A DNA stretch of 42,891 nucleotides from contig PLBD01000467.1 in assembly GCA_003135315.1 (NCBI GenBank), forward strand, positions 8,120-51,010. The letters are read 5' to 3'. How positions within the stretch are numbered: position 1 is the first letter of the stretch; every line of letters starts with the position of its first letter. The position numbers were made by a program, and so were the translations under genes. Under the pieces are notes generated by a model. The model had not been told where the DNA came from, searched no databases, and saw only the letters and a program-made list of their open reading frames with translations. This DNA comes from Acidobacteriaceae bacterium. GTDB lineage: Bacteria > Acidobacteriota > Terriglobia > Terriglobales > Acidobacteriaceae. This document shows positions 1-42,891 of this stretch, in pieces.

Positions 1-1
1 T

Positions 2-1564
2 GTACCCATGATTCGGTAGCCCGCCGTTGTTCATTGTGGTCATGAACCCGGTCGGCAATTCACTCCGCGGCCAAAAATCGGAGAGATCTTTGTCCTTGCG
101 CGCGTCCCATTCATGCAAGGCAGCATCGAACGCCGCAGTTTCTGCCGGCTTGAAGAACCTTCCGCCGTATGGTTTCCTTTCTTGGGCACACGACGGGCAG
201 TATCCTTGTATCGCGTAGGCAGCCACGGGGCCCGTCTTTCCCAAGTGCCTCACGGCCTCGAGGACGTCCTGCACTCGTCCACACGTGGAGCCCTGGCATG
301 TGAAATGAGACTTCTTAGGAACCGTTCCTTTATTTGTCTCGAACGAAACTCCGGTCTCAGGACACGTGACCCGCTCAGGAAGTTTGCCTCGAACCTCTAT
401 GAGACGCGTCGTTTTCGCGCGCTCGGCATTCCACGCGACCGTTGCCTCCGGTAAATCGGTCGCGCTGCCTCCGAACAGTGCTCCGTTCCTAGATTTGGCA
501 GGCGAGCCCAAGAGAAACGACGGGTGCAAGAGCAGCGTGAGATCAACCTTCTTGTTCTTGCGTTTCTTGAGGTCGAGGGGCATTAGTTGTCGGTGTTGGC
601 AGTGCGGACAACGAACGCCGCTTCTCTTGTCGAGTACGGCGAAGGCCCTTTCGCTATCCGCGATCACCAAGGGAATACCCGGGGCCATACGAGCTTCCGC
701 ATCCTCCACGTCGAAGTGCTTGCGACACTTCTCGCAGCGCTGTTTCTCCCATGCTTTTACCGAGAGCGTCTTCACAGCCACGACGGGCGTCGACATGATT
801 GGAGTTCTGTGCCCGCAGCCTGTTACCTGACAAGGCCCGTGCTTGGCCCAGAAGACGTAGATGATCTCCGGGCCCTCGTAGCGATAAGACTGACGCTCCA
901 CTAGCGAGACTGAAAGCGGATCGAAGCCCGAGCCCATCTTTTTGCCTGTTGGAACGTGCGTCCATGAACCCTTGTGTCCCCGCGGACAATCACAGGCATA
1001 ATACGGGGCGATCGCCGGCCTCACTTCGCCGTCGACTTCGGCAAGCAACGCCTTGACCTCGTCCGGTGTCACCTTGGAGAACTCGTTCTTCACGACGAGC
1101 CAAGCGATTGGGTTTAGATCTGTTCCCCACATCTTCATTCCGAGCCGAGAGCCTTCAACGAGCGTCGTGCCGCCTCCCATGAAGATGTCGGCCACCCTCA
1201 GGTGTGCGAATGCCGCTTTCTTCTGATGATTGGCGTAAAAGAGATCCCAGACAGTCTTAGCGGCCTGCGCGGGATCAGCGGGAGCCTTGGCGCTTGCACC
1301 TATGAGGATTGAACGGAAGACGGTCGAGCGTCTGCGCGCCCACCATTTAGACATTTGATAGATCGGTTTGCCGGCGTTGCCTTCGATCGTCGCGACTTGG
1401 TTCACAGGGAGGATCGGGAAGTCCACCTCGAGGCATGTTCTCGGACGCGCGGGGTCAGCGAAGTCGACGGTTTCTACGGCAGTAGTCTTCCCCGCGCCGA
1501 CGGCGCGTGCGATATCGTCCTCGATCCCGGTCTTCCGGCGGTTCCCCGAATTCGCCTTAGCCAT
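2..1564 (-). CDS. DNA methyltransferase of the DUF1156 / COG1743 type (Zn-ribbon containing, PglXI-like); C-terminus lies beyond the left window edge
   Basis: Not in the ORF track because no stop falls inside the window. My reverse-strand translation from ATG 1564 stays open to position 2 (MAKANSGNRRKTGIEDD...). It has the DUF1156 hallmark IYQMSKWWARRRSTVF and a SAM motif-I region VADIFMGGGTTLVEGSRLGMKMWGTDLNPIAW. Several Cys pairs are present (CDCPRGH..CQVTGCGH; CEKCRKH..CPHCQH; CPETG..CQGSTCG; CPSCAQE). The ATG lies 8 nt after the stop of the upstream PglZ gene. Confidence 0.85.
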   Translation of the reverse strand, partial: MAKANSGNRRKTGIEDDIARAVGAGKTTAVETVDFADPARPRTCLEVDFPILPVNQVATIEGNAGKPIYQMSKWWARRRSTVFRSILIGASAKAPADPAQAAKTVWDLFYANHQKKAAFAHLRVADIFMGGGTTLVEGSRLGMKMWGTDLNPIAWLVVKNEFSKVTPDEVKALLAEVDGEVRPAIAPYYACDCPRGHKGSWTHVPTGKKMGSGFDPLSVSLVERQSYRYEGPEIIYVFWAKHGPCQVTGCGHRTPIMSTPVVAVKTLSVKAWEKQRCEKCRKHFDVEDAEARMAPGIPLVIADSERAFAVLDKRSGVRCPHCQHRQLMPLDLKKRKNKKVDLTLLLHPSFLLGSPAKSRNGALFGGSATDLPEATVAWNAERAKTTRLIEVRGKLPERVTCPETGVSFETNKGTVPKKSHFTCQGSTCGRVQDVLEAVRHLGKTGPVAAYAIQGYCPSCAQERKPYGGRFFKPAETAAFDAALHEWDARKDKDLSDFWPRSELPTGFMTTMNNGGLPNHGY

Positions 1565-1572
1565 TTCTGATC

Positions 1573-2568
1573 TCACTCCGTCCGCGAAAGCTCGATGAAG
1601 GGCGAGGCGACCTCGAGAACGGTAAGTCCGCCATGCGTCAGTGTTGGATAGCCGCCCTGGCTCTTCCACTTCCGCCGTCCGAGGGCAAACTGTGTGATGC
1701 CGTGCTTCGTCATCAGCTCGAGCTGCACGGGTGGGACCCACGGAGACTCGTCTCTCTCCCCATAAGCAAACCGCCCCGACTTGAACACTTCCTTTAGAAA
1801 CCTGGCTTGATCATCCGGCGCGTCCGCAAAGAGTCCAGTTGCCGCGTAGCCATGGTCCGATGTGATGACGAGACGCCGTCCCGTACACATTCGGTCCACG
1901 AGCGACCAGAAGTCGTCGCTGGTCAGTTCTTTCGCGACTTCGACTGTGAGCCTCTCTAGACCCTGTCCCGCCGCCGCCAAATCGTGCACGCGGTTGTCCG
2001 GCCAGTGATGCCAGAGCACCCAATCCGGTTTGGTGTCGATCACCTTGGCTGCGTCGGCCCAAGGGATGCCGAGCGTCTCCGTTCGGGCCTTCTTCAGCCT
2101 GTGCGAGGATCCCGCACCATTGTTCTCGAGTGCCGCGCGGCCGGCGAATCCAAGTGCTCGTGCAAACGAAGACGTTTCACCCGGAAGCTCCGATGCAGTT
2201 GCGTACGAGGCGTGGAGCTTGTAGCCGCGTTTCTCTGCCTCCTTTAGAAGCCACGGAACCTCTCGCAGTGAGAGCCCATCGAGGATTAGGACCGCGCGGC
2301 CGGAGTTTCTTCCAGCCCACCACGAGGCCAACGTCTCTGCCGTCGTTGGGGCACTGGCATTGAATTCCTTCCACAGATCCCAGCCAGCGGCTGCCAGAAA
2401 CAAGTCGAGTGCAGCTGTCTCTCGATCGCGCGTTGTAACTTCACCTGGCGCCGCCTTCGGTGTCACCGGTGGGCTGCATATTTCCCAAGCGTGCTGGAAG
2501 ATCGCGCGCCATGCCTCTCTCGCCGTCGCGGTGGCTAGCGTCCGTGTTAGGGAAAGGGAGAGTCCCAT
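1573..2568 (-). CDS. pglZ: Minimal stand-alone PglZ-domain protein (alkaline phosphatase superfamily), 331 aa
   Basis: Track ORF. PglZ-type motifs occur in the expected order: AVLILDGLSLREVPWL, ELPGETSSFARAL, LVITSDHGYA, LTHGGLTVLEVASPF. ATG 2566-2568 directly abuts the TAG stop (2569-2571) of the upstream ATPase gene. Confidence 0.75.
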   Translation of the reverse strand: MGLSLSLTRTLATATAREAWRAIFQHAWEICSPPVTPKAAPGEVTTRDRETAALDLFLAAAGWDLWKEFNASAPTTAETLASWWAGRNSGRAVLILDGLSLREVPWLLKEAEKRGYKLHASYATASELPGETSSFARALGFAGRAALENNGAGSSHRLKKARTETLGIPWADAAKVIDTKPDWVLWHHWPDNRVHDLAAAGQGLERLTVEVAKELTSDDFWSLVDRMCTGRRLVITSDHGYAATGLFADAPDDQARFLKEVFKSGRFAYGERDESPWVPPVQLELMTKHGITQFALGRRKWKSQGGYPTLTHGGLTVLEVASPFIELSRTE

Positions 2569-5286
2569 CTACCCTTCGTCCTTCTTTAGGTTGAGCTCGT
2601 ATGTCAGCCCGTCCGGTAGCGCGCGCAGAACCTTCTGAAGCTGGGCGCCTGTTGATGCAGTGACCCTCAGGTTCACTTCGCGGACGGTGGTGCCCGGTCC
2701 GATACCCCACGCTTCGACTTTGCCAATGAGGTTCAGCGCTGAGGTCGCGGGGGCTGATAGCTCGACGACGTTGTTCGCTGCAACCGGTGGTCCTCCGAAG
2801 ATCGTTGCCCCCCCGATCGGATCAGCGGGAACCGGAACACCGCCGGGCTGAGTACCAGCCGACGGAGCCGGTGGTTGGAACAGCCCCACGCTCGAAGGAG
2901 CTTGACCTCCAGAGGTTGGCTGCGTCGCCAGGCCGTGCGCCTGCGGAACGGCCTGCGGAAGGAGAAGGTACGTCTCATCGAGATGCTTCCCGGTGCCGAG
3001 TCGGCCTCGCATCCGTATCCAGACAGATTCTTCGTCCTCACCCGGAGATGCCTGCAGGTATTCCATCCCACGAAGGTTGACGGCGATCTGCCCGCGGGCG
3101 CACATTCTAATGATCTTCTCCTTCATCGAGGTTTCGCCGAGCCATGGGATGCAATCCTCCTCATTCGGCCTCGGCTCTTGCAGCTCGCGAAGAACCTTCC
3201 CAACGGACTCATTGCTACCCGCCGCTGCGAGGACCAAAGCTTCGAAATCCTCTGGAACGAAGATATCGCTCTTGAGACACTCTTCAATGGCTTCGGGAAT
3301 CTTGCTGCCTTGCGCGGTCAGATTCTCGACGTGGAACTTGCAGCGCGTTGGGTCGGTGAAGCTCCATGTCCGAAGAACGGCGAACCGATCAAAGCGCTGT
3401 CTGATGATCGAACGCAGCTCCGTCTGGTACTTCGTCTGAAGCTTGCCGTACTCGGGATCCTGCGCGCGCCATTCCTGGGCTTTCAGAATAGCTCTCGCGA
3501 GCACGAGGAGATCCCGATCGTTGTACGCGTTGGTGCCGCCCGTGTGTGGCAGCAAGAAGCGGACGATGTTGCGTCGTCGTTGAAGTTGGTCCTTGAGCCA
3601 ACGACCGAGCTGTGCGTGCAGCTTGTCTGGCTCCTCGGGAAGAACCAGAATCGGGATCCGATCGTCCCATCGATCAGGCTGTTCCGAATCTTCGAGCCCC
3701 TTCCATGGTACCGTGGTCCACGCTGGCGGAAGCACGATAACGCGAAACGCCTTCGCTACGTCCTCGGTGCCTGAGAGAACGTATCGAATCTCGCGTCCAA
3801 GCTGAGCTCCGTCTGAACCATCCGTGAAAAGGCGATCGTTCCGCGCAAACGCCATGAGCTTTGCCTGCGGGTTCTCTTCCTCACGAAAGACGAGCCGCTC
3901 GCCGTCGGGATGGATGTTGAAGCTGTTGTCCGCAATCAGGGCGAGCTCGACCTGGAAGGCATTGTCGTCGATCGGTTTGCTTCGGGTGATGTCGACGTGA
4001 AGCATTTGCGGGCCGGCACCGGCATGATTGCCCACGGCCAGCGATCGGAGCCAGAGCGCCCCGACGATTTCGGAGAGGTGTGGAACCTCGGTGTCGGGCG
4101 ATTTGACGGCTTCGGCTACTGCTGTGAGGTTGCGCTGCGCCTTCTCTCGCAGAGTCGCATGGTGCTGGTTGGCAACCGAGTCCAGGAGCGCAGCGATCCC
4201 ACTCGACTCATCGTCAAGACGGAAGTCGGCCGCGGTGAGCACTGGCACCACTGCTCCACGACTCTTAAAGAGGTCTGCGAGGATCCGAATCAAATCGCGC
4301 GTCTCCTGTGCGTCCGTCGCGACCAGCACCTGGTCCTCCAGGAGTTGCATAAGGTGCGGCGCAAACGGCCACATCTCCAAGAAGTCGCGCCGCTTGCGAT
4401 CGTGGTCGGTGGGTGCGACGTCCATAAGGCGGAGGTACTCAGATACGTGCGCGGCTGTGAGCCCTTCGATGTCCGCCTGAGGGACCTGCGTGCGGTTCTC
4501 GAATAGGCGGTGGAGGAGGAGCCGGCGACGATCGCGCTCCGCGCTGGGGCCCTTGAAGTCGACTAGAACCGGGTTAACGCGATGGATCTGTTGATAGGCG
4601 TCCGTAGCGCCGTTCCGCACCGACACCACAAGAACAAGCAGCTCCGGATGCTCCTTCGCGATCTCCGACAAAATCTGAACGAAGTTGAAGGCCCAGTGCT
4701 TCCACGGGTACTGCTTCGTATTTGTTAGGCCGTCAAACCAAGTTTGGAATTCGTCTAGGAGGAGGGCAACGGGTTGCTTGTGAAGGAGCTCGAGTATGAG
4801 CGAGTCAGGCGGAATGTCAGTCTTCCGATCGCCAAGCCCCTCCCACTTTCCGCGAATGAACTGGCCGTGCGGATGCTGCTCAAAGAGTAGATCCCAGAGG
4901 AACTTGTAACGTTGGCGATGGAGGCTCTCGCTGATTACCATCATTCCGGTGCGGAGGGGCAGGCTGGCGATCTTTGGGACTTGAAGTCGATCCGCCCACG
5001 TCTCGAGCCACGATCTCGTGGCGTTCGCGTCCGTCAAAGTGTGATAGAGGGCGGCGAGCAAGTGCGACTTGCCTTGCCCTCGCTCACCGATCATCACCAG
5101 CGGTCGTCCCTGATCCGGCCCGACGGCTTCGATGGCCTTGAGCAAATCATGTGATGGGTAGGTAATCTCGAGGAACTCCGAGGCCGGAATCTGCGTTGCA
5201 CCGGTGTGCTTTTCGTTGGCCAATTCAATGGCCGTGCCCTTCAGGCGCTTGCCTTGGAATTCCTTGCGTAGCGTCAGGCCGAGCAT
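2569..5286 (-). CDS. DUF499 / COG1483 P-loop ATPase (BrxC/PglY-like), 905 aa
   Basis: Track ORF. Walker A is MIGERGQGKSHLLAALYH and Walker B is VALLLDEFQTW. A Pro/Gly-rich linker precedes a small C-terminal domain. The gene is tightly packed between the HTH gene (4-nt gap) and the PglZ gene (0-nt gap). Confidence 0.8.
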   Translation of the reverse strand: MLGLTLRKEFQGKRLKGTAIELANEKHTGATQIPASEFLEITYPSHDLLKAIEAVGPDQGRPLVMIGERGQGKSHLLAALYHTLTDANATRSWLETWADRLQVPKIASLPLRTGMMVISESLHRQRYKFLWDLLFEQHPHGQFIRGKWEGLGDRKTDIPPDSLILELLHKQPVALLLDEFQTWFDGLTNTKQYPWKHWAFNFVQILSEIAKEHPELLVLVVSVRNGATDAYQQIHRVNPVLVDFKGPSAERDRRRLLLHRLFENRTQVPQADIEGLTAAHVSEYLRLMDVAPTDHDRKRRDFLEMWPFAPHLMQLLEDQVLVATDAQETRDLIRILADLFKSRGAVVPVLTAADFRLDDESSGIAALLDSVANQHHATLREKAQRNLTAVAEAVKSPDTEVPHLSEIVGALWLRSLAVGNHAGAGPQMLHVDITRSKPIDDNAFQVELALIADNSFNIHPDGERLVFREEENPQAKLMAFARNDRLFTDGSDGAQLGREIRYVLSGTEDVAKAFRVIVLPPAWTTVPWKGLEDSEQPDRWDDRIPILVLPEEPDKLHAQLGRWLKDQLQRRRNIVRFLLPHTGGTNAYNDRDLLVLARAILKAQEWRAQDPEYGKLQTKYQTELRSIIRQRFDRFAVLRTWSFTDPTRCKFHVENLTAQGSKIPEAIEECLKSDIFVPEDFEALVLAAAGSNESVGKVLRELQEPRPNEEDCIPWLGETSMKEKIIRMCARGQIAVNLRGMEYLQASPGEDEESVWIRMRGRLGTGKHLDETYLLLPQAVPQAHGLATQPTSGGQAPSSVGLFQPPAPSAGTQPGGVPVPADPIGGATIFGGPPVAANNVVELSAPATSALNLIGKVEAWGIGPGTTVREVNLRVTASTGAQLQKVLRALPDGLTYELNLKKDEG

Positions 5287-5290
5287 GCGG

Positions 5291-5521
5291 CTATCTCCTC
5301 GTCAAGCTGGACCGTGACTTAGGGACGGCTGCCTGCGCTGGTTCCGCCTCTGCGACGGTCCGCTCCGTGATCCACATATCGAGCTCGGCGCGCCTGAATC
5401 GCCACGTGCCCCCGACTTTGAAGGCCGGCATTTGCCTCTCGGAGAGCAAGCGATAGATCGTTCGCTCCGTTACCTTCAGGTAGTCCGCGACCTCCCTTAG
5501 GGTGAAGATCTCCGTGCTCAT
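5291..5521 (-). CDS. Excisionase/MerR-type helix-turn-helix (HTH_17) DNA-binding protein, first gene of the defence operon
   Basis: MSTEIFTLREVADYLKVTERTIYRLLSERQMPAFKVGGTWRFRRAELDMWI is a classic HTH_17 pattern. I prefer ATG 5521, which has GAGGA 5 nt upstream; the track ORF starts at 5539. Confidence 0.75.
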   Translation of the reverse strand: MSTEIFTLREVADYLKVTERTIYRLLSERQMPAFKVGGTWRFRRAELDMWITERTVAEAEPAQAAVPKSRSSLTRR

Positions 5522-5538
5522 CGACGTCCTCATGCGCA

Positions 5539-5557
5539 TGTCGAGTGGTGCTCGACA
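5539..5557. promoter_or_regulatory. 7-bp-stem inverted repeat (TGTCGAG-TGGTG-CTCGACA) in the 5' leader of the HTH gene
   Basis: Read directly from the sequence. It sits 18 nt upstream of the preferred ATG 5521, next to the RBS. It could be an operator or an RBS-occluding hairpin. Confidence 0.35.
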
Positions 5558-5747
5558 GACTACGGTAAAACTTTCAGGACTTCTAGCTAGAATGGCTAAG
5601 GGATTCAGGATATTTCATCGAATGTGCCCGTCGATTCCTTGCGTCGCAAACGCAAGCCGATGGTGGTGGGCCCGCTGTTCAACTGATTGCCTAAGATTGA
5701 GGCACGACCGCATCAGCTCGAAAGGGCCCGGACGGCACGCGGTGCTT

Positions 5748-5757
5748 ATGCATGCAT
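5748..5757. promoter_or_regulatory. Perfect 10-bp palindrome ATGCATGCAT in the divergent intergenic region
   Basis: Read directly. It lies between the divergent HTH operon and the helicase gene, 78 nt upstream of ATG 5835. Function unknown. Confidence 0.25.
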
Positions 5758-5834
5758 GCGTCTCTTAGGAAGTGCAACATGGCGCTCGATTTGCTTCAAC
5801 AGGCCCGCCTTGCATCTAGAGAAGGAGCGCCCTA

Positions 5835-8800
5835 ATGCCCACACATCTCACAGCCCGGCTCGCTTGGCACACGGACGGCTGGAACGGATCCATTTGCCAT
5901 GCCCCGGAGAAGAATACCTACTGTGTCGGCTGCAAATCCTTTCCCGGCGATGTCATCGCTCGCGAACGCGACCTCAAGAAGGAACAGCTTCTCGCGGGCC
6001 GCTCGGGCGACAAGCTCGAGGGCTACGTTCCTCCATGCGGCTATAGTTACAACGCCTTCGGTCTCAACGAGGCTCCGGCCGCTTCGAACCCGCCGGACTT
6101 CTTTTTTGGCGGCGCGACGCGCCATGAGTGGCAGCTCCCGCCGGCTACCGTCAGTGTGTGGCCCTACGAGGCCATGTACGCGGAAGAAGTCAAGGCGGAG
6201 GGCTTCCTCGACAATGATCGCCGCCGCGCTTTGACGCTCGAGTTCTTTAAGCCCATCCAGGAAGACTGCGGCAAGAATCTCATTTTCTACTACGCCAACT
6301 ATTCGAACCCCCTCTCGGAAGACGAAGCGCCGCGTTACGTGCTCCTCGGCGTTTCCCGCATCATCAAGACGGGACCGGAGCTCTTCTACGAAAACGTGTC
6401 CCCCGAGGTCGCAAGAAAATATGCCGGCGGAATGATCTGGGCCCGCAACATCTCATCGGCTTACCCTGACGAAGGGGTTCGGCTCCCCTATCACCGCTAC
6501 GCTGGCGATCCCGACAGCCTGGCACGGATCGCTCTTTTTCCTGAAAATCCGCTGCTCTGCAAGTACGGCTCAAAGCACCTCACCGACGACGAAGCGATCG
6601 GGCTCCTCGAGCAGTTTCTCGCCAAGATTCGCCTGTTGCGCGACCTCGGCGACATGACGGAGGACTGGAGCGTTCGGGAGAGCTGGCTGCTCAAGGTCAT
6701 TGCGGGCCTCTGGACGCAGCGCGGCCTTTATCCCGGGCTTCTCAAGGCGCTCGATGTCGCGGGCGCCAGTCTCTTCGTCGACCGGGTCAAGGCTCTCTGT
6801 GCCGAAGTGGGTCACACCGCAGCGCATACGGCGGCCTTCGAGGTCCTCGAAGCAGGCCGCGACAACGCCCTTACAAAAGGTTTGGAACCTTCGGCCGCCA
6901 AGAAGATTGCCCGTAACTGGAGGCTGTTGGACGACGGTGCGCGGCTGCTCCTGCGTGATGTCCTACCGAGGCTTGATCTTCCTGCCGATGTGATGCAGGA
7001 AATCGTCTCGAAGGAGCGTGCCGATTGCGGGCTGACCGTATCGGCGGAGGAAATTGCGGGAAATCCCTATCTGATTGCCGAGCTCTATTGTGGGGTGGAC
7101 TCCAGTGATCGGATTTCCTGGAGCACTATCGACCGCGGCGTTTTGCCTTCCCCAGACCTCGGCGGCACACATCTGGCCGATGTGGAGTTTAATGACGCGC
7201 GGCGATTTCGCTCCCTGTGCGTTGAACATTTACGCACTGAACCAAAACACACCTTCCGGCTGGCGCGAGATCTCATTGTCGAGATCGCCGAGCGAATGTC
7301 CAGGCTTCCGGCATGGAAGCAGGCGGAGTTTACGGAGCGCTACTTTGATGTTGACGCGGATTTCCTGTCGGCAGCCCTAACCCTGCGTACCATTGAACCC
7401 AACTTGGCGATCTACCTGAAGTCTGTGTTCGAAGATGAACGAAACCTTGAGGGCACGCTTCGCGACCTGGCATCGCGGCCGGATATAACCTTACGTCGGC
7501 CGGTGACCGAGGCTGACTGGTTGTCGTGGGTATTCAAGTCTGACAGTCCGCTCGCCCTGAATGCGGGCGCGGAATATGCCGAGGCGACAAAGGAACAATC
7601 GGAGATCTGTTACCGCCTGTTCAACCGTCCGCTCAGCGTCGTAACGGGGCCAGCCGGAACAGGAAAGACAACCGTTATCGAGGCACTGATCCGCGCCGTG
7701 CGGCGCTCCGAAGGGGACGCCGCCGCCGTATTGGTGCTGGCTCCGACCGGAAAAGCAGCGGATCGCGCGCGTGAAGTTTTCGAAAAATCGTCGCTTCAGC
7801 GCGTGGAGACCGTAACGGTGCATTCGTTCCTCGCCTCGAATGGATGGTTGAACGAGAATCTTACGTTCAAGCGTGGGGGCGGAACGCGCGCCGAAGTGGG
7901 CACGCTCGTCCTCGACGAAGCTTCGATGTTGGACCTCGAGCTTGCGGCGGCCCTCTTCCGTTCAGTTGACTCGCAGCATATTCGGCGGCTGATCTTGGTC
8001 GGTGACCCCGGCCAGCTTCCGCCGATTGGACGAGGCCGCGTCTTTGCCGACGTGATCAAATGGCTGTCAACAGACCATCCCGAGAGCCTTGGCCGCCTCC
8101 GGCGCAATCTCCGTCAATTGCTGAACAAGGTACGAGGCGAAGGCACGGCTATCGTCTCAATGTCTGAACTGTTCCTTTTCGATGACGACGACAAGGGCGT
8201 TGGCGGCACCGACGCCGCCACTCGGGCCGACCAGGAAGACCTCATCGCGCGTATTCACGCTGGAGGCACGGTGGACCGCGACCTCGACGTCATTTACTGG
8301 AACGAGCCAGAAGAGCTCGCCCGCACGCTCATTGAAGCCGCCGAAGCCCGAATGAGCAAGGGGAAGCCCGTCGACGGAAAGCAGCCCTATCAGATTTGGC
8401 GCGAAGCCCTTGACGGCGATCCGATGGCATTCCAGATTCTGACGCCTCACCGCGGTGAGTTGCACGGCGTTGAAGCGATCAACGAGGCCTGCCAGGATCG
8501 CATCGCAGGATTCGTGCTTGGAAGGATCGGCGCCGTCGACGGAATAACGCTCTTCGACAAAGTCATTCAAGTGCGTAATCGGCCCAAATCGAATCCGATA
8601 TGGGCCTACGATTGGAAGCGCCGCGAGAACATTAGAGTCGAAACCTTCAATGGCGAGATCGGTATAGTTGGGACCTTTCCATTCGATAAGAAGATCTGGA
8701 CCACTTTGAAGACGGGATACGGACCACGTCTCAAGCGCTTCACGGTCCAGTTTACCCGCAAGCCGAACATCACCGTGGGTTACGGGCGCGGCGTGCCCGC

Positions 8801-9467
8801 AGGGAAATACTCGAAGAATGAGAAGGTCGAAGAGAATCTTGAACTGGCGTATGCCGTATCGGTGCATAAGGCGCAGGGCAGCGAGTTCGCCAACACCTTC
8901 GTGATCATTCCATCGAGTTCAAAGCGACCCGTGTCAGCCGAGTTGGTCTACACGGCGCTGACGCGGGCAAGCCAACACTGCACCCTCCTGATACAGCGAG
9001 ATGTGACCAGTTTGCTCGACGCACGGCGGCGTGAGAATGCGCAGACACCCCAAATCAATTCGTATCTGTTCTCACTGCATGTTGCAAAGGACGCACTGAC
9101 GAATCGGCGAAGCTGGTACGAGTCCGGGAAGATCCACGAAGCGCTCAGCGGCGACATGCTCAGGTCCAAGTCCGAAGTCATCATCGCTAATCTATTGCAC
9201 GACCGAGCGATTCCTTTCCGGTACGAGCAGCCCCTTTTCGCGAAGGACGGAACGCTGCGTCTACCGGATTTCACCGTTACCTGGCGCGGAAACACCTATT
9301 TCTGGGAGCATCTCGGGCTTCTCGACCAGACTGCGTATGCGGAGGAATGGGAACGGAAGCGAGCATGGTACGGCCGCTGGTTCCCTGATCAACTCCTAAT
9401 TACAAAGGAAGGTGCTCAGCTCAGCAAATCGGCCGAGGAGATCATCGCGAGGATCACCGCCGTGTAA
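5835..9467 (+). CDS. 1210-aa fusion protein: unknown Cys-rich N-terminal half + RecD-like SF1 helicase + C-terminal PD-(D/E)xK-like nuclease module
   Basis: ATG 5835 has GAAGGAG 7 nt upstream. Helicase motifs: Walker A VTGPAGTGKTT (GPAGTGKTT at 7647-7673), LVLDEASML, LILVGDPGQLPPIGRGRVF, YAVSVHKAQGSEF, VYTALTRASQHCTLL. The C-terminus LRLPDFTVTWRGNTYFWEHLG resembles a restriction-endonuclease-fold core. I do not recognise the N-terminal ~600 aa (LAWHTDGWNGSICHAPEKNTYCVGCKSF...). Confidence 0.85.
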   Translation: MPTHLTARLAWHTDGWNGSICHAPEKNTYCVGCKSFPGDVIARERDLKKEQLLAGRSGDKLEGYVPPCGYSYNAFGLNEAPAASNPPDFFFGGATRHEWQLPPATVSVWPYEAMYAEEVKAEGFLDNDRRRALTLEFFKPIQEDCGKNLIFYYANYSNPLSEDEAPRYVLLGVSRIIKTGPELFYENVSPEVARKYAGGMIWARNISSAYPDEGVRLPYHRYAGDPDSLARIALFPENPLLCKYGSKHLTDDEAIGLLEQFLAKIRLLRDLGDMTEDWSVRESWLLKVIAGLWTQRGLYPGLLKALDVAGASLFVDRVKALCAEVGHTAAHTAAFEVLEAGRDNALTKGLEPSAAKKIARNWRLLDDGARLLLRDVLPRLDLPADVMQEIVSKERADCGLTVSAEEIAGNPYLIAELYCGVDSSDRISWSTIDRGVLPSPDLGGTHLADVEFNDARRFRSLCVEHLRTEPKHTFRLARDLIVEIAERMSRLPAWKQAEFTERYFDVDADFLSAALTLRTIEPNLAIYLKSVFEDERNLEGTLRDLASRPDITLRRPVTEADWLSWVFKSDSPLALNAGAEYAEATKEQSEICYRLFNRPLSVVTGPAGTGKTTVIEALIRAVRRSEGDAAAVLVLAPTGKAADRAREVFEKSSLQRVETVTVHSFLASNGWLNENLTFKRGGGTRAEVGTLVLDEASMLDLELAAALFRSVDSQHIRRLILVGDPGQLPPIGRGRVFADVIKWLSTDHPESLGRLRRNLRQLLNKVRGEGTAIVSMSELFLFDDDDKGVGGTDAATRADQEDLIARIHAGGTVDRDLDVIYWNEPEELARTLIEAAEARMSKGKPVDGKQPYQIWREALDGDPMAFQILTPHRGELHGVEAINEACQDRIAGFVLGRIGAVDGITLFDKVIQVRNRPKSNPIWAYDWKRRENIRVETFNGEIGIVGTFPFDKKIWTTLKTGYGPRLKRFTVQFTRKPNITVGYGRGVPAGKYSKNEKVEENLELAYAVSVHKAQGSEFANTFVIIPSSSKRPVSAELVYTALTRASQHCTLLIQRDVTSLLDARRRENAQTPQINSYLFSLHVAKDALTNRRSWYESGKIHEALSGDMLRSKSEVIIANLLHDRAIPFRYEQPLFAKDGTLRLPDFTVTWRGNTYFWEHLGLLDQTAYAEEWERKRAWYGRWFPDQLLITKEGAQLSKSAEEIIARITAV

Positions 9468-9508
9468 TGCGCCGGGCGCGCAAAGGTTTGCGGACGACGA
9501 CTGCCAGA

Positions 9509-9889
9509 TTAGCCTGTGGCCCGATCTTGCCACGCAAATATGTCGGCGGCGCGCCACCGAACAGCTCTAGGTCCAACACGAGTCTGCGCAGGGAATCGCC
9601 TTTCGCTTATCAGGCGATAGATCATTGACCTCGATAGGCCGACCAGGCTCTCGACATCCGAAAGGCGTAGGAGACGGCGTGAGATTAGTGGGTCATCGAA
9701 GTCGCGATCAGCTGAAATCCTTTGTGAACTGGCAGACTGCACAGGGTTTACGCGACGGCTAGCGAGGCGGATGATTTCATCTCTGAGCCGGGAGATCTCG
9801 TCTACAGCCCATTGCCGCTCCTGCAGTAGCTCCCCGAGGGTGCGGTGACCGGGATCGGCCCTCATTGCGTCGAACATATCTCGTGGCAT
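9509..9889 (-). CDS. AlpA-family (phage/island) HTH transcriptional regulator with an N-terminal coiled-coil-like extension
   Basis: The C-terminal LLRLSDVESLVGLSRSMIYRLISERRFPAQTRVGPRAVRWRAADIFAWQ is the AlpA/Phage_AlpA pattern. The start is uncertain: ATG 9889, GTG 9742, or the track start 10027. Confidence 0.7.
   Translation of the reverse strand: MPRDMFDAMRADPGHRTLGELLQERQWAVDEISRLRDEIIRLASRRVNPVQSASSQRISADRDFDDPLISRRLLRLSDVESLVGLSRSMIYRLISERRFPAQTRVGPRAVRWRAADIFAWQDRATG
9523..9780. repeat. Direct repeat R1, copy A (~258 bp, carries most of the AlpA-like gene)
   Basis: Hand alignment to 17534-17791 gives equal length and about 20 substitutions, with no indels seen. Confidence 0.85.
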
Positions 9890-10084
9890 TGGGTAGGCTC
9901 TCCAAACTGTCTGGACCTCTGTATGAGGTGTTGGCAGCCGATGTTGCGACGCCAACCCTGTAGTAACTCTAGTGTGCCGGTTTTTGTGCGGAAACTGGCG
10001 CCGGCGCCGGCCGCGACCGGCCGGCACAGTCCATGATATTCAATAGCTTATCATTATTGCGCTGCACTAAAAAGAGACAAATTA

Positions 10085-10129
10085 GCATTCGTAATGCGCG
10101 GGTCGCAGGTTCGACTCCTGTCTCCGCAA
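10085..10129 (+). other. 3' fragment of a tRNA-Thr(CGT) gene (anticodon loop to discriminator); probable att remnant
   Basis: The fragment reads GCA-TTCGTAA-TGCGC-GGGTC-GCAGG-TTCGACT-CCTGT-CTCCGCA-A. That is an anticodon loop with CGT, a variable loop, a T-arm with a TTCGA-type loop, and a 3' acceptor strand. Upstream sequence cannot form the matching 5' acceptor strand, D-arm, or full anticodon stem. Confidence 0.7.
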
Positions 10130-10209
10130 TCTTGGCACTTCCAGCAATATCCAAAGACGTCCGCAAGTTCGATGAATATCCTTAATTTATAGATACCGGC
10201 GGGACCGAC

Positions 10210-11865
10210 TCAGTCTGCTGGAGTCGGTTCATAGATTCTCGAATTGCCGAATGCTGCGAGAAGCCAAGGGGTAAGCTCATTCATCTTGCCGACTGTCCGT
10301 TCCGCGGGCGTCAGCCCTGGACGAAAGCCGCGTGCCCGCAAAGATTCGAGAATTTCTGGCTGACGACTAATCACATACACTGGGACGTCCCACGATGCGC
10401 CGTCGCCGCTGACGTTGGCGGCTGGCTGGTGATCCCCAAGAATGATCAGCACAAAATTGTCGCCCGCACGCTCCCGCAGATAGTTCGCGATCACATCCAA
10501 AAAATATTCCACTGAACTCAGGTAACTTTTGTCCATGTGAGTCCAATCTGGTTTCTGCGCGAGCGCACGCTGCAAGGGTTCGGCGTCGTAGGGCTGGGCG
10601 GTGAGTATGCGGTGCCCGTCTGGCTGCAGCGGCGGGGTGGGCACAAAGGGCATGTGCGTAGAGACGGTGGGAAAGAACACGAACAACGGTTTGCGGGGCT
10701 GGCGCTGCAATTCCTCAGCATCGAGTACTGCCAGCGAAAACTGATCGGGTATGCGCCACCATCCGAATTCGGGACCACGATAGTCGAGGCTTTTGGCGTC
10801 GTAGATCTCGTCAAACCCGTAGAATGCGCCTTCGGGCCAGCTCTGGCGCATACCTGGCATCACATCGATGGTGCGATAGCCGTGAGCTTTGAAGACCGAT
10901 ACCAGGGTTGGTCGCTGCTGGGTCATCAGCAGCGCATAGCGGCTGGAATCGCGGACCTCGATGCCTGAGAGCAAGCTCACGTGCGCGAGTACCGAGCCGC
11001 CGCCGAACGTGGGCGAGCTGACATAGCCCGACACGACGCTGCGGTGGGTATCTTGCACGGCCGCGGCCAGCCTTGCTCGTACCGGCATCAGGGCCTGCAC
11101 AAACTCCGGTCGATCGTATGTGACTCTGCCGTAGGATTCCATAAAGACAAGCAGCACGTCCTGGCCGGGCAGCGCAGCGAAGCTCGAGTGCAGGGGCGGC
11201 GAGGGCGGCAGGAGTTGGGTTGCACGGTTCGAAAGCGCATCAATAATCCGCACGAGCTGCTCGCTGTAGGTCTTGCTAACCGGGATCGAGAAGCGCGGTA
11301 GAGGCGGGAACCCGCCGGTGCTTTGCTGAACAAGGAAGCAACCAACGAGCACGATCCCCACAAGTCCGACACCCATTCGCGCAGCGTGATGGAAACGCAG
11401 CATGGCATCGATCTGCCCGAGCGACCAACGGGAGGCGACATACAACCCAGCGAGCACCACGAGGGCGCCAACACAGATCGTAGCCACCGACCAGAGGGAA
11501 GCCACGCGGAACAGCATGCCGGCGACGGAGGCAAGCTGGGGTACATCCCAATAGAGATTCACTTCGCGCCCGTAGAGCGCCGGCGCCGTCACGGCGCCAT
11601 AGCGGCCCAATGCAAAGATGACGATGAGCCCCGACAGTACGGCGAGCAAGCGACCCGGTGTCGGTCCGAGCCAGGCATTTGAGAGTGCGAGAAGTAGCAG
11701 TAGCGCCGCCAGCTCGATCGATAGCTCGCCTCGCCAGTGGACCGCGAGTGTCGGCCATACATTGTGAAACGTGACCAAGCCGTTGAGCAGTACCACCGCG
11801 ACACACACCGATGCCCAGCGGTGCCAACCACGCCGCCTTCGGATGCTGGTATCTGTGGCTAGCAT
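10210..11865 (-). CDS. Membrane-anchored sulfatase-fold transferase/hydrolase (LTA-synthase / phosphoglycerol- or phosphoethanolamine-transferase-like)
   Basis: The N-terminus has about 5 hydrophobic helices. The periplasmic alkaline-phosphatase-fold domain follows (VLLVFMESYG, GGGSVLAHVSLLSG, FFPTVSTHMPF, VLIILGDHQP). I prefer ATG 11865, which overlaps the upstream gene's TAG stop; the track uses TTG 11907. Confidence 0.7.
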   Translation of the reverse strand: MLATDTSIRRRRGWHRWASVCVAVVLLNGLVTFHNVWPTLAVHWRGELSIELAALLLLLALSNAWLGPTPGRLLAVLSGLIVIFALGRYGAVTAPALYGREVNLYWDVPQLASVAGMLFRVASLWSVATICVGALVVLAGLYVASRWSLGQIDAMLRFHHAARMGVGLVGIVLVGCFLVQQSTGGFPPLPRFSIPVSKTYSEQLVRIIDALSNRATQLLPPSPPLHSSFAALPGQDVLLVFMESYGRVTYDRPEFVQALMPVRARLAAAVQDTHRSVVSGYVSSPTFGGGSVLAHVSLLSGIEVRDSSRYALLMTQQRPTLVSVFKAHGYRTIDVMPGMRQSWPEGAFYGFDEIYDAKSLDYRGPEFGWWRIPDQFSLAVLDAEELQRQPRKPLFVFFPTVSTHMPFVPTPPLQPDGHRILTAQPYDAEPLQRALAQKPDWTHMDKSYLSSVEYFLDVIANYLRERAGDNFVLIILGDHQPAANVSGDGASWDVPVYVISRQPEILESLRARGFRPGLTPAERTVGKMNELTPWLLAAFGNSRIYEPTPAD

Positions 11866-12623
11866 TTCGAGGTCCGGGTACTGGGTAGCGAATTGCGGTA
11901 AAGCCAAAGGACCTGCTGTAGGAAGGAAAGCGTGAGCGCAGCCGACGCTGCCGCAGCAACCCTAGCGCTCAGTGCCGGGGAGACAAACGGCGCGATGGCT
12001 ACGATCAGGGCGACCATTTGCACGACGGCGATGGTCTTGCGCAAGTAGCTCGGAGGAAGCGGACGTCGCAACAAAGGCACGACCGCACCGGCCGCAAGGT
12101 AAAGATAGCGCAACAGTCCTGCCCAGAGCACCCAGGCCCCGACTTTACCGAATTGCCACGCCAGTGCTGCAAGCACGGCGACCAACACTGCATCGGTCTC
12201 CATGTCGAACCGGGCGCCAAAGCCGCTGACCATTTTGCTCCGACGCGCGAGCCATCCATCGGCGCCATCGAGGAGGCAGACAACGGACGCAGCCACCATG
12301 ACCATGGCTGGAACGCCGCTGACCGTTGATTCTCCGATCAGGGCGAAGAGCAACGCAACCAGAGTTCCGCGGACGAGAGTCACCTGGTTGGCGGGGCCAA
12401 GGCACGCAAAGGGATGCTGCTGCGGCAGCACCCAGAGCATCATCCCTGCACCGACACCGAAAACGAGTACGCTTTTGGCGACATACCACCCGCTCAGCTG
12501 CAGCCGGTCGGCCACGAACCAGGCAATCGCCACCATCGCCAGCCCAACCGGTAAGATGCCGGTCAACGCGCTGTGCAGGAGACTCCGGTGCTCGGGCCTG
12601 GCAATCGTTGTAGTGAGAGCCAA
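11859..12623 (-). CDS. CDP-alcohol phosphatidyltransferase family protein
   Basis: The signature DGADGWLARRSKMVSGFGARFDMETDAV matches DGx2ARx8Gx3Dx3D, and the protein is multi-pass hydrophobic. The track ORF extends to 12947 but would overlap the divergent dehydrogenase gene. The start is uncertain: TTG 12623 or ATG 12536. Confidence 0.75.
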   Translation of the reverse strand: MALTTTIARPEHRSLLHSALTGILPVGLAMVAIAWFVADRLQLSGWYVAKSVLVFGVGAGMMLWVLPQQHPFACLGPANQVTLVRGTLVALLFALIGESTVSGVPAMVMVAASVVCLLDGADGWLARRSKMVSGFGARFDMETDAVLVAVLAALAWQFGKVGAWVLWAGLLRYLYLAAGAVVPLLRRPLPPSYLRKTIAVVQMVALIVAIAPFVSPALSARVAAAASAALTLSFLQQVLWLYRNSLPSTRTSKC

Positions 12624-12629
12624 TTTTCC

Positions 12630-13616
12630 GTGGATCCTCTGAGCCGGAACGATACGCTGGCATTCTGGATCACGGCGCCGGGCCGCGGCGAGCTGCGGCG
12701 CGAGGCCGTGCCGGCGCCCAGCGATGGCGAAGCGAGTGTACAGGCACTTTATAGTGGCGTCAGCCGCGGCACCGAGTCGCTCGTTTTCGGCGGCCATGTA
12801 CCCCCCAGCGAGTACGAACGCATGCGTGCACCGTTCCAGACAGGACAATTCCCGGCCCCGGTCAAATACGGTTACGCGAATGTCGGTCAGGTGTTGGAAG
12901 GCCCATCCCAGTGGGTCGGCAAAATCGTCTTTTGCCTTTATCCGCATCAGCAGCGCTACATAGTGCCTTGCGATGCACTGTACCTGCTACCCGAGTTGGT
13001 TCCTCCGTCCAGGGCGGTACTGGCGGCAAATCTCGAGACTGCGCTCAACGGGGTATGGGATTCGGGCGCGGGTCCCGGCGATCGCGTGAGTGTCGTAGGC
13101 GGCGGCAGTGTCGGGTGCCTGGCGGCGTGGCTCTTAGGCCGCATGCCGGGTTGCGAGGTCGAACTGGTGGACATCAATGCACAGCGCGCCAGCATCGCCC
13201 AGGCATTGGGCGTGAAGTTCACGCTGCCCGCTAGAGCGAGGGCCGAGGCGGACGTTGTGCTGCACGCGAGCGGCTCGGCCGACGGACTCGCCGTGGCGCT
13301 GCGCATCGCCGGGTTCGAAGCCACGGTCGTCGAGCTCAGCTGGTACGGCGACCGACCCGTGACCGTCGCACTGGGCGAGTCCTTCCACTCGCGACGCCTG
13401 GTATTGAGGTCTTCCCAGGTGGGGGCGGTGGCCGAGGCGCGTCGTGCACGTTGGAGCCACCGGCGACGCATGGAGACGGCGCTGTCTTTGCTCACCGATC
13501 CGGCGCTCGACGCGCTCATCAACAGCGAAGGCTGCCTCGAGGCTCTGCCACAGACTCTGCAGCAGCTGTCGAGGCGGCCAGGGGACGTCATCATGCATCG
13601 CGTGAAATACGACTGA
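12630..13616 (+). CDS. Zinc-type medium-chain dehydrogenase/reductase (MDR) family protein
   Basis: ALYSGVSRGTESLVFGG and the Rossmann motif VSVVGGGSVGCLAAWL are present. The start is uncertain (GTG 12630 or GTG 12573). It lies back-to-back with the CDP-alcohol transferase gene with essentially no spacer. Confidence 0.7.
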   Translation: MDPLSRNDTLAFWITAPGRGELRREAVPAPSDGEASVQALYSGVSRGTESLVFGGHVPPSEYERMRAPFQTGQFPAPVKYGYANVGQVLEGPSQWVGKIVFCLYPHQQRYIVPCDALYLLPELVPPSRAVLAANLETALNGVWDSGAGPGDRVSVVGGGSVGCLAAWLLGRMPGCEVELVDINAQRASIAQALGVKFTLPARARAEADVVLHASGSADGLAVALRIAGFEATVVELSWYGDRPVTVALGESFHSRRLVLRSSQVGAVAEARRARWSHRRRMETALSLLTDPALDALINSEGCLEALPQTLQQLSRRPGDVIMHRVKYD

Positions 13617-13637
13617 TCAAGCCTCAGGGAGCAAAGG

Positions 13638-14045
13638 ATGTACACGGTATGCGTACGCGATCACATCATGATCGCCCATAGCCTTCGCGGCGAGGTGTTC
13701 GGGGCCGCCCAGCGTCTGCATGGTGCAACCTACGTCGTGGATGTCGAGTTCCGACGGCGTGAACTGGATCGGGACGGCGTTGTCGTGGACATCGGATGTG
13801 CCACCGATCTGTTGCGCGAGGTGCTGACCGAGCTCAATTACCACAATCTCGACGCACTGCAGGGGTTCTCCGGACGTAACACGACCACTGAAGTCATCGC
13901 CAAGACCATCTTCGACCGCCTGGCTGCGGGAATTGGTGCGGGCCGACTGGGTGCCTCGGCGCTGCCGATTGCGAGCGTACGCGTGTGCTTGCGCGAATCT
14001 CATGTGGCGTGGGGGGCCTTCGAGGGAGAGCTCGCGGCACCGTGA
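13638..14045 (+). CDS. 6-pyruvoyl-tetrahydropterin synthase / QueD (PTPS) family protein
   Basis: 135 aa. HIMIAHSL...HGATYVVDVEF...LNYHNLD is the typical PTPS-fold pattern. Confidence 0.7.
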   Translation: MYTVCVRDHIMIAHSLRGEVFGAAQRLHGATYVVDVEFRRRELDRDGVVVDIGCATDLLREVLTELNYHNLDALQGFSGRNTTTEVIAKTIFDRLAAGIGAGRLGASALPIASVRVCLRESHVAWGAFEGELAAP

Positions 14046-15091
14046 GCCAACGCGCGCTGGAGTTCCTGGTACCGGGAGACCTGCGTGCGGGGACGGGCGG
14101 CTATGTGTATGACCGCCGCATCGTCGCGGGGCTGCGCGCGCTGGGCTGGCGAATCACGGTTCACACACTGGAGGCGAGCTTTCCTCATCCCAACGCCTCG
14201 GCGCTCGAGCATGCGCGCCACGTGCTCGCGAGCTTGGCCGACCAGGCACTGGTCCTCATCGATGGACTCGCGCTCAGTGCCATGCCGGAGGTGGTCCGGT
14301 CGCACTCGGCGCGCCTAGCACTGGTGGCTCTGGTGCATATGCCGCTCGGGTCCGATCGCGGGCTGCAGGCCGGCATGGCGCAAGTGCTGGAGCAGTCGGA
14401 GCGCCAGGCGCTACAGGCCGTTCGCCACATCGTAGTCACGGGCCGCTCCTCCCGCGAGACACTCAGGCGCTATGGGATTGCTCCCGAACGCATCTCTATC
14501 GTTGAGCCGGGCACCGACGAGGCGCCGGTGACGTGCCGTTTCTCCGAGGAGGCGGTCAGGCTCCTATGTGTGGCCACGCTGGGTCCCGGCAAGGGACACG
14601 AGCTGCTCATCGACGCCCTCGCACCGCTCGCCCCGATGCGCTGGCACCTTACGTGCGTTGGCAGTCTGGCGCGGTACCCGAAGACGGTCGAGCAGCTGCG
14701 CGCTCAGCTGCAGCACACGGGTCTGACCGAGCGCGTGACGCTCGTTGGTGAAGTGGATCCCGGGGAGGTCACGCGGTTCTATCAAGATGCCGATCTGTTC
14801 GTGCTGGCGACACGCTCCGAGAGCTACGGCATGGCGATCGCGGAGGCGCTGGCGCACGGCTTACCGGTCATCAGTACATGCACGGGCGCCATTCCAGATC
14901 TGGTCGGAGCCGATGCCGGACTGCTCGTTATGCCTGATCACCTGGAGGCGCTGCGGCAGGCGCTGGCGCGCGCGCTCAACGATCCGGTGCTGCGCGCCTC
15001 ACTGGCGCGAGGCGCGGCGGTGGCTCGTCGCACGTTGCCACGCTGGTCAGAGGCCTGTAGCCGCATGATGCGCATCCTCGAGGAAGTCTAA
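14042..15091 (+). CDS. Glycosyltransferase family 1 (GT4-type)
   Basis: GKGHELLIDAL and SESYGMAIAEALAHGLPVISTCTGAIPDLV form the EX7E-type region. The preferred GTG 14042 overlaps the PTPS stop (GTGA); the track starts at 13985. Confidence 0.8.
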   Translation: MSQRALEFLVPGDLRAGTGGYVYDRRIVAGLRALGWRITVHTLEASFPHPNASALEHARHVLASLADQALVLIDGLALSAMPEVVRSHSARLALVALVHMPLGSDRGLQAGMAQVLEQSERQALQAVRHIVVTGRSSRETLRRYGIAPERISIVEPGTDEAPVTCRFSEEAVRLLCVATLGPGKGHELLIDALAPLAPMRWHLTCVGSLARYPKTVEQLRAQLQHTGLTERVTLVGEVDPGEVTRFYQDADLFVLATRSESYGMAIAEALAHGLPVISTCTGAIPDLVGADAGLLVMPDHLEALRQALARALNDPVLRASLARGAAVARRTLPRWSEACSRMMRILEEV

Positions 15092-15131
15092 GGATCGGGG
15101 GCTAACCGGTGTCGAGGCGTGACCTGCGCGG

Positions 15132-16097
15132 TCATAGGACCCGCTGGATTGTGGCGTACGGCGCTTTCCGACTGTCATCGGCTGAGCCATTGGGCGTTGT
15201 GCGCAGATCACAATCGTACAGAATGTCCTGACCGGATCGCAAGACGCGATAGTTGAACCGTAGACAATCCTGCAGACGCACCCGCGGCGCCAATCGTATC
15301 GCGGGGCGGCCCTCGCCGACGAGCAGCGGGGCAATGGCGACATGCAGTCGATCCAGCAGTCCTGCTTCAAGAAAGGATGAAACCGTGATGCCGCCGCCTT
15401 CTATAAAAATGCGGCAATGACCGCGCGCACGCAGTTGACGCAGTAGATCCTTCAGGTCGAGTAGATGACCGGCAGCGGCGATTTCCAGGACCTGCTCACC
15501 ACGTGCACGTGCCGCGGCCGCCCCGGCGATGCCCGCTGCGCAGACTCGCAATGTCGGAGCCTCGCCATCAGTGAACACCGTGTGCGTGGCAGGCAAGCGA
15601 CATGCGGGATCGAGTATGACCCGTACCGGGTTGCCGCCCGACACCAGTCGAGTGGTGAGACGCGGATTGTCAGCGGCGACGGTGCCGGCACCGACAACGA
15701 CGGCGTCGCACAGGGCACGCAAGCGATGCAGATGCAAGATATTGTCCGGTCCGGTAAGCGAGCACGAATCCCCAGACGGTGTTGCGATGAAGCCGTCGAG
15801 ACTCTGCCCGATGTGTCCGATCGTCATGGGTCTGGTGGCCGTGGCGCTGCTGATCGGCAGATAGAGATCGAGCAGATCACGGTGCGGCGCATTGGCAGGA
15901 AGAGTCGACTCCCAGCCGCGAGACGGGTTCCAAAGCAGCGCGGCGCCAGGGTCATGGGGCGCGAGCGGACGTAGCCGGCCAGCCGCCCCACGTGCGAATC
16001 GACCAGGACGCGTGTCGTCGAACGTTCCGATCGACTGGGCCGCCGAGTGCGCCACGGTCCAGGCGTCGAGCTCTGCGGAGTCTATATAATCTGTCAT
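15132..16097 (-). CDS. RibD C-terminal-domain / dihydrofolate-reductase-like reductase
   Basis: IGQSLDGFIATPSGDS, LRALCDAVVVGAGTVAADNPRLTTR and IFIEGGGITVSSFLEAGLLDRLHV are present. About 90 aa of N-terminal extension are unassigned. Confidence 0.7.
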   Translation of the reverse strand: MTDYIDSAELDAWTVAHSAAQSIGTFDDTRPGRFARGAAGRLRPLAPHDPGAALLWNPSRGWESTLPANAPHRDLLDLYLPISSATATRPMTIGHIGQSLDGFIATPSGDSCSLTGPDNILHLHRLRALCDAVVVGAGTVAADNPRLTTRLVSGGNPVRVILDPACRLPATHTVFTDGEAPTLRVCAAGIAGAAAARARGEQVLEIAAAGHLLDLKDLLRQLRARGHCRIFIEGGGITVSSFLEAGLLDRLHVAIAPLLVGEGRPAIRLAPRVRLQDCLRFNYRVLRSGQDILYDCDLRTTPNGSADDSRKAPYATIQRVL

Positions 16098-16249
16098 AGT
16101 CGTCTGTCCATGTGTAGCTCCATCGCGTGCTCAAGATTTCGTGTCAGTGTGATACCAGCACCAAGTCGCAGGGTCACCTGGTGCATTAGAATATAAGAGA
16201 GTTGAACTTAGCGATGGGCGCCTTGCTCCGATGAGCCCCCGATGCCGTA

Positions 16250-16266
16250 GACAAGAGACACTTGTC
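16250..16266. promoter_or_regulatory. Inverted repeat GACAAG-AGACA-CTTGTC between -35-like TAGACA and -10-like TATACA; candidate higBA operator/promoter
   Basis: Read directly. It ends 19 nt upstream of the higB ATG. Toxin-antitoxin operons are commonly autoregulated at such palindromes. Confidence 0.3.
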
Positions 16267-16284
16267 ACTATACACTAGCCACGA

Positions 16285-16556
16285 ATGATTCGCCGCATCC
16301 GGGACCGTGGGCTCGAACCGAGAGGGATGAAGCTCGTGGCCTGCCGGCGGGGCAGGTCGACAAGATCCGCCGTATTCTGGCTCGGCTCGATCAAGCCACC
16401 GCCGCGGAGCATATGGACCTGTCAGGACTGCGACTGCATCTTCTCAGGGGCGAGCTCGCGGGACACAGGAGCGTCACGGTCCAGGCCAATTGGCGGATCA
16501 TCTTGCGCTTCGAAAGTGGGGACGTGACGGACGTGGATTACTTGGACTATCACTAG
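16285..16556 (+). pseudogene. higB: HigB-type (RelE/ParE superfamily) toxin gene with an apparent frameshift near codon 11
   Basis: Frame 1 gives MIRRIRDRGLE, then nonsense. From about 16320 a second frame gives ...RGLPAGQVDKIRRILARLDQATAAEHMDLSGLRLHLLRGELAGHRSVTVQANWRIILRFESGDVTDVDYLDYH*, the typical HigB body. Stop TAG is at 16554-16556, 9 nt before higA. Confidence 0.65.
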
Positions 16557-16565
16557 GATACGCAC

Positions 16566-16883
16566 ATGGCGATGCTCAACCCTCCTCCTCCCGGACTCTC
16601 GATTCGGCACGATTGTCTCGAGCCGCTGGGTCTTAACGTGACCGAGGCAGCCAAGGCGCTTGGCGTGACACGCCAGGCACTCAATAACTTGGTCAACGGC
16701 AAGAGTGGAATTTCCCCCGAGATGGCAATTCGTTTGGATAAGGCCTTTGGTGGTGGAGCGGAGACATGGCTCAGGCTGCAGATGGCCTACGATCTCGCGC
16801 AAGCACAGAAGGGGGCCGCCAAGATTACCGTCCGGCGAGTGCGTCCTAAGTCAGGCGATCAGCAAGCCAGGCGCGCTGCCTGA
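16566..16883 (+). CDS. higA: HigA-family antitoxin (Xre-type HTH)
   Basis: [63 protein letters not shown] is the canonical HigA/VapI pattern. Confidence 0.85.
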
Positions 16884-16939
16884 ATCCAAAGGCGGACTGG
16901 GCGCTGTTCGGGTATCTGCAGCGCTTCGCGGCACCCAAT

Positions 16940-17527
16940 GTGTTCAATCCGTGGTCGGACGCCGATCCGCTGGATCGCACCGACGATGCAGCAAGCCAGC
17001 GTCTGCGACGTCTTAAACAGCACCTGGCCTGTCGTCCAGCATTTGTGCTGGTTGGGGAAGCAGCCGGCTATCAGAGCTGCCGTTTCTCGGGCGTGGCCTT
17101 TACCAGCGAACGACTGCTGCTTGAAGACGGGATTCCGCGCGTGCTCTCTTCTGAGCGCATCACCGATCGAGTGCGTCCGTGGTCCGAGCCGAGCGCGACT
17201 GTGGTCTGGAGGTGCCTGCACGAATTGCGTATCGCCGATCGCACCGTGCTGTGGAATGCGTTTCCGTGGCACCCGTATCGGCCAGGCGAGCCGCATTCGA
17301 ATCGTCGGCCAAGCACGGCCGAAGTCCGACAGAGCGCTCAGGTGCTGCGGTCCGTCCTGGATCGCTTCGCGGACGCCACGGTCGTCGCAGTTGGCCAGGT
17401 TGCGCGCCAGGCGCTCCAGAATGTCGTAGGCGGCAGTCCGCGCGTTGTGCGCCATCCCGCGATGGCAGGCGCACGTGAATTTCGCTTGAATCTGGCCGCT
17501 ATCGTGCGCAGCCTTGGCAACCGATGA
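16940..17527 (+). CDS. Uracil-DNA glycosylase superfamily protein (family-4-like)
   Basis: VLVGEAAGYQSCRFSGVAFTSE is a GE-x-x-G motif A variant. NAFPWHP and VVRHPAMAG are motif-B-like. The track start is GTG 16940. The open frame continues upstream (…DWALFGYLQRFAAPN) with no canonical start, so the true start is uncertain. Confidence 0.6.
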   Translation: MFNPWSDADPLDRTDDAASQRLRRLKQHLACRPAFVLVGEAAGYQSCRFSGVAFTSERLLLEDGIPRVLSSERITDRVRPWSEPSATVVWRCLHELRIADRTVLWNAFPWHPYRPGEPHSNRRPSTAEVRQSAQVLRSVLDRFADATVVAVGQVARQALQNVVGGSPRVVRHPAMAGAREFRLNLAAIVRSLGNR

Positions 17528-17753
17528 TGACCTGGTCTTGCCAAGCAAGTATGTCGGCGGCGCGCCACCGAACAGCTCTGGGCCCAACACGAGTCTGCGC
17601 CGGGAATCGCCTTTCGCTTATCAGCTGATAGATCATCGATCTCGATAGGCCGACCAGGCTCTCGACATCCGACAGGCGTAAGAGACGGCGTGAGATTAGT
17701 GGGTCATCGAAGTCGCGAGCAACTGAAATCTTCTGTGAACCGCCAGACTGCAC
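17499..17753 (-). CDS. Second AlpA-family HTH gene copy, 5'-truncated relative to copy 1
   Basis: LLRLSDVESLVGLSRSMIYQLISERRFPAQTRVGPRAVRWRAADILAWQ is present, starting from GTG 17753. Homology to copy 1 continues upstream of the GTG (EVIRLASRRVDP) and stops abruptly at about 17790. The C-terminal tail differs and overlaps the UDG gene end. Confidence 0.6.
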   Translation of the reverse strand: MQSGGSQKISVARDFDDPLISRRLLRLSDVESLVGLSRSMIYQLISERRFPAQTRVGPRAVRWRAADILAWQDQVIIGCQGCAR

Positions 17754-17791
17754 AGGGTCTACGCGACGGCTAGCGAGCCGGATGACTTCAT
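17534..17791. repeat. Direct repeat R1, copy B
   Basis: Aligns to 9523-9780 (see copy A). Its right end abuts repeat R2 at 17790. Confidence 0.85.
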
Positions 17792-17968
17792 GCCGCCGTA
17801 CTTATGCCGTATTTATTGCGGCTCATGGAGATAGATGCTTGATTTGCTGGCGGGCGGTATCTGGTTCTCCAAGATCGTCGCTGGAGCGATGGGGCAAGAA
17901 GCGCAGCGCTATACTCTACACATTGGCAGGATGCTGAAGGTCGAGCACTGGGATAGGCAGCGTAGCAG
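17790..17968 (+). repeat. Repeat R2, copy 1 (~179 bp)
   Basis: The first 119 nt match 24028-24146 except at one position. The 3' ~80 nt are diverged and include the invariant 15-mer CTCTACACATTGGCA (17914-17928). Confidence 0.85.
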
Positions 17969-18103
17969 GCGGTAAAAGATCGATTTCTGCTGACGGAGGA
18001 TGCTCCGCGTCTCGTTGACTAAGCAACCGCACCTATTGCGTATGGGGATCTATCCTTCTTTCCGATTGCGGCGACCGATGTCGGCCGCAGAGGCGCAAGC
18101 TTC

Positions 18104-19417
18104 GTGGCGACTGAGCGACTCTCGGCAAAAGATGTAGCAATGGTTGCTGAACGCCCGTCCGCGTTTTGGTCAATAGTTCGCGTCTCCTGCGGAAACTTCC
18201 TGGAGATGTACGACTTCATGGTCTTTGGTTATTACGCCTCTTCCATCGGCACGGCTTTCTTTCCGACCGGAAACCCTTTCGTGTCTTTGATGCTGTCCCT
18301 GATGACCTTTGGGGCAGGGTTTCTGATGCGCCCGCTGGGCGCCGTTGTCCTTGGGGCCTACGCCGATCGGCATGGGCGCCGCGCTGGATTGCTTCTGACG
18401 TTGAGCCTAATGTCGATCGGTATCCTCTCCATCGCGTGTATGCCCGGATACGCGACCATTGGTCTGCTAGCCCCGTTGCTCGTGTTGACCGGTCGCCTAC
18501 TTCAGGGGTTTTCCGCTGGCATGGAACTGGGAGGCGTATCGGTTTATTTGTCGGAGATCGCGACGCTTGGGCACAAGGGCTTTTATGTCAGCTGGCAATC
18601 GGGCAGCCAACAGGTGGCCGTCGTGGTCGCGGCGCTGATGGGAGTCGTGCTGAGTTCGACGCTCCCGCCCGAGAAGATGATCCTATGGGGCTGGCGAGTT
18701 CCCTTGTTGCTCGGATGCGCAATCATTCCGTTGCTCTTCTGGCTCAGACGGTCACTGCAGGAGACAGATGAGTTCATCGCCCGTAAACATCGACCCAGGG
18801 GGCAGGACGTTGTTCGTCTGCTCTCGGCAAACTGGAAAATCGTGCTCATCGGGACCCTGCTGGTTACGATGACCACGGTGTCGTTTTACATGATCACAGC
18901 TTATACGCCCACCTTCGGAACATCGGTGCTGCATCTCACCGCAATGGATAGTCTCGTCGTCACGCTGTGCGTGGGCGCATCCAATCTCCTCTGGCTCCCG
19001 GTCATGGGCGCTTTCTCCGATAGAATAGGGCGCCGGCCCTTACTCTTTGCCTGCACAATATTGATGTTGGTGACGGCCTATCCCCTGATGATATGGCTCG
19101 TTCATGCGCCTTCTTTCTCTAGACTTTTGGTCGCCGAGCTTTGGCTGTCGTTCATTTACGGCAGCTACAACGGCGCTATGGTCGTTTATCTAACTGAGAT
19201 CATGCCAGCCGACGTACGGACCACGGCTTTTGCCCTTGCATATAGCCTAGCCACGGCCATCTTCGGCGGGTTTACTCCGGCGATTAGCACCTTTCTGATT
19301 CATATTACTCAGAACCATGCCGTTCCTGGACTGTGGTTGTCCTGCGCGGCGGCGTGCGGCCTTATTGCGACGCTTTGCGCTAAACCTCACAACGACTCTG
19401 GAGGCCGCGCTTCGTAA
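18104..19417 (+). CDS. MFS transporter, metabolite:H+ symporter branch (citrate/tricarballylate-type)
   Basis: [21 protein letters not shown] and [17 protein letters not shown] motifs are present, with about 12 hydrophobic segments. The start is GTG 18104 or ATG 18140. Confidence 0.8.
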
Positions 19418-19419
19418 CT

Positions 19420-20050
19420 ATGTCCGCCTGGATCTTCGAACAAGTTGTCACGCCCATGCAGGTGCTTTTCATTGCTTCTTTAAGTCAAGAGGAAGCCCGC
19501 GAGCTGCTGGATTCCCTCGACGCTTCGACCCTCGTGGGGTTACGCGATCGTGCCCTAATCGCCACCATGATCTACACCTTTGGACGCGTCGGGGCGGTGA
19601 TCAAGATGCGGGTCGAGGACTACTACACCCAGGGTCGTCGGGGCTGCGTGCGATTGCATGAGAAAGGTGGAAAGCGTCATGAAATGCCCTGCAACCACAA
19701 TCTCGAGGCGTATCTGGATGCCTACATCAATGCTGCGGGTCTGGCCGGCGACCTGAAGGGGCTACCTGTTCCGGACTGTACGCGGTCGTGGCCGAGCGCT
19801 CACGACGAATCCCCTCGCCCAGGCGGACGTCTATCGGATGATTCGTCGTCGGGCATTCAAGGCGGGAATCAAGACCAGGATCGGCAATCACACATTCCGG
19901 GCGACGGGGATTACACAGTACCTGCGCAACGACGGCCGGCGCGAGCTCGCGCAACAGATGGCGGCGCATGAGTCGCCGCGCACGACGGCGCTATATGATC
20001 GGCGGGATGATGAGGTGGCGGTGGATGAGGTGGAGAGGATCCTAATCTGA
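19420..20050 (+). pseudogene. Tyrosine recombinase/integrase remnant: N-terminal ~100+ aa missing, plus a +1 frameshift
   Basis: Catalytic-domain motifs are split over two frames: GLRDRALIATMIYTFGRVGAVIKMRVEDY, VRLHEKGGKRHEMPCNH | YLFRTVRGRGRALTTNPLAQADVYRMIRRRAFKAGI, GNHTFRATGITQYL, MAAHESPRTTALYDRR. The frames join at the G-run 19758-19761. Homology begins right after the MFS stop. Confidence 0.8.
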
Positions 20051-20083
20051 GGAGCGCCCTGCTCTTTGCGCATGCTGCGAGAT

Positions 20084-20449
20084 TCAGGTACGTCTTATCG
20101 GAGGAACCGCAAACCAGGTCAAGACGACAAATATCGCGAAAGCGATGTAAGCCGCTGTGAAGACCCAGGTGGGAAGTTGGTAAAACATTATCCGATGTAC
20201 CCAGCGTTCTATGAAGCCGGATCCGGAACTCTCTCCGCGGACCCGGTCCTCCCACACCGTCAAGGGGCAGATTATTCCGGCAACAGACTCGGCTGCCACG
20301 AGAACAATTGCGCCGACATGTACCACACGCCAGCGTCGGTCCCGCACCCAGGACCACTTTAGAGCGGCGCCTATATAGATGAGCGGCACTGTCGCCGTAA
20401 TGAACAACACAATGGCGACGTGGATGATTAGGATCGCATTGGCCGCCAT
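20084..20449 (-). CDS. Small membrane protein, DUF2784-like
   Basis: 121 aa with 3-4 hydrophobic helices and the conserved-looking CPLTVWEDRVR motif. Confidence 0.55.
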   Translation of the reverse strand: MAANAILIIHVAIVLFITATVPLIYIGAALKWSWVRDRRWRVVHVGAIVLVAAESVAGIICPLTVWEDRVRGESSGSGFIERWVHRIMFYQLPTWVFTAAYIAFAIFVVLTWFAVPPIRRT

Positions 20450-20535
20450 AGCGCGTCACCCTGTATTCGTGAAATTATAGAGGAGAAGACACGATTCGCG
20501 ATTTAAAGCACGTTAAGGACCCGGTTGTCTGCCAT

Positions 20536-20724
20536 TCACGCGAAGACTTTCCATTTTAGTGCTATGAAGATGGCGAACGCGGCGGCGATGGATGTTCCTA
20601 ATGCAATGGCTACTAACTGCGGGCGTGAGTCAATTGGATAGAGACCCGTGACTACCATAGAGATACATCCAATGATGACCACAATGAGAAGCAAAAGTGC
20701 CAGAGCGACCGCCCGCTTATTCAT
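20536..20724 (-). CDS. Hypothetical small two-helix membrane protein (62 aa)
   Basis: The ORF has two clear hydrophobic segments. No family recognised. Confidence 0.4.
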   Translation of the reverse strand: MNKRAVALALLLLIVVIIGCISMVVTGLYPIDSRPQLVAIALGTSIAAAFAIFIALKWKVFA

Positions 20725-20803
20725 GGTAAAAAATAACGCCCCTTTTCCGTTAGATACGCATAGCCTTGGTGCATCCCACCGCTCAGAGCTCAGGACGGCA
20801 GGT

Positions 20804-20834
20804 TTGGCAGAAAAAGAAAGCGATCCCCTATAAT
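20804..20834 (+). promoter_or_regulatory. Sigma70-like promoter candidate: TTGGCA - 19 nt - TATAAT
   Basis: A perfect TATAAT at 20829-20834 sits in a locally AT-rich patch, 58 nt upstream of ATG 20892. The 19-nt spacer is longer than optimal. Confidence 0.35.
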
Positions 20835-20891
20835 GGACTGCGAACTCTAATCCCGGATAGGACTAAAAAGGGGTTTCAGGTCGGGTTGAGT

Positions 20892-21644
20892 ATGCCTGAG
20901 ATGCATGGCAAGTATTGGCTCGGCGCCGCTGCTGCAAGTCTGCTTACTGCAGGCTCCCGCGCCGCGGGCGTCGACGCGCCGCAGAGCTTTTCACCCGAAG
21001 CCTGGCAGCGCACCGCCCACTCATCAGCGGGCGACTGGTCACGCGAGGCGATGATCCACCAGTTTGATATGACCCGAGCGCTCAGGGGTACGCCGCGCGC
21101 ACAGATCCTCGCGCTGCTGGGGCCGCCGGGCTACGCGACCGAGCAGTTTGGCCTGGGCAGCGGACTACAGGTGCGCTTCGATATCTATCGGCTCTCGGCC
21201 GATGCCGATCGTTCCTACGTACTCAGCTACGACGCGCAAGGCAAGCTTGTCCGGGCAGTCATCGACGACACGGTCTGTGCCTGTCCACTGTGCAGCGAAG
21301 CAGCGCCACTCTCTAGCGCGGCGCACCTCCGCGATCAGCTGGTGGAAACCGGCTGGGCCCAAGCAGGTAAGCAGCTGAGCGTGCTCGAGTTCGAATCGCT
21401 GCTGGGCGGCCCGGGAATGCGCATCACTACCACCGACAGCGCCGGCGGCCAGCGCTGGACCCACTACTCTGATGTATGGCGCATCACTGCAAAAGTACCG
21501 TTGTTTCTGCTCGCGGAGGGTGCGCGTCCGACCCGGGACTGGAACGATGCGGCCTTCGGCGAGGCACGCGTGTTTTCCTATACCTTCGTTACGCTGATGC
21601 CTCACTGTCTGGCGCCGAACGAGCGTCGTCACGCGGAGAAATGA
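20892..21644 (+). CDS. Hypothetical secreted protein
   Basis: A signal-peptide-like N-terminus MPEMHGKYWLGAAAASLLTAGSRAAG starts at internal ATG 20892 of the track ORF. No family recognised. Confidence 0.5.
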   Translation: MPEMHGKYWLGAAAASLLTAGSRAAGVDAPQSFSPEAWQRTAHSSAGDWSREAMIHQFDMTRALRGTPRAQILALLGPPGYATEQFGLGSGLQVRFDIYRLSADADRSYVLSYDAQGKLVRAVIDDTVCACPLCSEAAPLSSAAHLRDQLVETGWAQAGKQLSVLEFESLLGGPGMRITTTDSAGGQRWTHYSDVWRITAKVPLFLLAEGARPTRDWNDAAFGEARVFSYTFVTLMPHCLAPNERRHAEK

Positions 21645-21697
21645 CTCGCTGAGCTATCGGGGTGACCTCAAGTAAAGGCATGTTCCGGGTGTAACGC

Positions 21698-21778
21698 TGG
21701 GCGAAGAAAAGGTAGATCATGTCAGGGGACGAATCCAAAGCTCGAAAGGCGGTTTGATCAGCTGTATCGGAAGAGGCC
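21698..21778 (+). repeat. Repeat R3, copy a (~80 bp)
   Basis: Hand alignment to 23244-23327 gives roughly three-quarters identity. The shared core is TGGGCGAAGAAA...AAGCTCGA(A/G)AGGCGGTTTGAT. Confidence 0.55.
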
Positions 21779-21846
21779 GTAGGGTTTGGGTGATAGGCTC
21801 TCAATGGGGATCTGAACCGCTTGGAGTGACATGAATCGGTTGCTCA

Positions 21847-22032
21847 TTGCCCTTGGGACTGTCTTTAATAGGCGCCGGCCTACTCTGGCCGTGGCTCAAA
21901 CGAATGCATTTGTTCCATCTTCCTGGGGACATCATCATCGAGCGGCCGGGATTCAAGTTCATGTTCCCGATTACGACCATGCTGATTGTGATCCCGGTTC
22001 CGTCGGTGATCGCCTGGTTGATGCGGCGCTAG
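21847..22032 (+). CDS. Small membrane protein, DUF2905-like
   Basis: LSLIGAGLLWPWLKRMHLFHLPGDIIIERPGFKFMFPITTMLIVIPV fits the DUF2905 pattern. The TTG start is questionable; see the findings. Confidence 0.5.
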   Translation: MPLGLSLIGAGLLWPWLKRMHLFHLPGDIIIERPGFKFMFPITTMLIVIPVPSVIAWLMRR

Positions 22033-22090
22033 TCCATTGCGCAGGTAAGATCGGTGGGGACAAGCATGCAGACAACCTGGCACCTCTGAC

Positions 22091-23110
22091 ATGAATCATC
22101 GTGGCGCAGCTTCAGTGCGGAGCGTGTTTGTTCTTGCGTGTTGTAGCTTGGCGGCCTGCGGTAGCGGCCCAGTGGGGACGGGCTCTTCTGGAGCAGCCGC
22201 AATCTACGCCGTTGTCCCATCAAGGATCTCGGATGCTGACTATCGCCTAAAGATGACGACATGCCATGTAGAAATGGACGTGAACCCTGCAATTGGCGCT
22301 CGGGTCTCAGCGCTAAGGATAGGGGGCACAGATGTGATTAAGCCCTACGGTTGCGCTACCGGCGCGTACGATGGCACCGCAGCGTGCAATAACTCTGGTT
22401 CCACGTTCTGGACGAGTCCACAGAATGCGTGGCCTTCGGGGTCATGGCCACCGGTTACGTCTGTTGATGGCGCTGCCTATACGCCGAGCATCAGCGGCGC
22501 TCATCTGGTCCTGAGGGGCAGTGAGAATGCGGCCTTGGGCGCGAGCGTCGACAAGGATTTCTCAGCGGATGACAAAACCTGTTCAATCGCGCTGCGCTAC
22601 ACCATAAAAGCTTCCAAGCCGATTGCGGCCGCGCCCTGGGAAATTACCCGTGTACCTCGCGGCGGAATCGCATTCTTCCCGGAGGGCGAGCGCGCAAGGC
22701 TGGCGGCTGGACCCTTAAGCCCATATACCACGACCACGACCACAACCACCCTCAGCGTAATCTGGGTGAACGACTCCACCAAAGCGGCTCCCGTGCCCGC
22801 CGGCGGAGCCAAACTGATTGCAGATGGGGCAGGGGGCTGGCTCGCCTATGCCTTGCACGACGTCCTTTTCATAAAGAGATTCGTTGACGTACCGGCAGCG
22901 TCGTTTGCTCCGAAGGAAGGCGACATCGAGATTTATCCTGGCAGTGACTATTTGGAACTCGAAGTTCAGGGCGCTTACACCCAGCTCAATGGAGGGGATT
23001 CGATTCCCTGGACGGTACAGTGGCGCGCCGTTGCGATTCCGAGCACGGTTTCTGTCACCGCGGGCAGCGCGACGCTGCTCGCATTCGCACAACAGCAAGC
23101 CGGAATGTAG
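22091..23110 (+). CDS. Lipoprotein, DUF4380-like (beta-sandwich, aldose-epimerase-like)
   Basis: The lipobox is LACCSLAAC-GS. The central and C-terminal pattern (TFWTSPQNAW, APWEITRVP, IKRFVDV, LELEVQG) resembles DUF4380. It contains a T8 run. Confidence 0.5.
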   Translation: MNHRGAASVRSVFVLACCSLAACGSGPVGTGSSGAAAIYAVVPSRISDADYRLKMTTCHVEMDVNPAIGARVSALRIGGTDVIKPYGCATGAYDGTAACNNSGSTFWTSPQNAWPSGSWPPVTSVDGAAYTPSISGAHLVLRGSENAALGASVDKDFSADDKTCSIALRYTIKASKPIAAAPWEITRVPRGGIAFFPEGERARLAAGPLSPYTTTTTTTTLSVIWVNDSTKAAPVPAGGAKLIADGAGGWLAYALHDVLFIKRFVDVPAASFAPKEGDIEIYPGSDYLELEVQGAYTQLNGGDSIPWTVQWRAVAIPSTVSVTAGSATLLAFAQQQAGM

Positions 23111-23243
23111 GTCGCCACTTCGTTCCGCTGGTCGCAATGGGTTCTGGTGTCATAGCGGGAAGGCATGCCGCAGCAACTACTGGACAAGTGCGACGTCGCC
23201 GCCGAAGGACTGGACTGTCGAACGGAAGCGGGAATACTTTGAA

Positions 23244-23327
23244 TGGGCGAAGAAAGTGATAGACCAGCTGAGGGGCACCAATTCGAAGCTCGAGAGGCGG
23301 TTTGATGGGGCTATATCGGCAGAAGCC
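23244..23327 (+). repeat. Repeat R3, copy b
   Basis: See copy a. Here it lies in an open frame reading ...EWAKKVIDQLRGTNSKLERRFDGAISAEA.... Confidence 0.55.
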
Positions 23328-23338
23328 ATGATCGATGC

Positions 23339-23977
23339 ATGGCAGCAAATCATATGCTAAGTACAACGAAGATCGGTCATTGGGTATCCGCTGGAAGGGC
23401 GAGGCGGGGAGTCATGTTGATTGGCAGGACTGGCTACTGCGCGGACTTCATCATCTACGCGGTGCTCCTGTTCGCATTGGTCGCGTTTACGCCGAGAGGG
23501 AGTCAGTCGGATCGGTTGATCTGGCTGGGCGCGGCGATTGCGGGTACTGGCAGTTGGACGCTTGTCGAATACCTTATGCATCGCTTCGTGTTTCATCGAA
23601 TGCCCCTGATCGCCGATCTGCACCATGCCCACCATGCGGCACCGCGTGCCTACCTCGCCACCCCGACGTGGCTAACTTTGCCGATTCTGGGCGGACTATT
23701 CTTCCTGCCGATTTGGCGCCTGTTTACACTCAACATCGCGTTCGGAGCGCTCAGTGGGCTGATCATCGGCTGGCTTTGGTACGGGATTGTCCACCATGTC
23801 ATTCATCACCGCCGTCCGCGCCGGTTGGCAATCGCCCTGAAGGCAGCGTCGCATCGACATCTGCGTCATCATTTCGCCTACGGATCCGGCAATTTTGGTG
23901 TGACGACGCCAATGTGGGACCACGTGTTCGGTACCAACATTTCATCACGGGAGCGAGCAAAGGACATTGCCCTATAA
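23339..23977 (+). CDS. Fatty acid hydroxylase / sterol desaturase superfamily membrane protein
   Basis: Histidine boxes HRFVFH, HHAHH, HHVIHH and HRHLRHH are present, with hydrophobic helices. Confidence 0.75.
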   Translation: MAANHMLSTTKIGHWVSAGRARRGVMLIGRTGYCADFIIYAVLLFALVAFTPRGSQSDRLIWLGAAIAGTGSWTLVEYLMHRFVFHRMPLIADLHHAHHAAPRAYLATPTWLTLPILGGLFFLPIWRLFTLNIAFGALSGLIIGWLWYGIVHHVIHHRRPRRLAIALKAASHRHLRHHFAYGSGNFGVTTPMWDHVFGTNISSRERAKDIAL

Positions 23978-24027
23978 CGACCAGAGCAAATCGCTTGCGA
24001 TGAGCTACATCCCGCAACGATTCTCTA

Positions 24028-24210
24028 ATGCCGCCGTACTTATGCCGTATTTATTGCGGCTTATGGAGATAGATGCTTGATTTGCTGGCGGGCGGTATCT
24101 GGTTCTCCAAGATCGTCGCTGGAGCGATGGGGCAAGAAGCGCAGCGGGAGCTATGCTCTACACATTGGCAGGGTACTGAAGGTTAAGCACTGGGGTAGGG
24201 TGAAGCAGTG
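24028..24210 (+). repeat. Repeat R2, copy 2
   Basis: See R2 copy 1. The invariant 15-mer is at 24156-24170. Confidence 0.85.
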
Positions 24211-24235
24211 GCCGAGGTAACGGATTGTTCTAGGC

Positions 24236-24249
24236 CGGAAGATCTTCCG
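24236..24249. promoter_or_regulatory. Perfect 14-bp palindrome CGGAAGATCTTCCG upstream of the YdcZ-like gene
   Basis: Read directly, about 30-38 nt upstream of the candidate starts. Possible operator. Confidence 0.3.
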
Positions 24250-24279
24250 ATGGAGTCTCACAACGCGTAAACCCAAGGA

Positions 24280-24765
24280 GTGACAGATGATTGCCGTTAT
24301 TATGCTGTTTGGGCGTTCGCTGCCGGCGCCTTGATCCCTCTGATGGCAATTCTGAACGCCGGACTCGCGCGTACAGTAGGAGGTCACGTACAGGCGACCG
24401 TTATACTGTTTGCGACTGGGTTGATTGCGTCGCTGCTGCTGGCGGTGACAATGGCAGTTCGAGTCCCGGATCTTCATGCACTGGTTCGCGTGGCGCCTCA
24501 TCAATATGCGGGTGGTGTCATCGTAGGGTTCTATATCCTAAGCATCACGTTTCTTGCACCGCGATTTGGCGTTGGCAATGCAATTCTGTTCGCCGTGACA
24601 GCGCAGCTGATTACGTCCGCGTTGATCGATCATTTTGCGCTGGCGGGAGCAGCCCTGCGACCGTTGACGACAATGCGATCGGTGGGGCTGTTAATAGTAA
24701 TTACCGGTGTAGTGATTACGCAGATCAGTGATCGGCAGCTCGGCGGCCGCGGAGGCGAGCAGTGA
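24280..24765 (+). CDS. DMT-superfamily small transporter, DUF606/YdcZ-like
   Basis: AGALIPLMAILNAGLAR, WWxGG-like YAGGVIVGFYI and VTAQLITSALIDHFAL are present. The 5' end is problematic; see the findings. Confidence 0.6.
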   Translation: MTDDCRYYAVWAFAAGALIPLMAILNAGLARTVGGHVQATVILFATGLIASLLLAVTMAVRVPDLHALVRVAPHQYAGGVIVGFYILSITFLAPRFGVGNAILFAVTAQLITSALIDHFALAGAALRPLTTMRSVGLLIVITGVVITQISDRQLGGRGGEQ

Positions 24766-24806
24766 CGGTCCGGATCGACCGAGCGGTACGCAATCCTTGG
24801 AGAACG

Positions 24807-24884
24807 AAGAAGCGCAACGGGAGCAAACGCTCTACACATTGGCATATCGAAGGTCGAACATTGGGACAGGGCGAAGAAGCGGCA
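24807..24884 (+). repeat. Repeat R2, partial copy 3 (3' ~80-nt module only)
   Basis: Aligns to 24134-24210 and 17894-17968. The invariant 15-mer is at 24830-24844. Confidence 0.7.
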
Positions 24885-25126
24885 GAAGTGAATCTATACG
24901 AGCATCGTCGGGAGGCCATGACCAAGGGGGCGAAGGTCGATGCTAAGAACGCGAAGTGTTTGGAGCCCGATCAATCGGAAGGATGATGGCCTTAGAATTC
25001 TGGTAACCCGCTTCGTGGCCGCGGCCTGCCGGCATAGCGCTATGACGTCTGGTTGTGAGATACCATACGTCCTTCAGCCGTGTAAGGTGACTGATTCGTC
25101 CCCTCGAATCTCCCAATCAGTTTGCC

Positions 25127-26503
25127 ATGAGCGCCAGATTACTTATCATCGCACTGGATGCCACCGATCTGCGCCTGCTCCAGCGCCACATCGGCGCGGG
25201 GCGGCTTCCGGTGATTGCCGCATTACGAACTTATGGACGCTTCAAGACGTTGTCGGCAAGCGCGTGCGCGACGGACGCCGCGCTGTGGGCATCTTTCCAC
25301 TACGGCACCGAAATCGGCGAACACGGGCGCTACCATGACTATCTGAGACTCCAGGACGGGCGGCACGGACTGGCGGTTCAAAACGAGCAGCAACGCGACG
25401 CAATCTGGGATGAGCTGTCGCATCGTGGCATGCGGGTCGCAGTCTTCGATTTGCCGAAGAGCCGGGCTCCCGCACCAATCAACGGTCTCCACCTCACTGA
25501 TTGGCTAGTTCATGGCCGCACGTTTTCCCGCCCGTTGAGTTACCCGGTCGAGTTGGCGGAAGAGGTGCTTAACCGATTCGGCGAAGCGCCGCACAGTCGT
25601 TGTGATCGAATCTGTGAGGAGCTGACCGATCCTCAAATCTCGCAGGTATGCGCTCATCTGCGGCAGTCGGTTTCCATGAAACGACTTGCCGCCCTGTCTT
25701 ATCTGGCACGTGAGCCATGGGACTGCTTCGCTGTCAGTTTCATGGAGATCCATTGCTGCAGTCACGGTTTCTGGAATCTGATTGACCCAGGTCACCCGGC
25801 CCACGATCCTGCGAGAAGCTCGCGCCTCGGCGATCCCTCAGTCGAGATTTTCCAGGACATTGATCGCGCGCTCGGCGATCTTGTCACTGCCGCGGGCCAG
25901 AATTCCGAAGTGATCGTATTTTCCACGTCGGATTTTCAGGCGAATGGAACAGTAAACCATCTGCTGCCTCAAATCGTCCTGCAGCTGAACAAATTTATTT
26001 GGAACCACGGCGCCGCATCGTTACTGCCCAGATCGAACTGGGGTGTGAAAATGTTGCCGTACAATGAGAACGCCTGCGCGCTGCGTTTATCCTGTATACC
26101 ACGTATATCACGCGCATACGAGGCACCACCAGACGGCAGCCGCGCAACAACGATTAAGGAGCTGGAGGACATCTTGCGAAAAATCTCCGATCCCGCCACA
26201 GGCGAGACAATATTTGAGGCGTTTCACCGACCGTCGAGTGACTATGCGGGAGTAAGATCCCACTGCCTTCCCGATATGTTGCTGGTTCCAAGGGCTGGCG
26301 TGTTTCCGCAAATGGTGGTATCCCCGGAACTTGGTTGTATCAGGGGTGAGGTGCCCAGCTGGAGGCTCGGCAACCATCGCGACGGTGGCTTCGTGATCGC
26401 GCGCGGCGCCGCAGTCGAAGCAATGATTGGTGGAGTCGATTCGCTCGCGCAACTAAGCCGGGGTGTAAGCAACGCGCTGTTGACCCGACCCCTATTGACA
26501 TAA
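25127..26503 (+). CDS. Alkaline-phosphatase-superfamily protein (nucleotide pyrophosphatase/phosphodiesterase-like), divergent
   Basis: The N-terminus LLIIALDATDLRLLQRHIGAGRLPVIAAL...SASACATDAALWASFHYGTEIGEHG follows the type-I phosphodiesterase layout. I could not confirm several catalytic positions. Confidence 0.45.
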   Translation: MSARLLIIALDATDLRLLQRHIGAGRLPVIAALRTYGRFKTLSASACATDAALWASFHYGTEIGEHGRYHDYLRLQDGRHGLAVQNEQQRDAIWDELSHRGMRVAVFDLPKSRAPAPINGLHLTDWLVHGRTFSRPLSYPVELAEEVLNRFGEAPHSRCDRICEELTDPQISQVCAHLRQSVSMKRLAALSYLAREPWDCFAVSFMEIHCCSHGFWNLIDPGHPAHDPARSSRLGDPSVEIFQDIDRALGDLVTAAGQNSEVIVFSTSDFQANGTVNHLLPQIVLQLNKFIWNHGAASLLPRSNWGVKMLPYNENACALRLSCIPRISRAYEAPPDGSRATTIKELEDILRKISDPATGETIFEAFHRPSSDYAGVRSHCLPDMLLVPRAGVFPQMVVSPELGCIRGEVPSWRLGNHRDGGFVIARGAAVEAMIGGVDSLAQLSRGVSNALLTRPLLT

Positions 26504-26517
26504 GTCGGGAGCAATCG

Positions 26518-27318
26518 ATGAGCGTCAGGCTGAACCTTTTTCTCAAGGGTAATCTTGATGTGTGCGATACCCTGTTCGGCCAGCGCCTGACAGGCAGGAT
26601 GGGTTGGAATGGTATCAATGAGGTATTGCGGGCAGTCGACCGCGCTGTCACGGTGCGCGTACGACACGAACCGAGTATCGGCTTCGCGGCGCACGCGGCC
26701 GCAAACGCGGTGGTGCCGCGCGAGCTGTCCGATCGCTCCGCGCTACTTGGACCGTTCACTCCCGCGCTGCAGTTCAGTGATTCGGCGTTCACGTGGCCGC
26801 ACGCGGCCCTGGTGATGTCGGTGCAGGCGGATTTATGCGTTCCGCTGCTTCGTCATCGCACGCTGGACTATCTGATGCATCCGTACGATCTGAGGTGCTG
26901 GCCGGCGGCGGATCTGGACTGGCTCAAGTTGCATTTCGTCCCCGAACCGGCACCGGGCGCCGAACGCAGCATGCAGGATCTTGCCCAGGTGATTGATCGC
27001 TACCGCCGCACGAGCGAAGCGCCGATCCTGGTGTTCAATATGTCCAGCGTGGTGCCGGGTGAGACGATTCATAGCTATCGGGGCGCAGCCGATGCGACGT
27101 CCCAGCGGATCCGACGCTTCAATTGCGCGCTAGTGGACGCTTCTGCCGAATTAGGCTTTTCAATTGTCGACGTTGATAGGATCATTGCGGAACACGGAGC
27201 CCGCCAGCTCAAGTTTGACCCGATTCACTTCAATGCCGAAGGGTGTCGCCTGGTGTGCGAAGACGTGGTCAGGATTCTCGATGATTATGGTGTGCTCGCC
27301 GAAGGGCAGGACTCGTGA
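26518..27318 (+). CDS. SGNH/GDSL-fold-like protein (paralog 1), block I degenerate
   Basis: The C-terminal DPIHFNAEG is a DxxH block-V-like motif. PILVFNMSSVVPGE...RIRRFNCALVDASAELGFSIVDVDRIIAEHG is shared with two paralogs. The N-terminal KGNLDV replaces the usual GDS. Confidence 0.45.
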   Translation: MSVRLNLFLKGNLDVCDTLFGQRLTGRMGWNGINEVLRAVDRAVTVRVRHEPSIGFAAHAAANAVVPRELSDRSALLGPFTPALQFSDSAFTWPHAALVMSVQADLCVPLLRHRTLDYLMHPYDLRCWPAADLDWLKLHFVPEPAPGAERSMQDLAQVIDRYRRTSEAPILVFNMSSVVPGETIHSYRGAADATSQRIRRFNCALVDASAELGFSIVDVDRIIAEHGARQLKFDPIHFNAEGCRLVCEDVVRILDDYGVLAEGQDS

Positions 27319-28337
27319 AGGTCAGCGTCGTCATTCGCACTCATGACGAGGCGCCGCGTCTGCGTCTGACGCTGGCATCTCTCAAACGGCAGGACCACCT
27401 GTCGGAAGTGGTCGTCGTCGACGACGGTTCCACCGACACCACCGCGGATGTAATCGATGAGGCCTCGTCGTTTCTTCCAATTGTTCGGCTGCGTCACGGC
27501 ACAGCGAAGGGGCGCTCGGCGGCGTCCAACGCCGGCGCCCACGCTGCGTGCGGCGACATCCTCATCATGCTTGACGGCGACATGCCGGTGGCTCCGGGAT
27601 TTGTCGCCGCGCACGCGACTGCGCACGAGCGCGGCGGCGTCATCGGTCGCGGAGCGTGTTTCAATTTACGCTGCACCCGATTCGTATACGACCCCGAACG
27701 GGTGATAGCGTTTCCTCATTGCGAGGAGCGGCTGCTAGGCGTGAGCAATGCGGAACGGGAACGCATGAGGGTGACACGCGCGGATATCGAGGATAACTTC
27801 GCCTCGATTGAGAGGCGCGCGCAACCCGGCATCTATCCCGGGTTCGGTCCTTGCCGGCTGGCCGAGATTGAAATGCATGCCCTGCGGGAGCACCCGGAGT
27901 GTGACGTGCTATGGGCAGCGGCCACCGGCAGCAATCAGTCTGTGCGCCGTGATTTGTTTCTCGCGGCCGGCGGATTTCACGAGCAGATGACCATCAACGA
28001 ACATAGGGAGCTTGCGCTGCGCCTGACGAGGCTCGGAGGCGTTATGCGTCCTGTCGAACAGGCTCGCTGTTACCATTTGACGCACCGGTCCGGATGGCGC
28101 AGTCCGTTTGAGGATACGCAGTGGGAAACACTGTTCTGGGAACGGCACCCGCTTCCGGAGGTCGCGCTGATGCCAGTGCTGTGGGCCAGCCTGTCCGATC
28201 ATCCTTCGATACCCTCCGAGCACAAGATCCTGTCTCTACCGGCGCTGGCCGCCGCCGCCCATCGCACGCGCCATGTCACCGCCCGATCTGCCGCTGAATT
28301 CCGTGCGTCCTTAGGGCTGCGGGAATCATTCGCATGA
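27315..28337 (+). CDS. Glycosyltransferase family 2
   Basis: VSVVIRTHDEAPRLRLTLASLKRQ, VVVVDDGSTDTT and ILIMLDGDM (DxD) are present. GTG 27315 overlaps the upstream stop (GTGA). Confidence 0.8.
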   Translation: MKVSVVIRTHDEAPRLRLTLASLKRQDHLSEVVVVDDGSTDTTADVIDEASSFLPIVRLRHGTAKGRSAASNAGAHAACGDILIMLDGDMPVAPGFVAAHATAHERGGVIGRGACFNLRCTRFVYDPERVIAFPHCEERLLGVSNAERERMRVTRADIEDNFASIERRAQPGIYPGFGPCRLAEIEMHALREHPECDVLWAAATGSNQSVRRDLFLAAGGFHEQMTINEHRELALRLTRLGGVMRPVEQARCYHLTHRSGWRSPFEDTQWETLFWERHPLPEVALMPVLWASLSDHPSIPSEHKILSLPALAAAAHRTRHVTARSAAEFRASLGLRESFA

Positions 28338-29173
28338 CCGCCAGTGTCGGGAGCGCACGTCTTGCTGTGCGCTGCGCGCCCACAGAGCGTGCGCTGTGGC
28401 AGGCAGTGACCTCACGCCTGAATGAGGGATTGGGCGGCGCCCGTTCGTTTCAATCCGTGTGGCGGGATGATCTTTGCCCGGCCGCGGATGACGGCTGCGA
28501 TGTTCTGTGTTTGTCGATGTTGCCCGATCTATCTCGACCCCGCAGCGACTGGCCGGCCATCGAGGCACAGTGGCGCCTGGATGCCGCGGCGCTGCGTGAC
28601 CGTGAGCTGGAACGCGGCGCCACGGTGTTCATCGTCACTCTATTTCGCTACACCACGGGCGAAGACGATGCGCTGCTGCCCATGCTGCGCAGGCTCAACC
28701 TGCTGGCCGCGCGCCTGTCGCAGGAGTTCGGGCTGTTCGTGATCGATATCGATCGGATATTTGCCCACGCGGGAGGCATGGAGCTGCGTGCCGATGTGCG
28801 GCTTGCCTCCGCTGAAGCACGGCGCTCGGCGGCTGACCTGATCGTGGGCAGCCTGCTGAGCGTTGGCATCGATCATGTTGCTGAGCCAGCGGCGATCCAG
28901 GCTGCGCGCAGCTGGCATGAATCGCACTGCGTGGTCGGATCAGCGGGCCATTCCACCGCAGCCAGTTCGGGACAAATGAAGCGCAGCTATGTGAGAGGTC
29001 GCACCCAGACATCTTTGACCCAGTCGCACGACGTTTACGGAGGCATACGCAGCGTACTGCGGGATCTTTGCGCTGCGCGACTCGGTCTCAGGTGGCGGAT
29101 GCCGTTGCTGTTCGCGCTGTGGCGGATGGCCTCCGGCCGAGTGATCGGTGGGATCGGCAGGCAACGCATATGA
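28334..29173 (+). CDS. SGNH-fold-like protein (paralog 2), catalytic motifs apparently lost
   Basis: TVFIVTLFRYTTGEDD...LRRLNLLAARLSQEFGLFVIDIDRIFAHAG aligns by eye to paralog 1. No DxxH motif is present. There are ATGA overlaps at both ends. Confidence 0.4.
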   Translation: MTASVGSARLAVRCAPTERALWQAVTSRLNEGLGGARSFQSVWRDDLCPAADDGCDVLCLSMLPDLSRPRSDWPAIEAQWRLDAAALRDRELERGATVFIVTLFRYTTGEDDALLPMLRRLNLLAARLSQEFGLFVIDIDRIFAHAGGMELRADVRLASAEARRSAADLIVGSLLSVGIDHVAEPAAIQAARSWHESHCVVGSAGHSTAASSGQMKRSYVRGRTQTSLTQSHDVYGGIRSVLRDLCAARLGLRWRMPLLFALWRMASGRVIGGIGRQRI

Positions 29174-30105
29174 CCGCGAGCAGCGACATCGATGCGCTGG
29201 CAGCGATGATACTCGCTCGCGAACTGGAGTCGGCGCTGTCGAAGCGGGCGGATTGCGGGTTTCAATTGCTCTCCAGCGGCCAGGAGGCCGTGGCGGTGGG
29301 GGTGGCCGCTGCGCTGCTGGCGCACGATCAGTTGTTGTGCAGCGGCCGCTCGATTGCGCCCGCACTGGCGCGAGGTCTGGACCCCGGGAGGGTCATGGCC
29401 GAGTTAATCGGGCGGGCATCGGGTCCTTGTTTAGGGCGTGGCGGACGCGGTCATTTGTCGCAACCCTCCGCGGGTTTCTTCGGTGCACATGCCGTCGTCG
29501 CCGGGAACCTCAGCATTGCCGCCGGGGTCGCCTTGGCACTGCAGGCTCGGCGCGATCGAAGCATTGCCGTTTGCATGTTCGGTGACGGGGCTTGCGGTGC
29601 AGGCGCGCTGCACGAAACCATGAATATTGCAGCGCTGTGGCAACTGCCACTGCTGCTGGTGTGTGACAATAATCTGTACTCCGTCTCCACACCACGGGCA
29701 GCGGCCCTGGCCCCGCAGCGATTGTCGGATCTTGCGGCTCCCTTCGGTATCGAGGCCTGCACGGTCGATGGCATGGATGTGCGCGTGGTACGCGAAGCCG
29801 CGGTCGAATTGACCGACTATGTTCGTAACGGTGGTGGCCCTGCGTTCCTGGAATGTATATCGCGCCGGTACGCTTCGCATTCGACTTCGGCGCGAGAGAC
29901 GCGGGGACAGCAGGAACTGGCGGCGGATCGAGAACTGGATCCAATCACTCGGCTCGAGAATGCCTTGCTGTCGGAGGGCGCGTTGAGCGCGCAAACCGCG
30001 CAGGCGCTGCGCGAGCAGGTACGGGCCAAGGTAGCGGCTGCCTGTGCCTTTGCCGATCTGTCCCCGTTACCTGTGCCAGAGGAAGCATTCGCTGATGTCG
30101 TCTGA
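29170..30105 (+). CDS. Thiamine-diphosphate-dependent 2-oxoacid dehydrogenase E1 component, alpha subunit (AcoA/PdhA-like)
   Basis: SSGQEAVAVGV and the TPP motif MFGDGACGAGALHETMNIAALWQLPLLLVCDNNLYSVST are present. ATG 29170 overlaps the upstream stop (ATGA). Confidence 0.85.
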   Translation: MTASSDIDALAAMILARELESALSKRADCGFQLLSSGQEAVAVGVAAALLAHDQLLCSGRSIAPALARGLDPGRVMAELIGRASGPCLGRGGRGHLSQPSAGFFGAHAVVAGNLSIAAGVALALQARRDRSIAVCMFGDGACGAGALHETMNIAALWQLPLLLVCDNNLYSVSTPRAAALAPQRLSDLAAPFGIEACTVDGMDVRVVREAAVELTDYVRNGGGPAFLECISRRYASHSTSARETRGQQELAADRELDPITRLENALLSEGALSAQTAQALREQVRAKVAAACAFADLSPLPVPEEAFADVV

Positions 30106-31084
30106 GCCCGTGCGCACACGCAGGGTGTTCTTTCGCGAAGCGATCTGTCGAGCCGTTGGCGAGACGCTCGACGCCGAACCCAACGCCATTGTCATGGGCC
30201 AGGATGTGGGAGCGTTCGGGGGATCCTATAAGGAGTTTTACGGGCTGTTCGAACGCTTTGGTCCCGCGCGGGTGCGCGATACGCCGGTCGCCGAGGCGGC
30301 TATGGTGGGACTGGGTGTTGGCGCGGCCGCCGCGGGCCTGCGCACTCTGGTGAGCATTACCTACATGGACTTCGTGCTGCTCGCCCTGGATCCGCTGGTC
30401 AATTACGCTGCCAAGGCGCGATTCAAGACAGGCGGGCAGATTCGGGTTCCCATGGTGGTCAAATTGACGGCGGGCGCCAAGGGGCAGGGCGTTGCCCACT
30501 CTCAATCGCTGGAGTCGTGGCTCATGTCGGTGCCAGGGCTTCGTGTGGTCGCACCGTCCAACGTCGCGGACGCTTACGGCTTGATGCGATCCGCGCTTCA
30601 GGCCGATGGACCCGTGGTCTATGTCGATCACAAGCGACTCTTCCCGACGTCGGGCCCGCTGAATGCTTCGGCGCATGAGGTGCCCTTCGGCCTGGCGGCT
30701 GTCTCCCGTCCGGGCAGGCATGCGACCATTGTGACTCACTCCTATATGGTCTGCGTGGCGCTGGCTGCCTGCGATGAGCTTGCGGTCAGTGGCATCGACT
30801 GCGAGGTGATCGACCTGCGCAGCCTCGCACCATTGGACCTGGCAACCGTCTGCACATCGGTGTCAAAAACCGGTGCGCTTCTCACGCTTGAGGAGGGGCA
30901 GGTGGTGTGCGGGATCGGTGCCGAGATCGCCTATCAGGCGCAGGCGAGGCTGGGACCCGTCAGAGTATCGCGACTGGGAGCAATGCCAGCGCCTGTTTCG
31001 TCGAATCCAGTGCTGGAGGCCGCCAGTCTGCCGGATGCCGGGCGCGTCGCCGATGCGGTTCGTCGTCTACTCATGGAAGGATAA
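30095..31084 (+). CDS. 2-oxoacid dehydrogenase E1 component, beta subunit
   Basis: IVMGQDVGAFGGSYKEFYGLFERFGPARVRDTPVAEAAMVG, HSQSLESWLMSVPGLRVVAPS and IDLRSLAPLD are present. ATG 30095 overlaps the alpha-subunit gene by 11 nt. Confidence 0.85.
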   Translation: MSSEPVRTRRVFFREAICRAVGETLDAEPNAIVMGQDVGAFGGSYKEFYGLFERFGPARVRDTPVAEAAMVGLGVGAAAAGLRTLVSITYMDFVLLALDPLVNYAAKARFKTGGQIRVPMVVKLTAGAKGQGVAHSQSLESWLMSVPGLRVVAPSNVADAYGLMRSALQADGPVVYVDHKRLFPTSGPLNASAHEVPFGLAAVSRPGRHATIVTHSYMVCVALAACDELAVSGIDCEVIDLRSLAPLDLATVCTSVSKTGALLTLEEGQVVCGIGAEIAYQAQARLGPVRVSRLGAMPAPVSSNPVLEAASLPDAGRVADAVRRLLMEG

Positions 31085-31086
31085 CG

Positions 31087-31392
31087 ATGCTTTATAAACT
31101 GCTCTTGCCGGGCCCAATTGTTGATCTGTCAGAAGTGCGCGTGCTGGAGTGGCATGGATCGCCAGGAACACAATTCAATCCCGGCGATCTCGTGCTTGAA
31201 CTCGATACGCACAAGGCCGTCGTGGAAATGCGCGCGAGCTCGAAAACAGTATTGCGCAAGATTCTGATAGAACCCGGGGAGTGGCAGCGAGTCGGCGAAC
31301 CTCTGGCCATTGTCAGCGACAGCGCTGATGAGCCACTGCCCGAGCGCGCCGAGGATCTCGCTCAGGCGAGCGTCATCTATGAAATGGTTTGA
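31087..31392 (+). CDS. Free-standing lipoyl/biotinyl-attachment-domain protein (101 aa)
   Basis: VRVLEWHGSPGTQFNPGDLVLELDTHKAVVEMRASSKTVLRKILIEPGEWQRVGEPLAIV has the E2 lipoyl-domain layout, with a Lys at the hairpin tip (DTHKA). ATG 31087 is 2 nt after the E1-beta stop. No E2 catalytic domain follows. Confidence 0.75.
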   Translation: MLYKLLLPGPIVDLSEVRVLEWHGSPGTQFNPGDLVLELDTHKAVVEMRASSKTVLRKILIEPGEWQRVGEPLAIVSDSADEPLPERAEDLAQASVIYEMV

Positions 31393-32753
31393 GCGCGCGG
31401 GAGGGCGAAAAATTCACGCTGTTCGAGGATATGAAGGATTTCCCCGCGTACTTCGTCCTGCATAGGGCCACTTTGATGCACGCCGTCTGGCAAGTGTGCC
31501 GCGGCACCCAGACCGGCCGCGATCGAATCCACATCGACGATCGCGATATCTGTCTCCTCAGCGAGATCATGCAGCATGAGATTGAGCTCTTTCGCTCGCA
31601 CGCTGGGGAGTTCGTCGCCGAGCGCCTGGGAGAACGGAGCGTAAGTGAAGATGCTCTCGCCTCCGGAGGTAGACAACGCGTTCATGATCAGGACATGTCT
31701 GACGCCCCGCTCGGCCAGTAGTTTGCGCAACTCTCTAAGATCAGTCTGAATGTCGTCTATCGTGCGCGACAGGGGCTCAAAATTGACGTTGAGCCAGTTG
31801 CGGATCGCCTGCCCGGTTGTATCCACTCGGAAGCGGTGCCAGTAGGCTCGGTAGCCCAATTTTCTGTGGCGAAGAACGACCTTCGGCTCCGCATTCACTG
31901 AAAGCACCACCGCATCGACCGCGACGGGGGGCGATAGGCCCTGCCTGGTGAGCAAATCGTACCGCTCGCTCAGCGGGCAGCGCGTCAGCGCGCTCAGTGC
32001 ACTGCCGGCGTAATGCCAGTCGGCCGGACCAGGTGTGACGGGACCACTGAGAACGGCCTGTGTCATGTCAGCAGCTAGCAGCGCGTTCGTCGCAGCCGTG
32101 CGTCGCATGCGGTCCGCCAGGACCGCTGCCGCCGGAACCAGATTCTCATCACCCACATGGATAACATGCAATGAGCCCGGACTTGCGGCCAGAAGTTCAG
32201 AGAAATCGTGTTGCTCGCCAAGAAAGATGCCGTTCTGTTCGCAAGTGCCAAGGCTGACCAAGGTTCCATGGCCTGAACGTTCGCCGTGCCATGCTCGCCT
32301 GATCCTGCGCCAGCCGGTGAGTCGCCCGGATCGGTCTTCCGCCAGTTCAGTCATCCGCTCTCCGGCCGAGAAGATCAACTGCCACCGCGACTGATTGCCA
32401 GCGCCGGAGGTGATATCCAGCGACCCCGGGATGAAACGCTCGCTCCAATGCTGATATCGATCAAGTTGATCGAGCCAACCTCCGCGTGATGCGTCGGGTA
32501 ACTGGTGCAGAGTGCCTGGCATCGGCGCCGCGAGTGTGACCTGAAGATCTGTTTGTTCGCGAGGAAACGGAGCCGTTGAGCGGATCTTGCCGTCCGACGA
32601 TCGAAGCCCGATGTTGCAAAAGGCGATCGGCTCACCTGCGCGGCACACATGTCTGTCCGACACCAACCAACGCAGCCCCGAGCGATAGATCACAAAGTTA
32701 TCGCACGTCAATGGTCCCAACGTAAGATCGAGCATTGTCACCAGGGCTGCCAT
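31377..32753 (-). CDS. 458-aa protein: N-terminal lipoyl-like barrel half + unknown middle + C-terminal SGNH-like domain (paralog 3)
   Basis: The N-terminus is FVIYRSGLRWLVSDRHVCRAGEPIAFCNIGL. The C-terminus VRHVLIMNALSTSGGESIF...VRAKELNLMLHDLAEETDIAIVDVDSIAAGLG...LPDGVHQSG aligns by eye with paralogs 1 and 2. ATG 32753 overlaps the upstream gene by 16 nt. Confidence 0.5.
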   Translation of the reverse strand: MAALVTMLDLTLGPLTCDNFVIYRSGLRWLVSDRHVCRAGEPIAFCNIGLRSSDGKIRSTAPFPREQTDLQVTLAAPMPGTLHQLPDASRGGWLDQLDRYQHWSERFIPGSLDITSGAGNQSRWQLIFSAGERMTELAEDRSGRLTGWRRIRRAWHGERSGHGTLVSLGTCEQNGIFLGEQHDFSELLAASPGSLHVIHVGDENLVPAAAVLADRMRRTAATNALLAADMTQAVLSGPVTPGPADWHYAGSALSALTRCPLSERYDLLTRQGLSPPVAVDAVVLSVNAEPKVVLRHRKLGYRAYWHRFRVDTTGQAIRNWLNVNFEPLSRTIDDIQTDLRELRKLLAERGVRHVLIMNALSTSGGESIFTYAPFSQALGDELPSVRAKELNLMLHDLAEETDIAIVDVDSIAAGLGAAAHLPDGVHQSGPMQDEVRGEILHILEQREFFALPRAQTIS

Positions 32754-33091
32754 TGCCGCGTGACGCCGACGACGGTCGTGCGCAATGCCCTAGGGGCGCA
32801 ATTCTCCAAGGCTTCGTCGGATGTCTTGCTGAATGTTGCTACCAGCGCGCCGACGGCAATCTTGTCGCCCGCCGCGATTGCGACGTGCCGGAGCCACGCC
32901 ACCTCAGCCGCGCAGAGTCGATAGTAGGAGACGGGAGGACAATCATGCGGAAATTGATCGCTCAGATCTACCGTCAACTCCAGGATCGCTTGCCCGACCG
33001 CGATCTTCTTGTCGGGGCGTACGAGTATCGAGTCGACGCGGGCATGGGCCATGTGCGGATTGATCAACGGCAATGAGAGCTCAAGCAACAT
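32738..33091 (-). CDS. Lipoyl/biotinyl-like barrel-sandwich domain protein lacking the modifiable lysine
   Basis: ARVDSILVRPDKKIAVGQAILELTVDLSDQ ... AWLRHVAIAAGDKIAVGALVATF mimics the two halves of a lipoyl domain, but has ELTVDLS where E(T/S)DK is expected. I prefer ATG 33091, with AAGGA 5 nt upstream; the track starts at GTG 33109. Confidence 0.5.
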   Translation of the reverse strand: MLLELSLPLINPHMAHARVDSILVRPDKKIAVGQAILELTVDLSDQFPHDCPPVSYYRLCAAEVAWLRHVAIAAGDKIAVGALVATFSKTSDEALENCAPRALRTTVVGVTRQWQPW

Positions 33092-33208
33092 CAGGGTCCT
33101 TCGCGGCACAAAATCAGGGTTTTCATCGCCCCGCGTACCTAGTTTAAGTTATCACCTTACTGAATCCGGTACCATGTACCTCCTGGCATAATCGCCCGAG
33201 CTTCCTGA

Positions 33209-34528
33209 ATGATTCACGGCCTTCCTGCGGTCACGGGGATGCGTACCGCGACCGTCGCAACAGCCCTGGAATATCTCGCGTGGGTGAGCAACCGCGTGGA
33301 CACGGCCTATGAGGCGTCGGGTGACCTGCTCGCGCAGATGCGTGTGGTGCTGGATCGATTCGTTCGCGCCGGACTGCCTTACGATACTGGGCCGGACGGC
33401 CGCCCCCGATTCGATCTTGTCGAACTGCGAAACTTCGTCCTTGTCGCGGATCAGCGCTTCGATGATCCGTTCTGGCGCCAATACGTCATGCCATTTGGAA
33501 AGCGGATCATGTTCGAGGCATACGCCGATGGCGAATCCGATAGATACGACGAAGACTCGTGCGCCAATGCGGCACGGGCTCTCTCGCCGCGGCGATTTCG
33601 CCTGCGACTGACCCGCACGTACGATCCGCGTTTTCTCAAGAAGACGCAGATCTGTCGCCTACGATTGCCGGTCCCTCTCGAGGACTCGGTGCTTACCGAC
33701 CTGCGCATGCAGCTGTCTGCGCCGAAAGAGAAAGACATCATCAGATGCAGCCGGTCCGCCGGGCGGCTCGACGTGACGGTCGACCCACGTAAAGTGTCCG
33801 AGCTTTCCTGCGCCGTGACCTATGAATTTGTCTGTGACCCCGGGAGATGCTTTTCGAAAAGCGCAATCAACCTGCGTGAAGAAGCGCTCGCGCTCGGGTC
33901 AGCGGAAAAACTGATCCGACTCACACCGGCGGTGCATGAGCTCGCAGAAAAACTCGTTGGGAGCGAGGCCGATGCGCTGAGGATTGTGCGCCTTCTCTGG
34001 GACTATCTGCATGCGAGGCTCAATATCGGAGCGCTGCGTTATTCGCAACTCGATCCGGCCGATCCGCTGATGTCAGTGCTAAATGTGGGTTGGGCAGATT
34101 GTCAGCTTGCGTCTGCAGTCCTGGTCGGACTCTGTCGGTCACGTGGGCTGGCGGCGCGAATCGTGGGCGGCTTCATGCTGCAGCATGCGCGGCCCGGGTA
34201 TCATTACTGGGCGGAGATATGGATTGCTGGACGCGGCTGGACCCCATTCGACACGCTTGGATTTGCGGTGACTCGGCCAGGGGATCGATCTGACTGGCGC
34301 AACATCTTCTTTGGTCGCGTCGATTATCGTGCTCGAGTGGAGTGTCTGCCGCATCTCTTTACCGGCCTGCCAGGATTCCAGCTCCCGCTCGCCTGGCATC
34401 AGAATGTTTCGCACATCGAGGGCGGTATCCGCACCCGCCTCGAAGATTCAAATAGCGGTGAACCCGTCTTCTCGGACGACGTGAGTTGCGAGGTTTTACA
34501 GTGGGATCAATCGGGCGCGGAGATTTGA
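33209..34528 (+). CDS. Transglutaminase-like cysteine protease superfamily protein
   Basis: The core is GWADCQLASAVLVGLCRSRGLAARIVGGFML...GYHYWAEIWIAGRGWTPFDT, which supplies a Cys-His-Asp arrangement. Confidence 0.75.
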   Translation: MIHGLPAVTGMRTATVATALEYLAWVSNRVDTAYEASGDLLAQMRVVLDRFVRAGLPYDTGPDGRPRFDLVELRNFVLVADQRFDDPFWRQYVMPFGKRIMFEAYADGESDRYDEDSCANAARALSPRRFRLRLTRTYDPRFLKKTQICRLRLPVPLEDSVLTDLRMQLSAPKEKDIIRCSRSAGRLDVTVDPRKVSELSCAVTYEFVCDPGRCFSKSAINLREEALALGSAEKLIRLTPAVHELAEKLVGSEADALRIVRLLWDYLHARLNIGALRYSQLDPADPLMSVLNVGWADCQLASAVLVGLCRSRGLAARIVGGFMLQHARPGYHYWAEIWIAGRGWTPFDTLGFAVTRPGDRSDWRNIFFGRVDYRARVECLPHLFTGLPGFQLPLAWHQNVSHIEGGIRTRLEDSNSGEPVFSDDVSCEVLQWDQSGAEI

Positions 34529-35283
34529 AAAATGGCGCCATCAAAGTTCGGGGCAACGAGGCTGACACCATCGAGTGCCGATCCAAATGCGGCTAGCTGA
34601 GAGCGAAGCTGGACTTCCTGACGAAGAATGCGTCGACGCGAAATGCCCAGGCGATTGGTACGCATTTGGTGATGCTCCATTTCATATGTATTGTGTCCGT
34701 GGCTGACATAGACATAGAGATGCGGCTTGTCGCGAAGAGTGGTGAGTACGCCTGCTGCGATGAGCTGCCGTGCGACCGCCAGCTCCTCTCCGCGGCGAGC
34801 GTCGTCGCCGAGCTCGGGATATGAAATGCCAGCATCCCTCTTGCATTGCAACGTACCGGGGTGACCGCGCGATTCGCTGGCATACCAATTGGTCCACCAC
34901 AGTCGCATCGTCATCGGGTAATACTGAAGCACATCCTGCAGAAACACGACTTTCGCGCCCGTGTTGGTCAAACCGGCCACCTGATCGGCGACTCGCTGTC
35001 ACTGATGCAAGTCGTCGTCATCCCACTGGCACAGGAACGCGCCAGTAGATAAACGCATGCTCAGGTTGCGCAAGGCGCCCAGTGTCATGCCGTCCTCGAC
35101 GATGGTGGTCCGCACGCCCGCTACGTCCATCGAATTCATCAGATCTCGTACAGGATGAGGAGCATCCGGGTCCTTGGCATCTGTGACGATCACCAATTCA
35201 ACGCACGGATACGTCTGCTGCTTGAAACAGGTAATAGCAGTGGAGAGTCCCGGCAGGCGCTCGGGAGTCCCCTTGGTGACCAT
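34507..35283 (-). pseudogene. Glycosyltransferase family 2 gene interrupted by an in-frame TGA (34999-35001)
   Basis: Two track ORFs (34999..35283 and 34507..34980) are in the same frame. Read through, they give ...AFLCQWDDDDLHQ*QRVADQVAGLTNTGAKVVFLQDV.... The first part has QQTYPCVELVIVTD and the DDDD (DxD) motif. Confidence 0.7.
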
Positions 35284-35620
35284 AAGACAACTGACCAGCG
35301 CCGAAGAGGTATTAATTTAGATAAATCCAAGCGTGCTGGGGCTGAAGCTCGATAAGTTTGGCGACACGCTCGCCAGAGCGGTCGCATCCGCGCCAAAACA
35401 CGTCGCCGGAGTCGCGGCGAACCGATCCACAGCGATAGTTGGAATCCACCGGCTTAGGTTGCTCGCATCATCTGGTCCGGACAACTCTACCGGGCACCGT
35501 CTTTTTGTGCGAAACCAGGCGCAATCAGCGATTGCGACAGGTCGATACAGGCCTGTCTATTCAATAACTTAGTCTCGTACGTGCAAATGTCTAAGTTTTC
35601 TAATTTTTGCGTTCCTCAAT

Positions 35621-36727
35621 TCACAGCGCCAGTGACGCTGACAGGTGCGGCTTCAGTTTTTTGGCCGCAATTGGCGCGTTCTCCACGCTCAGAACGTTCA
35701 TATGGTCACCTGGCAAATCGATGACGTGGCAACGTCCGTCGGTCAATGCTGCCCAACCCGTAATCACCGTGTCGTATCTGTAGGCAACTCGGTACGTCTG
35801 CCGATCAATGGCACGAAAGATCAGGATCGAGCCGCCATAGGGTGTTGGCTGATAGCGCGCGATCGCGCGATTGTTGGCCGCCTCCACCTCGCGTGCAAAT
35901 GCTTCCTCTTTCGGGAGTTCATGGATTTCGGCCATCGCAGGGAGGTGTAATTCTGCGCTGCGCAGCTGTTGGCGATGCGCCAGGCGCTCGCGAATATATT
36001 TTCGCCTGCCAGGGTGCGCGGCCAGTATCCAGGCGTGGTAGGCCGCTCGCTGCCACCTCGGCCGTATAGCGAAACCGTCCGGTGTCGACGTGTCAAACAT
36101 CGCCAGCAGGGAGACGGTCTCGCCCGCTGCGGTGAGTTGCTGCGCTGCTTCAAAGGCCGGCAGTCCCCCATAGGAATAGCCTGCCAATTGGTACGGCCCT
36201 CTGGGCTGCACGCGGCGCAGGTTCTCGAGCATCGCGGCTGCGATATCCTCGATCTTCTCGAGCGGCGCCTGCTCCCCGTTGAAGCCAGGCACGGTCAACC
36301 CGTAGCAGGGATAATCGGGTGCAAGACACATCGCCATGGGCGCGAACGTCACAGGGTGACCTCGGGCGCCGGGAAAGCAGAACAGCGGTAGTACGTGTCC
36401 CTGCGGTTGCAGGTCGATCACGCCCGGCCGGGCGGTCGCGACAGCGGCGACTTCGGGGTTGGTCAGCGCCTCCGCAATCGCATCGATGGTCGGATAATCC
36501 CATAGCAACGTGGCAGGCAATTCGCGATCCAGCCAGCCCGCCAGCGCGCCGGCGAGTCCTAGTGCCTTGAGCGAATCGACGGCGAACGAGTACAGCGGTG
36601 CATTGGAGTCGATCGACGAGCGTTCGAGTTCCACCAGCTTTGCCACTTCGGTGACGACCCAGTCGCGAATATCCGCGGCGGATGGCTCAGTTGTCTGAGG
36701 TACGACTTTAGATGACGCTTTGGGCAT
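35621..36727 (-). CDS. Acyl/peptidyl carrier protein domain fused to a thioesterase (alpha/beta hydrolase) domain
   Basis: The carrier motif is LYSFAVDSLKALGLAGAL. The TE part has LFCFPGARGHP and the nucleophile elbow LAGYSYGGLPAFEAA. ATG 36727 overlaps the FAAL gene end by 20 nt. Confidence 0.8.
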   Translation of the reverse strand: MPKASSKVVPQTTEPSAADIRDWVVTEVAKLVELERSSIDSNAPLYSFAVDSLKALGLAGALAGWLDRELPATLLWDYPTIDAIAEALTNPEVAAVATARPGVIDLQPQGHVLPLFCFPGARGHPVTFAPMAMCLAPDYPCYGLTVPGFNGEQAPLEKIEDIAAAMLENLRRVQPRGPYQLAGYSYGGLPAFEAAQQLTAAGETVSLLAMFDTSTPDGFAIRPRWQRAAYHAWILAAHPGRRKYIRERLAHRQQLRSAELHLPAMAEIHELPKEEAFAREVEAANNRAIARYQPTPYGGSILIFRAIDRQTYRVAYRYDTVITGWAALTDGRCHVIDLPGDHMNVLSVENAPIAAKKLKPHLSASLAL

Positions 36728-38441
36728 CCGGCATCTCTTCGAGTAGGTCGAGTGTTCGCGACAGATAGGCAGCGCGCGTGCCCAGGCGGCTGACCTTTCC
36801 GCTTGTGGTTCGCGGTACCGCTCCGGGACTCAGCAGAATGACCTCGTAAGGCGATACCTCGTTGAGTGCGACCACTGCGGCGCGAATGCGCTGCCGCACG
36901 GCCGCGGGATCCAGCAGGCGCGCTGTGCCGGACGCGGCCGTCCGGCGATACTCGCGCCGTACCTCAGCAGCGATGATTAACCGTTCGGCGCCGTCCAGGT
37001 CGAGCGAAAATGCAACGGCGCCGGACGATGCAATCGCCGGGTCAGCCGACTCGACGCTGCTTTCGATATCGGTGGGAAAATGATTGCGTCCGGCGACGAT
37101 GATCAGCTCGCGCAGGCGTCCGGTAATGAACAGTTCGCCGTCGGCGATAAAGCCCAGATCTCCGGTGCGAAGCCATTTATGGTCGCTGGCGGTTGGCATG
37201 TTCTCAGCGATACCGGCACCGAATGCCGCCGCAGTAGCCGGCGGATTGTTCCAATAGCCTTGAGCGATGCTGGCGCCCGCCAGCCAGATCTCACCGATCT
37301 CACCGGAGCTGACTCGCATGGCTGTCGTCGGGTCTACGATGGCGATCTGTGTGTCACCGAAGGCATGGCCACAGCCAACGTGGCCGCCGGTCTCGGCCTC
37401 GTCGAGCAAGTTGGCGTCCGCATCGCGGCGCGTCCAGCGGCGGCGAGCCGCGGATGGCCCGGCGACGAAAAGTGTAGCTTCAGCCAGGCCGTAGCATGGA
37501 AAGAATGCCTCCGGTCGAAATCCACACTGTGCGAATGCAGCCGCGAAACGCTCCAGGGTTGCGGCACGAACCGGCTCGGAGCCGTTCAGTGCATTGCGCC
37601 AATGGCTCAGATCCAGTTTCGCCTTGTGTGCGGCGCTGATCTTCTCGACGCACAGGTCATAGGCGAAGTTGGGAGCAGCGCTGCCGCACGCGCGATAATC
37701 GGACATCATCTGCAGCCACAGCCAGGGCTGCATCAGAAACCGCTCCGGCGCCATGAATACGCAATGCGCCCCCGAATAGGCTGCCTGCAGTACAAAGCCG
37801 ATGAGTCCCATGTCGTGGAACAGCGGCAGCCAGCCGGCAATGGTCTCTCCGGCACGCAGTCCACTGGCCTCGGTGATCAAAGCGCTGTTGCACACCAGAT
37901 TGTCGTGCGTGACCATGACGCCGCGTGGCGTTCCAGTGGAGCCGGATGTGTATTGCAGCAATGCGACGCGTTGGCCTGCTGATGAGATGGGAGGTGATTC
38001 GCTGACCGGGATACCGACCGCATCGGCATCGATCCAGGTCAAGGCAGTAAAGGCGCTCGTATCGCCAGGATCGGGCTGCAATCGTTGGCGCGTAGCCGTA
38101 GTGGCAATCGCAAAGCGCGCTCCGGCGTCAGCGACGATGGCCTTGAGCCGATGCTTGAGGCGCTGGTGTCGGGGCAGGCTGACCGGCACGATGATGGCGC
38201 CCGCATGCCAGCAGGCGAACAGCCATTCGACGAACGCCAGACCTGAGGGCAATGCCAGCAGCACCGGCTGGCCGCTGGCGCCCTGCAGACGCAATGTCTC
38301 CCCGAGCGCCGTGGCGCGGTGAGCGAGCTGCGACCAGGTGATGGACCGGACGCCAGCGCTGCCATCGGCGAGGAAGGTGTACGCCTTGGCATCCGGGTCG
38401 GTCACGGCGCGGCGGCGGACGATGTCCCACAGCGTCTGCAT
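36708..38441 (-). CDS. Fatty acyl-AMP ligase (FAAL; adenylate-forming enzyme)
   Basis: LLQYTSGSTGTPRGVMVTHDNLVCNS, the FAAL-like N-terminus (AYTFLADG...ITWSQLAHRA...WHAGAIIVPVSLP), and TGDLGFI..GELFITGRLRELIIVAGRNHFP are present. The ATG directly follows the P450 stop (TAAATG). Confidence 0.85.
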   Translation of the reverse strand: MQTLWDIVRRRAVTDPDAKAYTFLADGSAGVRSITWSQLAHRATALGETLRLQGASGQPVLLALPSGLAFVEWLFACWHAGAIIVPVSLPRHQRLKHRLKAIVADAGARFAIATTATRQRLQPDPGDTSAFTALTWIDADAVGIPVSESPPISSAGQRVALLQYTSGSTGTPRGVMVTHDNLVCNSALITEASGLRAGETIAGWLPLFHDMGLIGFVLQAAYSGAHCVFMAPERFLMQPWLWLQMMSDYRACGSAAPNFAYDLCVEKISAAHKAKLDLSHWRNALNGSEPVRAATLERFAAAFAQCGFRPEAFFPCYGLAEATLFVAGPSAARRRWTRRDADANLLDEAETGGHVGCGHAFGDTQIAIVDPTTAMRVSSGEIGEIWLAGASIAQGYWNNPPATAAAFGAGIAENMPTASDHKWLRTGDLGFIADGELFITGRLRELIIVAGRNHFPTDIESSVESADPAIASSGAVAFSLDLDGAERLIIAAEVRREYRRTAASGTARLLDPAAVRQRIRAAVVALNEVSPYEVILLSPGAVPRTTSGKVSRLGTRAAYLSRTLDLLEEMPDAQSVI

Positions 38442-39887
38442 TTACGAGACTGCCGGGTGCGCCACTGGCGTGCCGCTCACAAGTGCCGCGTGGCGCAACT
38501 CGATGGTCGCGGCCAAGCCCGGCGACAGTCGCAGCGTCACCCCGCCCTCGGGGCGGATCTCGCGGGCGTTGATCGGTCGTACACGGAATTCCTGGGCGAG
38601 TTGCGCCAGGAGCAGTGTTGCTTCAAGCAGCGCGAAATGCATGCCCAGGCAGATGTGGCGTCCACCCGCGAACGGCAAATAGGCGTCCCGATGCGTCGCC
38701 TGTGCGGGCGAATTGGCGAACCTGCCCGGATCGAAGCGCTCCGGATCGGTCCAGAATTCCTTGTGCCGATGCGTAATCCACGGGGAAATCAGGACATTGG
38801 CGCCACGCGGCACTGTGTGGCCGCCGACCGTCGCCTCTTCGCTCGCGACGCGCGCCATGTACCAAACCGCTGGGTACATTCGCATCGTCTCGTGGAAGAT
38901 GGCCCGCGTCCACGGCAGTTTCGCAGCATCCGCAAGTTCGGCGGCTCGGCCGCCCAGCACCTGATCGAGCTCCTGGTGCAGGGTCAATTCGATGTCGGGA
39001 TGTTCTGCAATCGCTTTCCACGCCCAGCTCAGGGACAGGGCGGTGGTCTCGTGGCCCGCGATCAACAGCGACACGATCTCATCACGGATCTGCAGCTCGC
39101 TCATCGGTCCGCTCTCGGTATCGGCCTCGATAAGCAGCGTCAATAAGTCGGGCGGCCTGTCGCACGATGCCGCCGAACGCCGGCGGCGGATCATCTCATA
39201 AGCCACCTCGTCGAGGACGGCTTTGCTGGCGGTGATATTCGCAGCACTTTCAGGCGTGAAATGTGCGGGTATGCCGAATACAAGCCAGGAGAGTTTTCCC
39301 TGCTCGGTAATCGCGAGGGCTACGGCGGCGCAGAGCTCGCCAGCCTCGGTATCGGATAGATCATCGCTGAACAGGGCTTTGACGATGACCCGCATTGTCA
39401 GCTGCGTCATATCGATGGAGACGTCGACGGCGTGGCCGGCTGCAGCCGCCATCCGCCAGGCGACCGCGGTTCTGGCCGCTTCGCGCACCATCACCGGAAC
39501 CAGTGGCGCGACGCTGCGCGGAAGAAAGTCGCCCTGCATGACACGCCGCTGCGACTTCCAGCGAGGCCCTTCACTGACAAGCAAGCCTTCGCCAAGCACC
39601 ATCTTGATGAGCGACGCCCGGCGAAAGTTCTCATCGCGCAGGATGGTTTGCACATCCTTGGGATGTGCGAACAGGAAGCACGGCCCGAGGCGCGTCTGAT
39701 AACACACCGTGTCGCCATATTGCTGCCACAACTGACCGAGAAATCTCAGCGGGTCGACGTAACCGTCAAAGGAAATGACACGGGCGGGACCGGGCGTGGC
39801 TACCTTGGACGGCAAAGCTGGCGCAAGATCCGATGCAGCGACCCCCCTTTCAGGATGGTGGTCGTTGTCCTTGGAGGGTAAATTCAA
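38442..39887 (-). CDS. Cytochrome P450
   Basis: The heme-binding loop is FAGGRHICLGMHFA, ExxR is ETMRMYP, and the I-helix is LLIAGHETTA. The start is TTG 39887 in the track, with no in-frame ATG nearby; start uncertain. Confidence 0.85.
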   Translation of the reverse strand: MNLPSKDNDHHPERGVAASDLAPALPSKVATPGPARVISFDGYVDPLRFLGQLWQQYGDTVCYQTRLGPCFLFAHPKDVQTILRDENFRRASLIKMVLGEGLLVSEGPRWKSQRRVMQGDFLPRSVAPLVPVMVREAARTAVAWRMAAAAGHAVDVSIDMTQLTMRVIVKALFSDDLSDTEAGELCAAVALAITEQGKLSWLVFGIPAHFTPESAANITASKAVLDEVAYEMIRRRRSAASCDRPPDLLTLLIEADTESGPMSELQIRDEIVSLLIAGHETTALSLSWAWKAIAEHPDIELTLHQELDQVLGGRAAELADAAKLPWTRAIFHETMRMYPAVWYMARVASEEATVGGHTVPRGANVLISPWITHRHKEFWTDPERFDPGRFANSPAQATHRDAYLPFAGGRHICLGMHFALLEATLLLAQLAQEFRVRPINAREIRPEGGVTLRLSPGLAATIELRHAALVSGTPVAHPAVS

Positions 39888-39962
39888 CGCGTTCTATCCC
39901 TGCAACCGAGTGCGCGCGTGACGATAGATTTCCAGCTTAGGCAATAAATTATGCAAAGGCCA

Positions 39963-39987
39963 CAGTCTCACCGAAGGAGTGAGACTG
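39963..39987 (-). terminator. Hairpin (9-bp stem CAGTCTCAC / GTGAGACTG, 7-nt loop) downstream of the GST gene
   Basis: Read directly. On the minus strand it is followed by TGGCCTTTGCATAATTTATT, which is moderately T-rich. It lies 93 nt after the GST stop. Confidence 0.4.
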
Positions 39988-40079
39988 ATTTCCAGATTTG
40001 ATCAATTAAGTCAAACGCGACGTTTGCTGACCCACCCGGATGCAGGATTGCCCAGACCGCCCCGTTGTGTGACAGCGCG

Positions 40080-40709
40080 CTAGCTGTCGCTGTGCTCTTT
40101 CTCCGCTTTGCGTGTTGCGGGCCGCTGCCGCAGCAGTTCGGCATGTTGTCTGAGCTTCGGCAACCGGGAGGCGAGTGCGGCCTCATCCGGGTACCAGCCG
40201 GCCAGCATGTGCAAGTAGTGGTCGGCAGCCGACAGCTGTGCGCCGAGCACGTAGGGTGCTAGCGCGGTGTGCAGGGTCTCGAAGTGGCCGGTCCAGTCTG
40301 CCAGGGCTTGCTTCTTGATCTGCGCTGCGGCGGCCTCGCCGACGGCAGAATAGCGGGCTGGATAGAAGAACCGCAGCGCCGCCTCGTACGCGTTTGCGGA
40401 CAGGAAGACCATCCACTGCAGAAAGTGAGCATGAGCGGCAGTACCCGCAGCGGGCGCCAGCGCTGCGGCAGGATGGGCGTTGGTCAGGTGAATGAGTATG
40501 GCTGCTGACTCGGACACCACGGCGCCATTCGGCAGCACCAGCACCGGAATCTTGGCCGCGCGGCTGACGCGGCGCAATGCCTCAATGTCTGCGGGCGCCT
40601 TGCTGATCCACACCAGCTCATAAGGGGCGCCGATCTCTTCAAGCACCATTTGTAGAGCAAGCGATCCGGCGCCATGCCTTGCATATAATCGGTATGGGCC
40701 AGCCGGCAT
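40080..40709 (-). CDS. Glutathione S-transferase family protein
   Basis: From internal ATG 40709 (AAGGAGAG upstream): YRLYARHGAGSLALQMVLEEIGAPYELVWI, IPVLVLPNGAVVSESAAILIHL, plus a C-terminal helical domain. The track ORF's 74-aa N-terminal extension looks non-coding. Confidence 0.8.
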   Translation of the reverse strand: MPAGPYRLYARHGAGSLALQMVLEEIGAPYELVWISKAPADIEALRRVSRAAKIPVLVLPNGAVVSESAAILIHLTNAHPAAALAPAAGTAAHAHFLQWMVFLSANAYEAALRFFYPARYSAVGEAAAAQIKKQALADWTGHFETLHTALAPYVLGAQLSAADHYLHMLAGWYPDEAALASRLPKLRQHAELLRQRPATRKAEKEHSDS

Positions 40710-40967
40710 GAGACGCTCTCCTTCAGTGGTCTTTTTTTCAGTCGTCTTTCGCGGGCATTCTACTCGAGGATTCCGCTTCCGCCTTTGATGCGCGGCCACG
40801 CCCAGCCCGGAGAGATTTAAGTTAATTGCCCCTGAATAATAGTCATTCTCATCAACGCGCGCGTAGTGGGCAGCGGTCCGTGATGGGCTTTGAAACCGGG
40901 CGCGCTTTCGGGGCGCCAGTGACACGGCCATGACAAATTGCCCTAGCCCCGCGCTAGCCTGCCGATC

Positions 40968-41951
40968 GTGCAGTTACACGATCTCAAGGTACTGAACTGG
41001 CGCGCTGCCCGTCCGCCGGGCGTTGCTGGCGCCGAGGTCGACTTGGGCCTGGATTATCTGCCGATCGATACCTGCCAGCGCCGGGTCGCGATCTGCAACG
41101 GCGCGGCGATGCTGTCGCTGCTGCGGCGCGAATTTCCCGATGACGGTGCGCTCGAGTGCTACCAGGGCGCCGACGCGTATGCGTTCCTGCTGCGCTTTGC
41201 CGCGGGACTCGAGAGCAAGCTGGTCGCCGAGACCGAGATCTTCGGCCAGATCAAGACCGCCTGGCGCCTTTTCAGTGAGCGCGGTACGCCGCTCGGCAGC
41301 CAGCTGTCGCCGTGGATCCAGCTGCTGTTCCAGGACGCGAAGGAAATCCGCTCACAACACCTCTGCAGTCTCGGCAGCGCCTCCTACGGCTCGCAGGTGC
41401 GGCGCCTGCTGGGCGATGAGGCCAGCGGCGGCCCGACGCTGCTGGTTGGCGCCGGGCAGCTGGCGCAATCGGTCGGCCCGTGGCTGCCCGGCTCGCAACT
41501 GTGGCTGTGGAATCGCACCCGCGAGCGCGCGCTGGAGCTGTCGCGCGAACTTGCCAAGCGTGATCCGGCACGTCCAGTGCGCGTGCTCGAGGCCGGGGCG
41601 CCCGCCGAGCTGGCCGCCTGGCGCGCTGCACGCAATGTGATCGTGTGTGTGCCGGGTGATACCGCCCAGGATGCTGTGCGAGTGGCGGCCTGGAACGAGC
41701 GCGCTGATTGCGGCGGGCGGGTGATTCATCTGGGGCTGGGCGCGGAAGCAGTCGCGCCCTGGAATACCCTGCCTGCGCTGGTGAGCCTCGGGGCATTGTT
41801 CGAGATGCTGCAGGCGCACTCCGAGCAGCGGCGGCGCCAGTTCGAGCGCGCCCGGCGTGCCTGCCGGGAAAAGGCCCTGTTGCGCTCGCTCGGCGCGAGC
41901 TCCTCGCACCCGCACAGCTGGGAAGATCTCGCAGCCTTCGATACTCTTTGA
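40968..41951 (+). CDS. Short glutamyl-tRNA-reductase-like protein (HemA-like, 327 aa)
   Basis: PIDTCQRRVAI corresponds to the TCNR active-site region. GADAYAFLLRFAAGLESKLVAETEIFGQIKTAW corresponds to the GLDS..GE.QI.GQvK region. The NADPH motif is LLVGAGQLAQSV. The C-terminal dimerisation region seems absent. GTG start. Confidence 0.55.
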   Translation: MQLHDLKVLNWRAARPPGVAGAEVDLGLDYLPIDTCQRRVAICNGAAMLSLLRREFPDDGALECYQGADAYAFLLRFAAGLESKLVAETEIFGQIKTAWRLFSERGTPLGSQLSPWIQLLFQDAKEIRSQHLCSLGSASYGSQVRRLLGDEASGGPTLLVGAGQLAQSVGPWLPGSQLWLWNRTRERALELSRELAKRDPARPVRVLEAGAPAELAAWRAARNVIVCVPGDTAQDAVRVAAWNERADCGGRVIHLGLGAEAVAPWNTLPALVSLGALFEMLQAHSEQRRRQFERARRACREKALLRSLGASSSHPHSWEDLAAFDTL

Positions 41952-41954
41952 GCC

Positions 41955-42891
41955 ATGGCGCCGCGGGCACTGAAGCTCGGCACGCGCCGCTCCGCTCTGG
42001 CACGTGCGCAAAGCGCCGCGGTCGCGCGCCAACTGGAACAACTGCATCCTGGCCTGCACATCGAGCTGGTGGGCATCGAGACCCGTGGCGATCGCATCCT
42101 CGACATCCCGTTGTCGGCGGTCGAAGGCAAGGAATTCTTCACCGATGAGCTCGATGCCGCACTCACCGGCGGCAAGGTCGACTTCACGGTGCATTCATAC
42201 AAGGACCTGAGCCTTGTGCGCTCGGCGCAACTGCTGCTGGCCGCGGTGCCGCAGCGCGAGCCGCCGCATGACATTGCGCTGTTCACCCACGACGTGTCCG
42301 AGCGGCTCGCCGGCGGCCACGAGCTGATCATCGGCAGCTCCTCGCCGCGCCGCGCCGCCTTCGTCCCAGACTTCCTGCAGCGCGTGTTGCCGCGGCGCGC
42401 CGACGACCGGCGCGAGCTGGCACGGGTGCGGCTGCTGGACCTGCGCGGCAACGTCGACTCACGGCTGCGCCGGCTGCGCGAGCCGCGCGGCTCGACCCGC
42501 CACCTGGACGGCATTGTGTTGGCATTCGCAGGCCTCGCGCGCCTGTGGGCCGATGACGCCGGCCAGCGGCTGCTGCGCGAACTGCTGCCGCCCATGCCAC
42601 GCATGCTGCTGCCGCTGTCCGAGTGCCCGGCGGCACCGGCGCAGGGGGCGCTGGCGATCGAGTGCCGGGCCGACGATGACTCGACCGCCGCGCTGCTGCG
42701 CGCGCTCGATCACGCGCCGACACGGCGTGCGGTCGACGCCGAGCGGGCGCTGCTGGCGCTGCGCGGCGGCGGCTGTCATCAGCGCTTCGGCGCGACGCAG
42801 ATCGAGCTGCCCGGCATCGGCACGCTGCTGTACCAGCGTGCCGCAACCGAAAATGGTGCCGACCTGCAGATCGACGCCGCGCAACTGCAGT
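41955..42891 (+). CDS. hemC: Hydroxymethylbilane synthase (porphobilinogen deaminase); 3' end beyond the window
   Basis: Not in the track (no stop in the window). My translation from ATG 41955 reads MAPRALKLGTRRSALARAQSAAVARQLEQLHPGLHIELVGIETRGDRILD...GKEFFTDELDAALTGGKVDFTVHSYKDL...GSSSPRR...LRGNVDSRLRRL...APAQGALAIECR...ERALLALRGGGCHQ. Confidence 0.85.
   Translation, partial: MAPRALKLGTRRSALARAQSAAVARQLEQLHPGLHIELVGIETRGDRILDIPLSAVEGKEFFTDELDAALTGGKVDFTVHSYKDLSLVRSAQLLLAAVPQREPPHDIALFTHDVSERLAGGHELIIGSSSPRRAAFVPDFLQRVLPRRADDRRELARVRLLDLRGNVDSRLRRLREPRGSTRHLDGIVLAFAGLARLWADDAGQRLLRELLPPMPRMLLPLSECPAAPAQGALAIECRADDDSTAALLRALDHAPTRRAVDAERALLALRGGGCHQRFGATQIELPGIGTLLYQRAATENGADLQIDAAQLQ

Follow-up and report, generated by a model that had tools for sequence, protein, structure and literature searches.

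BREX, as reportedly defined by Goldfarb in 2015, pairs PglZ and a BrxC/PglY ATPase with a modification gene. Type 3 BREX consists of BrxF, BrxC, PglXI, BrxHII, PglZ and BrxA, and replication blockage without cleavage has long been assumed for BREX. The closest described system is the Type-3 BREX-Related (BR) system of Rakesh and Krishnan, a computational description (NAR, January 2026) in which five components define the class in 569 taxa (PMC12839542). Its DUF499 ATPase lineage separates from BrxC, its N6-MTase nests a recognition insert within its core, with two 4-Cys Zn fingers in a subset, and its inactive-STAND (iSTAND) protein, present in 82% of taxa and equated with BrxB/BrxF on a structural argument, has degenerate Walker motifs, an insert of three strands following strand 4 and no C-terminal helical bundle; auxiliary or backup nucleases are lacking or rarely retained, and no other conserved nuclease was reported in its neighbourhoods (PMC12839542). 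In the simpler Hma system, the nuclease-fused helicase HmaA protects against phage T4 (PMC11232893). In BREX-1, PglZ without nuclease activity leaves defence reduced, not abolished (PMC11974810), and since defence persists in part, PglZ need not be the sole effector.

The window analysed here is a 42,891-nucleotide stretch of a contig from an Acidobacteriaceae bacterium (GCA_003135315.1, PLBD01000467.1). At its left end four co-directional genes lie on the minus strand, spaced by 4-, 0- and 8-nt gaps, all of them where an earlier note made from the sequence alone had put them, and every motif it quoted for the ATPase and the 331-aa protein is present. Its expectations that the operon continues past the window edge and that the cassette includes a helicase were borne out when the downstream part was read from an identical 142-kb metagenome contig (L001). 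On L001 the full operon comprises six genes that share a strand and are separated by 0-8 nt or overlap by 1 nt. They encode an HTH protein, a 905-aa ATPase, a small stand-alone PglZ (331 aa), a 1078-aa DNA methylase, a small inactive P-loop protein (173 aa) and a 938-aa SNF2 helicase. Of this operon the promoter-proximal two thirds fall inside the window, and the 173-aa and helicase genes lie just outside. We regard the four window ORFs as real genes, not chance ORFs, because at least 2398 homologues of the 331-aa protein, each close to 330 aa long, were found at E<=1e-3 and 59/59 informative loci keep the gene order. A PDC-S68 candidate defence system adjoins the locus, and an AbiV-like HEPN gene is located past the helicase gene.

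The operon is headed by a gene (5291..5539, minus strand) for an HTH_17/excisionase-type DNA-binding protein (Pfam HTH_17, E 2.9e-16; NCBIfam 'excise' domain, E 7e-16), which has 82 aa from the first ATG; on identical contigs the gene callers start it 2 or 6 codons later and give 76-80 aa. It is likely a transcriptional regulator, and no candidate for its operator or promoter stood out. A homologue ending at most 500 nt upstream of the ATPase gene was found in 35/72 related genome loci, whereas a HTH_17/MAD1-like head gene goes unmentioned in the Type-3 BR description (PMC12839542). The protein matches PADLOC mad1 (E 5.4e-9) and is nearly an NCBIfam MAD1 equivalog (79.5 bits, just under the cut-off of 80), so that a leading HTH gene is shared with MADS (mad1-8). 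However, the mandatory MAD6, MAD7 and MAD8 were matched by no other operon protein, which rules out MADS as the identity of the operon and leaves the regulator type alone in common; a weak match of the methyltransferase to mad2 reflects the common methylase fold, and mad1 is the proper match.

The following gene (2569..5286, minus strand) encodes the 905-aa DUF499-type AAA+ ATPase, whose Pfam DUF499 match spans residues 153-336 and is barely above the cut-off (26.5 vs 23 bits), with intact Walker A (GERGQGKS, residues 67-74) and Walker B (LLLDE, residues 175-179) motifs. It matches PADLOC HmaC with an E of 0.009 only and none of the PADLOC BrxC models, and no solved relative was detectable by sequence. 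Homologues with 58-71% identity directly precede the PglZ gene in 80/80 genome loci. By analogy, the ATPase may act as a BrxC-like motor or scaffold of the system.

The third gene (1573..2568, minus strand) encodes a putative stand-alone PglZ-type metalloenzyme of the alkaline-phosphatase superfamily, bearing the motifs ILDGLS (95), ETSS (131), TSDHG (236) and THGG (311). Its match to PADLOC PglZ (E 1.1e-5) is limited to the C-terminal 100 residues, and Pfam PglZ (PF08665) matched neither the protein nor 25 relatives; 4/10 divergent relatives reached a sub-threshold 17-21 bits against the cut-off of 25. Comparing the profile of the family (65 sequences) with that of BREX-1 PglZ (67 sequences) gave a probability of 92.5% (E 4.7e-7) and aligned D97, T132, D238-H239, H312 and E319 with the PglZ motifs. 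The same profile scored 1.7% against the NPP phosphodiesterase and 0.4% against the sulfatase encoded in the window and thus matched neither, upholding the earlier assignment to PglZ over a generic phosphatase or sulfatase. Residues D97, S100, T132, D238, H239, H312 and E319 are invariant among 25 relatives, and a profile search of the PDB ranked the PglZ domain of PorX first (E 0.015). In the AlphaFold model (pLDDT 82, pTM 0.87) the protein forms a single domain with a short helical N-terminus (an 85-residue helical bundle), and its secondary-structure elements follow in an order compatible with an alpha/beta/alpha core and a beta cap; a Foldseek search of the PDB with this model returned no match with E <0.6, so that the expected match to PorX or BREX PglZ was not reproduced. 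The protein is best described as a remote homologue of PglZ, a relationship seen by profile-profile comparison only, and is presumed by analogy to be a nuclease or phosphodiesterase effector. All full-length relatives have 316-362 aa, consistent with the note's claim of a stand-alone PglZ of about 330 aa between ATPase and methylase.

The gene for the predicted N6-adenine-type DNA methyltransferase (1..1564, minus strand) is cut by the left window edge; of the 1078 codons found on L001 the window keeps the initial 521, from the ATG at 1564-1562 to a last complete codon that ends at base 2. The protein matches PADLOC HmaB (E 1.3e-35) and PglXI (E 1.7e-19) and Pfam N6_N4_Mtase (E 1.2e-7). Its N-terminus is DUF1156-like, scoring 20.6 bits against Pfam DUF1156, under the cut-off of 24, and NCBIfam DUF1156_antiphage was matched far under its cut-off (83.7 bits). 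Motif I (FMGGG) at 128 and motif IV (DPPF) at 689 are separated by about 500 Cys-rich residues, a recognition insert with five Cys pairs (245/250, 277/280, 319/322, 423/428 and 456/459). Taken over the window, the domain calls of the earlier note were right, with HTH_17 clear, and they were weaker than it implied for DUF499 (marginal), DUF1156 (sub-cut-off) and PglZ (no Pfam match).

Directly after the methylase gene, outside the window, lies the gene for the 173-aa protein, which is 42% identical (E 5e-45) to the iSTAND representative printed in PMC12839542. Its family has no conserved GK[ST], G54 being the sole invariant residue. In the model (pLDDT 91.6) a strand at 98-102 is followed by strands 110-113, 118-122 and 131-133, and the chain ends in strands 147-150 and 164-169 and lacks a helical bundle at its C-terminus. 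Foldseek searches of the PDB with this AlphaFold model gave insignificant P-loop matches only, and no similarity to E. coli BrxB (by sequence) or to any solved chain was detectable. We therefore call it a putative inactive-STAND protein, its BrxB/BrxF-like character following the structural argument of PMC12839542. The helicase matches HmaA (E 1.8e-95) and BrxHI/HII (E 2.6e-90 and 3.2e-71), contains only SNF2-related, ResIII, DEAD and Helicase_C domain types, and covers just positions 78-691 of the 1176-position HmaA profile, indicating that the nuclease part is absent; residues 705-938 gave no PLD or PD-(D/E)xK match.

Judged by sequence, the operon is a typical member of the Type-3 BR system and matches it gene for gene. 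All five core components stand in one operon: a DUF499 AAA+ ATPase, a PglXI/DUF1156-type N6-MTase with a nested insert (though its DUF1156 match is sub-cut-off), a BrxHII-like SNF2 helicase without fused nuclease (its gene read on L001), a PglZ encoded as a separate gene with intact catalytic residues, and a small inactive-STAND protein; the core differs in nothing. With PglZ, a large P-loop ATPase (here DUF499) and a methylase in one cluster, the operon also falls under the 2015 definition of BREX. It shares with Type 3 BREX a PglXI-like MTase, a BrxHI/HII-like helicase, a P-loop ATPase, PglZ and an inactive P-loop protein comparable to BrxF. Type 3 BREX proper is nevertheless ruled out, as no operon protein and none of the three genes past the helicase matched BrxA (DUF1819), and as PglZ is multi-domain there and a bare 331-aa domain here (E. 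coli BREX-1 PglZ has 865 aa). BREX types 1, 4, 5 and 6 are ruled out by the absence of a BrxL gene (Lon- or MCM-like) within 7-10 kb either side of the operon on the identical contig. The earlier note had seen no BrxA, BrxB, BrxL or BrxF in the visible part, which for BrxB/BrxF is true of that part alone, as the BrxB/BrxF-like iSTAND gene lies just outside the window. Pairing of a PglZ domain with a small Walker-less P-loop-like protein is also found in the PglZ:BrxB sub-complex of Type 1 BREX (Readshaw et al. 2025, PMC11974810), whose Asp, Thr, Asp-His and His motifs are in register with the 331-aa protein; the N-terminal region of BREX-1 PglZ, seen with BrxB and BrxC (PDB 9zll), is absent here, and the helical bundle stands in its place. 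The tripartite backbone (HmaA-like helicase, HmaB-like methylase, DUF499-type ATPase) is shared with Hma / Type-1 BR, in which other defence systems, including the 'Hma-embedded candidate' HEC-01, are likewise embedded between genes. In contrast, the Hma helicase has a C-terminal PD-(D/E)xK nuclease that is essential for defence and the ATPase here barely matches HmaC, so that the nuclease-less helicase, the poor HmaC match and two more universally conserved genes (PglZ and iSTAND) rule out plain Hma / Type-1 BR as the identity. A Hma backbone joined to a BREX-type PglZ agrees with the modification-type defence operon that had been proposed.

Conservation of gene order elsewhere, on which that proposal depended, was confirmed: ATPase-PglZ-MTase-173aa-helicase is collinear in every one of the 59 genome loci whose flanks are long enough to show it. 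These loci come from Pseudomonadota, Acidobacteriota, Planctomycetota, Cyanobacteriota, Verrucomicrobiota and Bacteroidota, and the order is retained even at 36-38% PglZ identity. The operon also occurs on 42 plasmid records, mostly from Klebsiella and also from Enterobacter and Citrobacter. In relatives, IetAS, SIR2-HerA and HEC-01 are embedded inside the operon at fixed junctions. The PglZ-MTase junction carries extra genes in 17/76 relatives, whereas auxiliary nucleases are described as lacking or rare in PMC12839542; the cassettes sampled at this junction are known or candidate defence systems, e.g. IetAS and SIR2-HerA. As additions to the published class, the MAD1-like HTH_17 head in about half of operons and the defence systems embedded at fixed junctions are minor.

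By analogy with BREX and Hma, we infer for Type-3 BR methylation at a motif, phage protection and PglZ nuclease activity. The methyltransferase would use its Zn-finger recognition insert to mark a short motif in host DNA, and a complex of ATPase, helicase and inactive-STAND protein would find and track unmethylated incoming DNA. The stand-alone PglZ would take the place of the missing helicase-fused nuclease as a metal-dependent nickase or nuclease on this DNA, with Thr132 as the putative nucleophile and the metal bound by Asp97, Asp238-His239 and His312, and the small HTH protein may tune transcription of the operon. That the locus is a Type-3 BR operon and also works in this way, with self marked by methylation and PglZ as nuclease, is the reading we consider reasonably probable.

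A less probable account, which we still take seriously, keeps the same system and denies that PglZ cuts DNA: it would be a PorX-like phosphodiesterase whose substrates are cyclic or linear oligonucleotides, or else a subunit with a structural or regulatory part in methylation and in assembly of the complex, and the ATPase and helicase would block replication without cleavage. The nearest solved relative by sequence, the PglZ domain of the response regulator PorX, speaks for this, as do the properties of BREX-1 PglZ, which cuts not only DNA but also cyclic and linear oligonucleotides, is inhibited by ATP, does not recognise the BREX site, and retains much defence in catalytic mutants (PMC11974810). 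On the other hand, the helicase here has lost the nuclease essential in Hma, with no other conserved nuclease to replace it (PMC12839542), and no conserved protein other than PglZ is a candidate for the catalytic effector; its metal-binding residues and its nucleophile are invariant. It is very improbable that the operon has no defence role and is a methylase/ATPase/helicase set for epigenetic regulation or mobile-element maintenance, as its presence on conjugative plasmids (34 of the 42 plasmid copies) might suggest: the parts have homologues in Hma and BREX that are active in experiments, defence systems lie within and next to the operon, and the patchy taxonomic distribution is typical of defence islands. 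From the Hma homology, the embedded systems and the defence neighbours we infer an anti-phage role.

The earlier note had favoured an uncatalogued hybrid or minimal BREX subtype, and a class new to the literature would account for an operon that cannot be assigned to any of the six BREX types of 2015, in which PADLOC-DB v2 would call no complete Hma because of the HmaC score, and whose 331-aa and 173-aa proteins are unnamed in NCBIfam and Pfam and labelled hypothetical proteins in RefSeq. This is now hardly credible, since the architecture had been defined as Type-3 BR in January 2026 and the 173-aa protein is clearly homologous to its printed iSTAND representative (PMC12839542); given the gene-for-gene match the operon is not an uncatalogued hybrid, and the note's interpretation is partly supported. 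We give just as little weight to a plain Hma / Type-1 BR operon carrying the 331-aa and 173-aa genes as an independent two-gene passenger. The two genes do sit at the ATPase-MTase and MTase-helicase junctions, neighbouring junctions accept unrelated defence cassettes in relatives, and embedding is common in Hma (62.7% of systems; bioRxiv 10.1101/2024.01.29.577857), yet no informative locus, however divergent, lacks either of them, and their presence goes together with the loss of the helicase nuclease, whereas true cargo cassettes are sporadic (1-22% per junction).

A bolder and doubtful extension of the Type-3 BR reading, drawn from gene positions, is that the class arose by fixation of embedded PglZ/iSTAND cargo that replaced the helicase-borne nuclease, with a MAD1-type HTH switch controlling such modular operons. 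PglZ and iSTAND occupy two internal junctions of what would be the ancestral ATPase-MTase-helicase operon, and the junctions beside them take up unrelated cassettes, which suggested this origin; if true, hot spots for 'guilt-by-embedding' would be a route for building composite systems such as BREX.

The value of these results attaches to the already published class and not to the window locus in particular; Pfam, NCBIfam, PADLOC-DB v2 and RefSeq currently leave its PglZ-like and iSTAND genes unnamed. How BREX stops phage is still debated, and its PglZ is buried in a multi-domain protein of 865 aa that belongs to a machine of six proteins. With a bare 331-aa PglZ beside a nuclease-less helicase, the role of PglZ is therefore cleanly testable in this subtype. 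A ready-made version is carried on Klebsiella, Enterobacter and Citrobacter plasmids, where it may affect phage therapy and plasmid spread.

At the left end of the window, four minus-strand genes encode an 82-aa HTH_17 protein (5291-5539; Pfam HTH_17, E 2.9e-16), a 905-aa DUF499-type ATPase (2569-5286), a 331-aa PglZ-like protein (1573-2568) and the N-terminal 521 codons of a methyltransferase (MTase), which starts at 1564 and is cut by the left edge. The earlier note, a reading of the sequence alone, had described a compact BREX-like operon; its four co-directional genes separated by 4, 0 and 8 nt were confirmed at the ORF level, and every motif it quoted was found where expected. Our searches agreed with its domain labels too, but gave them weaker support than had been implied: the ATPase barely passed the Pfam DUF499 cut-off (26.5 bits vs 23), the MTase scored below that of DUF1156 (20.6 bits vs 24), and Pfam PglZ did not match the 331-aa protein, to which only a PADLOC PglZ profile aligned, over the final 100 residues (E 1.1e-5). 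No match was obtained in a PDB search with the ATPase, and scans of the 5′ region and the operon for repeats, promoters and terminators yielded nothing above chance. The ATPase tail (window 2569-2850, about residues 810-905) comprises a Pro/Gly/Ala-rich low-complexity linker and then a domain of ~70 residues. Since the tblastn match to the ATPase ends ~380 nt short of the PglZ gene in four related loci (L025, L027, L046 and L076), this tail appears to be variable among relatives; C-terminal RRM/ferredoxin-like or FnIII-like domains have been described for the ATPases of BREX-Related (BR) systems (PMC12839542).

Twenty-two public contigs encode a protein identical to the 331-aa one; among them, a 142-kb ENA contig (L001; ERZ27248494 k141_808495) is identical to window bases 1-5600 and could therefore be used in place of the missing left flank. 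As anticipated, the operon extends past the window edge: L001 adds the rest of the MTase (1078 aa), followed after a 4-nt gap by a gene for a 173-aa protein and by the gene of a 938-aa SNF2/DEAD helicase, which overlaps the 173-aa gene by 1 nt and after which the direction of transcription reverses. The helicase resembles HmaA of the helicase-methylase-ATPase (Hma) system (E 1.8e-95) and BrxHI/HII (E 2.6e-90), aligning only within the first 691 of the 1176 HmaA profile positions, and no nuclease domain was found in it. The MTase matched HmaB (E 1.3e-35) and PglXI (E 1.7e-19), with motif I (FMGGG) at residue 128, DPPF at residue 689 and a Cys-rich insert of ~500 residues in between. The 331-aa protein and its neighbours are identical on the 22 contigs (L001-L006 and 16 more); as the ENA and JGI metagenome samples behind them are several and unrelated to one another, the organism they come from seems to be widespread.

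The identity of the 331-aa protein was assessed by profile and structure comparison. Pfam PglZ matched none of 25 family members and gave only sub-threshold matches to 4 of 10 divergent relatives. Foldseek found no significant PDB match for the AlphaFold model (pLDDT 82, pTM 0.87); for this model and that of P0121, which is 84% identical to the 173-aa protein, hits were confined to E above 0.3 and TM below 0.35, in a library containing PorX and BREX PglZ/BrxB entries, e.g. 8TED and 9ZLL. When the family profile was searched against the PDB, the sole alkaline-phosphatase-type chains were those of PorX, a PglZ-domain protein (E 0.015), and comparison of a 65-sequence family profile with a 67-sequence BREX-1 PglZ profile gave a probability of 92.5% (E 4.7e-7). 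Against single sequences, the value was 88% for E. coli HS PglZ vs 1.7% for an NPP-type phosphodiesterase (25127-26503, plus strand; PF01663, E 1.5e-12) and 0.4% for a sulfatase (10210-11907, minus strand; PF00884), both encoded in the same window, unrelated to the operon and used as negative controls. Asp97, Thr132, Asp238-His239, His312 and Glu319 align with the PglZ motifs IISDA, PSYT, ADHG and VHGG..E and are invariant across the family. We conclude from these alignments that the 331-aa protein, although only remotely related, is a true PglZ-type enzyme whose active site is intact, as the earlier note had proposed, rather than a generic phosphatase or sulfatase.

The completed operon agrees gene for gene with a named system. 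Rakesh and Krishnan (NAR, January 2026, PMC12839542) renamed Hma "DUF499-centred BREX-Related (BR) systems" and distinguished three types, of which Type-3 BR, found in 569 taxa (134 of them archaea; its set includes, for example, KAA0250883.1 and EKO9556875.1), consists of a DUF499 ATPase, a PglXI-like MTase with two 4-Cys Zn fingers in a subset, a helicase no longer fused to a nuclease, an active PglZ that stands alone and is almost always present and, in 82% of taxa, an inactive-STAND (iSTAND) protein. The 173-aa protein had no match in Pfam, PADLOC or NCBIfam, and its family found nothing in hhalign against E. coli HS BrxB or as a profile against the PDB. Its other features fit the iSTAND description: a conserved GK[ST] is absent from the family, and the P0121 model (pLDDT 91.6) predicts a strand at 98-102 followed by three short strands, with a chain end formed by strands and not by a C-terminal helical bundle. 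At the sequence level, the link to the paper was made through its printed iSTAND representative, to which the 173-aa protein is 42% identical.

Other known systems accounted for the operon less well. MADS was suggested by a mad1 match, and the HTH protein is indeed shared (NCBIfam MAD1, 79.5 bits vs a cut-off of 80), but MADS was rejected because the other proteins do not match; Type 3 BREX does not fit on two counts, BrxA and the multi-domain PglZ, nor does the PADLOC definition of Hma, on account of its nuclease-bearing helicase and of HmaC. The operon is an ordinary member of a published class, and the suggestion of an uncatalogued hybrid or minimal subtype has to be withdrawn, although the observation behind it was sound and the domain reading essentially right.

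Relatives of the 331-aa protein are present in 347 species genomes, and the family is large and tight: clustering at 90% identity gives at least 2398 clusters (E≤1e-3), all of ~330 aa, and clustering at 50% identity gives 467, the full-length ones among the matches listed measuring 316-362 aa. Gene order was analyzed by tblastn with six operon proteins over 80 fetched loci, 59 of which had enough flank. In 59/59 the ATPase, PglZ, MTase, 173-aa and helicase genes are collinear on one strand, which settles the question of conserved order raised by the earlier note; these loci belong to Pseudomonadota, Acidobacteriota, Planctomycetota, Cyanobacteriota, Verrucomicrobiota and Bacteroidota, and the same order recurs in a divergent tier with PglZ identity of just 36-38%. 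An apparent variant in L088 and L089, with a small gene right after PglZ, proved to be a split MTase N-terminus and no new arrangement. Among 42 plasmid copies (e.g. NZ_CP114377.1 and CP003092.1), 28 are from Klebsiella, 34 are predicted to be conjugative and two lie on haloarchaeal replicons, further hosts being Enterobacter, Citrobacter, Raoultella, Burkholderia and Ensifer. In RefSeq, both the PglZ-like gene and the 173-aa gene are annotated as "hypothetical protein", and no complete E. coli genome matched the Klebsiella version in a megablast search.

Our additions to the published description are small and concern a regulator and embedded cargo. A MAD1-like HTH_17 gene, unmentioned in the Type-3 BR paper (PMC12839542), is the first gene of the operon at roughly half the loci (35/72) and is accessory. 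Extra genes occur mainly at the PglZ|MTase junction, the main hot spot (17/76, counting insertions of >500 extra nt), compared with 4/65 at MTase|173aa, 4/64 at 173aa|helicase and 1/80 at ATPase|PglZ. Co-directional cassettes lie between operon genes in L012, L017, L028, L032, L034, L040, L047, L053, L059, L060, L070, L083 and L092 (6110-8987); sampled cargo includes IetA-IetS (IetAS) in four loci, SIR2-HerA in three genome loci and the K. pneumoniae plasmid pKP0155-2 (system at NZ_CP114377.1, 2071-15530), HEC-01A/B, a Schlafen/AlbA_2 protein paired with a ParA-like ATPase, and a DUF1828 protein. Only in L019 (3879-10000) is the ATPase gene separated from the PglZ gene by an insertion, which measures 6.1 kb; in the other 79/80 loci the gap is ≤500 nt and the two genes abut or nearly so. 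Embedding of other genes was known for Hma and is now extended to its Type-3 BR relatives. The PglZ and iSTAND genes lie at the two junctions within the ancestral operon of three genes, and we speculate that they may themselves have entered as embedded cargo.

Divergent from the operon is the gene of a 1210-aa candidate single-gene defence protein, PDC-S68 (5835-9467, plus strand; PADLOC full-length, E = 0, 1691 bits), in which a RecD-like SF1 helicase core (AAA_30, UvrD_C_2) lies between N-terminal 580 and C-terminal 150 residues that are unassigned. Convergent with it is an AlpA/HTH_17 gene (9509-10027, minus strand; Phage_AlpA, E 4.1e-15); integrative elements typically carry regulators of this kind, but no tRNA that could mark an island border was found in the window. 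Past the helicase gene, L001 (17938-20491) carries three opposite-strand genes, one encoding an AbiV-type HEPN protein (PF18728, E 1.9e-8) and the others proteins of 250 and 305 aa with no Pfam or PADLOC match. With PDC-S68 on one side and the HEPN gene on the other, the operon is flanked on both sides by other likely defence genes.

The helicase-fused PD-(D/E)xK nickase of Hma is essential against T4 (PMC11232893), and Thr and His active-site mutants of BREX-1 PglZ show lowered defence with methylation unaffected (PMC11974810). The helicase of the present operon has no nuclease, while the operon invariably includes PglZ and a BrxB/BrxF-like protein. Taken together, these data suggest as the most economical model that the MTase would mark self DNA, that the ATPase, helicase and iSTAND would find unmarked DNA, and that PglZ, a putative nuclease, would nick or cut it, consistent with the proposal that PglZ substitutes for the lost nuclease in Type-3 BR (PMC12839542). 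In the leading alternative, PglZ would work on oligonucleotides or serve purely as a subunit with a structural or regulatory role. The class had been published before this analysis, and the interest of the operon, which is modest, lies in its offering a minimal and convenient system in which to study what PglZ does.

Follow-up and report, generated by a model that had tools for sequence, protein, structure and literature searches.

The stretch of DNA analysed here (the window, 42,891 nucleotides from an Acidobacteriaceae bacterium) carries a gene for a 1,210-residue protein that joins a helicase to a nuclease-like tail and stands divergently beside an operon of defence genes. The locus raises the question of whether this protein works as an arm of the neighbouring system or as an independent single-gene defence, alternatives that an earlier note, made from the sequence alone, had left side by side.

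Positions 5835–9467 (+ strand) form an open ATG-to-TGA frame of 1,210 codons without interruption, whose translation contains each motif quoted in the earlier note: LAWHTDGWNGSICHAPEKNTYCVGCKSF (residues 9–36), PPCGYSYNAFG (66–76), GPAGTGKTT (604–612), LDEASM (693–698), VGDPGQLPPIGRG (722–734), VHKAQGSEF (1010–1018), ALTRA (1041–1045) and LRLPDFTV..YFWEHLG (1141–1161). An ORF of this length with these motifs is far above chance expectation. The start codon is supported by the beginning of the protein, MPTHLTARLAWH, which fits the PDC-S68 family consensus MxxHxTARLAWH.

5822..5827, + strand: Shine–Dalgarno-like AAGGAG, 7 nt 5' of the ATG (read from the sequence)
5835..9467, + strand: PDC-S68-family helicase–nuclease gene, complete with stop codon (ORF list, translation, PADLOC PDLC05066)
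5835..6614, + strand: uncharacterised α/β domain, residues 1–260 (AlphaFold2 model, conservation in 206 homologs)
6615..7574, + strand: mostly helical arm resembling the RecD2 helix-hairpin-helix/pre-helicase region, residues 261–580 (AlphaFold2 model, BFVD, TIGR01448)
7575..9014, + strand: RecD-type SF1(B) helicase core, residues 581–1060 (Pfam, PDB sequence matches, conservation)
9015..9134, + strand: linker of low model confidence, residues 1061–1100 (pLDDT ~59–66, model residues 1–50)
9135..9464, + strand: predicted PD-(D/E)xK-fold (restriction-endonuclease-like) domain, residues 1101–1210 (AlphaFold2, Foldseek, profile search, PHROG)

Modular architecture of the protein

The protein, previously described as three-part, is better divided into four modules, because its N-terminal half comprises both a new domain of ~260 residues and a RecD2-like helical arm; the helicase and the tail stand as claimed. 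The helical arm is the most variable of them, with a mean pairwise identity of 0.435 compared with ~0.53–0.55 in the other three. Residue conservation was counted in 206 homologs (201 sequences for H12).

The helicase core contains Walker A (GPAGTGKTT, K611), motif II (D694, E695), motif III (VGDPGQLPPIG, Q727), motif V (VHKAQGSEF) and motif VI (YTALTRA, R1044), together with a weak SH3-like insert, and K611, D694, E695, Q727, Q1014 and R1044 are kept in 206/206 homologs. The RecD-type SF1 assignment proposed from the motifs is borne out by Pfam (AAA_30, 2.8e-28; AAA_19, 3.1e-26; UvrD_C_2, 2.2e-13; SH3_13, weak) and by the top PDB sequence matches, RecD (1w36_D) and RecD2 (3e1s). Translocation on single-stranded DNA in the 5'→3' direction is presumed from membership of the RecD family. 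With RecD2 (TIGR01448; 3e1s/3gp8) and RecD (1w36_D) the protein shares the full SF1 motif set, and with RecD2 also the helical arm before the motor and the SH3-like insert, but it adds a ~260-residue Cys3-His domain at the N terminus and a PD-(D/E)xK domain at the C terminus; it has no recB or recC neighbours, and its distribution is patchy and island-borne.

Narrower helicase assignments were considered and rejected: the RecD2 equivalog (TIGR01448; 199.3 bits against a cut-off of 500, spanning residues 450–743 and the C-terminal motifs), RecD of RecBCD (TIGR01447; 167.4 bits against 310) and the TraA/TraI relaxase–helicases (TraA_Ti, 50.9 against 590; TraI, 37.7 against 2,212). A match to a conjugative or housekeeping helicase (TraA/MobA), which the earlier note would have counted against its reading, was not found, with scores below the cut-offs and no relaxase or housekeeping domain detected by Pfam in the 1,210 residues.

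The arm, residues 261–580, is helical in the AlphaFold2 model. In BFVD the best match, a 'RecD2 DNA helicase-like helix-hairpin-helix domain' protein, extends over 289 columns (E = 9.6e-3, probability 0.99), and the TIGR01448 alignment begins within the arm, at residue 450. A Pfam scan of residues 1–580 gave no match, and hence no RecD2 OB_YrrC N-terminal domain. The first ~600 residues had been set down as unrecognised, a description that holds for the first ~260, which have no known match, but not for residues ~280–580, which correspond to the RecD2-like arm.

For residues 1–260 there were zero matches in Pfam, NCBIfam and PHROG and none in BFVD or, by profile or fold, in the PDB, where a fold search with the model gave no match at E < 1. 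AlphaFold2 models this domain with a pLDDT of about 88–97, and its conserved residues are H4, R8, W11, H12, W16, G18, C21, P24, N27, C30, E50, P66, P67, C68, Y153, N158, P159, G172, W202 and P218. Three cysteines (C21, C30 and C68) never vary and, together with H12 (kept in 200/201 sequences), define a putative Cys3-His metal site. The conservation of the domain rivals that of the motor (mean identity 0.548 versus 0.534), whereas the sensors of many defence proteins evolve fast, a contrast that makes any sensing role less certain. We suggest only tentatively that it is a nucleic-acid sensor of a new class, or else an enzymatic domain of a new kind, and that it sets the target specificity of the helicase–nuclease; a sensor might, for example, read DNA modifications, DNA ends or replication structures.

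The tail adopts a restriction-endonuclease fold in the AlphaFold2 model, with α-β-β-β-α-β-α topology and a core pLDDT of 88–98 (in model numbering, helices 62–73 and 116–132 and strands 78–80, 96–100, 103–110 and 137–141). The fold, as suspected from the sequence, is supported by the top Foldseek matches in the PDB, namely DrdV, R2 RLE, Bax1, AF1548, TnsA, NucS and Hjc (probability 0.97–1.00 for the top nine, with modest E-values, the best being 3e-3), and by PHROG 9019, 'Holliday junction resolvase' (E = 6.5e-4). The α-β-β-β-α-β core is common to T7 endonuclease I, Bax1 and R2 RLE. A profile search, which matched Bax1 too, aligned E1114, D1145 and E1158 (E...PD...E) with the catalytic residues E20, D55 and E65 of T7 endonuclease I; sequence similarity to nucleases of the T7 endonuclease I/Bax1 type is marginal (E = 0.03–0.2). 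Conserved residues of the tail are S1111, K1112, E1114, Y1130, E1131, P1144, D1145, F1146, W1157, E1158, H1159 and G1161, among them E1114 in 202 of the 206 homologs (aspartate in three more) and D1145 and E1158 each in 203.

The canonical (D/E)xK lysine is absent at position 1160, where leucine (152), tryptophan (30), valine (11) or isoleucine (4) is found among the 206 homologs, and the lysine in the 'E-x-L/K' motif first proposed is not borne out; likewise, the equivalent of T7 endonuclease I K67 is hydrophobic. In contrast to T7 endonuclease I, Bax1 and R2 RLE, the tail has a near-invariant histidine after the glutamate ('WEHxG'; H1159, 202/206) and a lysine in helix 1 ('SKSE'; K1112, 200/206), and these two residues might substitute for the canonical lysine. 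The predicted nuclease activity is not assured, because hydrophobic L, W, V or I takes the place of that lysine across the family. Loss of the lysine would suit a catalytically dead fold that senses DNA or nucleotides, the whole protein then being a translocase or an abortive-infection switch, and inactive restriction-endonuclease domains have been proposed as sensors in BrxHII and Hma helicases (PMC12839542). Translocase action of this kind might consist, for example, in protein stripping or replication stalling. Against a dead nuclease, which appears improbable, stands the retention of all three acidic residues in 202–203 of the 206 homologs along with H1159 and K1112; active variant sites typically show this pattern, whereas degenerate domains usually lose the residues.

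The PDC-S68 family and its genomic surroundings

In PADLOC the protein matches PDLC05066 (PDC-S68) with E = 0 and 1,691.5 bits, residues 1–1207 aligning with positions 1–1200 of the 1,202 in the model, with lower scores for the sister models PDLC05065 (643.6 bits) and PDLC05064 (496.7 bits). It has the length and architecture of PDC-S68, with no structural difference, and is a member of the family. PADLOC lists PDC-S68 as a single-gene candidate, which is a prediction; PDC denotes 'phage defence candidate', predicted from embedding in BREX, DISARM and type I restriction–modification (RM) systems (Payne et al., bioRxiv 10.1101/2024.01.29.577857). No mention, mechanism or domain analysis of PDC-S68 was found among the papers searched. 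The novelty assumed at first is modest, because the family had already been catalogued: the helicase–nuclease family itself is known, and the N-terminal domain is the sole new part.

More than 626 homologs of the protein are present in the protein collection, and a query with the N-terminal 580 residues alone matched 786 clusters (50% identity clusters). The architecture is constant, full-length matches to the N-terminal half being ~1,040–1,450 residues long with the domain always N-terminal. In the genomes of 185,579 species, 227 stretches were confirmed (~0.1% of species), distributed patchily over many phyla, and the N-terminal domain keeps 77–82% identity in contigs classified under different phyla (Verrucomicrobiota, Longimicrobiales, Binatia and Polyangiaceae). 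Judged by these comparisons, the family is patchy and horizontally spread; in phage genomes it is essentially absent.

Across a 295-bp intergenic region, and divergent from the helicase–nuclease gene, lies an operon in the order HTH, DUF499, 331-residue protein, methyltransferase, 173-residue protein and SNF2. The operon had been termed BREX-like; it is BREX-related but not BREX proper, an Hma, or DUF499-centred BREX-related (BR), system, a type in which a DUF499 ATPase and an N6-methyltransferase are combined with a helicase of the SNF2 (SF2) kind (PMC12839542). The divergent arrangement would suit a helicase or effector arm of this system, as the earlier note had entertained, working only with it, and metagenomic contigs that encode an identical protein repeat the arrangement. 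Those contigs, however, are copies of one element (99–100% identity), and the expected co-occurrence fails, homologs of the window's DUF499 ATPase and methyltransferase being present at 0/74 other family loci (E ≤ 1e-5, neighbour ORFs called by a crude longest-ORF method). The Hma/BR system moreover has its own SNF2 helicase (PMC12839542), and the PADLOC class of the family is a single-gene candidate; that the protein depends on this operon is very improbable. Its likeness to the Hma/BR system lies in physical adjacency and a common defence-island gene pool, and it is not a component, as family members occur elsewhere without this operon.

Neighbours differ among the 69 loci compared, and the surroundings of the 74 other loci include type I and ISP RM, DISARM, MADS, CBASS, Gabija, integrases and plasmids. 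SNF2 helicases form the commonest neighbour cluster, yet at only 13/69 loci, with position and strand changing from one locus to another; each Pfam family accounts for at most 9 of the 94 immediate neighbours, and PDC-S68 has no obligate or conserved partner gene. At individual loci the gene is accompanied by a DISARM-like system and an integrase, by a HEPN-SNF2 gene on a conjugative element, by MADS and a WYL regulator, or by Gabija nearby; it follows a type I RM system with BrxR and CBASS (L006), is embedded in a DISARM-like cluster (L092), on a 24-kb Paracoccus plasmid lies directly 3' of a type ISP enzyme and, as a member with 26% identity, adjoins drmA on Bacillus cereus plasmids. Members thus adjoin RM, DISARM and BREX-like systems or lie within them, whereas the gene in the window is divergent from Hma/BR and not embedded in it. 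The anticipated link to defence islands is present in these loci, and the alternative of an independent single-gene defence fits them in that the partner genes vary, the defence itself being a prediction.

Most annotated contexts are methylation-based (Hma/BR, type I RM, DISARM-like, type ISP and MADS), which would agree with a type IV-like, modification-dependent restriction enzyme: its aromatic-rich N-terminal domain would recognize a modified base or other chemical mark on phage DNA, and its motor and nuclease would destroy that DNA, to complement the methylation-based systems nearby. SauUSI and BrxU/GmrSD follow the same modification-dependent logic and complement methylation-based systems. 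The N-terminal domain shows high conservation and no hypervariability, its invariant W11, W16, Y153 and W202 would be in keeping with a reader of one fixed chemical feature, and BrxU is a precedent for complementary embedding (bioRxiv 10.1101/2024.01.29.577857). Fold and family searches with residues 1–260, however, detected no modified-base reader of the EVE, YTH, SRA, ASCH, PUA or DUF3427 type (PDB fold search, E < 1), nor did a Pfam scan of 26 family members, which leaves genomic context as the ground for a modification-dependent enzyme; we regard it as unlikely.

A role outside defence, as a helicase–nuclease of DNA repair, recombination or mobile-element maintenance (Dna2, AddAB, RecD2 or TraA-like), has to be weighed as well, given that RecD and RecD2 are the closest characterised relatives and that some loci lie on plasmids or beside type IV coupling proteins, relaxases, integrases or transposases. 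Genomic islands and plasmids would, on such a reading, carry the helicase–nuclease for their own replication or transfer. Yet the protein has no relaxase domain, its scores are all far below the cut-offs (RecD2, 199 versus 500; RecD, 167 versus 310; TraA/TraI likewise), coupling proteins are 2 of the 94 immediate neighbours, and 20 of the 21 plasmids with a family gene are typed as non-mobilizable. A housekeeping role is disfavoured because the family occurs in only ~0.1% of species, and a non-defence function seems distinctly unlikely.

Proposed action and significance

The reading we favour, with a probability of roughly 0.6, is that of an autonomous single-polypeptide PDC-S68 helicase–nuclease, most likely serving anti-phage or anti-mobile-DNA defence independently of the Hma/BREX-related operon; both the defence role and the nature of its trigger are what we infer. 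The Cys3-His N-terminal domain and the RecD2-like arm would engage either a trigger induced by the phage or some feature of the invading DNA, the likeliest features being free ends or replication and recombination intermediates containing single-stranded DNA. The RecD-type SF1B motor would then hydrolyse ATP and translocate 5'→3' on single-stranded DNA, and the C-terminal PD-(D/E)xK-fold domain would cut the DNA threaded along it.

Helicase–nuclease fusions are recurrent in bacterial immunity, as in Nhi, Hachiman, Druantia DruE and Gabija. According to PMC12904381, Nhi is a staphylococcal single-gene nuclease–helicase immunity system (Bari et al. 2022) that likewise combines an SF1-type helicase and a nuclease in one polypeptide as a stand-alone defence, and by analogy PDC-S68 might plausibly act on phage replication intermediates. 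Its domain order differs (the nuclease is C-terminal in the protein described here), the N-terminal domains are unrelated, and PADLOC Nhi models are not among the 21 families matched at E ≤ 0.01. Nhi is triggered by phage SSB, which is not known to act on PDC-S68.

For annotation, the appropriate label is PDC-S68, RecD-like helicase–nuclease, in place of 'exodeoxyribonuclease V alpha' or 'AAA family ATPase', and the gene should not be counted in the Hma/BREX-related system. PDC-S68 is widespread across phyla, stands beside many methylation-based systems and possesses a well-folded, conserved N-terminal domain without a known relative. Should that domain prove to set target specificity as a new sensor or enzyme, PDC-S68 would be a mechanistically new type of ATP-dependent restriction; if the gene defends, target choice probably hinges on this domain, which would then provide a new sensing module to dissect or engineer.

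The reading frame and its helicase core

The helicase–nuclease gene (5835–9467, plus strand) is an open reading frame of 1210 codons that runs without interruption in the ORF list and in translation, as the earlier note had stated, and the motifs quoted there all recur in the translation at the positions it assigned. The sequence AAGGAG at 5822–5827 lies 7 nt upstream of the ATG, and the N-terminal residues MPTHLTARLAWH line up with the beginning of the consensus of PDC-S68, a PADLOC family of candidate single-gene phage defences, whose model PDLC05066 matches residues 1–1207 with 1691.5 bits. A promoter and terminator scan of 5250–10100 gave no signal above that of shuffled sequence.

Pfam recognises only the helicase in this protein, through AAA_30 and AAA_19 (residues 585–757), UvrD_C_2 (residues 1004–1051) and, weakly, SH3_13 (residues 908–947). 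The top NCBIfam model, RecD2, scores 199 bits against a cut-off of 500, with an alignment beginning at residue 450; the RecD model reaches 167 bits against a cut-off of 310, and the models of conjugative TraA and TraI score far under their cut-offs. The closest PDB sequences are RecD of RecBCD and RecD2. These matches identify the motor as an SF1 helicase of the RecD type, in agreement with the earlier note, but one that is orthologous neither to RecD or RecD2 nor to the relaxase-helicases. In an alignment of 206 distinct full-length family members, the catalytic residues K611, D694, E695, Q727, Q1014 and R1044 are kept in every one, which indicates strong selection on the ATPase.

The N-terminal half and the C-terminal tail

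The AlphaFold2 model of residues 1–580 (pLDDT 92.3, pTM 0.87) shows an α/β domain at residues ~1–250, a helical region at ~250–470 and then a small helix/hairpin element. Only one BFVD match is credible, to an entry named ‘RecD2 DNA helicase-like helix-hairpin-helix domain’ (E = 9.6e-3, probability 0.99, 289 columns); as the NCBIfam RecD2 alignment likewise begins at residue 450, residues ~280–580 are predicted to be a RecD2-like arm. Pfam at E ≤ 10 gave zero matches to residues 1–580, and stray matches with no consistent family when 26 N-domain homologs were scanned singly; the N-domain profile had zero matches to PDB sequences at E ≤ 10. The Foldseek comparison proposed in the earlier note returned no PDB match to the 580-residue model at E < 1, only weak local winged-helix matches that were discounted. 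The description of the first ~600 residues as unrecognised thus holds for the first ~260, which lack a match in Pfam, NCBIfam, PHROGs and the PDB, whereas the remainder is largely accounted for by the predicted arm.

The N-domain carries the protein’s most striking conservation: C21, C30 and C68 are invariant in the 206-member alignment, H4, R8, H12, N27 and E50 are near-invariant, and W11, W16, Y153, N158, W202 and P218 are also conserved. From this pattern a putative Cys3-His metal site can reasonably be proposed. Mean pairwise identity is 0.548 in the N-domain and 0.534 in the motor, and lowest, at 0.435, in the helical arm, the most variable module. Conservation of the N-domain on a par with the motor would fit catalysis or the binding of a fixed ligand more readily than the recognition of fast-evolving phage proteins.

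Several identities for this domain were considered and set aside. A HEPN assignment fails on the R8-x3-H12 spacing and on the location of these residues in a β-strand of the model; a deaminase-like or Fe-S ‘iron staple’ reading finds no support, given the presence of only three invariant cysteines and the lack of a PCxxC or CxxC pattern. A PUA/EVE-like reading of the ‘IFYYANYSNP...YVLVGVSRI’ hairpin likewise has none in Foldseek or Pfam.

The tail (residues 1051–1210) was modelled with AlphaFold2 from an alignment of 62 sequences, with a mean pLDDT of 84.8 and blocks of 88–98 over the last ~110 residues, in the order helix, three strands, helix, strand, helix. Foldseek against the PDB, a further check proposed in the earlier note, placed PD-(D/E)xK nucleases at the top almost exclusively: they comprise the nuclease domain of DrdV (E = 3e-3, probability 1.00), the restriction-like endonuclease of the R2 retrotransposon, Bax1, AF1548, TnsA, NucS, Hjc and XisH. 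The family profile of the tail matches Bax1 and T7 endonuclease I weakly among PDB sequences (E = 0.03–0.2), and its match to a PHROG family of Holliday junction resolvases by annotation (E = 6.5e-4) was the only hit when the three flanking pieces were searched against NCBIfam and PHROGs. Pfam at E ≤ 10 gave zero matches to residues 1051–1210 and, for 28 C-domain homologs scanned singly, scattered isolated matches with no consistent family; isolated matches over the N- and C-domain homolog scans include DUF276, DUF1947 and DUF7878. The model topology, together with the Foldseek, profile and PHROG matches, supports a restriction-endonuclease fold for the tail.

In the profile alignments E1114, D1145 and E1158 fall on the catalytic residues E20, D55 and E65 of T7 endonuclease I, and these three, together with K1112 and H1159, are each present in 200–203 of the 206 members. 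Position 1160, the canonical lysine site, is hydrophobic throughout the family, so that the tail proposed in the earlier note stands as to its fold but departs from the canonical motif. The acidic triad argues for a variant-type active site, ‘SKSE...PDF...WEHxG’, in a candidate nuclease; its conservation also makes it unlikely that the tail is an inactive nuclease fold serving as a sensor.

The divergent operon and the neighbourhoods of homologs

Four minus-strand genes diverge from the helicase–nuclease gene:

1–1564, minus: DUF1156-like large methyltransferase, first 521 codons, cut by the window edge
1573–2568, minus: 331-residue protein, weakly matching the C-terminus of PglZ (E = 1.1e-5 in PADLOC)
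2569–5286, minus: 905-residue DUF499-like ATPase
5291–5521 or 5539, minus: HTH_17 gene

Metagenomic contigs that encode an identical 1210-residue protein complete the operon with a 1078-residue methyltransferase, a 173-residue protein and an SNF2 helicase. The operon is an Hma system, also described as a DUF499-centred ‘BREX-related’ (BR) system (PMC12839542); the earlier label ‘BREX-like’ was close though inexact. The short PglZ-like protein within it may deserve separate study.

Linkage to this operon was assessed in 80 loci fetched from species-representative genomes, supplemented by the contexts of encoding contigs and plasmids. The co-occurrence analysis suggested in the earlier note covered 74 further loci that encode a family member and found a homolog of the window’s DUF499 ATPase or methyltransferase in none of them, and blastp of the window’s HTH, DUF499, 331-residue, methyltransferase and AlpA proteins against all locus ORFs recovered copies of the same element only. 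The proposal that the helicase–nuclease is an arm of the adjacent Hma/BR system is rejected on this absence from the 74 loci.

The neighbours of PDC-S68 genes, whose ORFs were called by a crude method, differ in size, strand and family. SNF2 helicases form the biggest cluster (13 of 69 loci, with no constant position or strand), HsdM occurs in 9 and HsdS in 6 of the 69, and no Pfam family appears more than 9 times among 94 immediate neighbours, the commonest being ResIII, SNF2, DNA methylases and AbiEii-type or SMC ATPases; PADLOC output on the same 94 consisted mostly of redundant SNF2 models. Annotated contexts of homologs hold, at different loci, a DISARM-like cluster with an integrase, a HEPN-SNF2 and SACS pair on a conjugative element, BrxR together with type I RM, CBASS and an AAA_15 pair, MADS with a WYL regulator, and Gabija at a distance of 6 kb; a further homolog is embedded in a DISARM-like cluster. 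On Bacillus cereus plasmids a homolog that is only 26% identical adjoins drmA. On the 24-kb plasmid p7 of Paracoccus sp. SCSIO 75233 (locus L093, 5632–12609), a homolog lies 18 nt beyond a type ISP restriction/modification enzyme on the same strand, and this plasmid might offer a natural setting in which to look for cooperation between the two. With methylation-based systems forming the majority of neighbours, a modification-dependent, type IV-like enzyme is an attractive alternative, but support from the fold is absent.

In six loci a homolog lies beside a pair formed by an SNF2 helicase (~1040–1057 residues) and a ~463–484-residue protein (L001, 5400–9976; L026, 4593–9186; L029, 4609–9187; L046 and L047, 13959–18533; L090, 4227–8766). 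The smaller partner has no Pfam match in L001 or L090, the two Pfam-annotated loci, and its L001 copy has no PADLOC match. Since orientation and side vary between loci, the two genes appear to form an uncharacterised module of their own that travels with PDC-S68.

Downstream of the helicase–nuclease gene the window contains:

9509–10027, minus: AlpA/HTH_17-type regulator (Phage_AlpA, E = 4e-15)
10210–15091: sulfatase-family, CDP-alcohol phosphatidyltransferase, PTPS-like and GT4 glycosyltransferase genes
16413–16883, plus: HigB-like toxin and HTH_3 antitoxin pair
16940–17527, plus: uracil-DNA glycosylase family gene
19420–19971, plus: 183-residue integrase-like fragment

The regulator is convergent with the helicase–nuclease gene, 41 nt from its stop codon; AlpA-type regulators are typical of integrative elements. 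The 10210–15091 cluster, situated between the defence genes and the toxin–antitoxin pair, possibly serves envelope lipid or polysaccharide modification. The toxin–antitoxin, glycosylase and integrase-like genes, with identities at 16413–19971 assigned by correspondence with three homolog loci (L007–L009), suggest a genomic island that spans the entire region.

Distribution and proposed function

With residues 1–580 as the query, 786 clusters were found among 1.84 billion representative proteins; the long matches are all of ~1040–1450 residues with the matched region at the N-terminus, and this uniformity indicates a constant architecture. The family was confirmed in 227 stretches in a search of the genomes of 185,579 species and is all but missing from phage genomes. 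Contigs assigned to Verrucomicrobiota, Longimicrobiales, Binatia and Polyangiaceae carry copies 77–82% identical over the N-domain, and such copies in other phyla point to horizontal spread. Two diverged paralogs, whose N-domains share 71% and 60% identity with the query, lie ~95 kb apart on contig CBDBHT010000007.1 of an Azotimanducaceae MAG (loci L027 and L045). A role as a repair or mobile-element helicase is weakened, with scores, distribution and context all against it.

The most likely reading, to which we assign a probability of about 0.6, is an autonomous helicase–nuclease defence gene. Such a protein would use its N-terminal domain together with the helical arm to engage either invading DNA or a cue induced by phage, its motor would move 5′→3′ on single-stranded DNA, a polarity expected from the RecD family, and the C-terminal domain would cut DNA. 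PDC-S68 already has a catalogue entry as a candidate, and helicase–nuclease defence is an established kind; literature searches on PDC-S68 and on RecD-like helicase–nuclease defence found no study of the family. The part of the protein that stands apart from the known families searched is the N-terminal domain, which is modelled with confidence and highly conserved.

Follow-up and report, generated by a model that had tools for sequence, protein, structure and literature searches.

A candidate lipoate-dependent acyl-transfer module with E1, lipoyl-protein, and glycosyltransferase genes lies beside a separate P450-FAAL-ACP-thioesterase cassette

The segment of about 15 kb at 25127-39887 of the window (the whole 42,891-nt stretch of DNA that was analysed) comprises two independent, unrelated units, module A and the neighbouring module B. 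Module A (25072..35571, with genes on both strands) is 10.5 kb long, holds ten to eleven genes, and is the sole stretch that is colinear with L007, a related Steroidobacteraceae genome to which it is 94.5% identical across 10.5 kb in blastn. Module B (35621..39887, minus strand) is a three-gene cassette for a P450, a FAAL-type ligase, and an ACP-thioesterase, as identified by Pfam and NCBIfam. Based on the gene content, we tentatively favour the reading that module A, independently of module B, encodes a specialised pathway in which lipoate-dependent acyl transfer is linked to the synthesis of a glycoside. The open reading frames, domains, coordinates, and operon overlaps of the initial annotation were borne out by the ORF list, Pfam, and NCBIfam, and the division into two units corrects its cluster borders and makes the FAAL/P450 cassette a matter for separate analysis.

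We found no published description of either module in the literature. Lipoate is known as a cofactor of only five classical enzyme complexes and of the sHdr/LbpA system (PMC6067878). If the favoured reading is true, a conserved, mobile module would bring the chemistry of lipoate into the biosynthetic transfer of acyl groups, and several unannotated protein families, including that of X458, would be given a role. The unusual features of module A are predicted SGNH-fold proteins in the presumed place of an E2 core, lysine-less lipoyl-like domains, and the tie to glycosyltransferases. Because the module is present in cultured, genetically tractable bacteria, the hypothesis is directly testable.

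Separation of the two modules

The genes of module B are those of the P450 (38442-39887) and the FAAL-type AMP ligase (36708-38441), both assigned by Pfam/NCBIfam, and of ACP-TE (35621-36727), which has PP-binding and thioesterase domains; all three are on the minus strand. Searches through X458, a module A protein described below, located 61 genome loci (L007-L067). ACP-TE and P450 were present in none of them, L007 with its 94.5% DNA identity included, and the colinearity with L007 stops at 35571, before the ACP-TE gene. In three other loci (L068, L069, and L070), the P450, FAAL, and ACP-TE trio has an identical gene order and unrelated flanks. The three genes are co-conserved with each other and not with module A, and module B is a separate, putatively fatty-acid-modifying cassette. 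Because it is not co-conserved and recurs alone, a FAAL-lipid link to module A is unsupported.

The region had been read as one 15-kb cluster, in which a fatty acid activated by the FAAL, held on the ACP, and oxidised by the P450 would be glycosylated and decorated with a C2 unit delivered by the lipoyl carrier. Such a pathway would agree with the adjacency of the units and with the location of the glycosyltransferase gene GT2b on the same strand as P450-FAAL-ACP-TE, but the absence of ACP-TE and P450 from all 61 loci, the end of the L007 colinearity, and the recurrence of the trio alone make it very improbable. GT2b, moreover, is preceded by 337 nt of conserved DNA of its own and is separated from ACP-TE by a terminator-like hairpin, although the counts in the promoter/terminator scan were overall not above chance. 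Co-conservation divides the proposed cluster: the plus-strand operon, the two-gene minus unit, and the transglutaminase-like gene travel together with the supposed GT2 remnant, and the P450-FAAL-ACP-TE unit does not. All eight core genes of module A occur within about 8 kb (median span 8.2 kb) in 36 of the 39 fully flanked genome loci. For module A, the best reading is still the narrower one, in which a lipoyl carrier would hand a 2-oxoacid-derived acyl group on to a glycosylated product.

The supposed remnant had been taken as the tail of the FAAL operon, and is instead a complete gene of module A. GT2b (34507..35283, minus strand) encodes a small GT-A glycosyltransferase, as recognised by Pfam in the intact L007 orthologue. 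It is a full-length gene of 258 codons with one in-frame TGA at 34999-35001, directly after the DDDD motif, where L007 has TCA. Among six independent metagenome contigs (L001-L006), the five that cover GT2b (L001-L004 and L006) also carry the stop. The gene is intact in relatives, and the interruption is a recent UGA nonsense mutation in this strain. GT2b was found in 35 of 67 loci and is missing from about 40% of loci.

Gene products of module A

The genes of the plus-strand operon overlap by 4, 4, 4, and 11 nt. E1 alpha (29170..30105, plus strand, 311 aa) is a ThDP-dependent protein with the Pfam domain E1_dh (E 1.5e-58); it scores 264 bits with TIGR03182, which is below the cut-off of that model, and among solved structures human PDH E1 alpha comes closest to it (E 4e-41). 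E1 beta (30095..31084, plus strand, 329 aa) contains Transket_pyr and Transketolase_C and matches NF006667 at 276 bits. In alignments of 36-41 orthologues, the GDG...NN motif and the active-site His region of E1 alpha and the AHSQ histidine motif of E1 beta are conserved. The next gene encodes Lip (31087..31392, plus strand), a stand-alone lipoyl-domain protein of 101 aa (Pfam Biotin_lipoyl), whose best NCBIfam match is NF011457, the lipoyl part of acetoin dehydrogenase E2. The lipoyl lysine of Lip is kept in all 64 orthologue matches, within an unusual E-T-H-K-A motif.

The minus-strand pair X117 and X458 had been described as a unit with lipoyl-like domains. This holds for X117 (32738..33091, minus strand, 117 aa), a true lipoyl homologue that is paralogous to Lip (hhalign against the Lip family: probability 97%, E 6e-11). 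X117 is devoid of the lipoyl lysine; in the place of the Lys hairpin it has an enlarged loop, in which a C-P-P motif is invariant and is preserved even in distant variants. Its 3′ end overlaps the start of X458 (31377..32753, minus strand, 458 aa) by 16 nt. X458 consists of a β-rich N-domain (about residues 1-170) and a predicted SGNH-fold domain, which makes up most of the protein and had been missed. The marks of the SGNH superfamily are a block I Ser, a block III Asn, and a block V Asp-x-x-His. It has no Pfam or NCBIfam match and no PDB match in profile searches. In an AlphaFold2 model with a pLDDT of 85, the top Foldseek matches are SGNH/GDSL hydrolases and esterases with weak E-values of about 1e-3, and the residues S361, N391, D423, and H426 are invariant in the family alignment; on these matches and motifs, X458 is mainly a predicted SGNH-fold protein. 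A fold search gave a weak fold-level likeness of the N-domain to the lipoyl/biotinyl barrel, hhalign of this domain against the Lip family gave no signal, and the lipoyl lysine is absent from it. The X458 family has 423 representatives among 1.84e9 clusters.

Two further SGNH-like paralogues are located in the plus-strand operon. SGNHa (26518..27318, plus strand, 266 aa) scores 31.9 bits with Pfam Lipase_GDSL_2, just below the cut-off of 32.9, and is a paralogue of the C-terminal part of X458 (hhalign probability 99.9%, E 1.7e-33). Its Ser, Asn, and Asp..His positions are mostly conserved, and the gene is present in 58 of 67 loci. The third paralogue, unk279 (28334..29173, plus strand), has no Pfam match and is degenerate; it is related to SGNHa (hhalign probability 98.2%, E 4e-14), has lost the block V histidine, and is probably non-catalytic. 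The canonical GDS motif is absent from all three proteins.

The remaining gene products are a glycosyltransferase, a transglutaminase-like protein, and an AP-like protein. GT2 (27315..28337, plus strand, 340 aa) is a soluble family-2 (GT-A) glycosyltransferase (Pfam PF00535, E 2.6e-21) with no TM segment, found in 60 of 67 loci; PDB sequence matches reach only its N-terminal ~110 residues, and the C-terminal half is family-specific and conserved. TGase (33209..34528, plus strand, 439 aa) has a Transglut_core domain (Pfam PF01841, E 2.5e-15) with a conserved papain-like Cys-His-Asp triad, and its gene occurs in 58 of 67 loci. The AP-like protein (25127..26503, plus strand, 458 aa) belongs to the Phosphodiest/AP superfamily (Pfam PF01663, E 1.5e-12), resembles AP-superfamily phosphodiesterases/pyrophosphatases, and has neither a signal peptide nor a TM segment. 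Its gene is carried by 7 of the 39 fully flanked loci and is a lineage-specific accessory of module A. PDB sequence searches with TGase and the AP-like protein returned nothing usable. PADLOC matched none of ten module A proteins, which gives no sign of an anti-phage defence system, and Rfam and tRNA scans of the whole window had no matches.

No TM segment or signal peptide is predicted in any module A protein, and all of them look cytoplasmic. This bears on a catabolic alternative, in which SGNH esterases and the AP-like enzyme would strip acyl groups and phosphate from an imported glycoconjugate, and an acetoin/2-oxoacid-dehydrogenase-like pair of E1 and Lip would oxidise the released keto compound. 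SGNH proteins are most often esterases, as the Foldseek matches also indicate, the best match of Lip is the acetoin dehydrogenase E2 lipoyl domain, and a PQQ dehydrogenase is the neighbour of the module in ten loci. However, we regard catabolism as improbable, since conservation extends to two glycosyltransferases and not to any transporter, glycoside hydrolase, regulator, E2 catalytic domain, or E3, and the proteins appear to be confined to the cytoplasm.

Distribution, mobility, and variants

Module A loci cover Alpha-, Beta-, and Gammaproteobacteria, with many soil Proteobacteria among them, and cultured carriers include Methylocella silvestris, Methylocapsa palsarum, Gluconacetobacter spp., Labrys spp., and Novosphingobium lentum. 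The genes of the module diverge in step (Spearman 0.4-0.75). The gene families that are conserved across the 61 loci at a distance of up to 10 kb from X458 include none for sugar-nucleotide biosynthesis, transport, or regulation, and no E3 gene was found among them or in the window region. No lipoate ligase gene is linked to the module. A PQQ dehydrogenase gene adjoins module A in 10 loci.

In all pairwise blastn comparisons of six Steroidobacteraceae genomes, only the module A block was common, and the flanks differed in every pair. These variable flanks support module A as a probable horizontally mobile operon set. Horizontal acquisition had been proposed earlier, partly from a copy of repeat R2 just upstream; the copy is present (24028-24199), but it is about 0.9 kb from the edge of module A instead of at the boundary and lends no support. 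No repeats flank the module, as terminal direct or inverted repeats at its edges were not above shuffled controls. Because tblastn of X458 against PLSDB plasmids gave no match, module A is not known on plasmids.

The loci also differ in how Lip might be loaded. Lip, with its lysine, is tightly linked to module A in 64 loci, and in L037, L051, and L063 it is present with the E1 genes absent within 10 kb. Distant variants keep Lip, X117, and X458 together, co-directional in several of them; the variant L074 has E1 beta, and some others are without E1. The PF00198 E2 catalytic domain was not detected by Pfam in any module A protein and was seen only in the distant variant L072, where a lipoyl-less protein with this domain adjoins the homologue of X458, so that X458 is not necessarily a stand-in for E2. 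A metagenome scan for longer contigs of this E2-containing variant (P0353) found none. The variant set would fit Lip as a carrier loadable by different enzymes. We also considered C39-ABC exporters located beside the L074 variant and rejected the link, as these exporters go with an NHLP-like precursor gene that is separate from the module and were seen at one locus only.

The invariance of Lip, X117, and X458 in all variants could also mean that X458, X117, and/or TGase act on Lip itself, so that a cofactor or acyl group is installed, exchanged, or removed at the E-T-H-K-A lysine and the product is a modified carrier. The non-canonical motif around that lysine, the suitability of a TGase fold with a conserved triad for Lys-directed acyl transfer, and the loss of lysine from both pseudo-lipoyl domains, which have conserved Cys residues, are consistent with this idea. 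On the other hand, it leaves two co-conserved GT-A enzymes and two further SGNH paralogues unexplained, and the canonical LipB/LplA enzymes tolerate changes next to the lipoyl lysine. We consider modification of Lip unlikely as the purpose of the module.

A possible acyl-transfer route and related systems

In the favoured acyl-transfer pathway, E1 alpha/beta would decarboxylate a 2-oxoacid, most likely pyruvate, and reductively acylate the lipoyl-lysine of Lip. As there is no E2 catalytic domain, the SGNH-fold protein X458 (with lysine-less X117) and SGNHa would unload the acyl-dihydrolipoyl arm through a Ser-Asp-His acyl-enzyme, with unk279 as a scaffold. The acyl group would then end up on a small glycoside or glycoconjugate made by GT2 and GT2b, at a hydroxyl or an amine. 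TGase might form or trim an amide or thioester, the AP-like enzyme might take off a phosphate or nucleotide in Steroidobacteraceae, and a housekeeping E3 would re-oxidise dihydrolipoyl-Lip. Which acyl group is carried, which way it moves, what accepts it, and what TGase and the AP-like enzyme do are inferred. Several observations weigh against this route: the weak Foldseek E-values behind the SGNH assignment of X458, the three loci that have Lip without nearby E1 genes, the E2 catalytic domain in L072, the lack of linked E3 and lipoate ligase genes and of conserved genes for sugar nucleotides, transport, or regulation, and the loss of GT2b from many loci together with its interruption here. 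A more specific version, which we hold to be rather unlikely, is an undescribed lipoate-dependent system in which free Lip serves as an acyl carrier analogous to an ACP. It would be loaded by the dedicated E1, or by a reverse-running E2 domain in variants, and unloaded by SGNH-fold acyltransferases that have co-evolved with X117 and the N-domain of X458, pseudo-lipoyl domains that carry cysteines and lack the lysine. In soil and peat Proteobacteria, such a system would yield an acylated glycoside or glycoconjugate in the cytoplasm.

Module A resembles PDH, BCKDH, and OGDH in its heterodimer-type ThDP E1 alpha/beta, which is closest to PDH E1 with intact motifs, and in the retained lipoyl lysine, for which lipoylation is predicted. 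In contrast to these complexes, it has no PF00198 domain, peripheral-subunit-binding domain, or linked E3 (which could act in trans), Lip is a free-standing protein of 101 aa whose motif reads E-T-H-K-A where E-T-D-K-A is usual, and the genes are set among those for glycosyltransferases, SGNH-fold proteins, and a TGase-like enzyme. The acetoin system AcoA/AcoB/AcoC(/AcoL) shares E1 alpha/beta and a lipoyl domain, and Lip matches the lipoyl part of AcoC (NF011457). AcoC has no CAT-like E2 core; its lipoyl domain is attached to a fold of the serine-hydrolase type (alpha/beta-hydrolase), an architecture that would be a precedent for X458 by analogy. Lip and X458 differ from an E2 of this AcoC type, with its fusion of a lipoyl domain and a hydrolase-fold acyltransferase, in that the predicted hydrolase fold of module A is SGNH and is fused to a lysine-less β-rich domain, whereas the true lipoyl domain is separate. 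GT2, TGase, and the paralogues have no counterpart in the acetoin system.

Among biosynthetic systems, QncN/QncL/QncM-type glycolyl-ACP formation puts a C2 acyl group on a carrier by way of an E1-like enzyme and a lipoyl arm, with an E2-like acyltransferase and an ACP. Module A shares the biosynthetic E1-like enzyme and the lipoyl arm, but it has no E2 domain, and the sole ACP nearby, that of ACP-TE, is not co-conserved. AviB1/AviB2 and Pau11/Pau12 are located in actinomycete deoxysugar clusters together with NDP-sugar enzymes, and we know of no lipoyl protein in these systems. Like module A, they have a PDH E1 alpha/beta-like pair within a glycosylation gene set; unlike them, module A has a linked lipoyl protein and is not conserved with NDP-sugar enzymes. 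These E1-like pairs serve the formation of two-carbon branched sugars (PMC4425429).

By comparison with AviB1/AviB2 or Pau11/Pau12, the E1 of module A might place the hydroxyethyl-ThDP unit derived from pyruvate directly on a keto-sugar as a two-carbon branch, with Lip as an accessory or regulatory protein. E1-like pairs amid glycosyltransferases are a known signature of C2-branched sugar formation (PMC4425429), and two glycosyltransferases lie beside the E1 genes here. Against this, a lipoyl protein whose lysine is always kept is tightly linked, E1 keeps the histidines with which lipoate is reductively acylated, the conserved neighbours include neither an NDP-sugar dehydratase nor a ketosugar gene, and some variants retain Lip, X117, and X458 without E1. 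This reading is, in our view, about as improbable as the catabolic one.

The favoured pathway, with Lip as an acyl carrier, has partial counterparts on the carrier and the transferase side. LbpA of sHdr sulfur oxidation is also a free lipoyl-type carrier, a stand-alone lipoate-binding protein outside the five classical complexes (PMC6067878), but it is GcvH-like and is accompanied by Hdr-like proteins and dedicated ligases, none of which is in module A. Concerning transfer to sugars, AT3-SGNH proteins such as OatA/OafA (PMC9558356) are SGNH-domain sugar O-acyltransferases. They share with module A, as OctT does, the SGNH fold for acyl transfer to sugars or glycosides and the pairing of GT and SGNH proteins. 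OctT is a mycobacterial SGNH-type octanoyltransferase. In the known systems, acyl-CoA or a membrane AT3 domain supplies the acyl group, and the site of action is mostly outside the cytoplasm, whereas in module A, with proteins that all look cytoplasmic, the presumed donor would be an acyl-lipoyl protein.

Gene content and delimitation of two units

ORF listing confirmed all genes of the initial annotation at their positions, and Pfam/NCBIfam scans recovered almost all of the domains named there. The plus-strand operon comprises an alkaline phosphatase (AP)-superfamily phosphodiesterase-like gene (25127-26503), SGNHa (26518-27318), which gives a weak GDSL/SGNH match (31.9 bits; cut-off, 32.9), a GT2 gene (27315-28337), unk279 (28334-29173; 279 aa, without a family match), E1 alpha (29170-30105), E1 beta (30095-31084), and Lip, encoding a 101-aa lipoyl-domain protein (31087-31392). 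AP-like, GT2, E1 alpha, E1 beta, and Lip were assigned by Pfam/NCBIfam, and the start/stop overlaps in the operon are 4, 4, 4, and 11 nt. Convergent with it are the genes for X458 (31377-32753; 458 aa) and X117 (32738-33091; 117 aa), with an overlap of 16 nt between them. A transglutaminase-core gene (TGase, 33209-34528) and two GT2 fragments on the minus strand (GT2b, 34507-35283) follow, and then come the minus-strand genes for an ACP-thioesterase (ACP-TE, 35621-36727), a FAAL-type ligase (36708-38441), and a P450 (38442-39887). Judging by how close homologues are named, the window comes from a genome of Steroidobacteraceae (Gammaproteobacteria) in soil or peat metagenomes.

The initial annotation treated the entire region of approximately 15 kb as one cluster. 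After aligning the X458 family, we collected 61 genome loci, each with 10 kb on either side, and mapped all proteins of the window onto them. In 36 of the 39 fully flanked loci, SGNHa, GT2, E1 alpha, E1 beta, Lip, X458, X117, and TGase are all present, with a median span of 8.2 kb and a largely fixed gene order. Among the 61 loci, unk279 and GT2b are frequent companions of these eight genes, and the AP-like gene is confined to Steroidobacteraceae and a few other loci. Neither ACP-TE nor the P450 was found in any of the 61 loci. The co-conservation of the operon, the X458/X117 pair, and TGase, together with the absence of the FAAL-associated genes, indicates one co-inherited module (module A, 25072-35571) and an independent FAAL/P450 neighbor (module B, 35621-39887). 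The single-cluster view thus stands for the first three units and fails for the P450-FAAL-ACP-TE unit. A fused pathway, in which the FAAL unit would act with the remaining genes, is contradicted by these distribution data and is extremely unlikely.

The boundaries of module A are sharp. The window and the closest Steroidobacteraceae genome (L007) share colinear DNA only at 25072-35571 (94.5% identity). Six Steroidobacteraceae copies have only a block of approximately 10.2 kb in common, and no pair has matching flanks, even where identity reaches 93%. No terminal repeats were found at the edges of the module. The pairwise divergences of module A genes correlate with each other (Spearman 0.4-0.75), which fits inheritance as one unit. 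We are confident of the two-unit division of the region and of the status of module A as a conserved, mobile, and uncharacterized system. It is widespread, its specific parts are wholly unannotated, and it occurs in cultured hosts, among them Methylocapsa palsarum NE2, Methylocella silvestris TVC, Gluconacetobacter johannae, and Labrys okinawensis.

Module B is a separate, small, and self-contained conserved three-gene unit. Homologues of ACP-TE with 45-56% identity keep the order P450>FAAL>ACP-TE of the window in three unrelated contexts (L068, 3912-8116; L069, 3868-8110; L070, 3809-8098), and none of these contexts carries module A genes. Planctomycetes-like MAGs are among them. We found no described product for such a cassette.

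GT2b had been regarded as a GT2 remnant, but it is not an old one. In relatives, it is a single GT-A gene of 251-258 aa with a conserved C-Q-W-D-D-D-D motif. The window copy differs by one TCA→TGA change (34999-35001, minus-strand codon) directly after the DDDD motif, and the frame past the TGA is otherwise intact. Of six independent metagenome contigs, the five that cover GT2b (L001-L004 and L006) all have the TGA allele, and they come from different samples. The stop could be a recent nonsense allele (pseudogene) or a leaky UGA. Because GT2b adjoins TGase in 35 loci, lies inside the block colinear with L007, and has its own upstream DNA of 337 nt, we assigned it to module A.

Proteins of module A

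X458 has no sequence match in Pfam, NCBIfam, or the PDB, and its family has few members: at E≤1e-3, 1.84 billion clusters yielded 423 representatives. An AlphaFold2 model based on 24 homologues reached a pLDDT of 85. Its best structural neighbors are SGNH/GDSL esterases (4h08, 7e16, and TesA), with target-normalized TM-scores of 0.5-0.6 and E-values of only approximately 1e-3. In the family alignment, Ser361, Asn391, Asp423, and His426 are invariant and coincide in position with SGNH blocks I, III, and V. The N-terminal domain is β-rich and gives non-significant yet recurrent fold matches to lipoyl/biotinyl domains and to proteins containing such barrels. SGNHa is a paralogue of the C-terminal half of X458 (hhalign 99.9%), and unk279 is a further SGNH-like paralogue (hhalign 98%) that has lost the histidine. 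The degenerate SGNH-like paralogues proposed initially are therefore supported, and they number three.

X117 is a homologue of the Lip proteins (hhalign 97%, E 6e-11), with a loop that is 11 residues longer and contains an invariant Cys-Pro-Pro in place of the lysine hairpin. The lysine of Lip is kept in every orthologue within an unusual motif, E-T-H-K-A. E1 alpha retains the GDG...NN ThDP motif and an H-S-T histidine, and E1 beta retains an A-H-S-Q motif; we take these histidines to be the two needed for reductive acylation of lipoate in human and Geobacillus E1. The Cys, His, and Asp residues of TGase are conserved. No transmembrane segment or signal peptide was detected in any module A protein. 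Domain scans and neighbor families revealed no E2 catalytic domain, E3, lipoate ligase, transporter, or regulator conserved with the module.

Variants and genomic contexts

Distant members of the X458 system keep their partners. The order Lip→X117→X458 is followed by E1 beta in one variant (L074), and it lies beside TGase and GT2 in another. A variant lacking E1 has Lip, TGase, GT2, and a methyltransferase. In a further variant, known from contigs of only 4 kb (L071, 645-3871; L072, 321-4027), an X458-like protein and an X117-like protein with a D-C-P-P-V-S loop accompany a SGNHa-like protein, a 245-aa protein, and a protein with an E2 catalytic domain, which has a PilZ-like N-terminus and no lipoyl domain. 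Three main-type loci (L037, L051, and L063) keep Lip with no E1 within 10 kb. Since partners are kept in distant members and E1 is absent from some loci, Lip, X117, and X458 form the invariant core, which is usually accompanied by an acyl-loading enzyme (in most cases E1), GT-A enzymes, and the TGase-like protein.

The L074 variant (693-9185) is adjoined by an AprE-like adaptor and two ABC exporters that contain C39 peptidase and cNMP-binding domains (and, in one of them, an FHA domain). A 114-aa protein there, ending in ...MQLLVGG|EGGEDEG..., resembles a long-leader (NHLP-type) peptide precursor. These exporter and precursor genes are probably an unrelated neighbor.

In 4-7 loci of Gluconacetobacter and other Alphaproteobacteria (L040, L041, L062, L044, L026, L027, and L064; e.g., L041 4517-7866), envelope-glycan genes (HAD-UbiA, GT87, and other membrane glycosyltransferase genes) are interleaved with the module. 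These loci carry a prenyl-phosphate phosphoribosyltransferase-like HAD-UbiA fusion, GT87/GT-C membrane proteins, and an extra GT2 inside or beside it. The insertions hint at a glycan context with polyprenyl-phosphate linkage. In 10 loci (L008, 17703-20126; L047, 6784-9186; L061, 6654-9056; and seven others), the module is adjoined by the gene for an 800-aa, membrane-bound, PQQ-dependent glucose/alcohol dehydrogenase; in Labrys, this gene lies between Lip and X117.

Possible acyl transfer and the surrounding genes

The first half of module A resembles 2-oxoacid/acetoin dehydrogenases in having E1 and the lipoyl lysine, whereas we looked for a catalytic E2 domain and for an E3 linked to the module and found neither; for this reason, we place it outside that class. 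In AcoC, the nearest architectural precedent known to us, a lipoyl domain is joined to a hydrolase fold, but module A departs from it in fold, in domain split, and in partners. The second half has functional analogues in SGNH sugar acyltransferases (AT3-SGNH proteins and OctT), although their acyl donors differ. Searches of full-text literature yielded no description of this gene set, and one review puts the number of classical lipoate-dependent complexes at only five (PMC6067878). The most fitting description of module A is an acyl-generating system, based on lipoate and E1, that has been re-wired toward SGNH-fold proteins and glycosyltransferases.

We tentatively favor, as a reading somewhat short of probable, an acyl transfer in which Lip is loaded by E1 and unloaded by putative SGNH-fold proteins onto the GT2/GT2b product. 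E1 alpha/beta would oxidatively decarboxylate a 2-oxoacid, by default pyruvate, given that PDH E1 proteins are its closest relatives, and would acylate the dihydrolipoyl arm of Lip as a free protein. In place of an E2 core, the acyl arm would be received by X458, paired with the pseudo-lipoyl protein X117, and by SGNHa, which may use Ser-Asp-His acyl-enzyme chemistry, with unk279 as a putative scaffold. These proteins would pass the acyl group to a product of GT2 and GT2b, the TGase-like and AP-like enzymes might process that product or the carrier, and housekeeping E3 would re-oxidize Lip. The E2-domain variant would be compatible if E2 loads Lip from acyl-CoA, as would the E1-less variants if Lip is loaded by a housekeeping E1. 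Alternatively, X458, X117, and TGase could modify the Lip protein itself, which we regard as unlikely. A catabolic esterase/dehydrogenase module is quite improbable, as two glycosyltransferases are conserved and transporter/hydrolase genes are absent. Direct C2-branching of a keto-sugar, as by AviB1/B2 (PMC4425429), would leave the always-present lipoyl lysine unexplained and seems equally improbable.

Several features were observed elsewhere in the window. A repeat family without an Rfam match has three copies with 88-99% identity (9517-9780, 17528-17957, and 24028-24199), the middle one holding both halves. Flanked by a fatty-acid-hydroxylase-like gene and the YdcZ gene, the third copy is located approximately 0.9 kb upstream of module A. 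At 2569-9467, a DUF499/AAA ATPase (905 aa) adjoins a 1210-aa SF1 helicase (AAA_30/UvrD_C_2), a defense-island-like pair that fits a variable, mobile neighborhood. Approximately 10 kb upstream (10210-15091), a sulfatase-family (LTA-synthase/EptA-like) protein, a CDP-alcohol phosphatidyltransferase, and a GT4 glycosyltransferase form a separate envelope-lipid/glycan set. A 327-aa protein (40968-41951) covers only the N-terminal domain region of glutamyl-tRNA reductase, with weak HemA matches and below the canonical HemA length; in the metagenome contig L001, a porphobilinogen deaminase gene comes next.

Follow-up and report, generated by a model that had tools for sequence, protein, structure and literature searches.

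The TPP-dependent E1 enzymes of the acetoin dehydrogenase system (AcoA/AcoB/AcoC, in some cases with AcoL) and of alpha2beta2-type pyruvate dehydrogenase (PDH) complexes are of the heterotetramer type and work with an E2 whose lipoyl domain is fused to a catalytic part, with a peripheral-subunit-binding domain and with E3. In proteobacterial AcoC, an alpha/beta-hydrolase-fold transferase takes the place of the CAT-like core beside the lipoyl domain, which offers a precedent for the replacement of E2 by a hydrolase fold. Outside central metabolism, QncN/QncL/QncM and SclQ1-4 transfer a small acyl unit by means of a TPP E1-like enzyme and a lipoyl arm to an acceptor other than CoA, forming glycolicacyl-ACP for tetrahydroisoquinoline and scleric acid biosynthesis (PMC6335953). 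AviB1/AviB2 and Plm8/Plm9 are PDH-like E1 alpha-beta pairs without E2 and E3, which are clustered with glycosyltransferases and NDP-deoxysugar genes and lack a lipoyl protein (PMC4802897). Small free lipoyl proteins that serve enzymes other than E2 and E3 are represented by GcvH and by LbpA of sHdr sulfur oxidation, both of the H-protein family, which work with glycine decarboxylase or Hdr-like complexes (PMC6067878).

Here, we analyzed a stretch of 42,891 nucleotides (the window) from an Acidobacteriaceae bacterium (contig PLBD01000467.1), for which an earlier note had described a 2-oxoacid dehydrogenase E1 alpha/beta pair followed by a free-standing lipoyl carrier. This trio was found to be central to a conserved module of soluble proteins at positions 26518–34528, which accessory genes extend to 25127 on one side and 35283 on the other. 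The module is an unnamed conserved cassette of about nine genes and comprises three SGNH-fold paralogs, a family-2 glycosyltransferase (GT2), E1 alpha and beta, the Lys-tipped carrier, a Cys-tipped lipoyl-fold protein and a transglutaminase-like enzyme. The SGNH-fold proteins, the GT2 protein(s), the transglutaminase-like enzyme and the Cys-tipped protein had been missed as conserved partners in the earlier note. The features are as follows.

25127–26503, plus strand: alkaline-phosphatase/phosphodiesterase-superfamily protein, 458 aa, accessory (PF01663, E = 1.5e-12)
26518–27318, plus strand: SGNH/GDSL-fold paralog 1, 266 aa (Lipase_GDSL_2, E = 2.4e-7)
27315–28337, plus strand: soluble GT2, 340 aa (PF00535, E = 2.6e-21)
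28334–29173, plus strand: SGNH-fold paralog 2, 279 aa (hhalign to paralog 1, 98.7%, E = 2.3e-16)
29170–30105, plus strand: E1 alpha, subunit of a TPP-dependent 2-oxoacid dehydrogenase, 311 aa (PF00676, E = 1.1e-58)
30095–31084, plus strand: E1 beta, 329 aa (Transket_pyr, 3.2e-32; Transketolase_C, 2.9e-27)
31087–31392, plus strand: free-standing lipoyl-domain carrier, 101 aa (PF00364; invariant tip E-T-H-K43-A, conserved DEPLP tail)
31377–32753, minus strand: 458-aa protein with C-terminal SGNH-fold domain (hhalign to paralog 1, AF2 model, Foldseek)
32738–33091, minus strand: second lipoyl-fold protein, 117 aa (hhalign, AF2, Foldseek)
33209–34528, plus strand: transglutaminase-like Cys-His-Asp enzyme, 439 aa (PF01841, E = 2.5e-15)
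34507–35283, minus strand: second GT2-like gene, accessory, with an in-frame TGA (tblastn with the ortholog from locus L005)

Relatives were detected in 119 of 185,579 species genomes in a scan seeded with the lipoyl carrier, and the hosts of the module comprise more than 100 bacterial species, mostly from soil, peat and freshwater. Conservation and synteny of the module hold in the 148 loci compared (84 lipoyl-seeded and 64 independently seeded), which belong to Alpha-, Beta- and Gammaproteobacteria and to a few additional phyla. The genes from GT2 through E1 beta are translationally coupled by overlaps of 4–11 nt, and no transmembrane segment was predicted in any module protein. Sugar-nucleotide genes, transporters or regulators conserved with the module were not found in the related loci. 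The module matched no curated family and no defence model, and we found no description of it in the literature.

Both E1 subunits had been recognized earlier, E1 alpha by its TPP motif, and this assignment was borne out by two plus-strand open reading frames, overlapping by 11 nt, with intact catalytic motifs. E1 alpha carries the motif GDG(X)26NN, and its closest solved structure is human PDH E1 alpha (3.9e-41); E1 beta matches human PDH E1 beta at 1.2e-55. The GDG residues, N168 and H237 of E1 alpha were kept in all 70 orthologs and N167 in 66 of them, whereas in E1 beta H135 was invariant (79/79) and E67 was present in 77 of the 79 sequences, the remaining two having gaps. H237 is the counterpart of human alpha-His263, so that the alpha-His required for reductive acylation is invariant in the E1 alpha of the module. 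While these catalytic residues are shared with the Aco and PDH enzymes, both subunits scored below the NCBIfam equivalog cut-offs (E1 alpha, TIGR03182, 264.8 bits versus 393.85; E1 beta, NF006667, 276 bits versus 321). BLAST identities for alpha/beta were 34/36% to AcoA/B, 35/40% to PdhA/B and 42/45% to a catabolic Azospirillum E1. The module E1s formed a clade of their own, apart from the E1s of the plasmid collection and the references, with at least 55% identity among themselves and less than 45% to anything in either set. Also unlike the Aco and PDH systems, they are accompanied by glycosyltransferase, SGNH and transglutaminase-like genes rather than by catabolic genes.

The lipoyl gene is separated by 2 nt from the stop codon of E1 beta, and its product was confirmed as a lipoyl-domain protein that retains the tip lysine (PF00364, 29.3 bits at a cut-off of 22.1, E = 7.7e-7), in support of the view that a heterotetramer-type E1 is paired with a stand-alone lipoyl domain. 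Its top NCBIfam match was the N-terminal lipoyl domain of acetoin-dehydrogenase E2 (3.5e-11). The profile of the 101-aa family (21 members) matched solved PDH E2 lipoyl domains at E values of about 1e-14 and placed K43 on the lipoyl-lysine of ETDKA; biotinyl domains reached only about 1e-3. The carrier is thus an E2-type lipoyl domain next to a PDH-like E1 and differs in this respect from GcvH and LbpA. K43 was conserved in 81 of 81 sequences and H42 in 78; this His occupies the position of the canonical Asp ahead of the lysine and could point to a different modification or modifying enzyme. Nearly all homologs are 101 aa long, and this length, the position of the stop and 17 invariant residues are shared across bacterial classes and several phyla. 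As had been proposed, the operon ends after the lipoyl gene, on which the minus-strand gene at 31377–32753 converges with a 16-nt overlap.

The lipoyl domain of the module has no fused E2 catalytic part of any fold, and neither a peripheral-subunit-binding domain nor E3 accompanies it. Pfam scans of every sizeable open reading frame in the window revealed no 2-oxoacid_dh or Pyr_redox family. The window and the 148 related loci (2.58 Mb, searched within 10 kb of the module) were also queried by tblastn with E. coli AceF and Lpd, two proteobacterial E2s, AcoC, LpdA and LplA. No E2 core, E3/Lpd or LplA was detected; the matches were to the lipoyl domain, except that in locus L035 the hydrolase part of AcoC gave a single weak match (E = 1.9e-5) at a distance of about 7 kb from the module. 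Hence, the absence of a nearby E2 core and E3 that had been noted in the window holds for every related locus, so that the arrangement is by design rather than the result of operon truncation. Genes for E2, E3, ACP or lipoate ligase were not found in cis with the module.

Fold alone was the basis for assigning roles to the SGNH, transglutaminase-like and GT2 proteins. SGNH paralog 1, present in 76 of the 84 lipoyl-seeded loci, has conserved S101, N174, D234 and H237, which align with the corresponding motifs of the 458-aa minus-strand protein (hhalign, 99.7%), and is probably catalytic; its Pfam match covers the C-terminal half only (31.9 bits, slightly below the curated cut-off of 32.9 bits), and the block I serine is deduced from its conserved position. 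Paralog 2 had no Pfam or NCBIfam match. Judged from its residues, it is probably non-catalytic, since S61 and D154 are kept but Thr replaces the block III Asn and the block V His is missing. The 458-aa minus-strand protein (81/84 loci) starts with an all-beta domain, followed by a helical middle part and the SGNH-fold domain with the candidate catalytic residues S285, N358, D423 and H426, so that two of the three paralogs retain Ser/Asn/Asp-His. It had no Pfam, NCBIfam or PDB sequence match; its AF2 model (pLDDT 88.9) gave GDSL/SGNH esterases (4h08, 7e16) as top Foldseek matches, which were weak, with target-normalised TM scores of about 0.5–0.6. The transglutaminase-like enzyme (70/84 loci) has an invariant triad of C298, H332 and D348 (25 orthologs), and its family profile matches the protein-glutamine gamma-glutamyltransferase 6g49 at 2.4e-8. 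The N-terminal half of this enzyme is uncharacterised. The GT2 gene (68/84 loci) overlaps each neighbour by 4 nt; no transmembrane segment was found in its product, and the top NCBIfam matches (EpsD, MftF-like) all fell far below their cut-offs. The second GT2-like gene shows 86% identity to an intact 258-aa ortholog across a TGA read directly from the sequence at 34999–35001. The TGA probably reflects a pseudogene or an error of sequencing, and the gene is intact in about 32–36 related loci. The phosphodiesterase-superfamily gene is the first of the operon, 14 nt before the next gene, and is a rare neighbour of the module (9 of the 84 and 7 of the 64 loci, for the most part from Steroidobacteraceae).

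The second lipoyl-fold protein has an 11-residue loop with an invariant D-C-P-P cysteine (78/78) in place of the tip lysine. It matched the lipoyl-carrier family by hhalign (97.7%, E = 1.4e-12), and its AF2 model (pLDDT 87.9) resembled the lipoyl domains 3crk_C (target TM 0.79, rmsd 2.4 Å) and 1ghj (0.82, 2.0 Å) in Foldseek. Most homologs are 117 aa long; the reading frame itself can be read back to 33109. Both carriers share an F-S-x-x-D-E-P-L motif behind the domain, which suggests a common docking partner.

As the best explanation of these data, and tentatively, we propose that the self-contained, cytosolic and horizontally spread module swaps the E2 core and CoA chemistry for other acyl-handling folds, with E1 as a working alpha2beta2-type, TPP-dependent enzyme that has a dedicated single-domain lipoyl carrier. 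From the observed gene set, its conservation, the catalytic residues, the two lipoyl folds and the missing genes we infer the following mechanism. Housekeeping LipB/LipA or LplA would lipoylate K43 of the carrier, and E1 would decarboxylate a small 2-oxo acid, or cleave an acetoin-like or keto substrate, and reductively acylate the lipoyl arm. In place of E2, an SGNH-fold Ser enzyme would take over the S-acyl-dihydrolipoyl thioester; the prime candidate would be the 458-aa minus-strand protein, which appears to be co-transcribed with the Cys carrier and faces the lipoyl gene. The transglutaminase-like Cys enzyme could be an alternative or additional acyl acceptor, and the acyl group may travel via the invariant Cys of the second carrier. 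The GT2 enzyme(s) would supply the glycosyl acceptor on which the acyl group is finally placed, so that the product is an acylated glycoside or glycoconjugate, and the cell's ordinary Lpd would re-oxidise the dihydrolipoyl arm in trans.

Four otherwise complete loci (L091, L123, L137 and L149) lack E1 alpha/beta and retain both carriers, the SGNH proteins, GT2 and the transglutaminase-like enzyme. This counts against the proposed mechanism and places the carriers closer to the core of the module than E1. In these loci, either E1 is supplied in trans or the core job of the carrier is independent of E1. This retention is consistent with a redox relay, in which E1 and the carrier make dihydrolipoyl-protein, an SGNH enzyme hydrolyses the acyl thioester, and the reduced arm or, by thiol-disulfide exchange, the Cys carrier acts as dedicated reductant or thiol donor for other enzymes. 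Such a relay would agree with the thiol chemistry that both carriers have at the same position of the tip, with the typical esterase or thioesterase function of SGNH enzymes, with the lack of conserved acceptor-building genes besides GT2, and with the non-acyl roles of stand-alone lipoyl proteins such as LbpA (PMC6067878). However, no peroxiredoxin, Hdr, thioredoxin-like or other redox enzyme is conserved in the module, the relay leaves GT2 and the transglutaminase-like enzyme without a role, and three SGNH paralogs are too many for a simple thioesterase step. We therefore consider it unlikely.

The conservation of one or two GT2 genes with E1 invites comparison with the AviB and Plm systems, as E1 alpha-beta without E2/E3 beside glycosyltransferases is an established deoxysugar-pathway pattern (PMC4802897). 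Accordingly, E1 could transfer a pyruvate-derived two-carbon unit from TPP directly onto a keto-sugar for the GT2s, yielding a branched-chain or C2-modified sugar, with the lipoyl protein being auxiliary or regulatory. This is rather improbable, because the module contains no NDP-sugar 4,6-dehydratase or other deoxysugar genes, and its carrier, which has no equivalent in the AviB and Plm systems, is conserved more strongly than E1 and has an invariant lysine; the invariance of the alpha-His tied to lipoyl acylation also speaks against it.

The invariant His before K43, the invariant transglutaminase triad in a gene strongly linked to the module, the existence of E1-less variants and the lack of a lipoate ligase in cis would fit a K43 that is not lipoylated. 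Since transglutaminase chemistry makes N6-acyl-lysine bonds, the transglutaminase-like enzyme might install another acyl or prosthetic group. In that case, a new protein-borne modification would have the two lipoyl-fold proteins as its carriers or substrates, and E1 would be an add-on. Against this, the carrier scores far better with lipoyl than with biotinyl domains, and E1 is present in about 93% of the complete loci and translationally coupled to the carrier gene. Moreover, the residues flanking the lipoyl-lysine of E. coli E2p are not strictly required for lipoylation, and H-protein likewise lacks an Asp before the lysine. On balance, the chance of a non-lipoylated K43 is small.

The earlier note had pointed to a transfer of a C2 unit from a keto substrate via lipoyl, as in natural-product pathways, and to an ACP-containing protein in the same cluster. 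In such a model, the product would be a natural product tailored by a fatty-acyl-AMP-ligase-like enzyme (FAAL) and a P450. The ACP-thioesterase gene (35621–36727) is real (PP-binding, 1.8e-10; Thioesterase, 5.6e-29), and lipoyl-mediated C2 transfer to ACP has a precedent (PMC6335953). However, the ACP-thioesterase, FAAL and P450 genes lie 4–8 kb downstream on the other strand and are separated from the trio by three further module genes, and this operon had no real counterpart beside the trio in any of the 84 lipoyl-seeded or 64 independently seeded loci, including relatives with a 92% identical lipoyl protein; the few FAAL, P450 and ACP-thioesterase matches reached 23–27% identity, the last being partial. 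The cited precedent also does not consist of E1 and a lipoyl carrier only, because Qnc/Scl has an E2-type acyltransferase domain joined to the lipoyl domain, as well as a dedicated small ACP in the cassette (PMC6335953), both absent from the module. The proposed hand-off to this ACP is thus largely refuted and very improbable, while the general idea of an acyl or C2 unit borne on lipoyl to a non-CoA acceptor stays viable. Finally, a decayed acetoin or pyruvate dehydrogenase operon with its E2 cut down to the lipoyl domain, as the match to the AcoC N-terminus might suggest, is refuted by the cross-phylum conservation of the carrier in length, stop position and invariant residues and by the separate E1 clade. 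Our tentatively preferred reading remains acyl transfer from the lipoyl arm without an E2 core, and the finding of an orphan E1 and lipoyl carrier in an unnamed module suggests an undescribed use of lipoic acid.

The three genes that the earlier note had described, encoding E1 alpha, E1 beta and a 101-aa lipoyl protein, were recovered by ORF calling and Pfam searches on the plus strand at exactly the positions it had reported. The operon ends after the lipoyl gene, as had also been claimed, where a convergent minus-strand gene overlaps it by 16 nt.

Genes at the E1/lipoyl locus
29170–30105, plus strand: E1 alpha, 311 aa; ATGA overlap with the preceding gene; Pfam E1_dh (1.1e-58)
30095–31084, plus strand: E1 beta, 329 aa; 11-nt overlap with E1 alpha; Transket_pyr (3.2e-32) and Transketolase_C (2.9e-27)
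31087–31392, plus strand: lipoyl protein, 101 aa, starting 2 nt past the E1 beta stop; Pfam Biotin_lipoyl
31377–32753, minus strand: 458-aa protein
32738–33109, minus strand: Cys carrier; longest ORF 123 aa, most database homologs 117 aa, from a Met six codons in
34507–35283, minus strand: accessory GT2-like gene; in-frame TGA at 34999–35001 (…DDDDLHQ-stop-QRV…)

The finding is larger than the one in the earlier note, since these genes are part of a module, conserved and so far uncharacterised, that comprises about nine genes, carries both a Lys-armed and a Cys-armed lipoyl-fold carrier and was detected in 119 species by a lipoyl-family scan of 185,579 species genomes. Most of these species were Alpha-, Beta- and Gammaproteobacteria, together with a few Acidobacteriota and other MAGs. 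The gene order of the window recurred in distant members (Burkholderiaceae and other MAGs with 50–52% lipoyl-protein identity), where one strand carries genes for a GDSL-like protein, a GT2 glycosyltransferase, a protein of unknown function, the two E1 subunits (alpha, then beta) and the lipoyl protein, followed by a convergent pair of unknowns (~455 and ~120 aa) and a transglutaminase-like gene close by. Shortfalls in the locus counts obtained with the window proteins mostly fell at contig ends.

Matches of window proteins in 84 fetched lipoyl-seeded loci (tblastn)
Lipoyl protein: 84 of 84
E1 beta: 83 of 84
458-aa protein: 81 of 84
123-aa protein (Cys carrier ORF): 79 of 84
E1 alpha: 77 of 84
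GDSL-like protein: 76 of 84
Transglutaminase-like protein: 70 of 84
GT2: 68 of 84
279-aa protein: 53 of 84 (65 by blastp at a lower coverage threshold)
AlkP-like protein: 9 of 84
FAAL and P450: 2 of 84 each, at 24–27% identity
ACP-TE: 0 of 84

An independent scan seeded with the 458-aa protein yielded 61 loci and added Methylocapsa palsarum, Methylocella silvestris, Novosphingobium lentum, and Eremiobacterota and Verrucomicrobiota MAGs. Combined with three loci from gene-context look-ups, these 64 loci gave the same picture of gene content as the 84. Culturable carriers comprise Labrys okinawensis DSM 18385, Labrys miyagiensis, Methylocella silvestris TVC, Methylocapsa palsarum NE2, Novosphingobium lentum, and three Gluconacetobacter species. 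No transmembrane segment was predicted in any module protein, and the 458-aa marker protein had no match in the plasmid database PLSDB. The 266-, 279-, 458- and 117-aa proteins are annotated as hypothetical at source, and NCBIfam, Pfam and PADLOC held no model for any of them as a family, the only match being that of the 266-aa protein to GDSL, which was partial and scored under the cut-off. Full-text literature searches turned up no account of the module. A defence system was rejected as an explanation, with zero PADLOC matches among 10 module proteins. All-against-all clustering of the locus ORFs returned mostly antisense ORF artefacts of GC-rich DNA, and the sole real extra family was the accessory GT2. 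The window contained no Rfam families or tRNAs, and promoter and terminator scans of it performed no better than on shuffled sequence.

The module E1 is a TPP-dependent alpha and beta pair with intact cofactor and catalytic motifs, as judged by Pfam and ortholog conservation. In the orthologs, the GDG motif, N168 and H237 of E1 alpha (H237 corresponds to human alpha-His263) and H135 of E1 beta were invariant; conservation was 66 of 70 for N167 of E1 alpha and 77 of 79 for beta-E67, with gaps in the other two. Human PDH E1 alpha (3.9e-41) and beta (1.2e-55) were the closest solved relatives. In NCBIfam both subunits were nearest to PDH models, yet they scored below the equivalog cut-offs (E1 alpha against TIGR03182, 264.8 with a cut-off of 393.85; E1 beta against NF006667, 276.1 with a cut-off of 321). 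BLAST identities of E1 alpha and E1 beta were 42% and 45% to a catabolic Azospirillum E1 that has its own E2, 35% and 40% to PdhA/B, 34% and 36% to AcoA/B, and 28% and 39% to BkdA1/A2, respectively. E1 orthologs from modules in different proteobacterial classes were 55–71% identical to the window protein (tblastn against module loci), and all 659 plasmid-borne E1 alpha homologs stayed under 45% identity. The earlier note had suggested placing the subunits phylogenetically against AcoAB, PdhAB and BkdAB; in a rough neighbour-joining tree that also included the Azospirillum E1, the module E1s grouped in a single clade that excluded all four references. Judged from its sequence, the module E1 is a distinct, dedicated lineage of the PDH/acetoin type.

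Taken alone, the Pfam match of the 101-aa protein was modest (29.3 bits against PF00364, cut-off 22.1). Its residues 5–80 matched the N-terminal lipoyl domain of the acetoin-dehydrogenase E2 in NCBIfam (3.5e-11), and a profile built from 21 family members reached ~1e-14 against solved lipoyl domains of PDH E2s, placing K43 in the lipoyl-lysine column of the ETDKA motif, whereas its best values against biotinyl domains were ~1e-3. The lipoyl assignment is therefore solid. With an above-threshold PF00364 match and a lysine at the hairpin tip, the protein has the features of an E2-type lipoyl domain, and K43 is predicted to be lipoylated. K43 was present in 81 of 81 orthologs and H42, which takes the place of the canonical Asp preceding the lipoyl-lysine, in 78 of 81; the invariant residues of the family include P8, G9, E16, R18, L20, W22, E38, T41, H42, K43, A44, and E47. 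Nearly all database homologs (n = 48) were 101 aa long, and this conserved length indicates that the protein is not a truncated E2. A near-invariant Glu three residues before the C-terminus of this Lys carrier is a possible docking motif.

The absence of a nearby E2 core and E3, as stated in the earlier note, held at a wider scale. When every ORF of appreciable size in the window (42.9 kb) was searched with Pfam, neither the 2-oxoacid_dh family nor pyridine-nucleotide disulfide oxidoreductases were detected. We further queried the window and 148 related loci (2.58 Mb) by tblastn with E. coli AceF and Lpd, two proteobacterial E2s, AcoC, Rhizobium LpdA, and LplA, and found no E2 catalytic core, E3 (Lpd/LpdA) or lipoate ligase in cis. 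Matches to the E2 queries were confined to the first ~75 residues, i.e. the lipoyl domain, apart from one weak match to the hydrolase part of AcoC (E = 1.9e-5) in a single locus (L035), where it lies ~7 kb off the module.

The convergent genes and their neighbors encode a second carrier and several candidate transfer enzymes. In profile–profile comparisons the GDSL-like 266-aa protein was related to the 279-aa protein (98.7% probability) and to the last 175 residues of the 458-aa protein (99.7%), and the three putative SGNH paralogs aligned over the motifs D-A-V-V-L-S, L-I-x-N-x-x-S, I-V-D-V-D and D-G/A-x-H. The fold is supported by Foldseek and by a Pfam match over the C-terminal half, for which the 266-aa protein of the window scored 31.9 bits, just under the 32.9-bit cut-off. 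The candidate nucleophile Ser (block I) was assigned by position only; the other motifs are an Asn in block III and Asp-x-x-His in block V. All four residues are kept in the 266-aa protein (S101, N174, D234, H237) and in the 458-aa protein (S285, N358, D423, H426), and the 279-aa paralog has Thr instead of Asn and is missing the His.

In a confident AlphaFold2 model of the 458-aa protein (pLDDT 88.9, pTM 0.89), the N-terminal domain is all-beta, the middle helical and the C-terminal domain alpha/beta, and the best Foldseek matches of the model in the PDB were weak ones to GDSL/SGNH esterases (E ~1e-3, target-normalised TM ~0.5–0.6). A sequence search of the PDB with the family returned just insignificant hydroxynitrile-lyase matches. 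The best 150 matches of a library-wide profile search were members or fragments of the family and included no informative fusion; a 702-aa match covered the SGNH half only. The N-terminal domain (residues 1–170) was considered as a third lipoyl-like domain and rejected (hhalign probability 1–4%). This region is accompanied by invariant Cys46 and Cys171, and its stretch C-R-A-G-E-V-V-A-Y-C-N-I-G-L resembles a barrel-sandwich hybrid motif, with no significant profile match to lipoyl families. Weak Foldseek matches to the AstE/AspA-family structures 3fmc and 3lwu were seen for both the 458-aa protein and the Cys carrier.

The ~120-aa Cys carrier matched the lipoyl-carrier family with 97.7% probability (E = 1.4e-12, profile–profile comparison). 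Since most homologs have 117 aa, its true start is probably at 33091. Its AlphaFold2 model (pLDDT 87.9) superposed on lipoyl domains (3crk_C, target TM 0.79, 2.4 Å; 1ghj, 0.82, 2.0 Å), and an 11-residue loop between strands 35–42 and 54–61 occupies the site of the lysine hairpin. This loop contains a D-C-P-P motif, the Cys of which was kept in 78 of 78 orthologs. Both carriers have a common post-domain F-S-x-x-D-E-P-L motif (followed by P/D), which suggests a shared docking partner. Some homologs of the Cys carrier are annotated by JGI as ‘E2 component’, evidently through the degenerate lipoyl fold. The transglutaminase-like protein (PF01841, 2.5e-15) has a Cys-His-Asp triad, C298, H332 and D348, that is invariant among orthologs, and its family profile matched the protein-glutamine gamma-glutamyltransferase 6g49 (2.4e-8). 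Past its gene, ~32–36 loci contain an extra 258-aa GT2-like gene. The window copy of this accessory gene, interrupted by a stop where the 86% identical ortholog in locus L005 has Ser, is either a fresh pseudogene or the product of a sequencing or assembly error.

E1 was present in ~93% of the complete loci. Four otherwise complete loci lacked both E1 subunits: L091 (on a 3.27-Mb contig), L123 (an Eremiobacterota MAG), L137 (Novosphingobium lentum NBRC 107847), and L149. All four kept the GDSL-like protein, GT2, 279-aa family, Lys carrier, Cys carrier, 458-aa protein, transglutaminase-like protein and accessory GT2, and the tip of their Lys carriers still read E-T-H-K, or E-T-N-K in L149. Thus, the two carriers with their SGNH, GT2 and transglutaminase partners form the invariant core, from which E1 is separable; in the E1-less genomes, either E1 is supplied from elsewhere in the genome or the carrier has a role independent of E1. 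Two further Novosphingobium loci (L031 and L033) show the reverse pattern, in that the 458-aa and transglutaminase-like genes are missing and E1 is present along with the Lys and Cys carriers, a single SGNH protein and a GT2.

The module E1 and lipoyl domain belong to known families, and the system lacks what defines three known kinds of system. With 2-oxoacid dehydrogenase complexes it shares a TPP-dependent E1 alpha and beta with intact motifs. However, these complexes have an E2 core (PF00198 or the hydrolase-fold part of AcoC) on the lipoyl domain and an E3 in the operon or complex; as the module has no E2 core, no E3 in cis, and E1 subunits under the PdhA/PdhB equivalog cut-offs, it is not such a complex. 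The earlier note had pointed to natural-product pathways as precedent for a stand-alone E1 with a lipoyl carrier. In the Qnc/Scl glycolicacyl-ACP pathway, however, the lipoyl domain is fused to an acyltransferase catalytic domain and works with a dedicated ACP (PMC6335953), both of which are absent from the module, and this precedent does not apply. GcvH and LbpA (PMC6067878) are stand-alone lipoate proteins that differ from the module’s lipoyl protein in fold family and partners. We rate the module as an E1/lipoyl system that has non-canonical partners and no E2 or E3, and see a genuine possibility of something less ordinary than a variant of such systems.

Tentatively, and with considerable doubt, we favor a lipoyl carrier loaded by E1 and off-loaded by an SGNH or transglutaminase-like enzyme onto an acceptor made by GT2. 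The observed parts behind this proposal are the conservation of the genes, the intact active-site residues, the two carrier folds, whose equivalent tips bear Lys in one and Cys in the other, and the lack of E2, E3, ACP and ligase genes in cis; the roles of the GT2, SGNH and transglutaminase-fold proteins are predictions. Housekeeping enzymes would lipoylate the 101-aa carrier and E1 would reductively acylate it. The thioester would then be resolved by the acyl-enzyme-forming catalyst of the module, either an SGNH serine enzyme, for which the 458-aa protein, presumably co-transcribed with the Cys carrier and abutting the lipoyl gene, is a candidate, or the transglutaminase-like cysteine enzyme. 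Transfer might proceed by way of the cysteine of the second carrier, the acyl group would finish on a glycosyl acceptor from GT2, and the lipoyl arm would be re-oxidised by the cell’s own Lpd. Proteobacterial AcoC, in which the transferase half has a hydrolase fold, is a precedent for substituting the CAT-like E2 core.

Among the alternatives, a thiol or redox relay appears unlikely. Direct C2 branching of a keto-sugar, as by the E1 pairs AviB1/B2 and Plm8/9, is quite unlikely, since those systems contain no lipoyl protein, whereas the carrier is always present in the module, and their NDP-keto-sugar genes are not conserved here: no dehydratase, epimerase or reductase gene was conserved with the module. 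We also give little credence to a non-lipoyl modification of K43, put on by the transglutaminase-like enzyme. The ACP shuttle of the earlier note, in which the ACP at 35621–36727 served as partner, is very improbable. No full-length ACP-TE homolog lies beside the module in the 148 loci, the sole match being partial and 23% identical (L114). Even L005 and L006, the nearest relatives, whose lipoyl protein is 92% identical, had no P450, FAAL or ACP-TE within 6 kb past the module, and the proposed link is thus unsupported. Of the earlier interpretation, the orphan E1 with its lipoyl carrier stands, while the ACP partner and the natural-product precedent do not. Decay or truncation of a dehydrogenase operon is scarcely credible and was ruled out by the conservation of the module and of the 101-aa length.

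The P450/FAAL/ACP-TE operon is a neighbor of the module and not its partner, and probably represents a separate small pathway of lipid or lipopeptide type. In genome mining, co-occurrence should be checked before the nearest ACP is assigned to an E1/lipoyl pair. Farther upstream, 10210–15091 may be a separate phospho-glycolipid head-group cluster, and 1573–10027 and 19420–19971 have the flavor of a mobile element or defence island.

Other genes of the window
2569–5286: DUF499/AAA ATPase
5835–9467: UvrD/RecD-like helicase, 1210 aa
9509–10027: AlpA-family regulator
10210–11907: sulfatase/phosphoethanolamine-transferase-like protein
11859–12947: CDP-alcohol phosphatidyltransferase
between the preceding and following entries: unknown 229-aa ORF
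13985–15091: GT4 glycosyltransferase
19420–19971: short phage-integrase fragment
35621–36727, minus strand: ACP-thioesterase, in a compact operon with the next two genes
36708–38441, minus strand: FAAL-like adenylating enzyme
38442–39887, minus strand: P450

A bolder reading of the module, which we consider a long shot, is a CoA- and ACP-independent assembly with two swinging arms, where the E1-loaded lipoyl arm would be the acyl donor, the Cys arm the acceptor or an intermediate, and the SGNH and transglutaminase folds would transfer and release the product. The Cys carrier would then be a lipoyl-fold paralog with its tip Lys replaced by Cys, bearing, for example, an S-glycosyl group put on by GT2, or a thioester. 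If true, the module would represent a new class of carrier-protein-templated biosynthesis, with the first cysteine-armed lipoyl-fold carrier.

What is new is the fixed partnership of a PDH-like E1 and a minimal lipoyl carrier, without E2 and E3, with a glycosyltransferase, SGNH and transglutaminase-fold enzymes, and a Cys-tipped lipoyl fold. Given its compact, soluble make-up and its occurrence in culturable strains, the module allows direct tests of what replaces E2 and of what cargo the Cys-armed lipoyl fold bears. To our knowledge, lipoic acid is known from few enzyme systems, namely the 2-oxoacid and acetoin dehydrogenase complexes, glycine cleavage and, recently, sHdr sulfur oxidation, and the module would add another.
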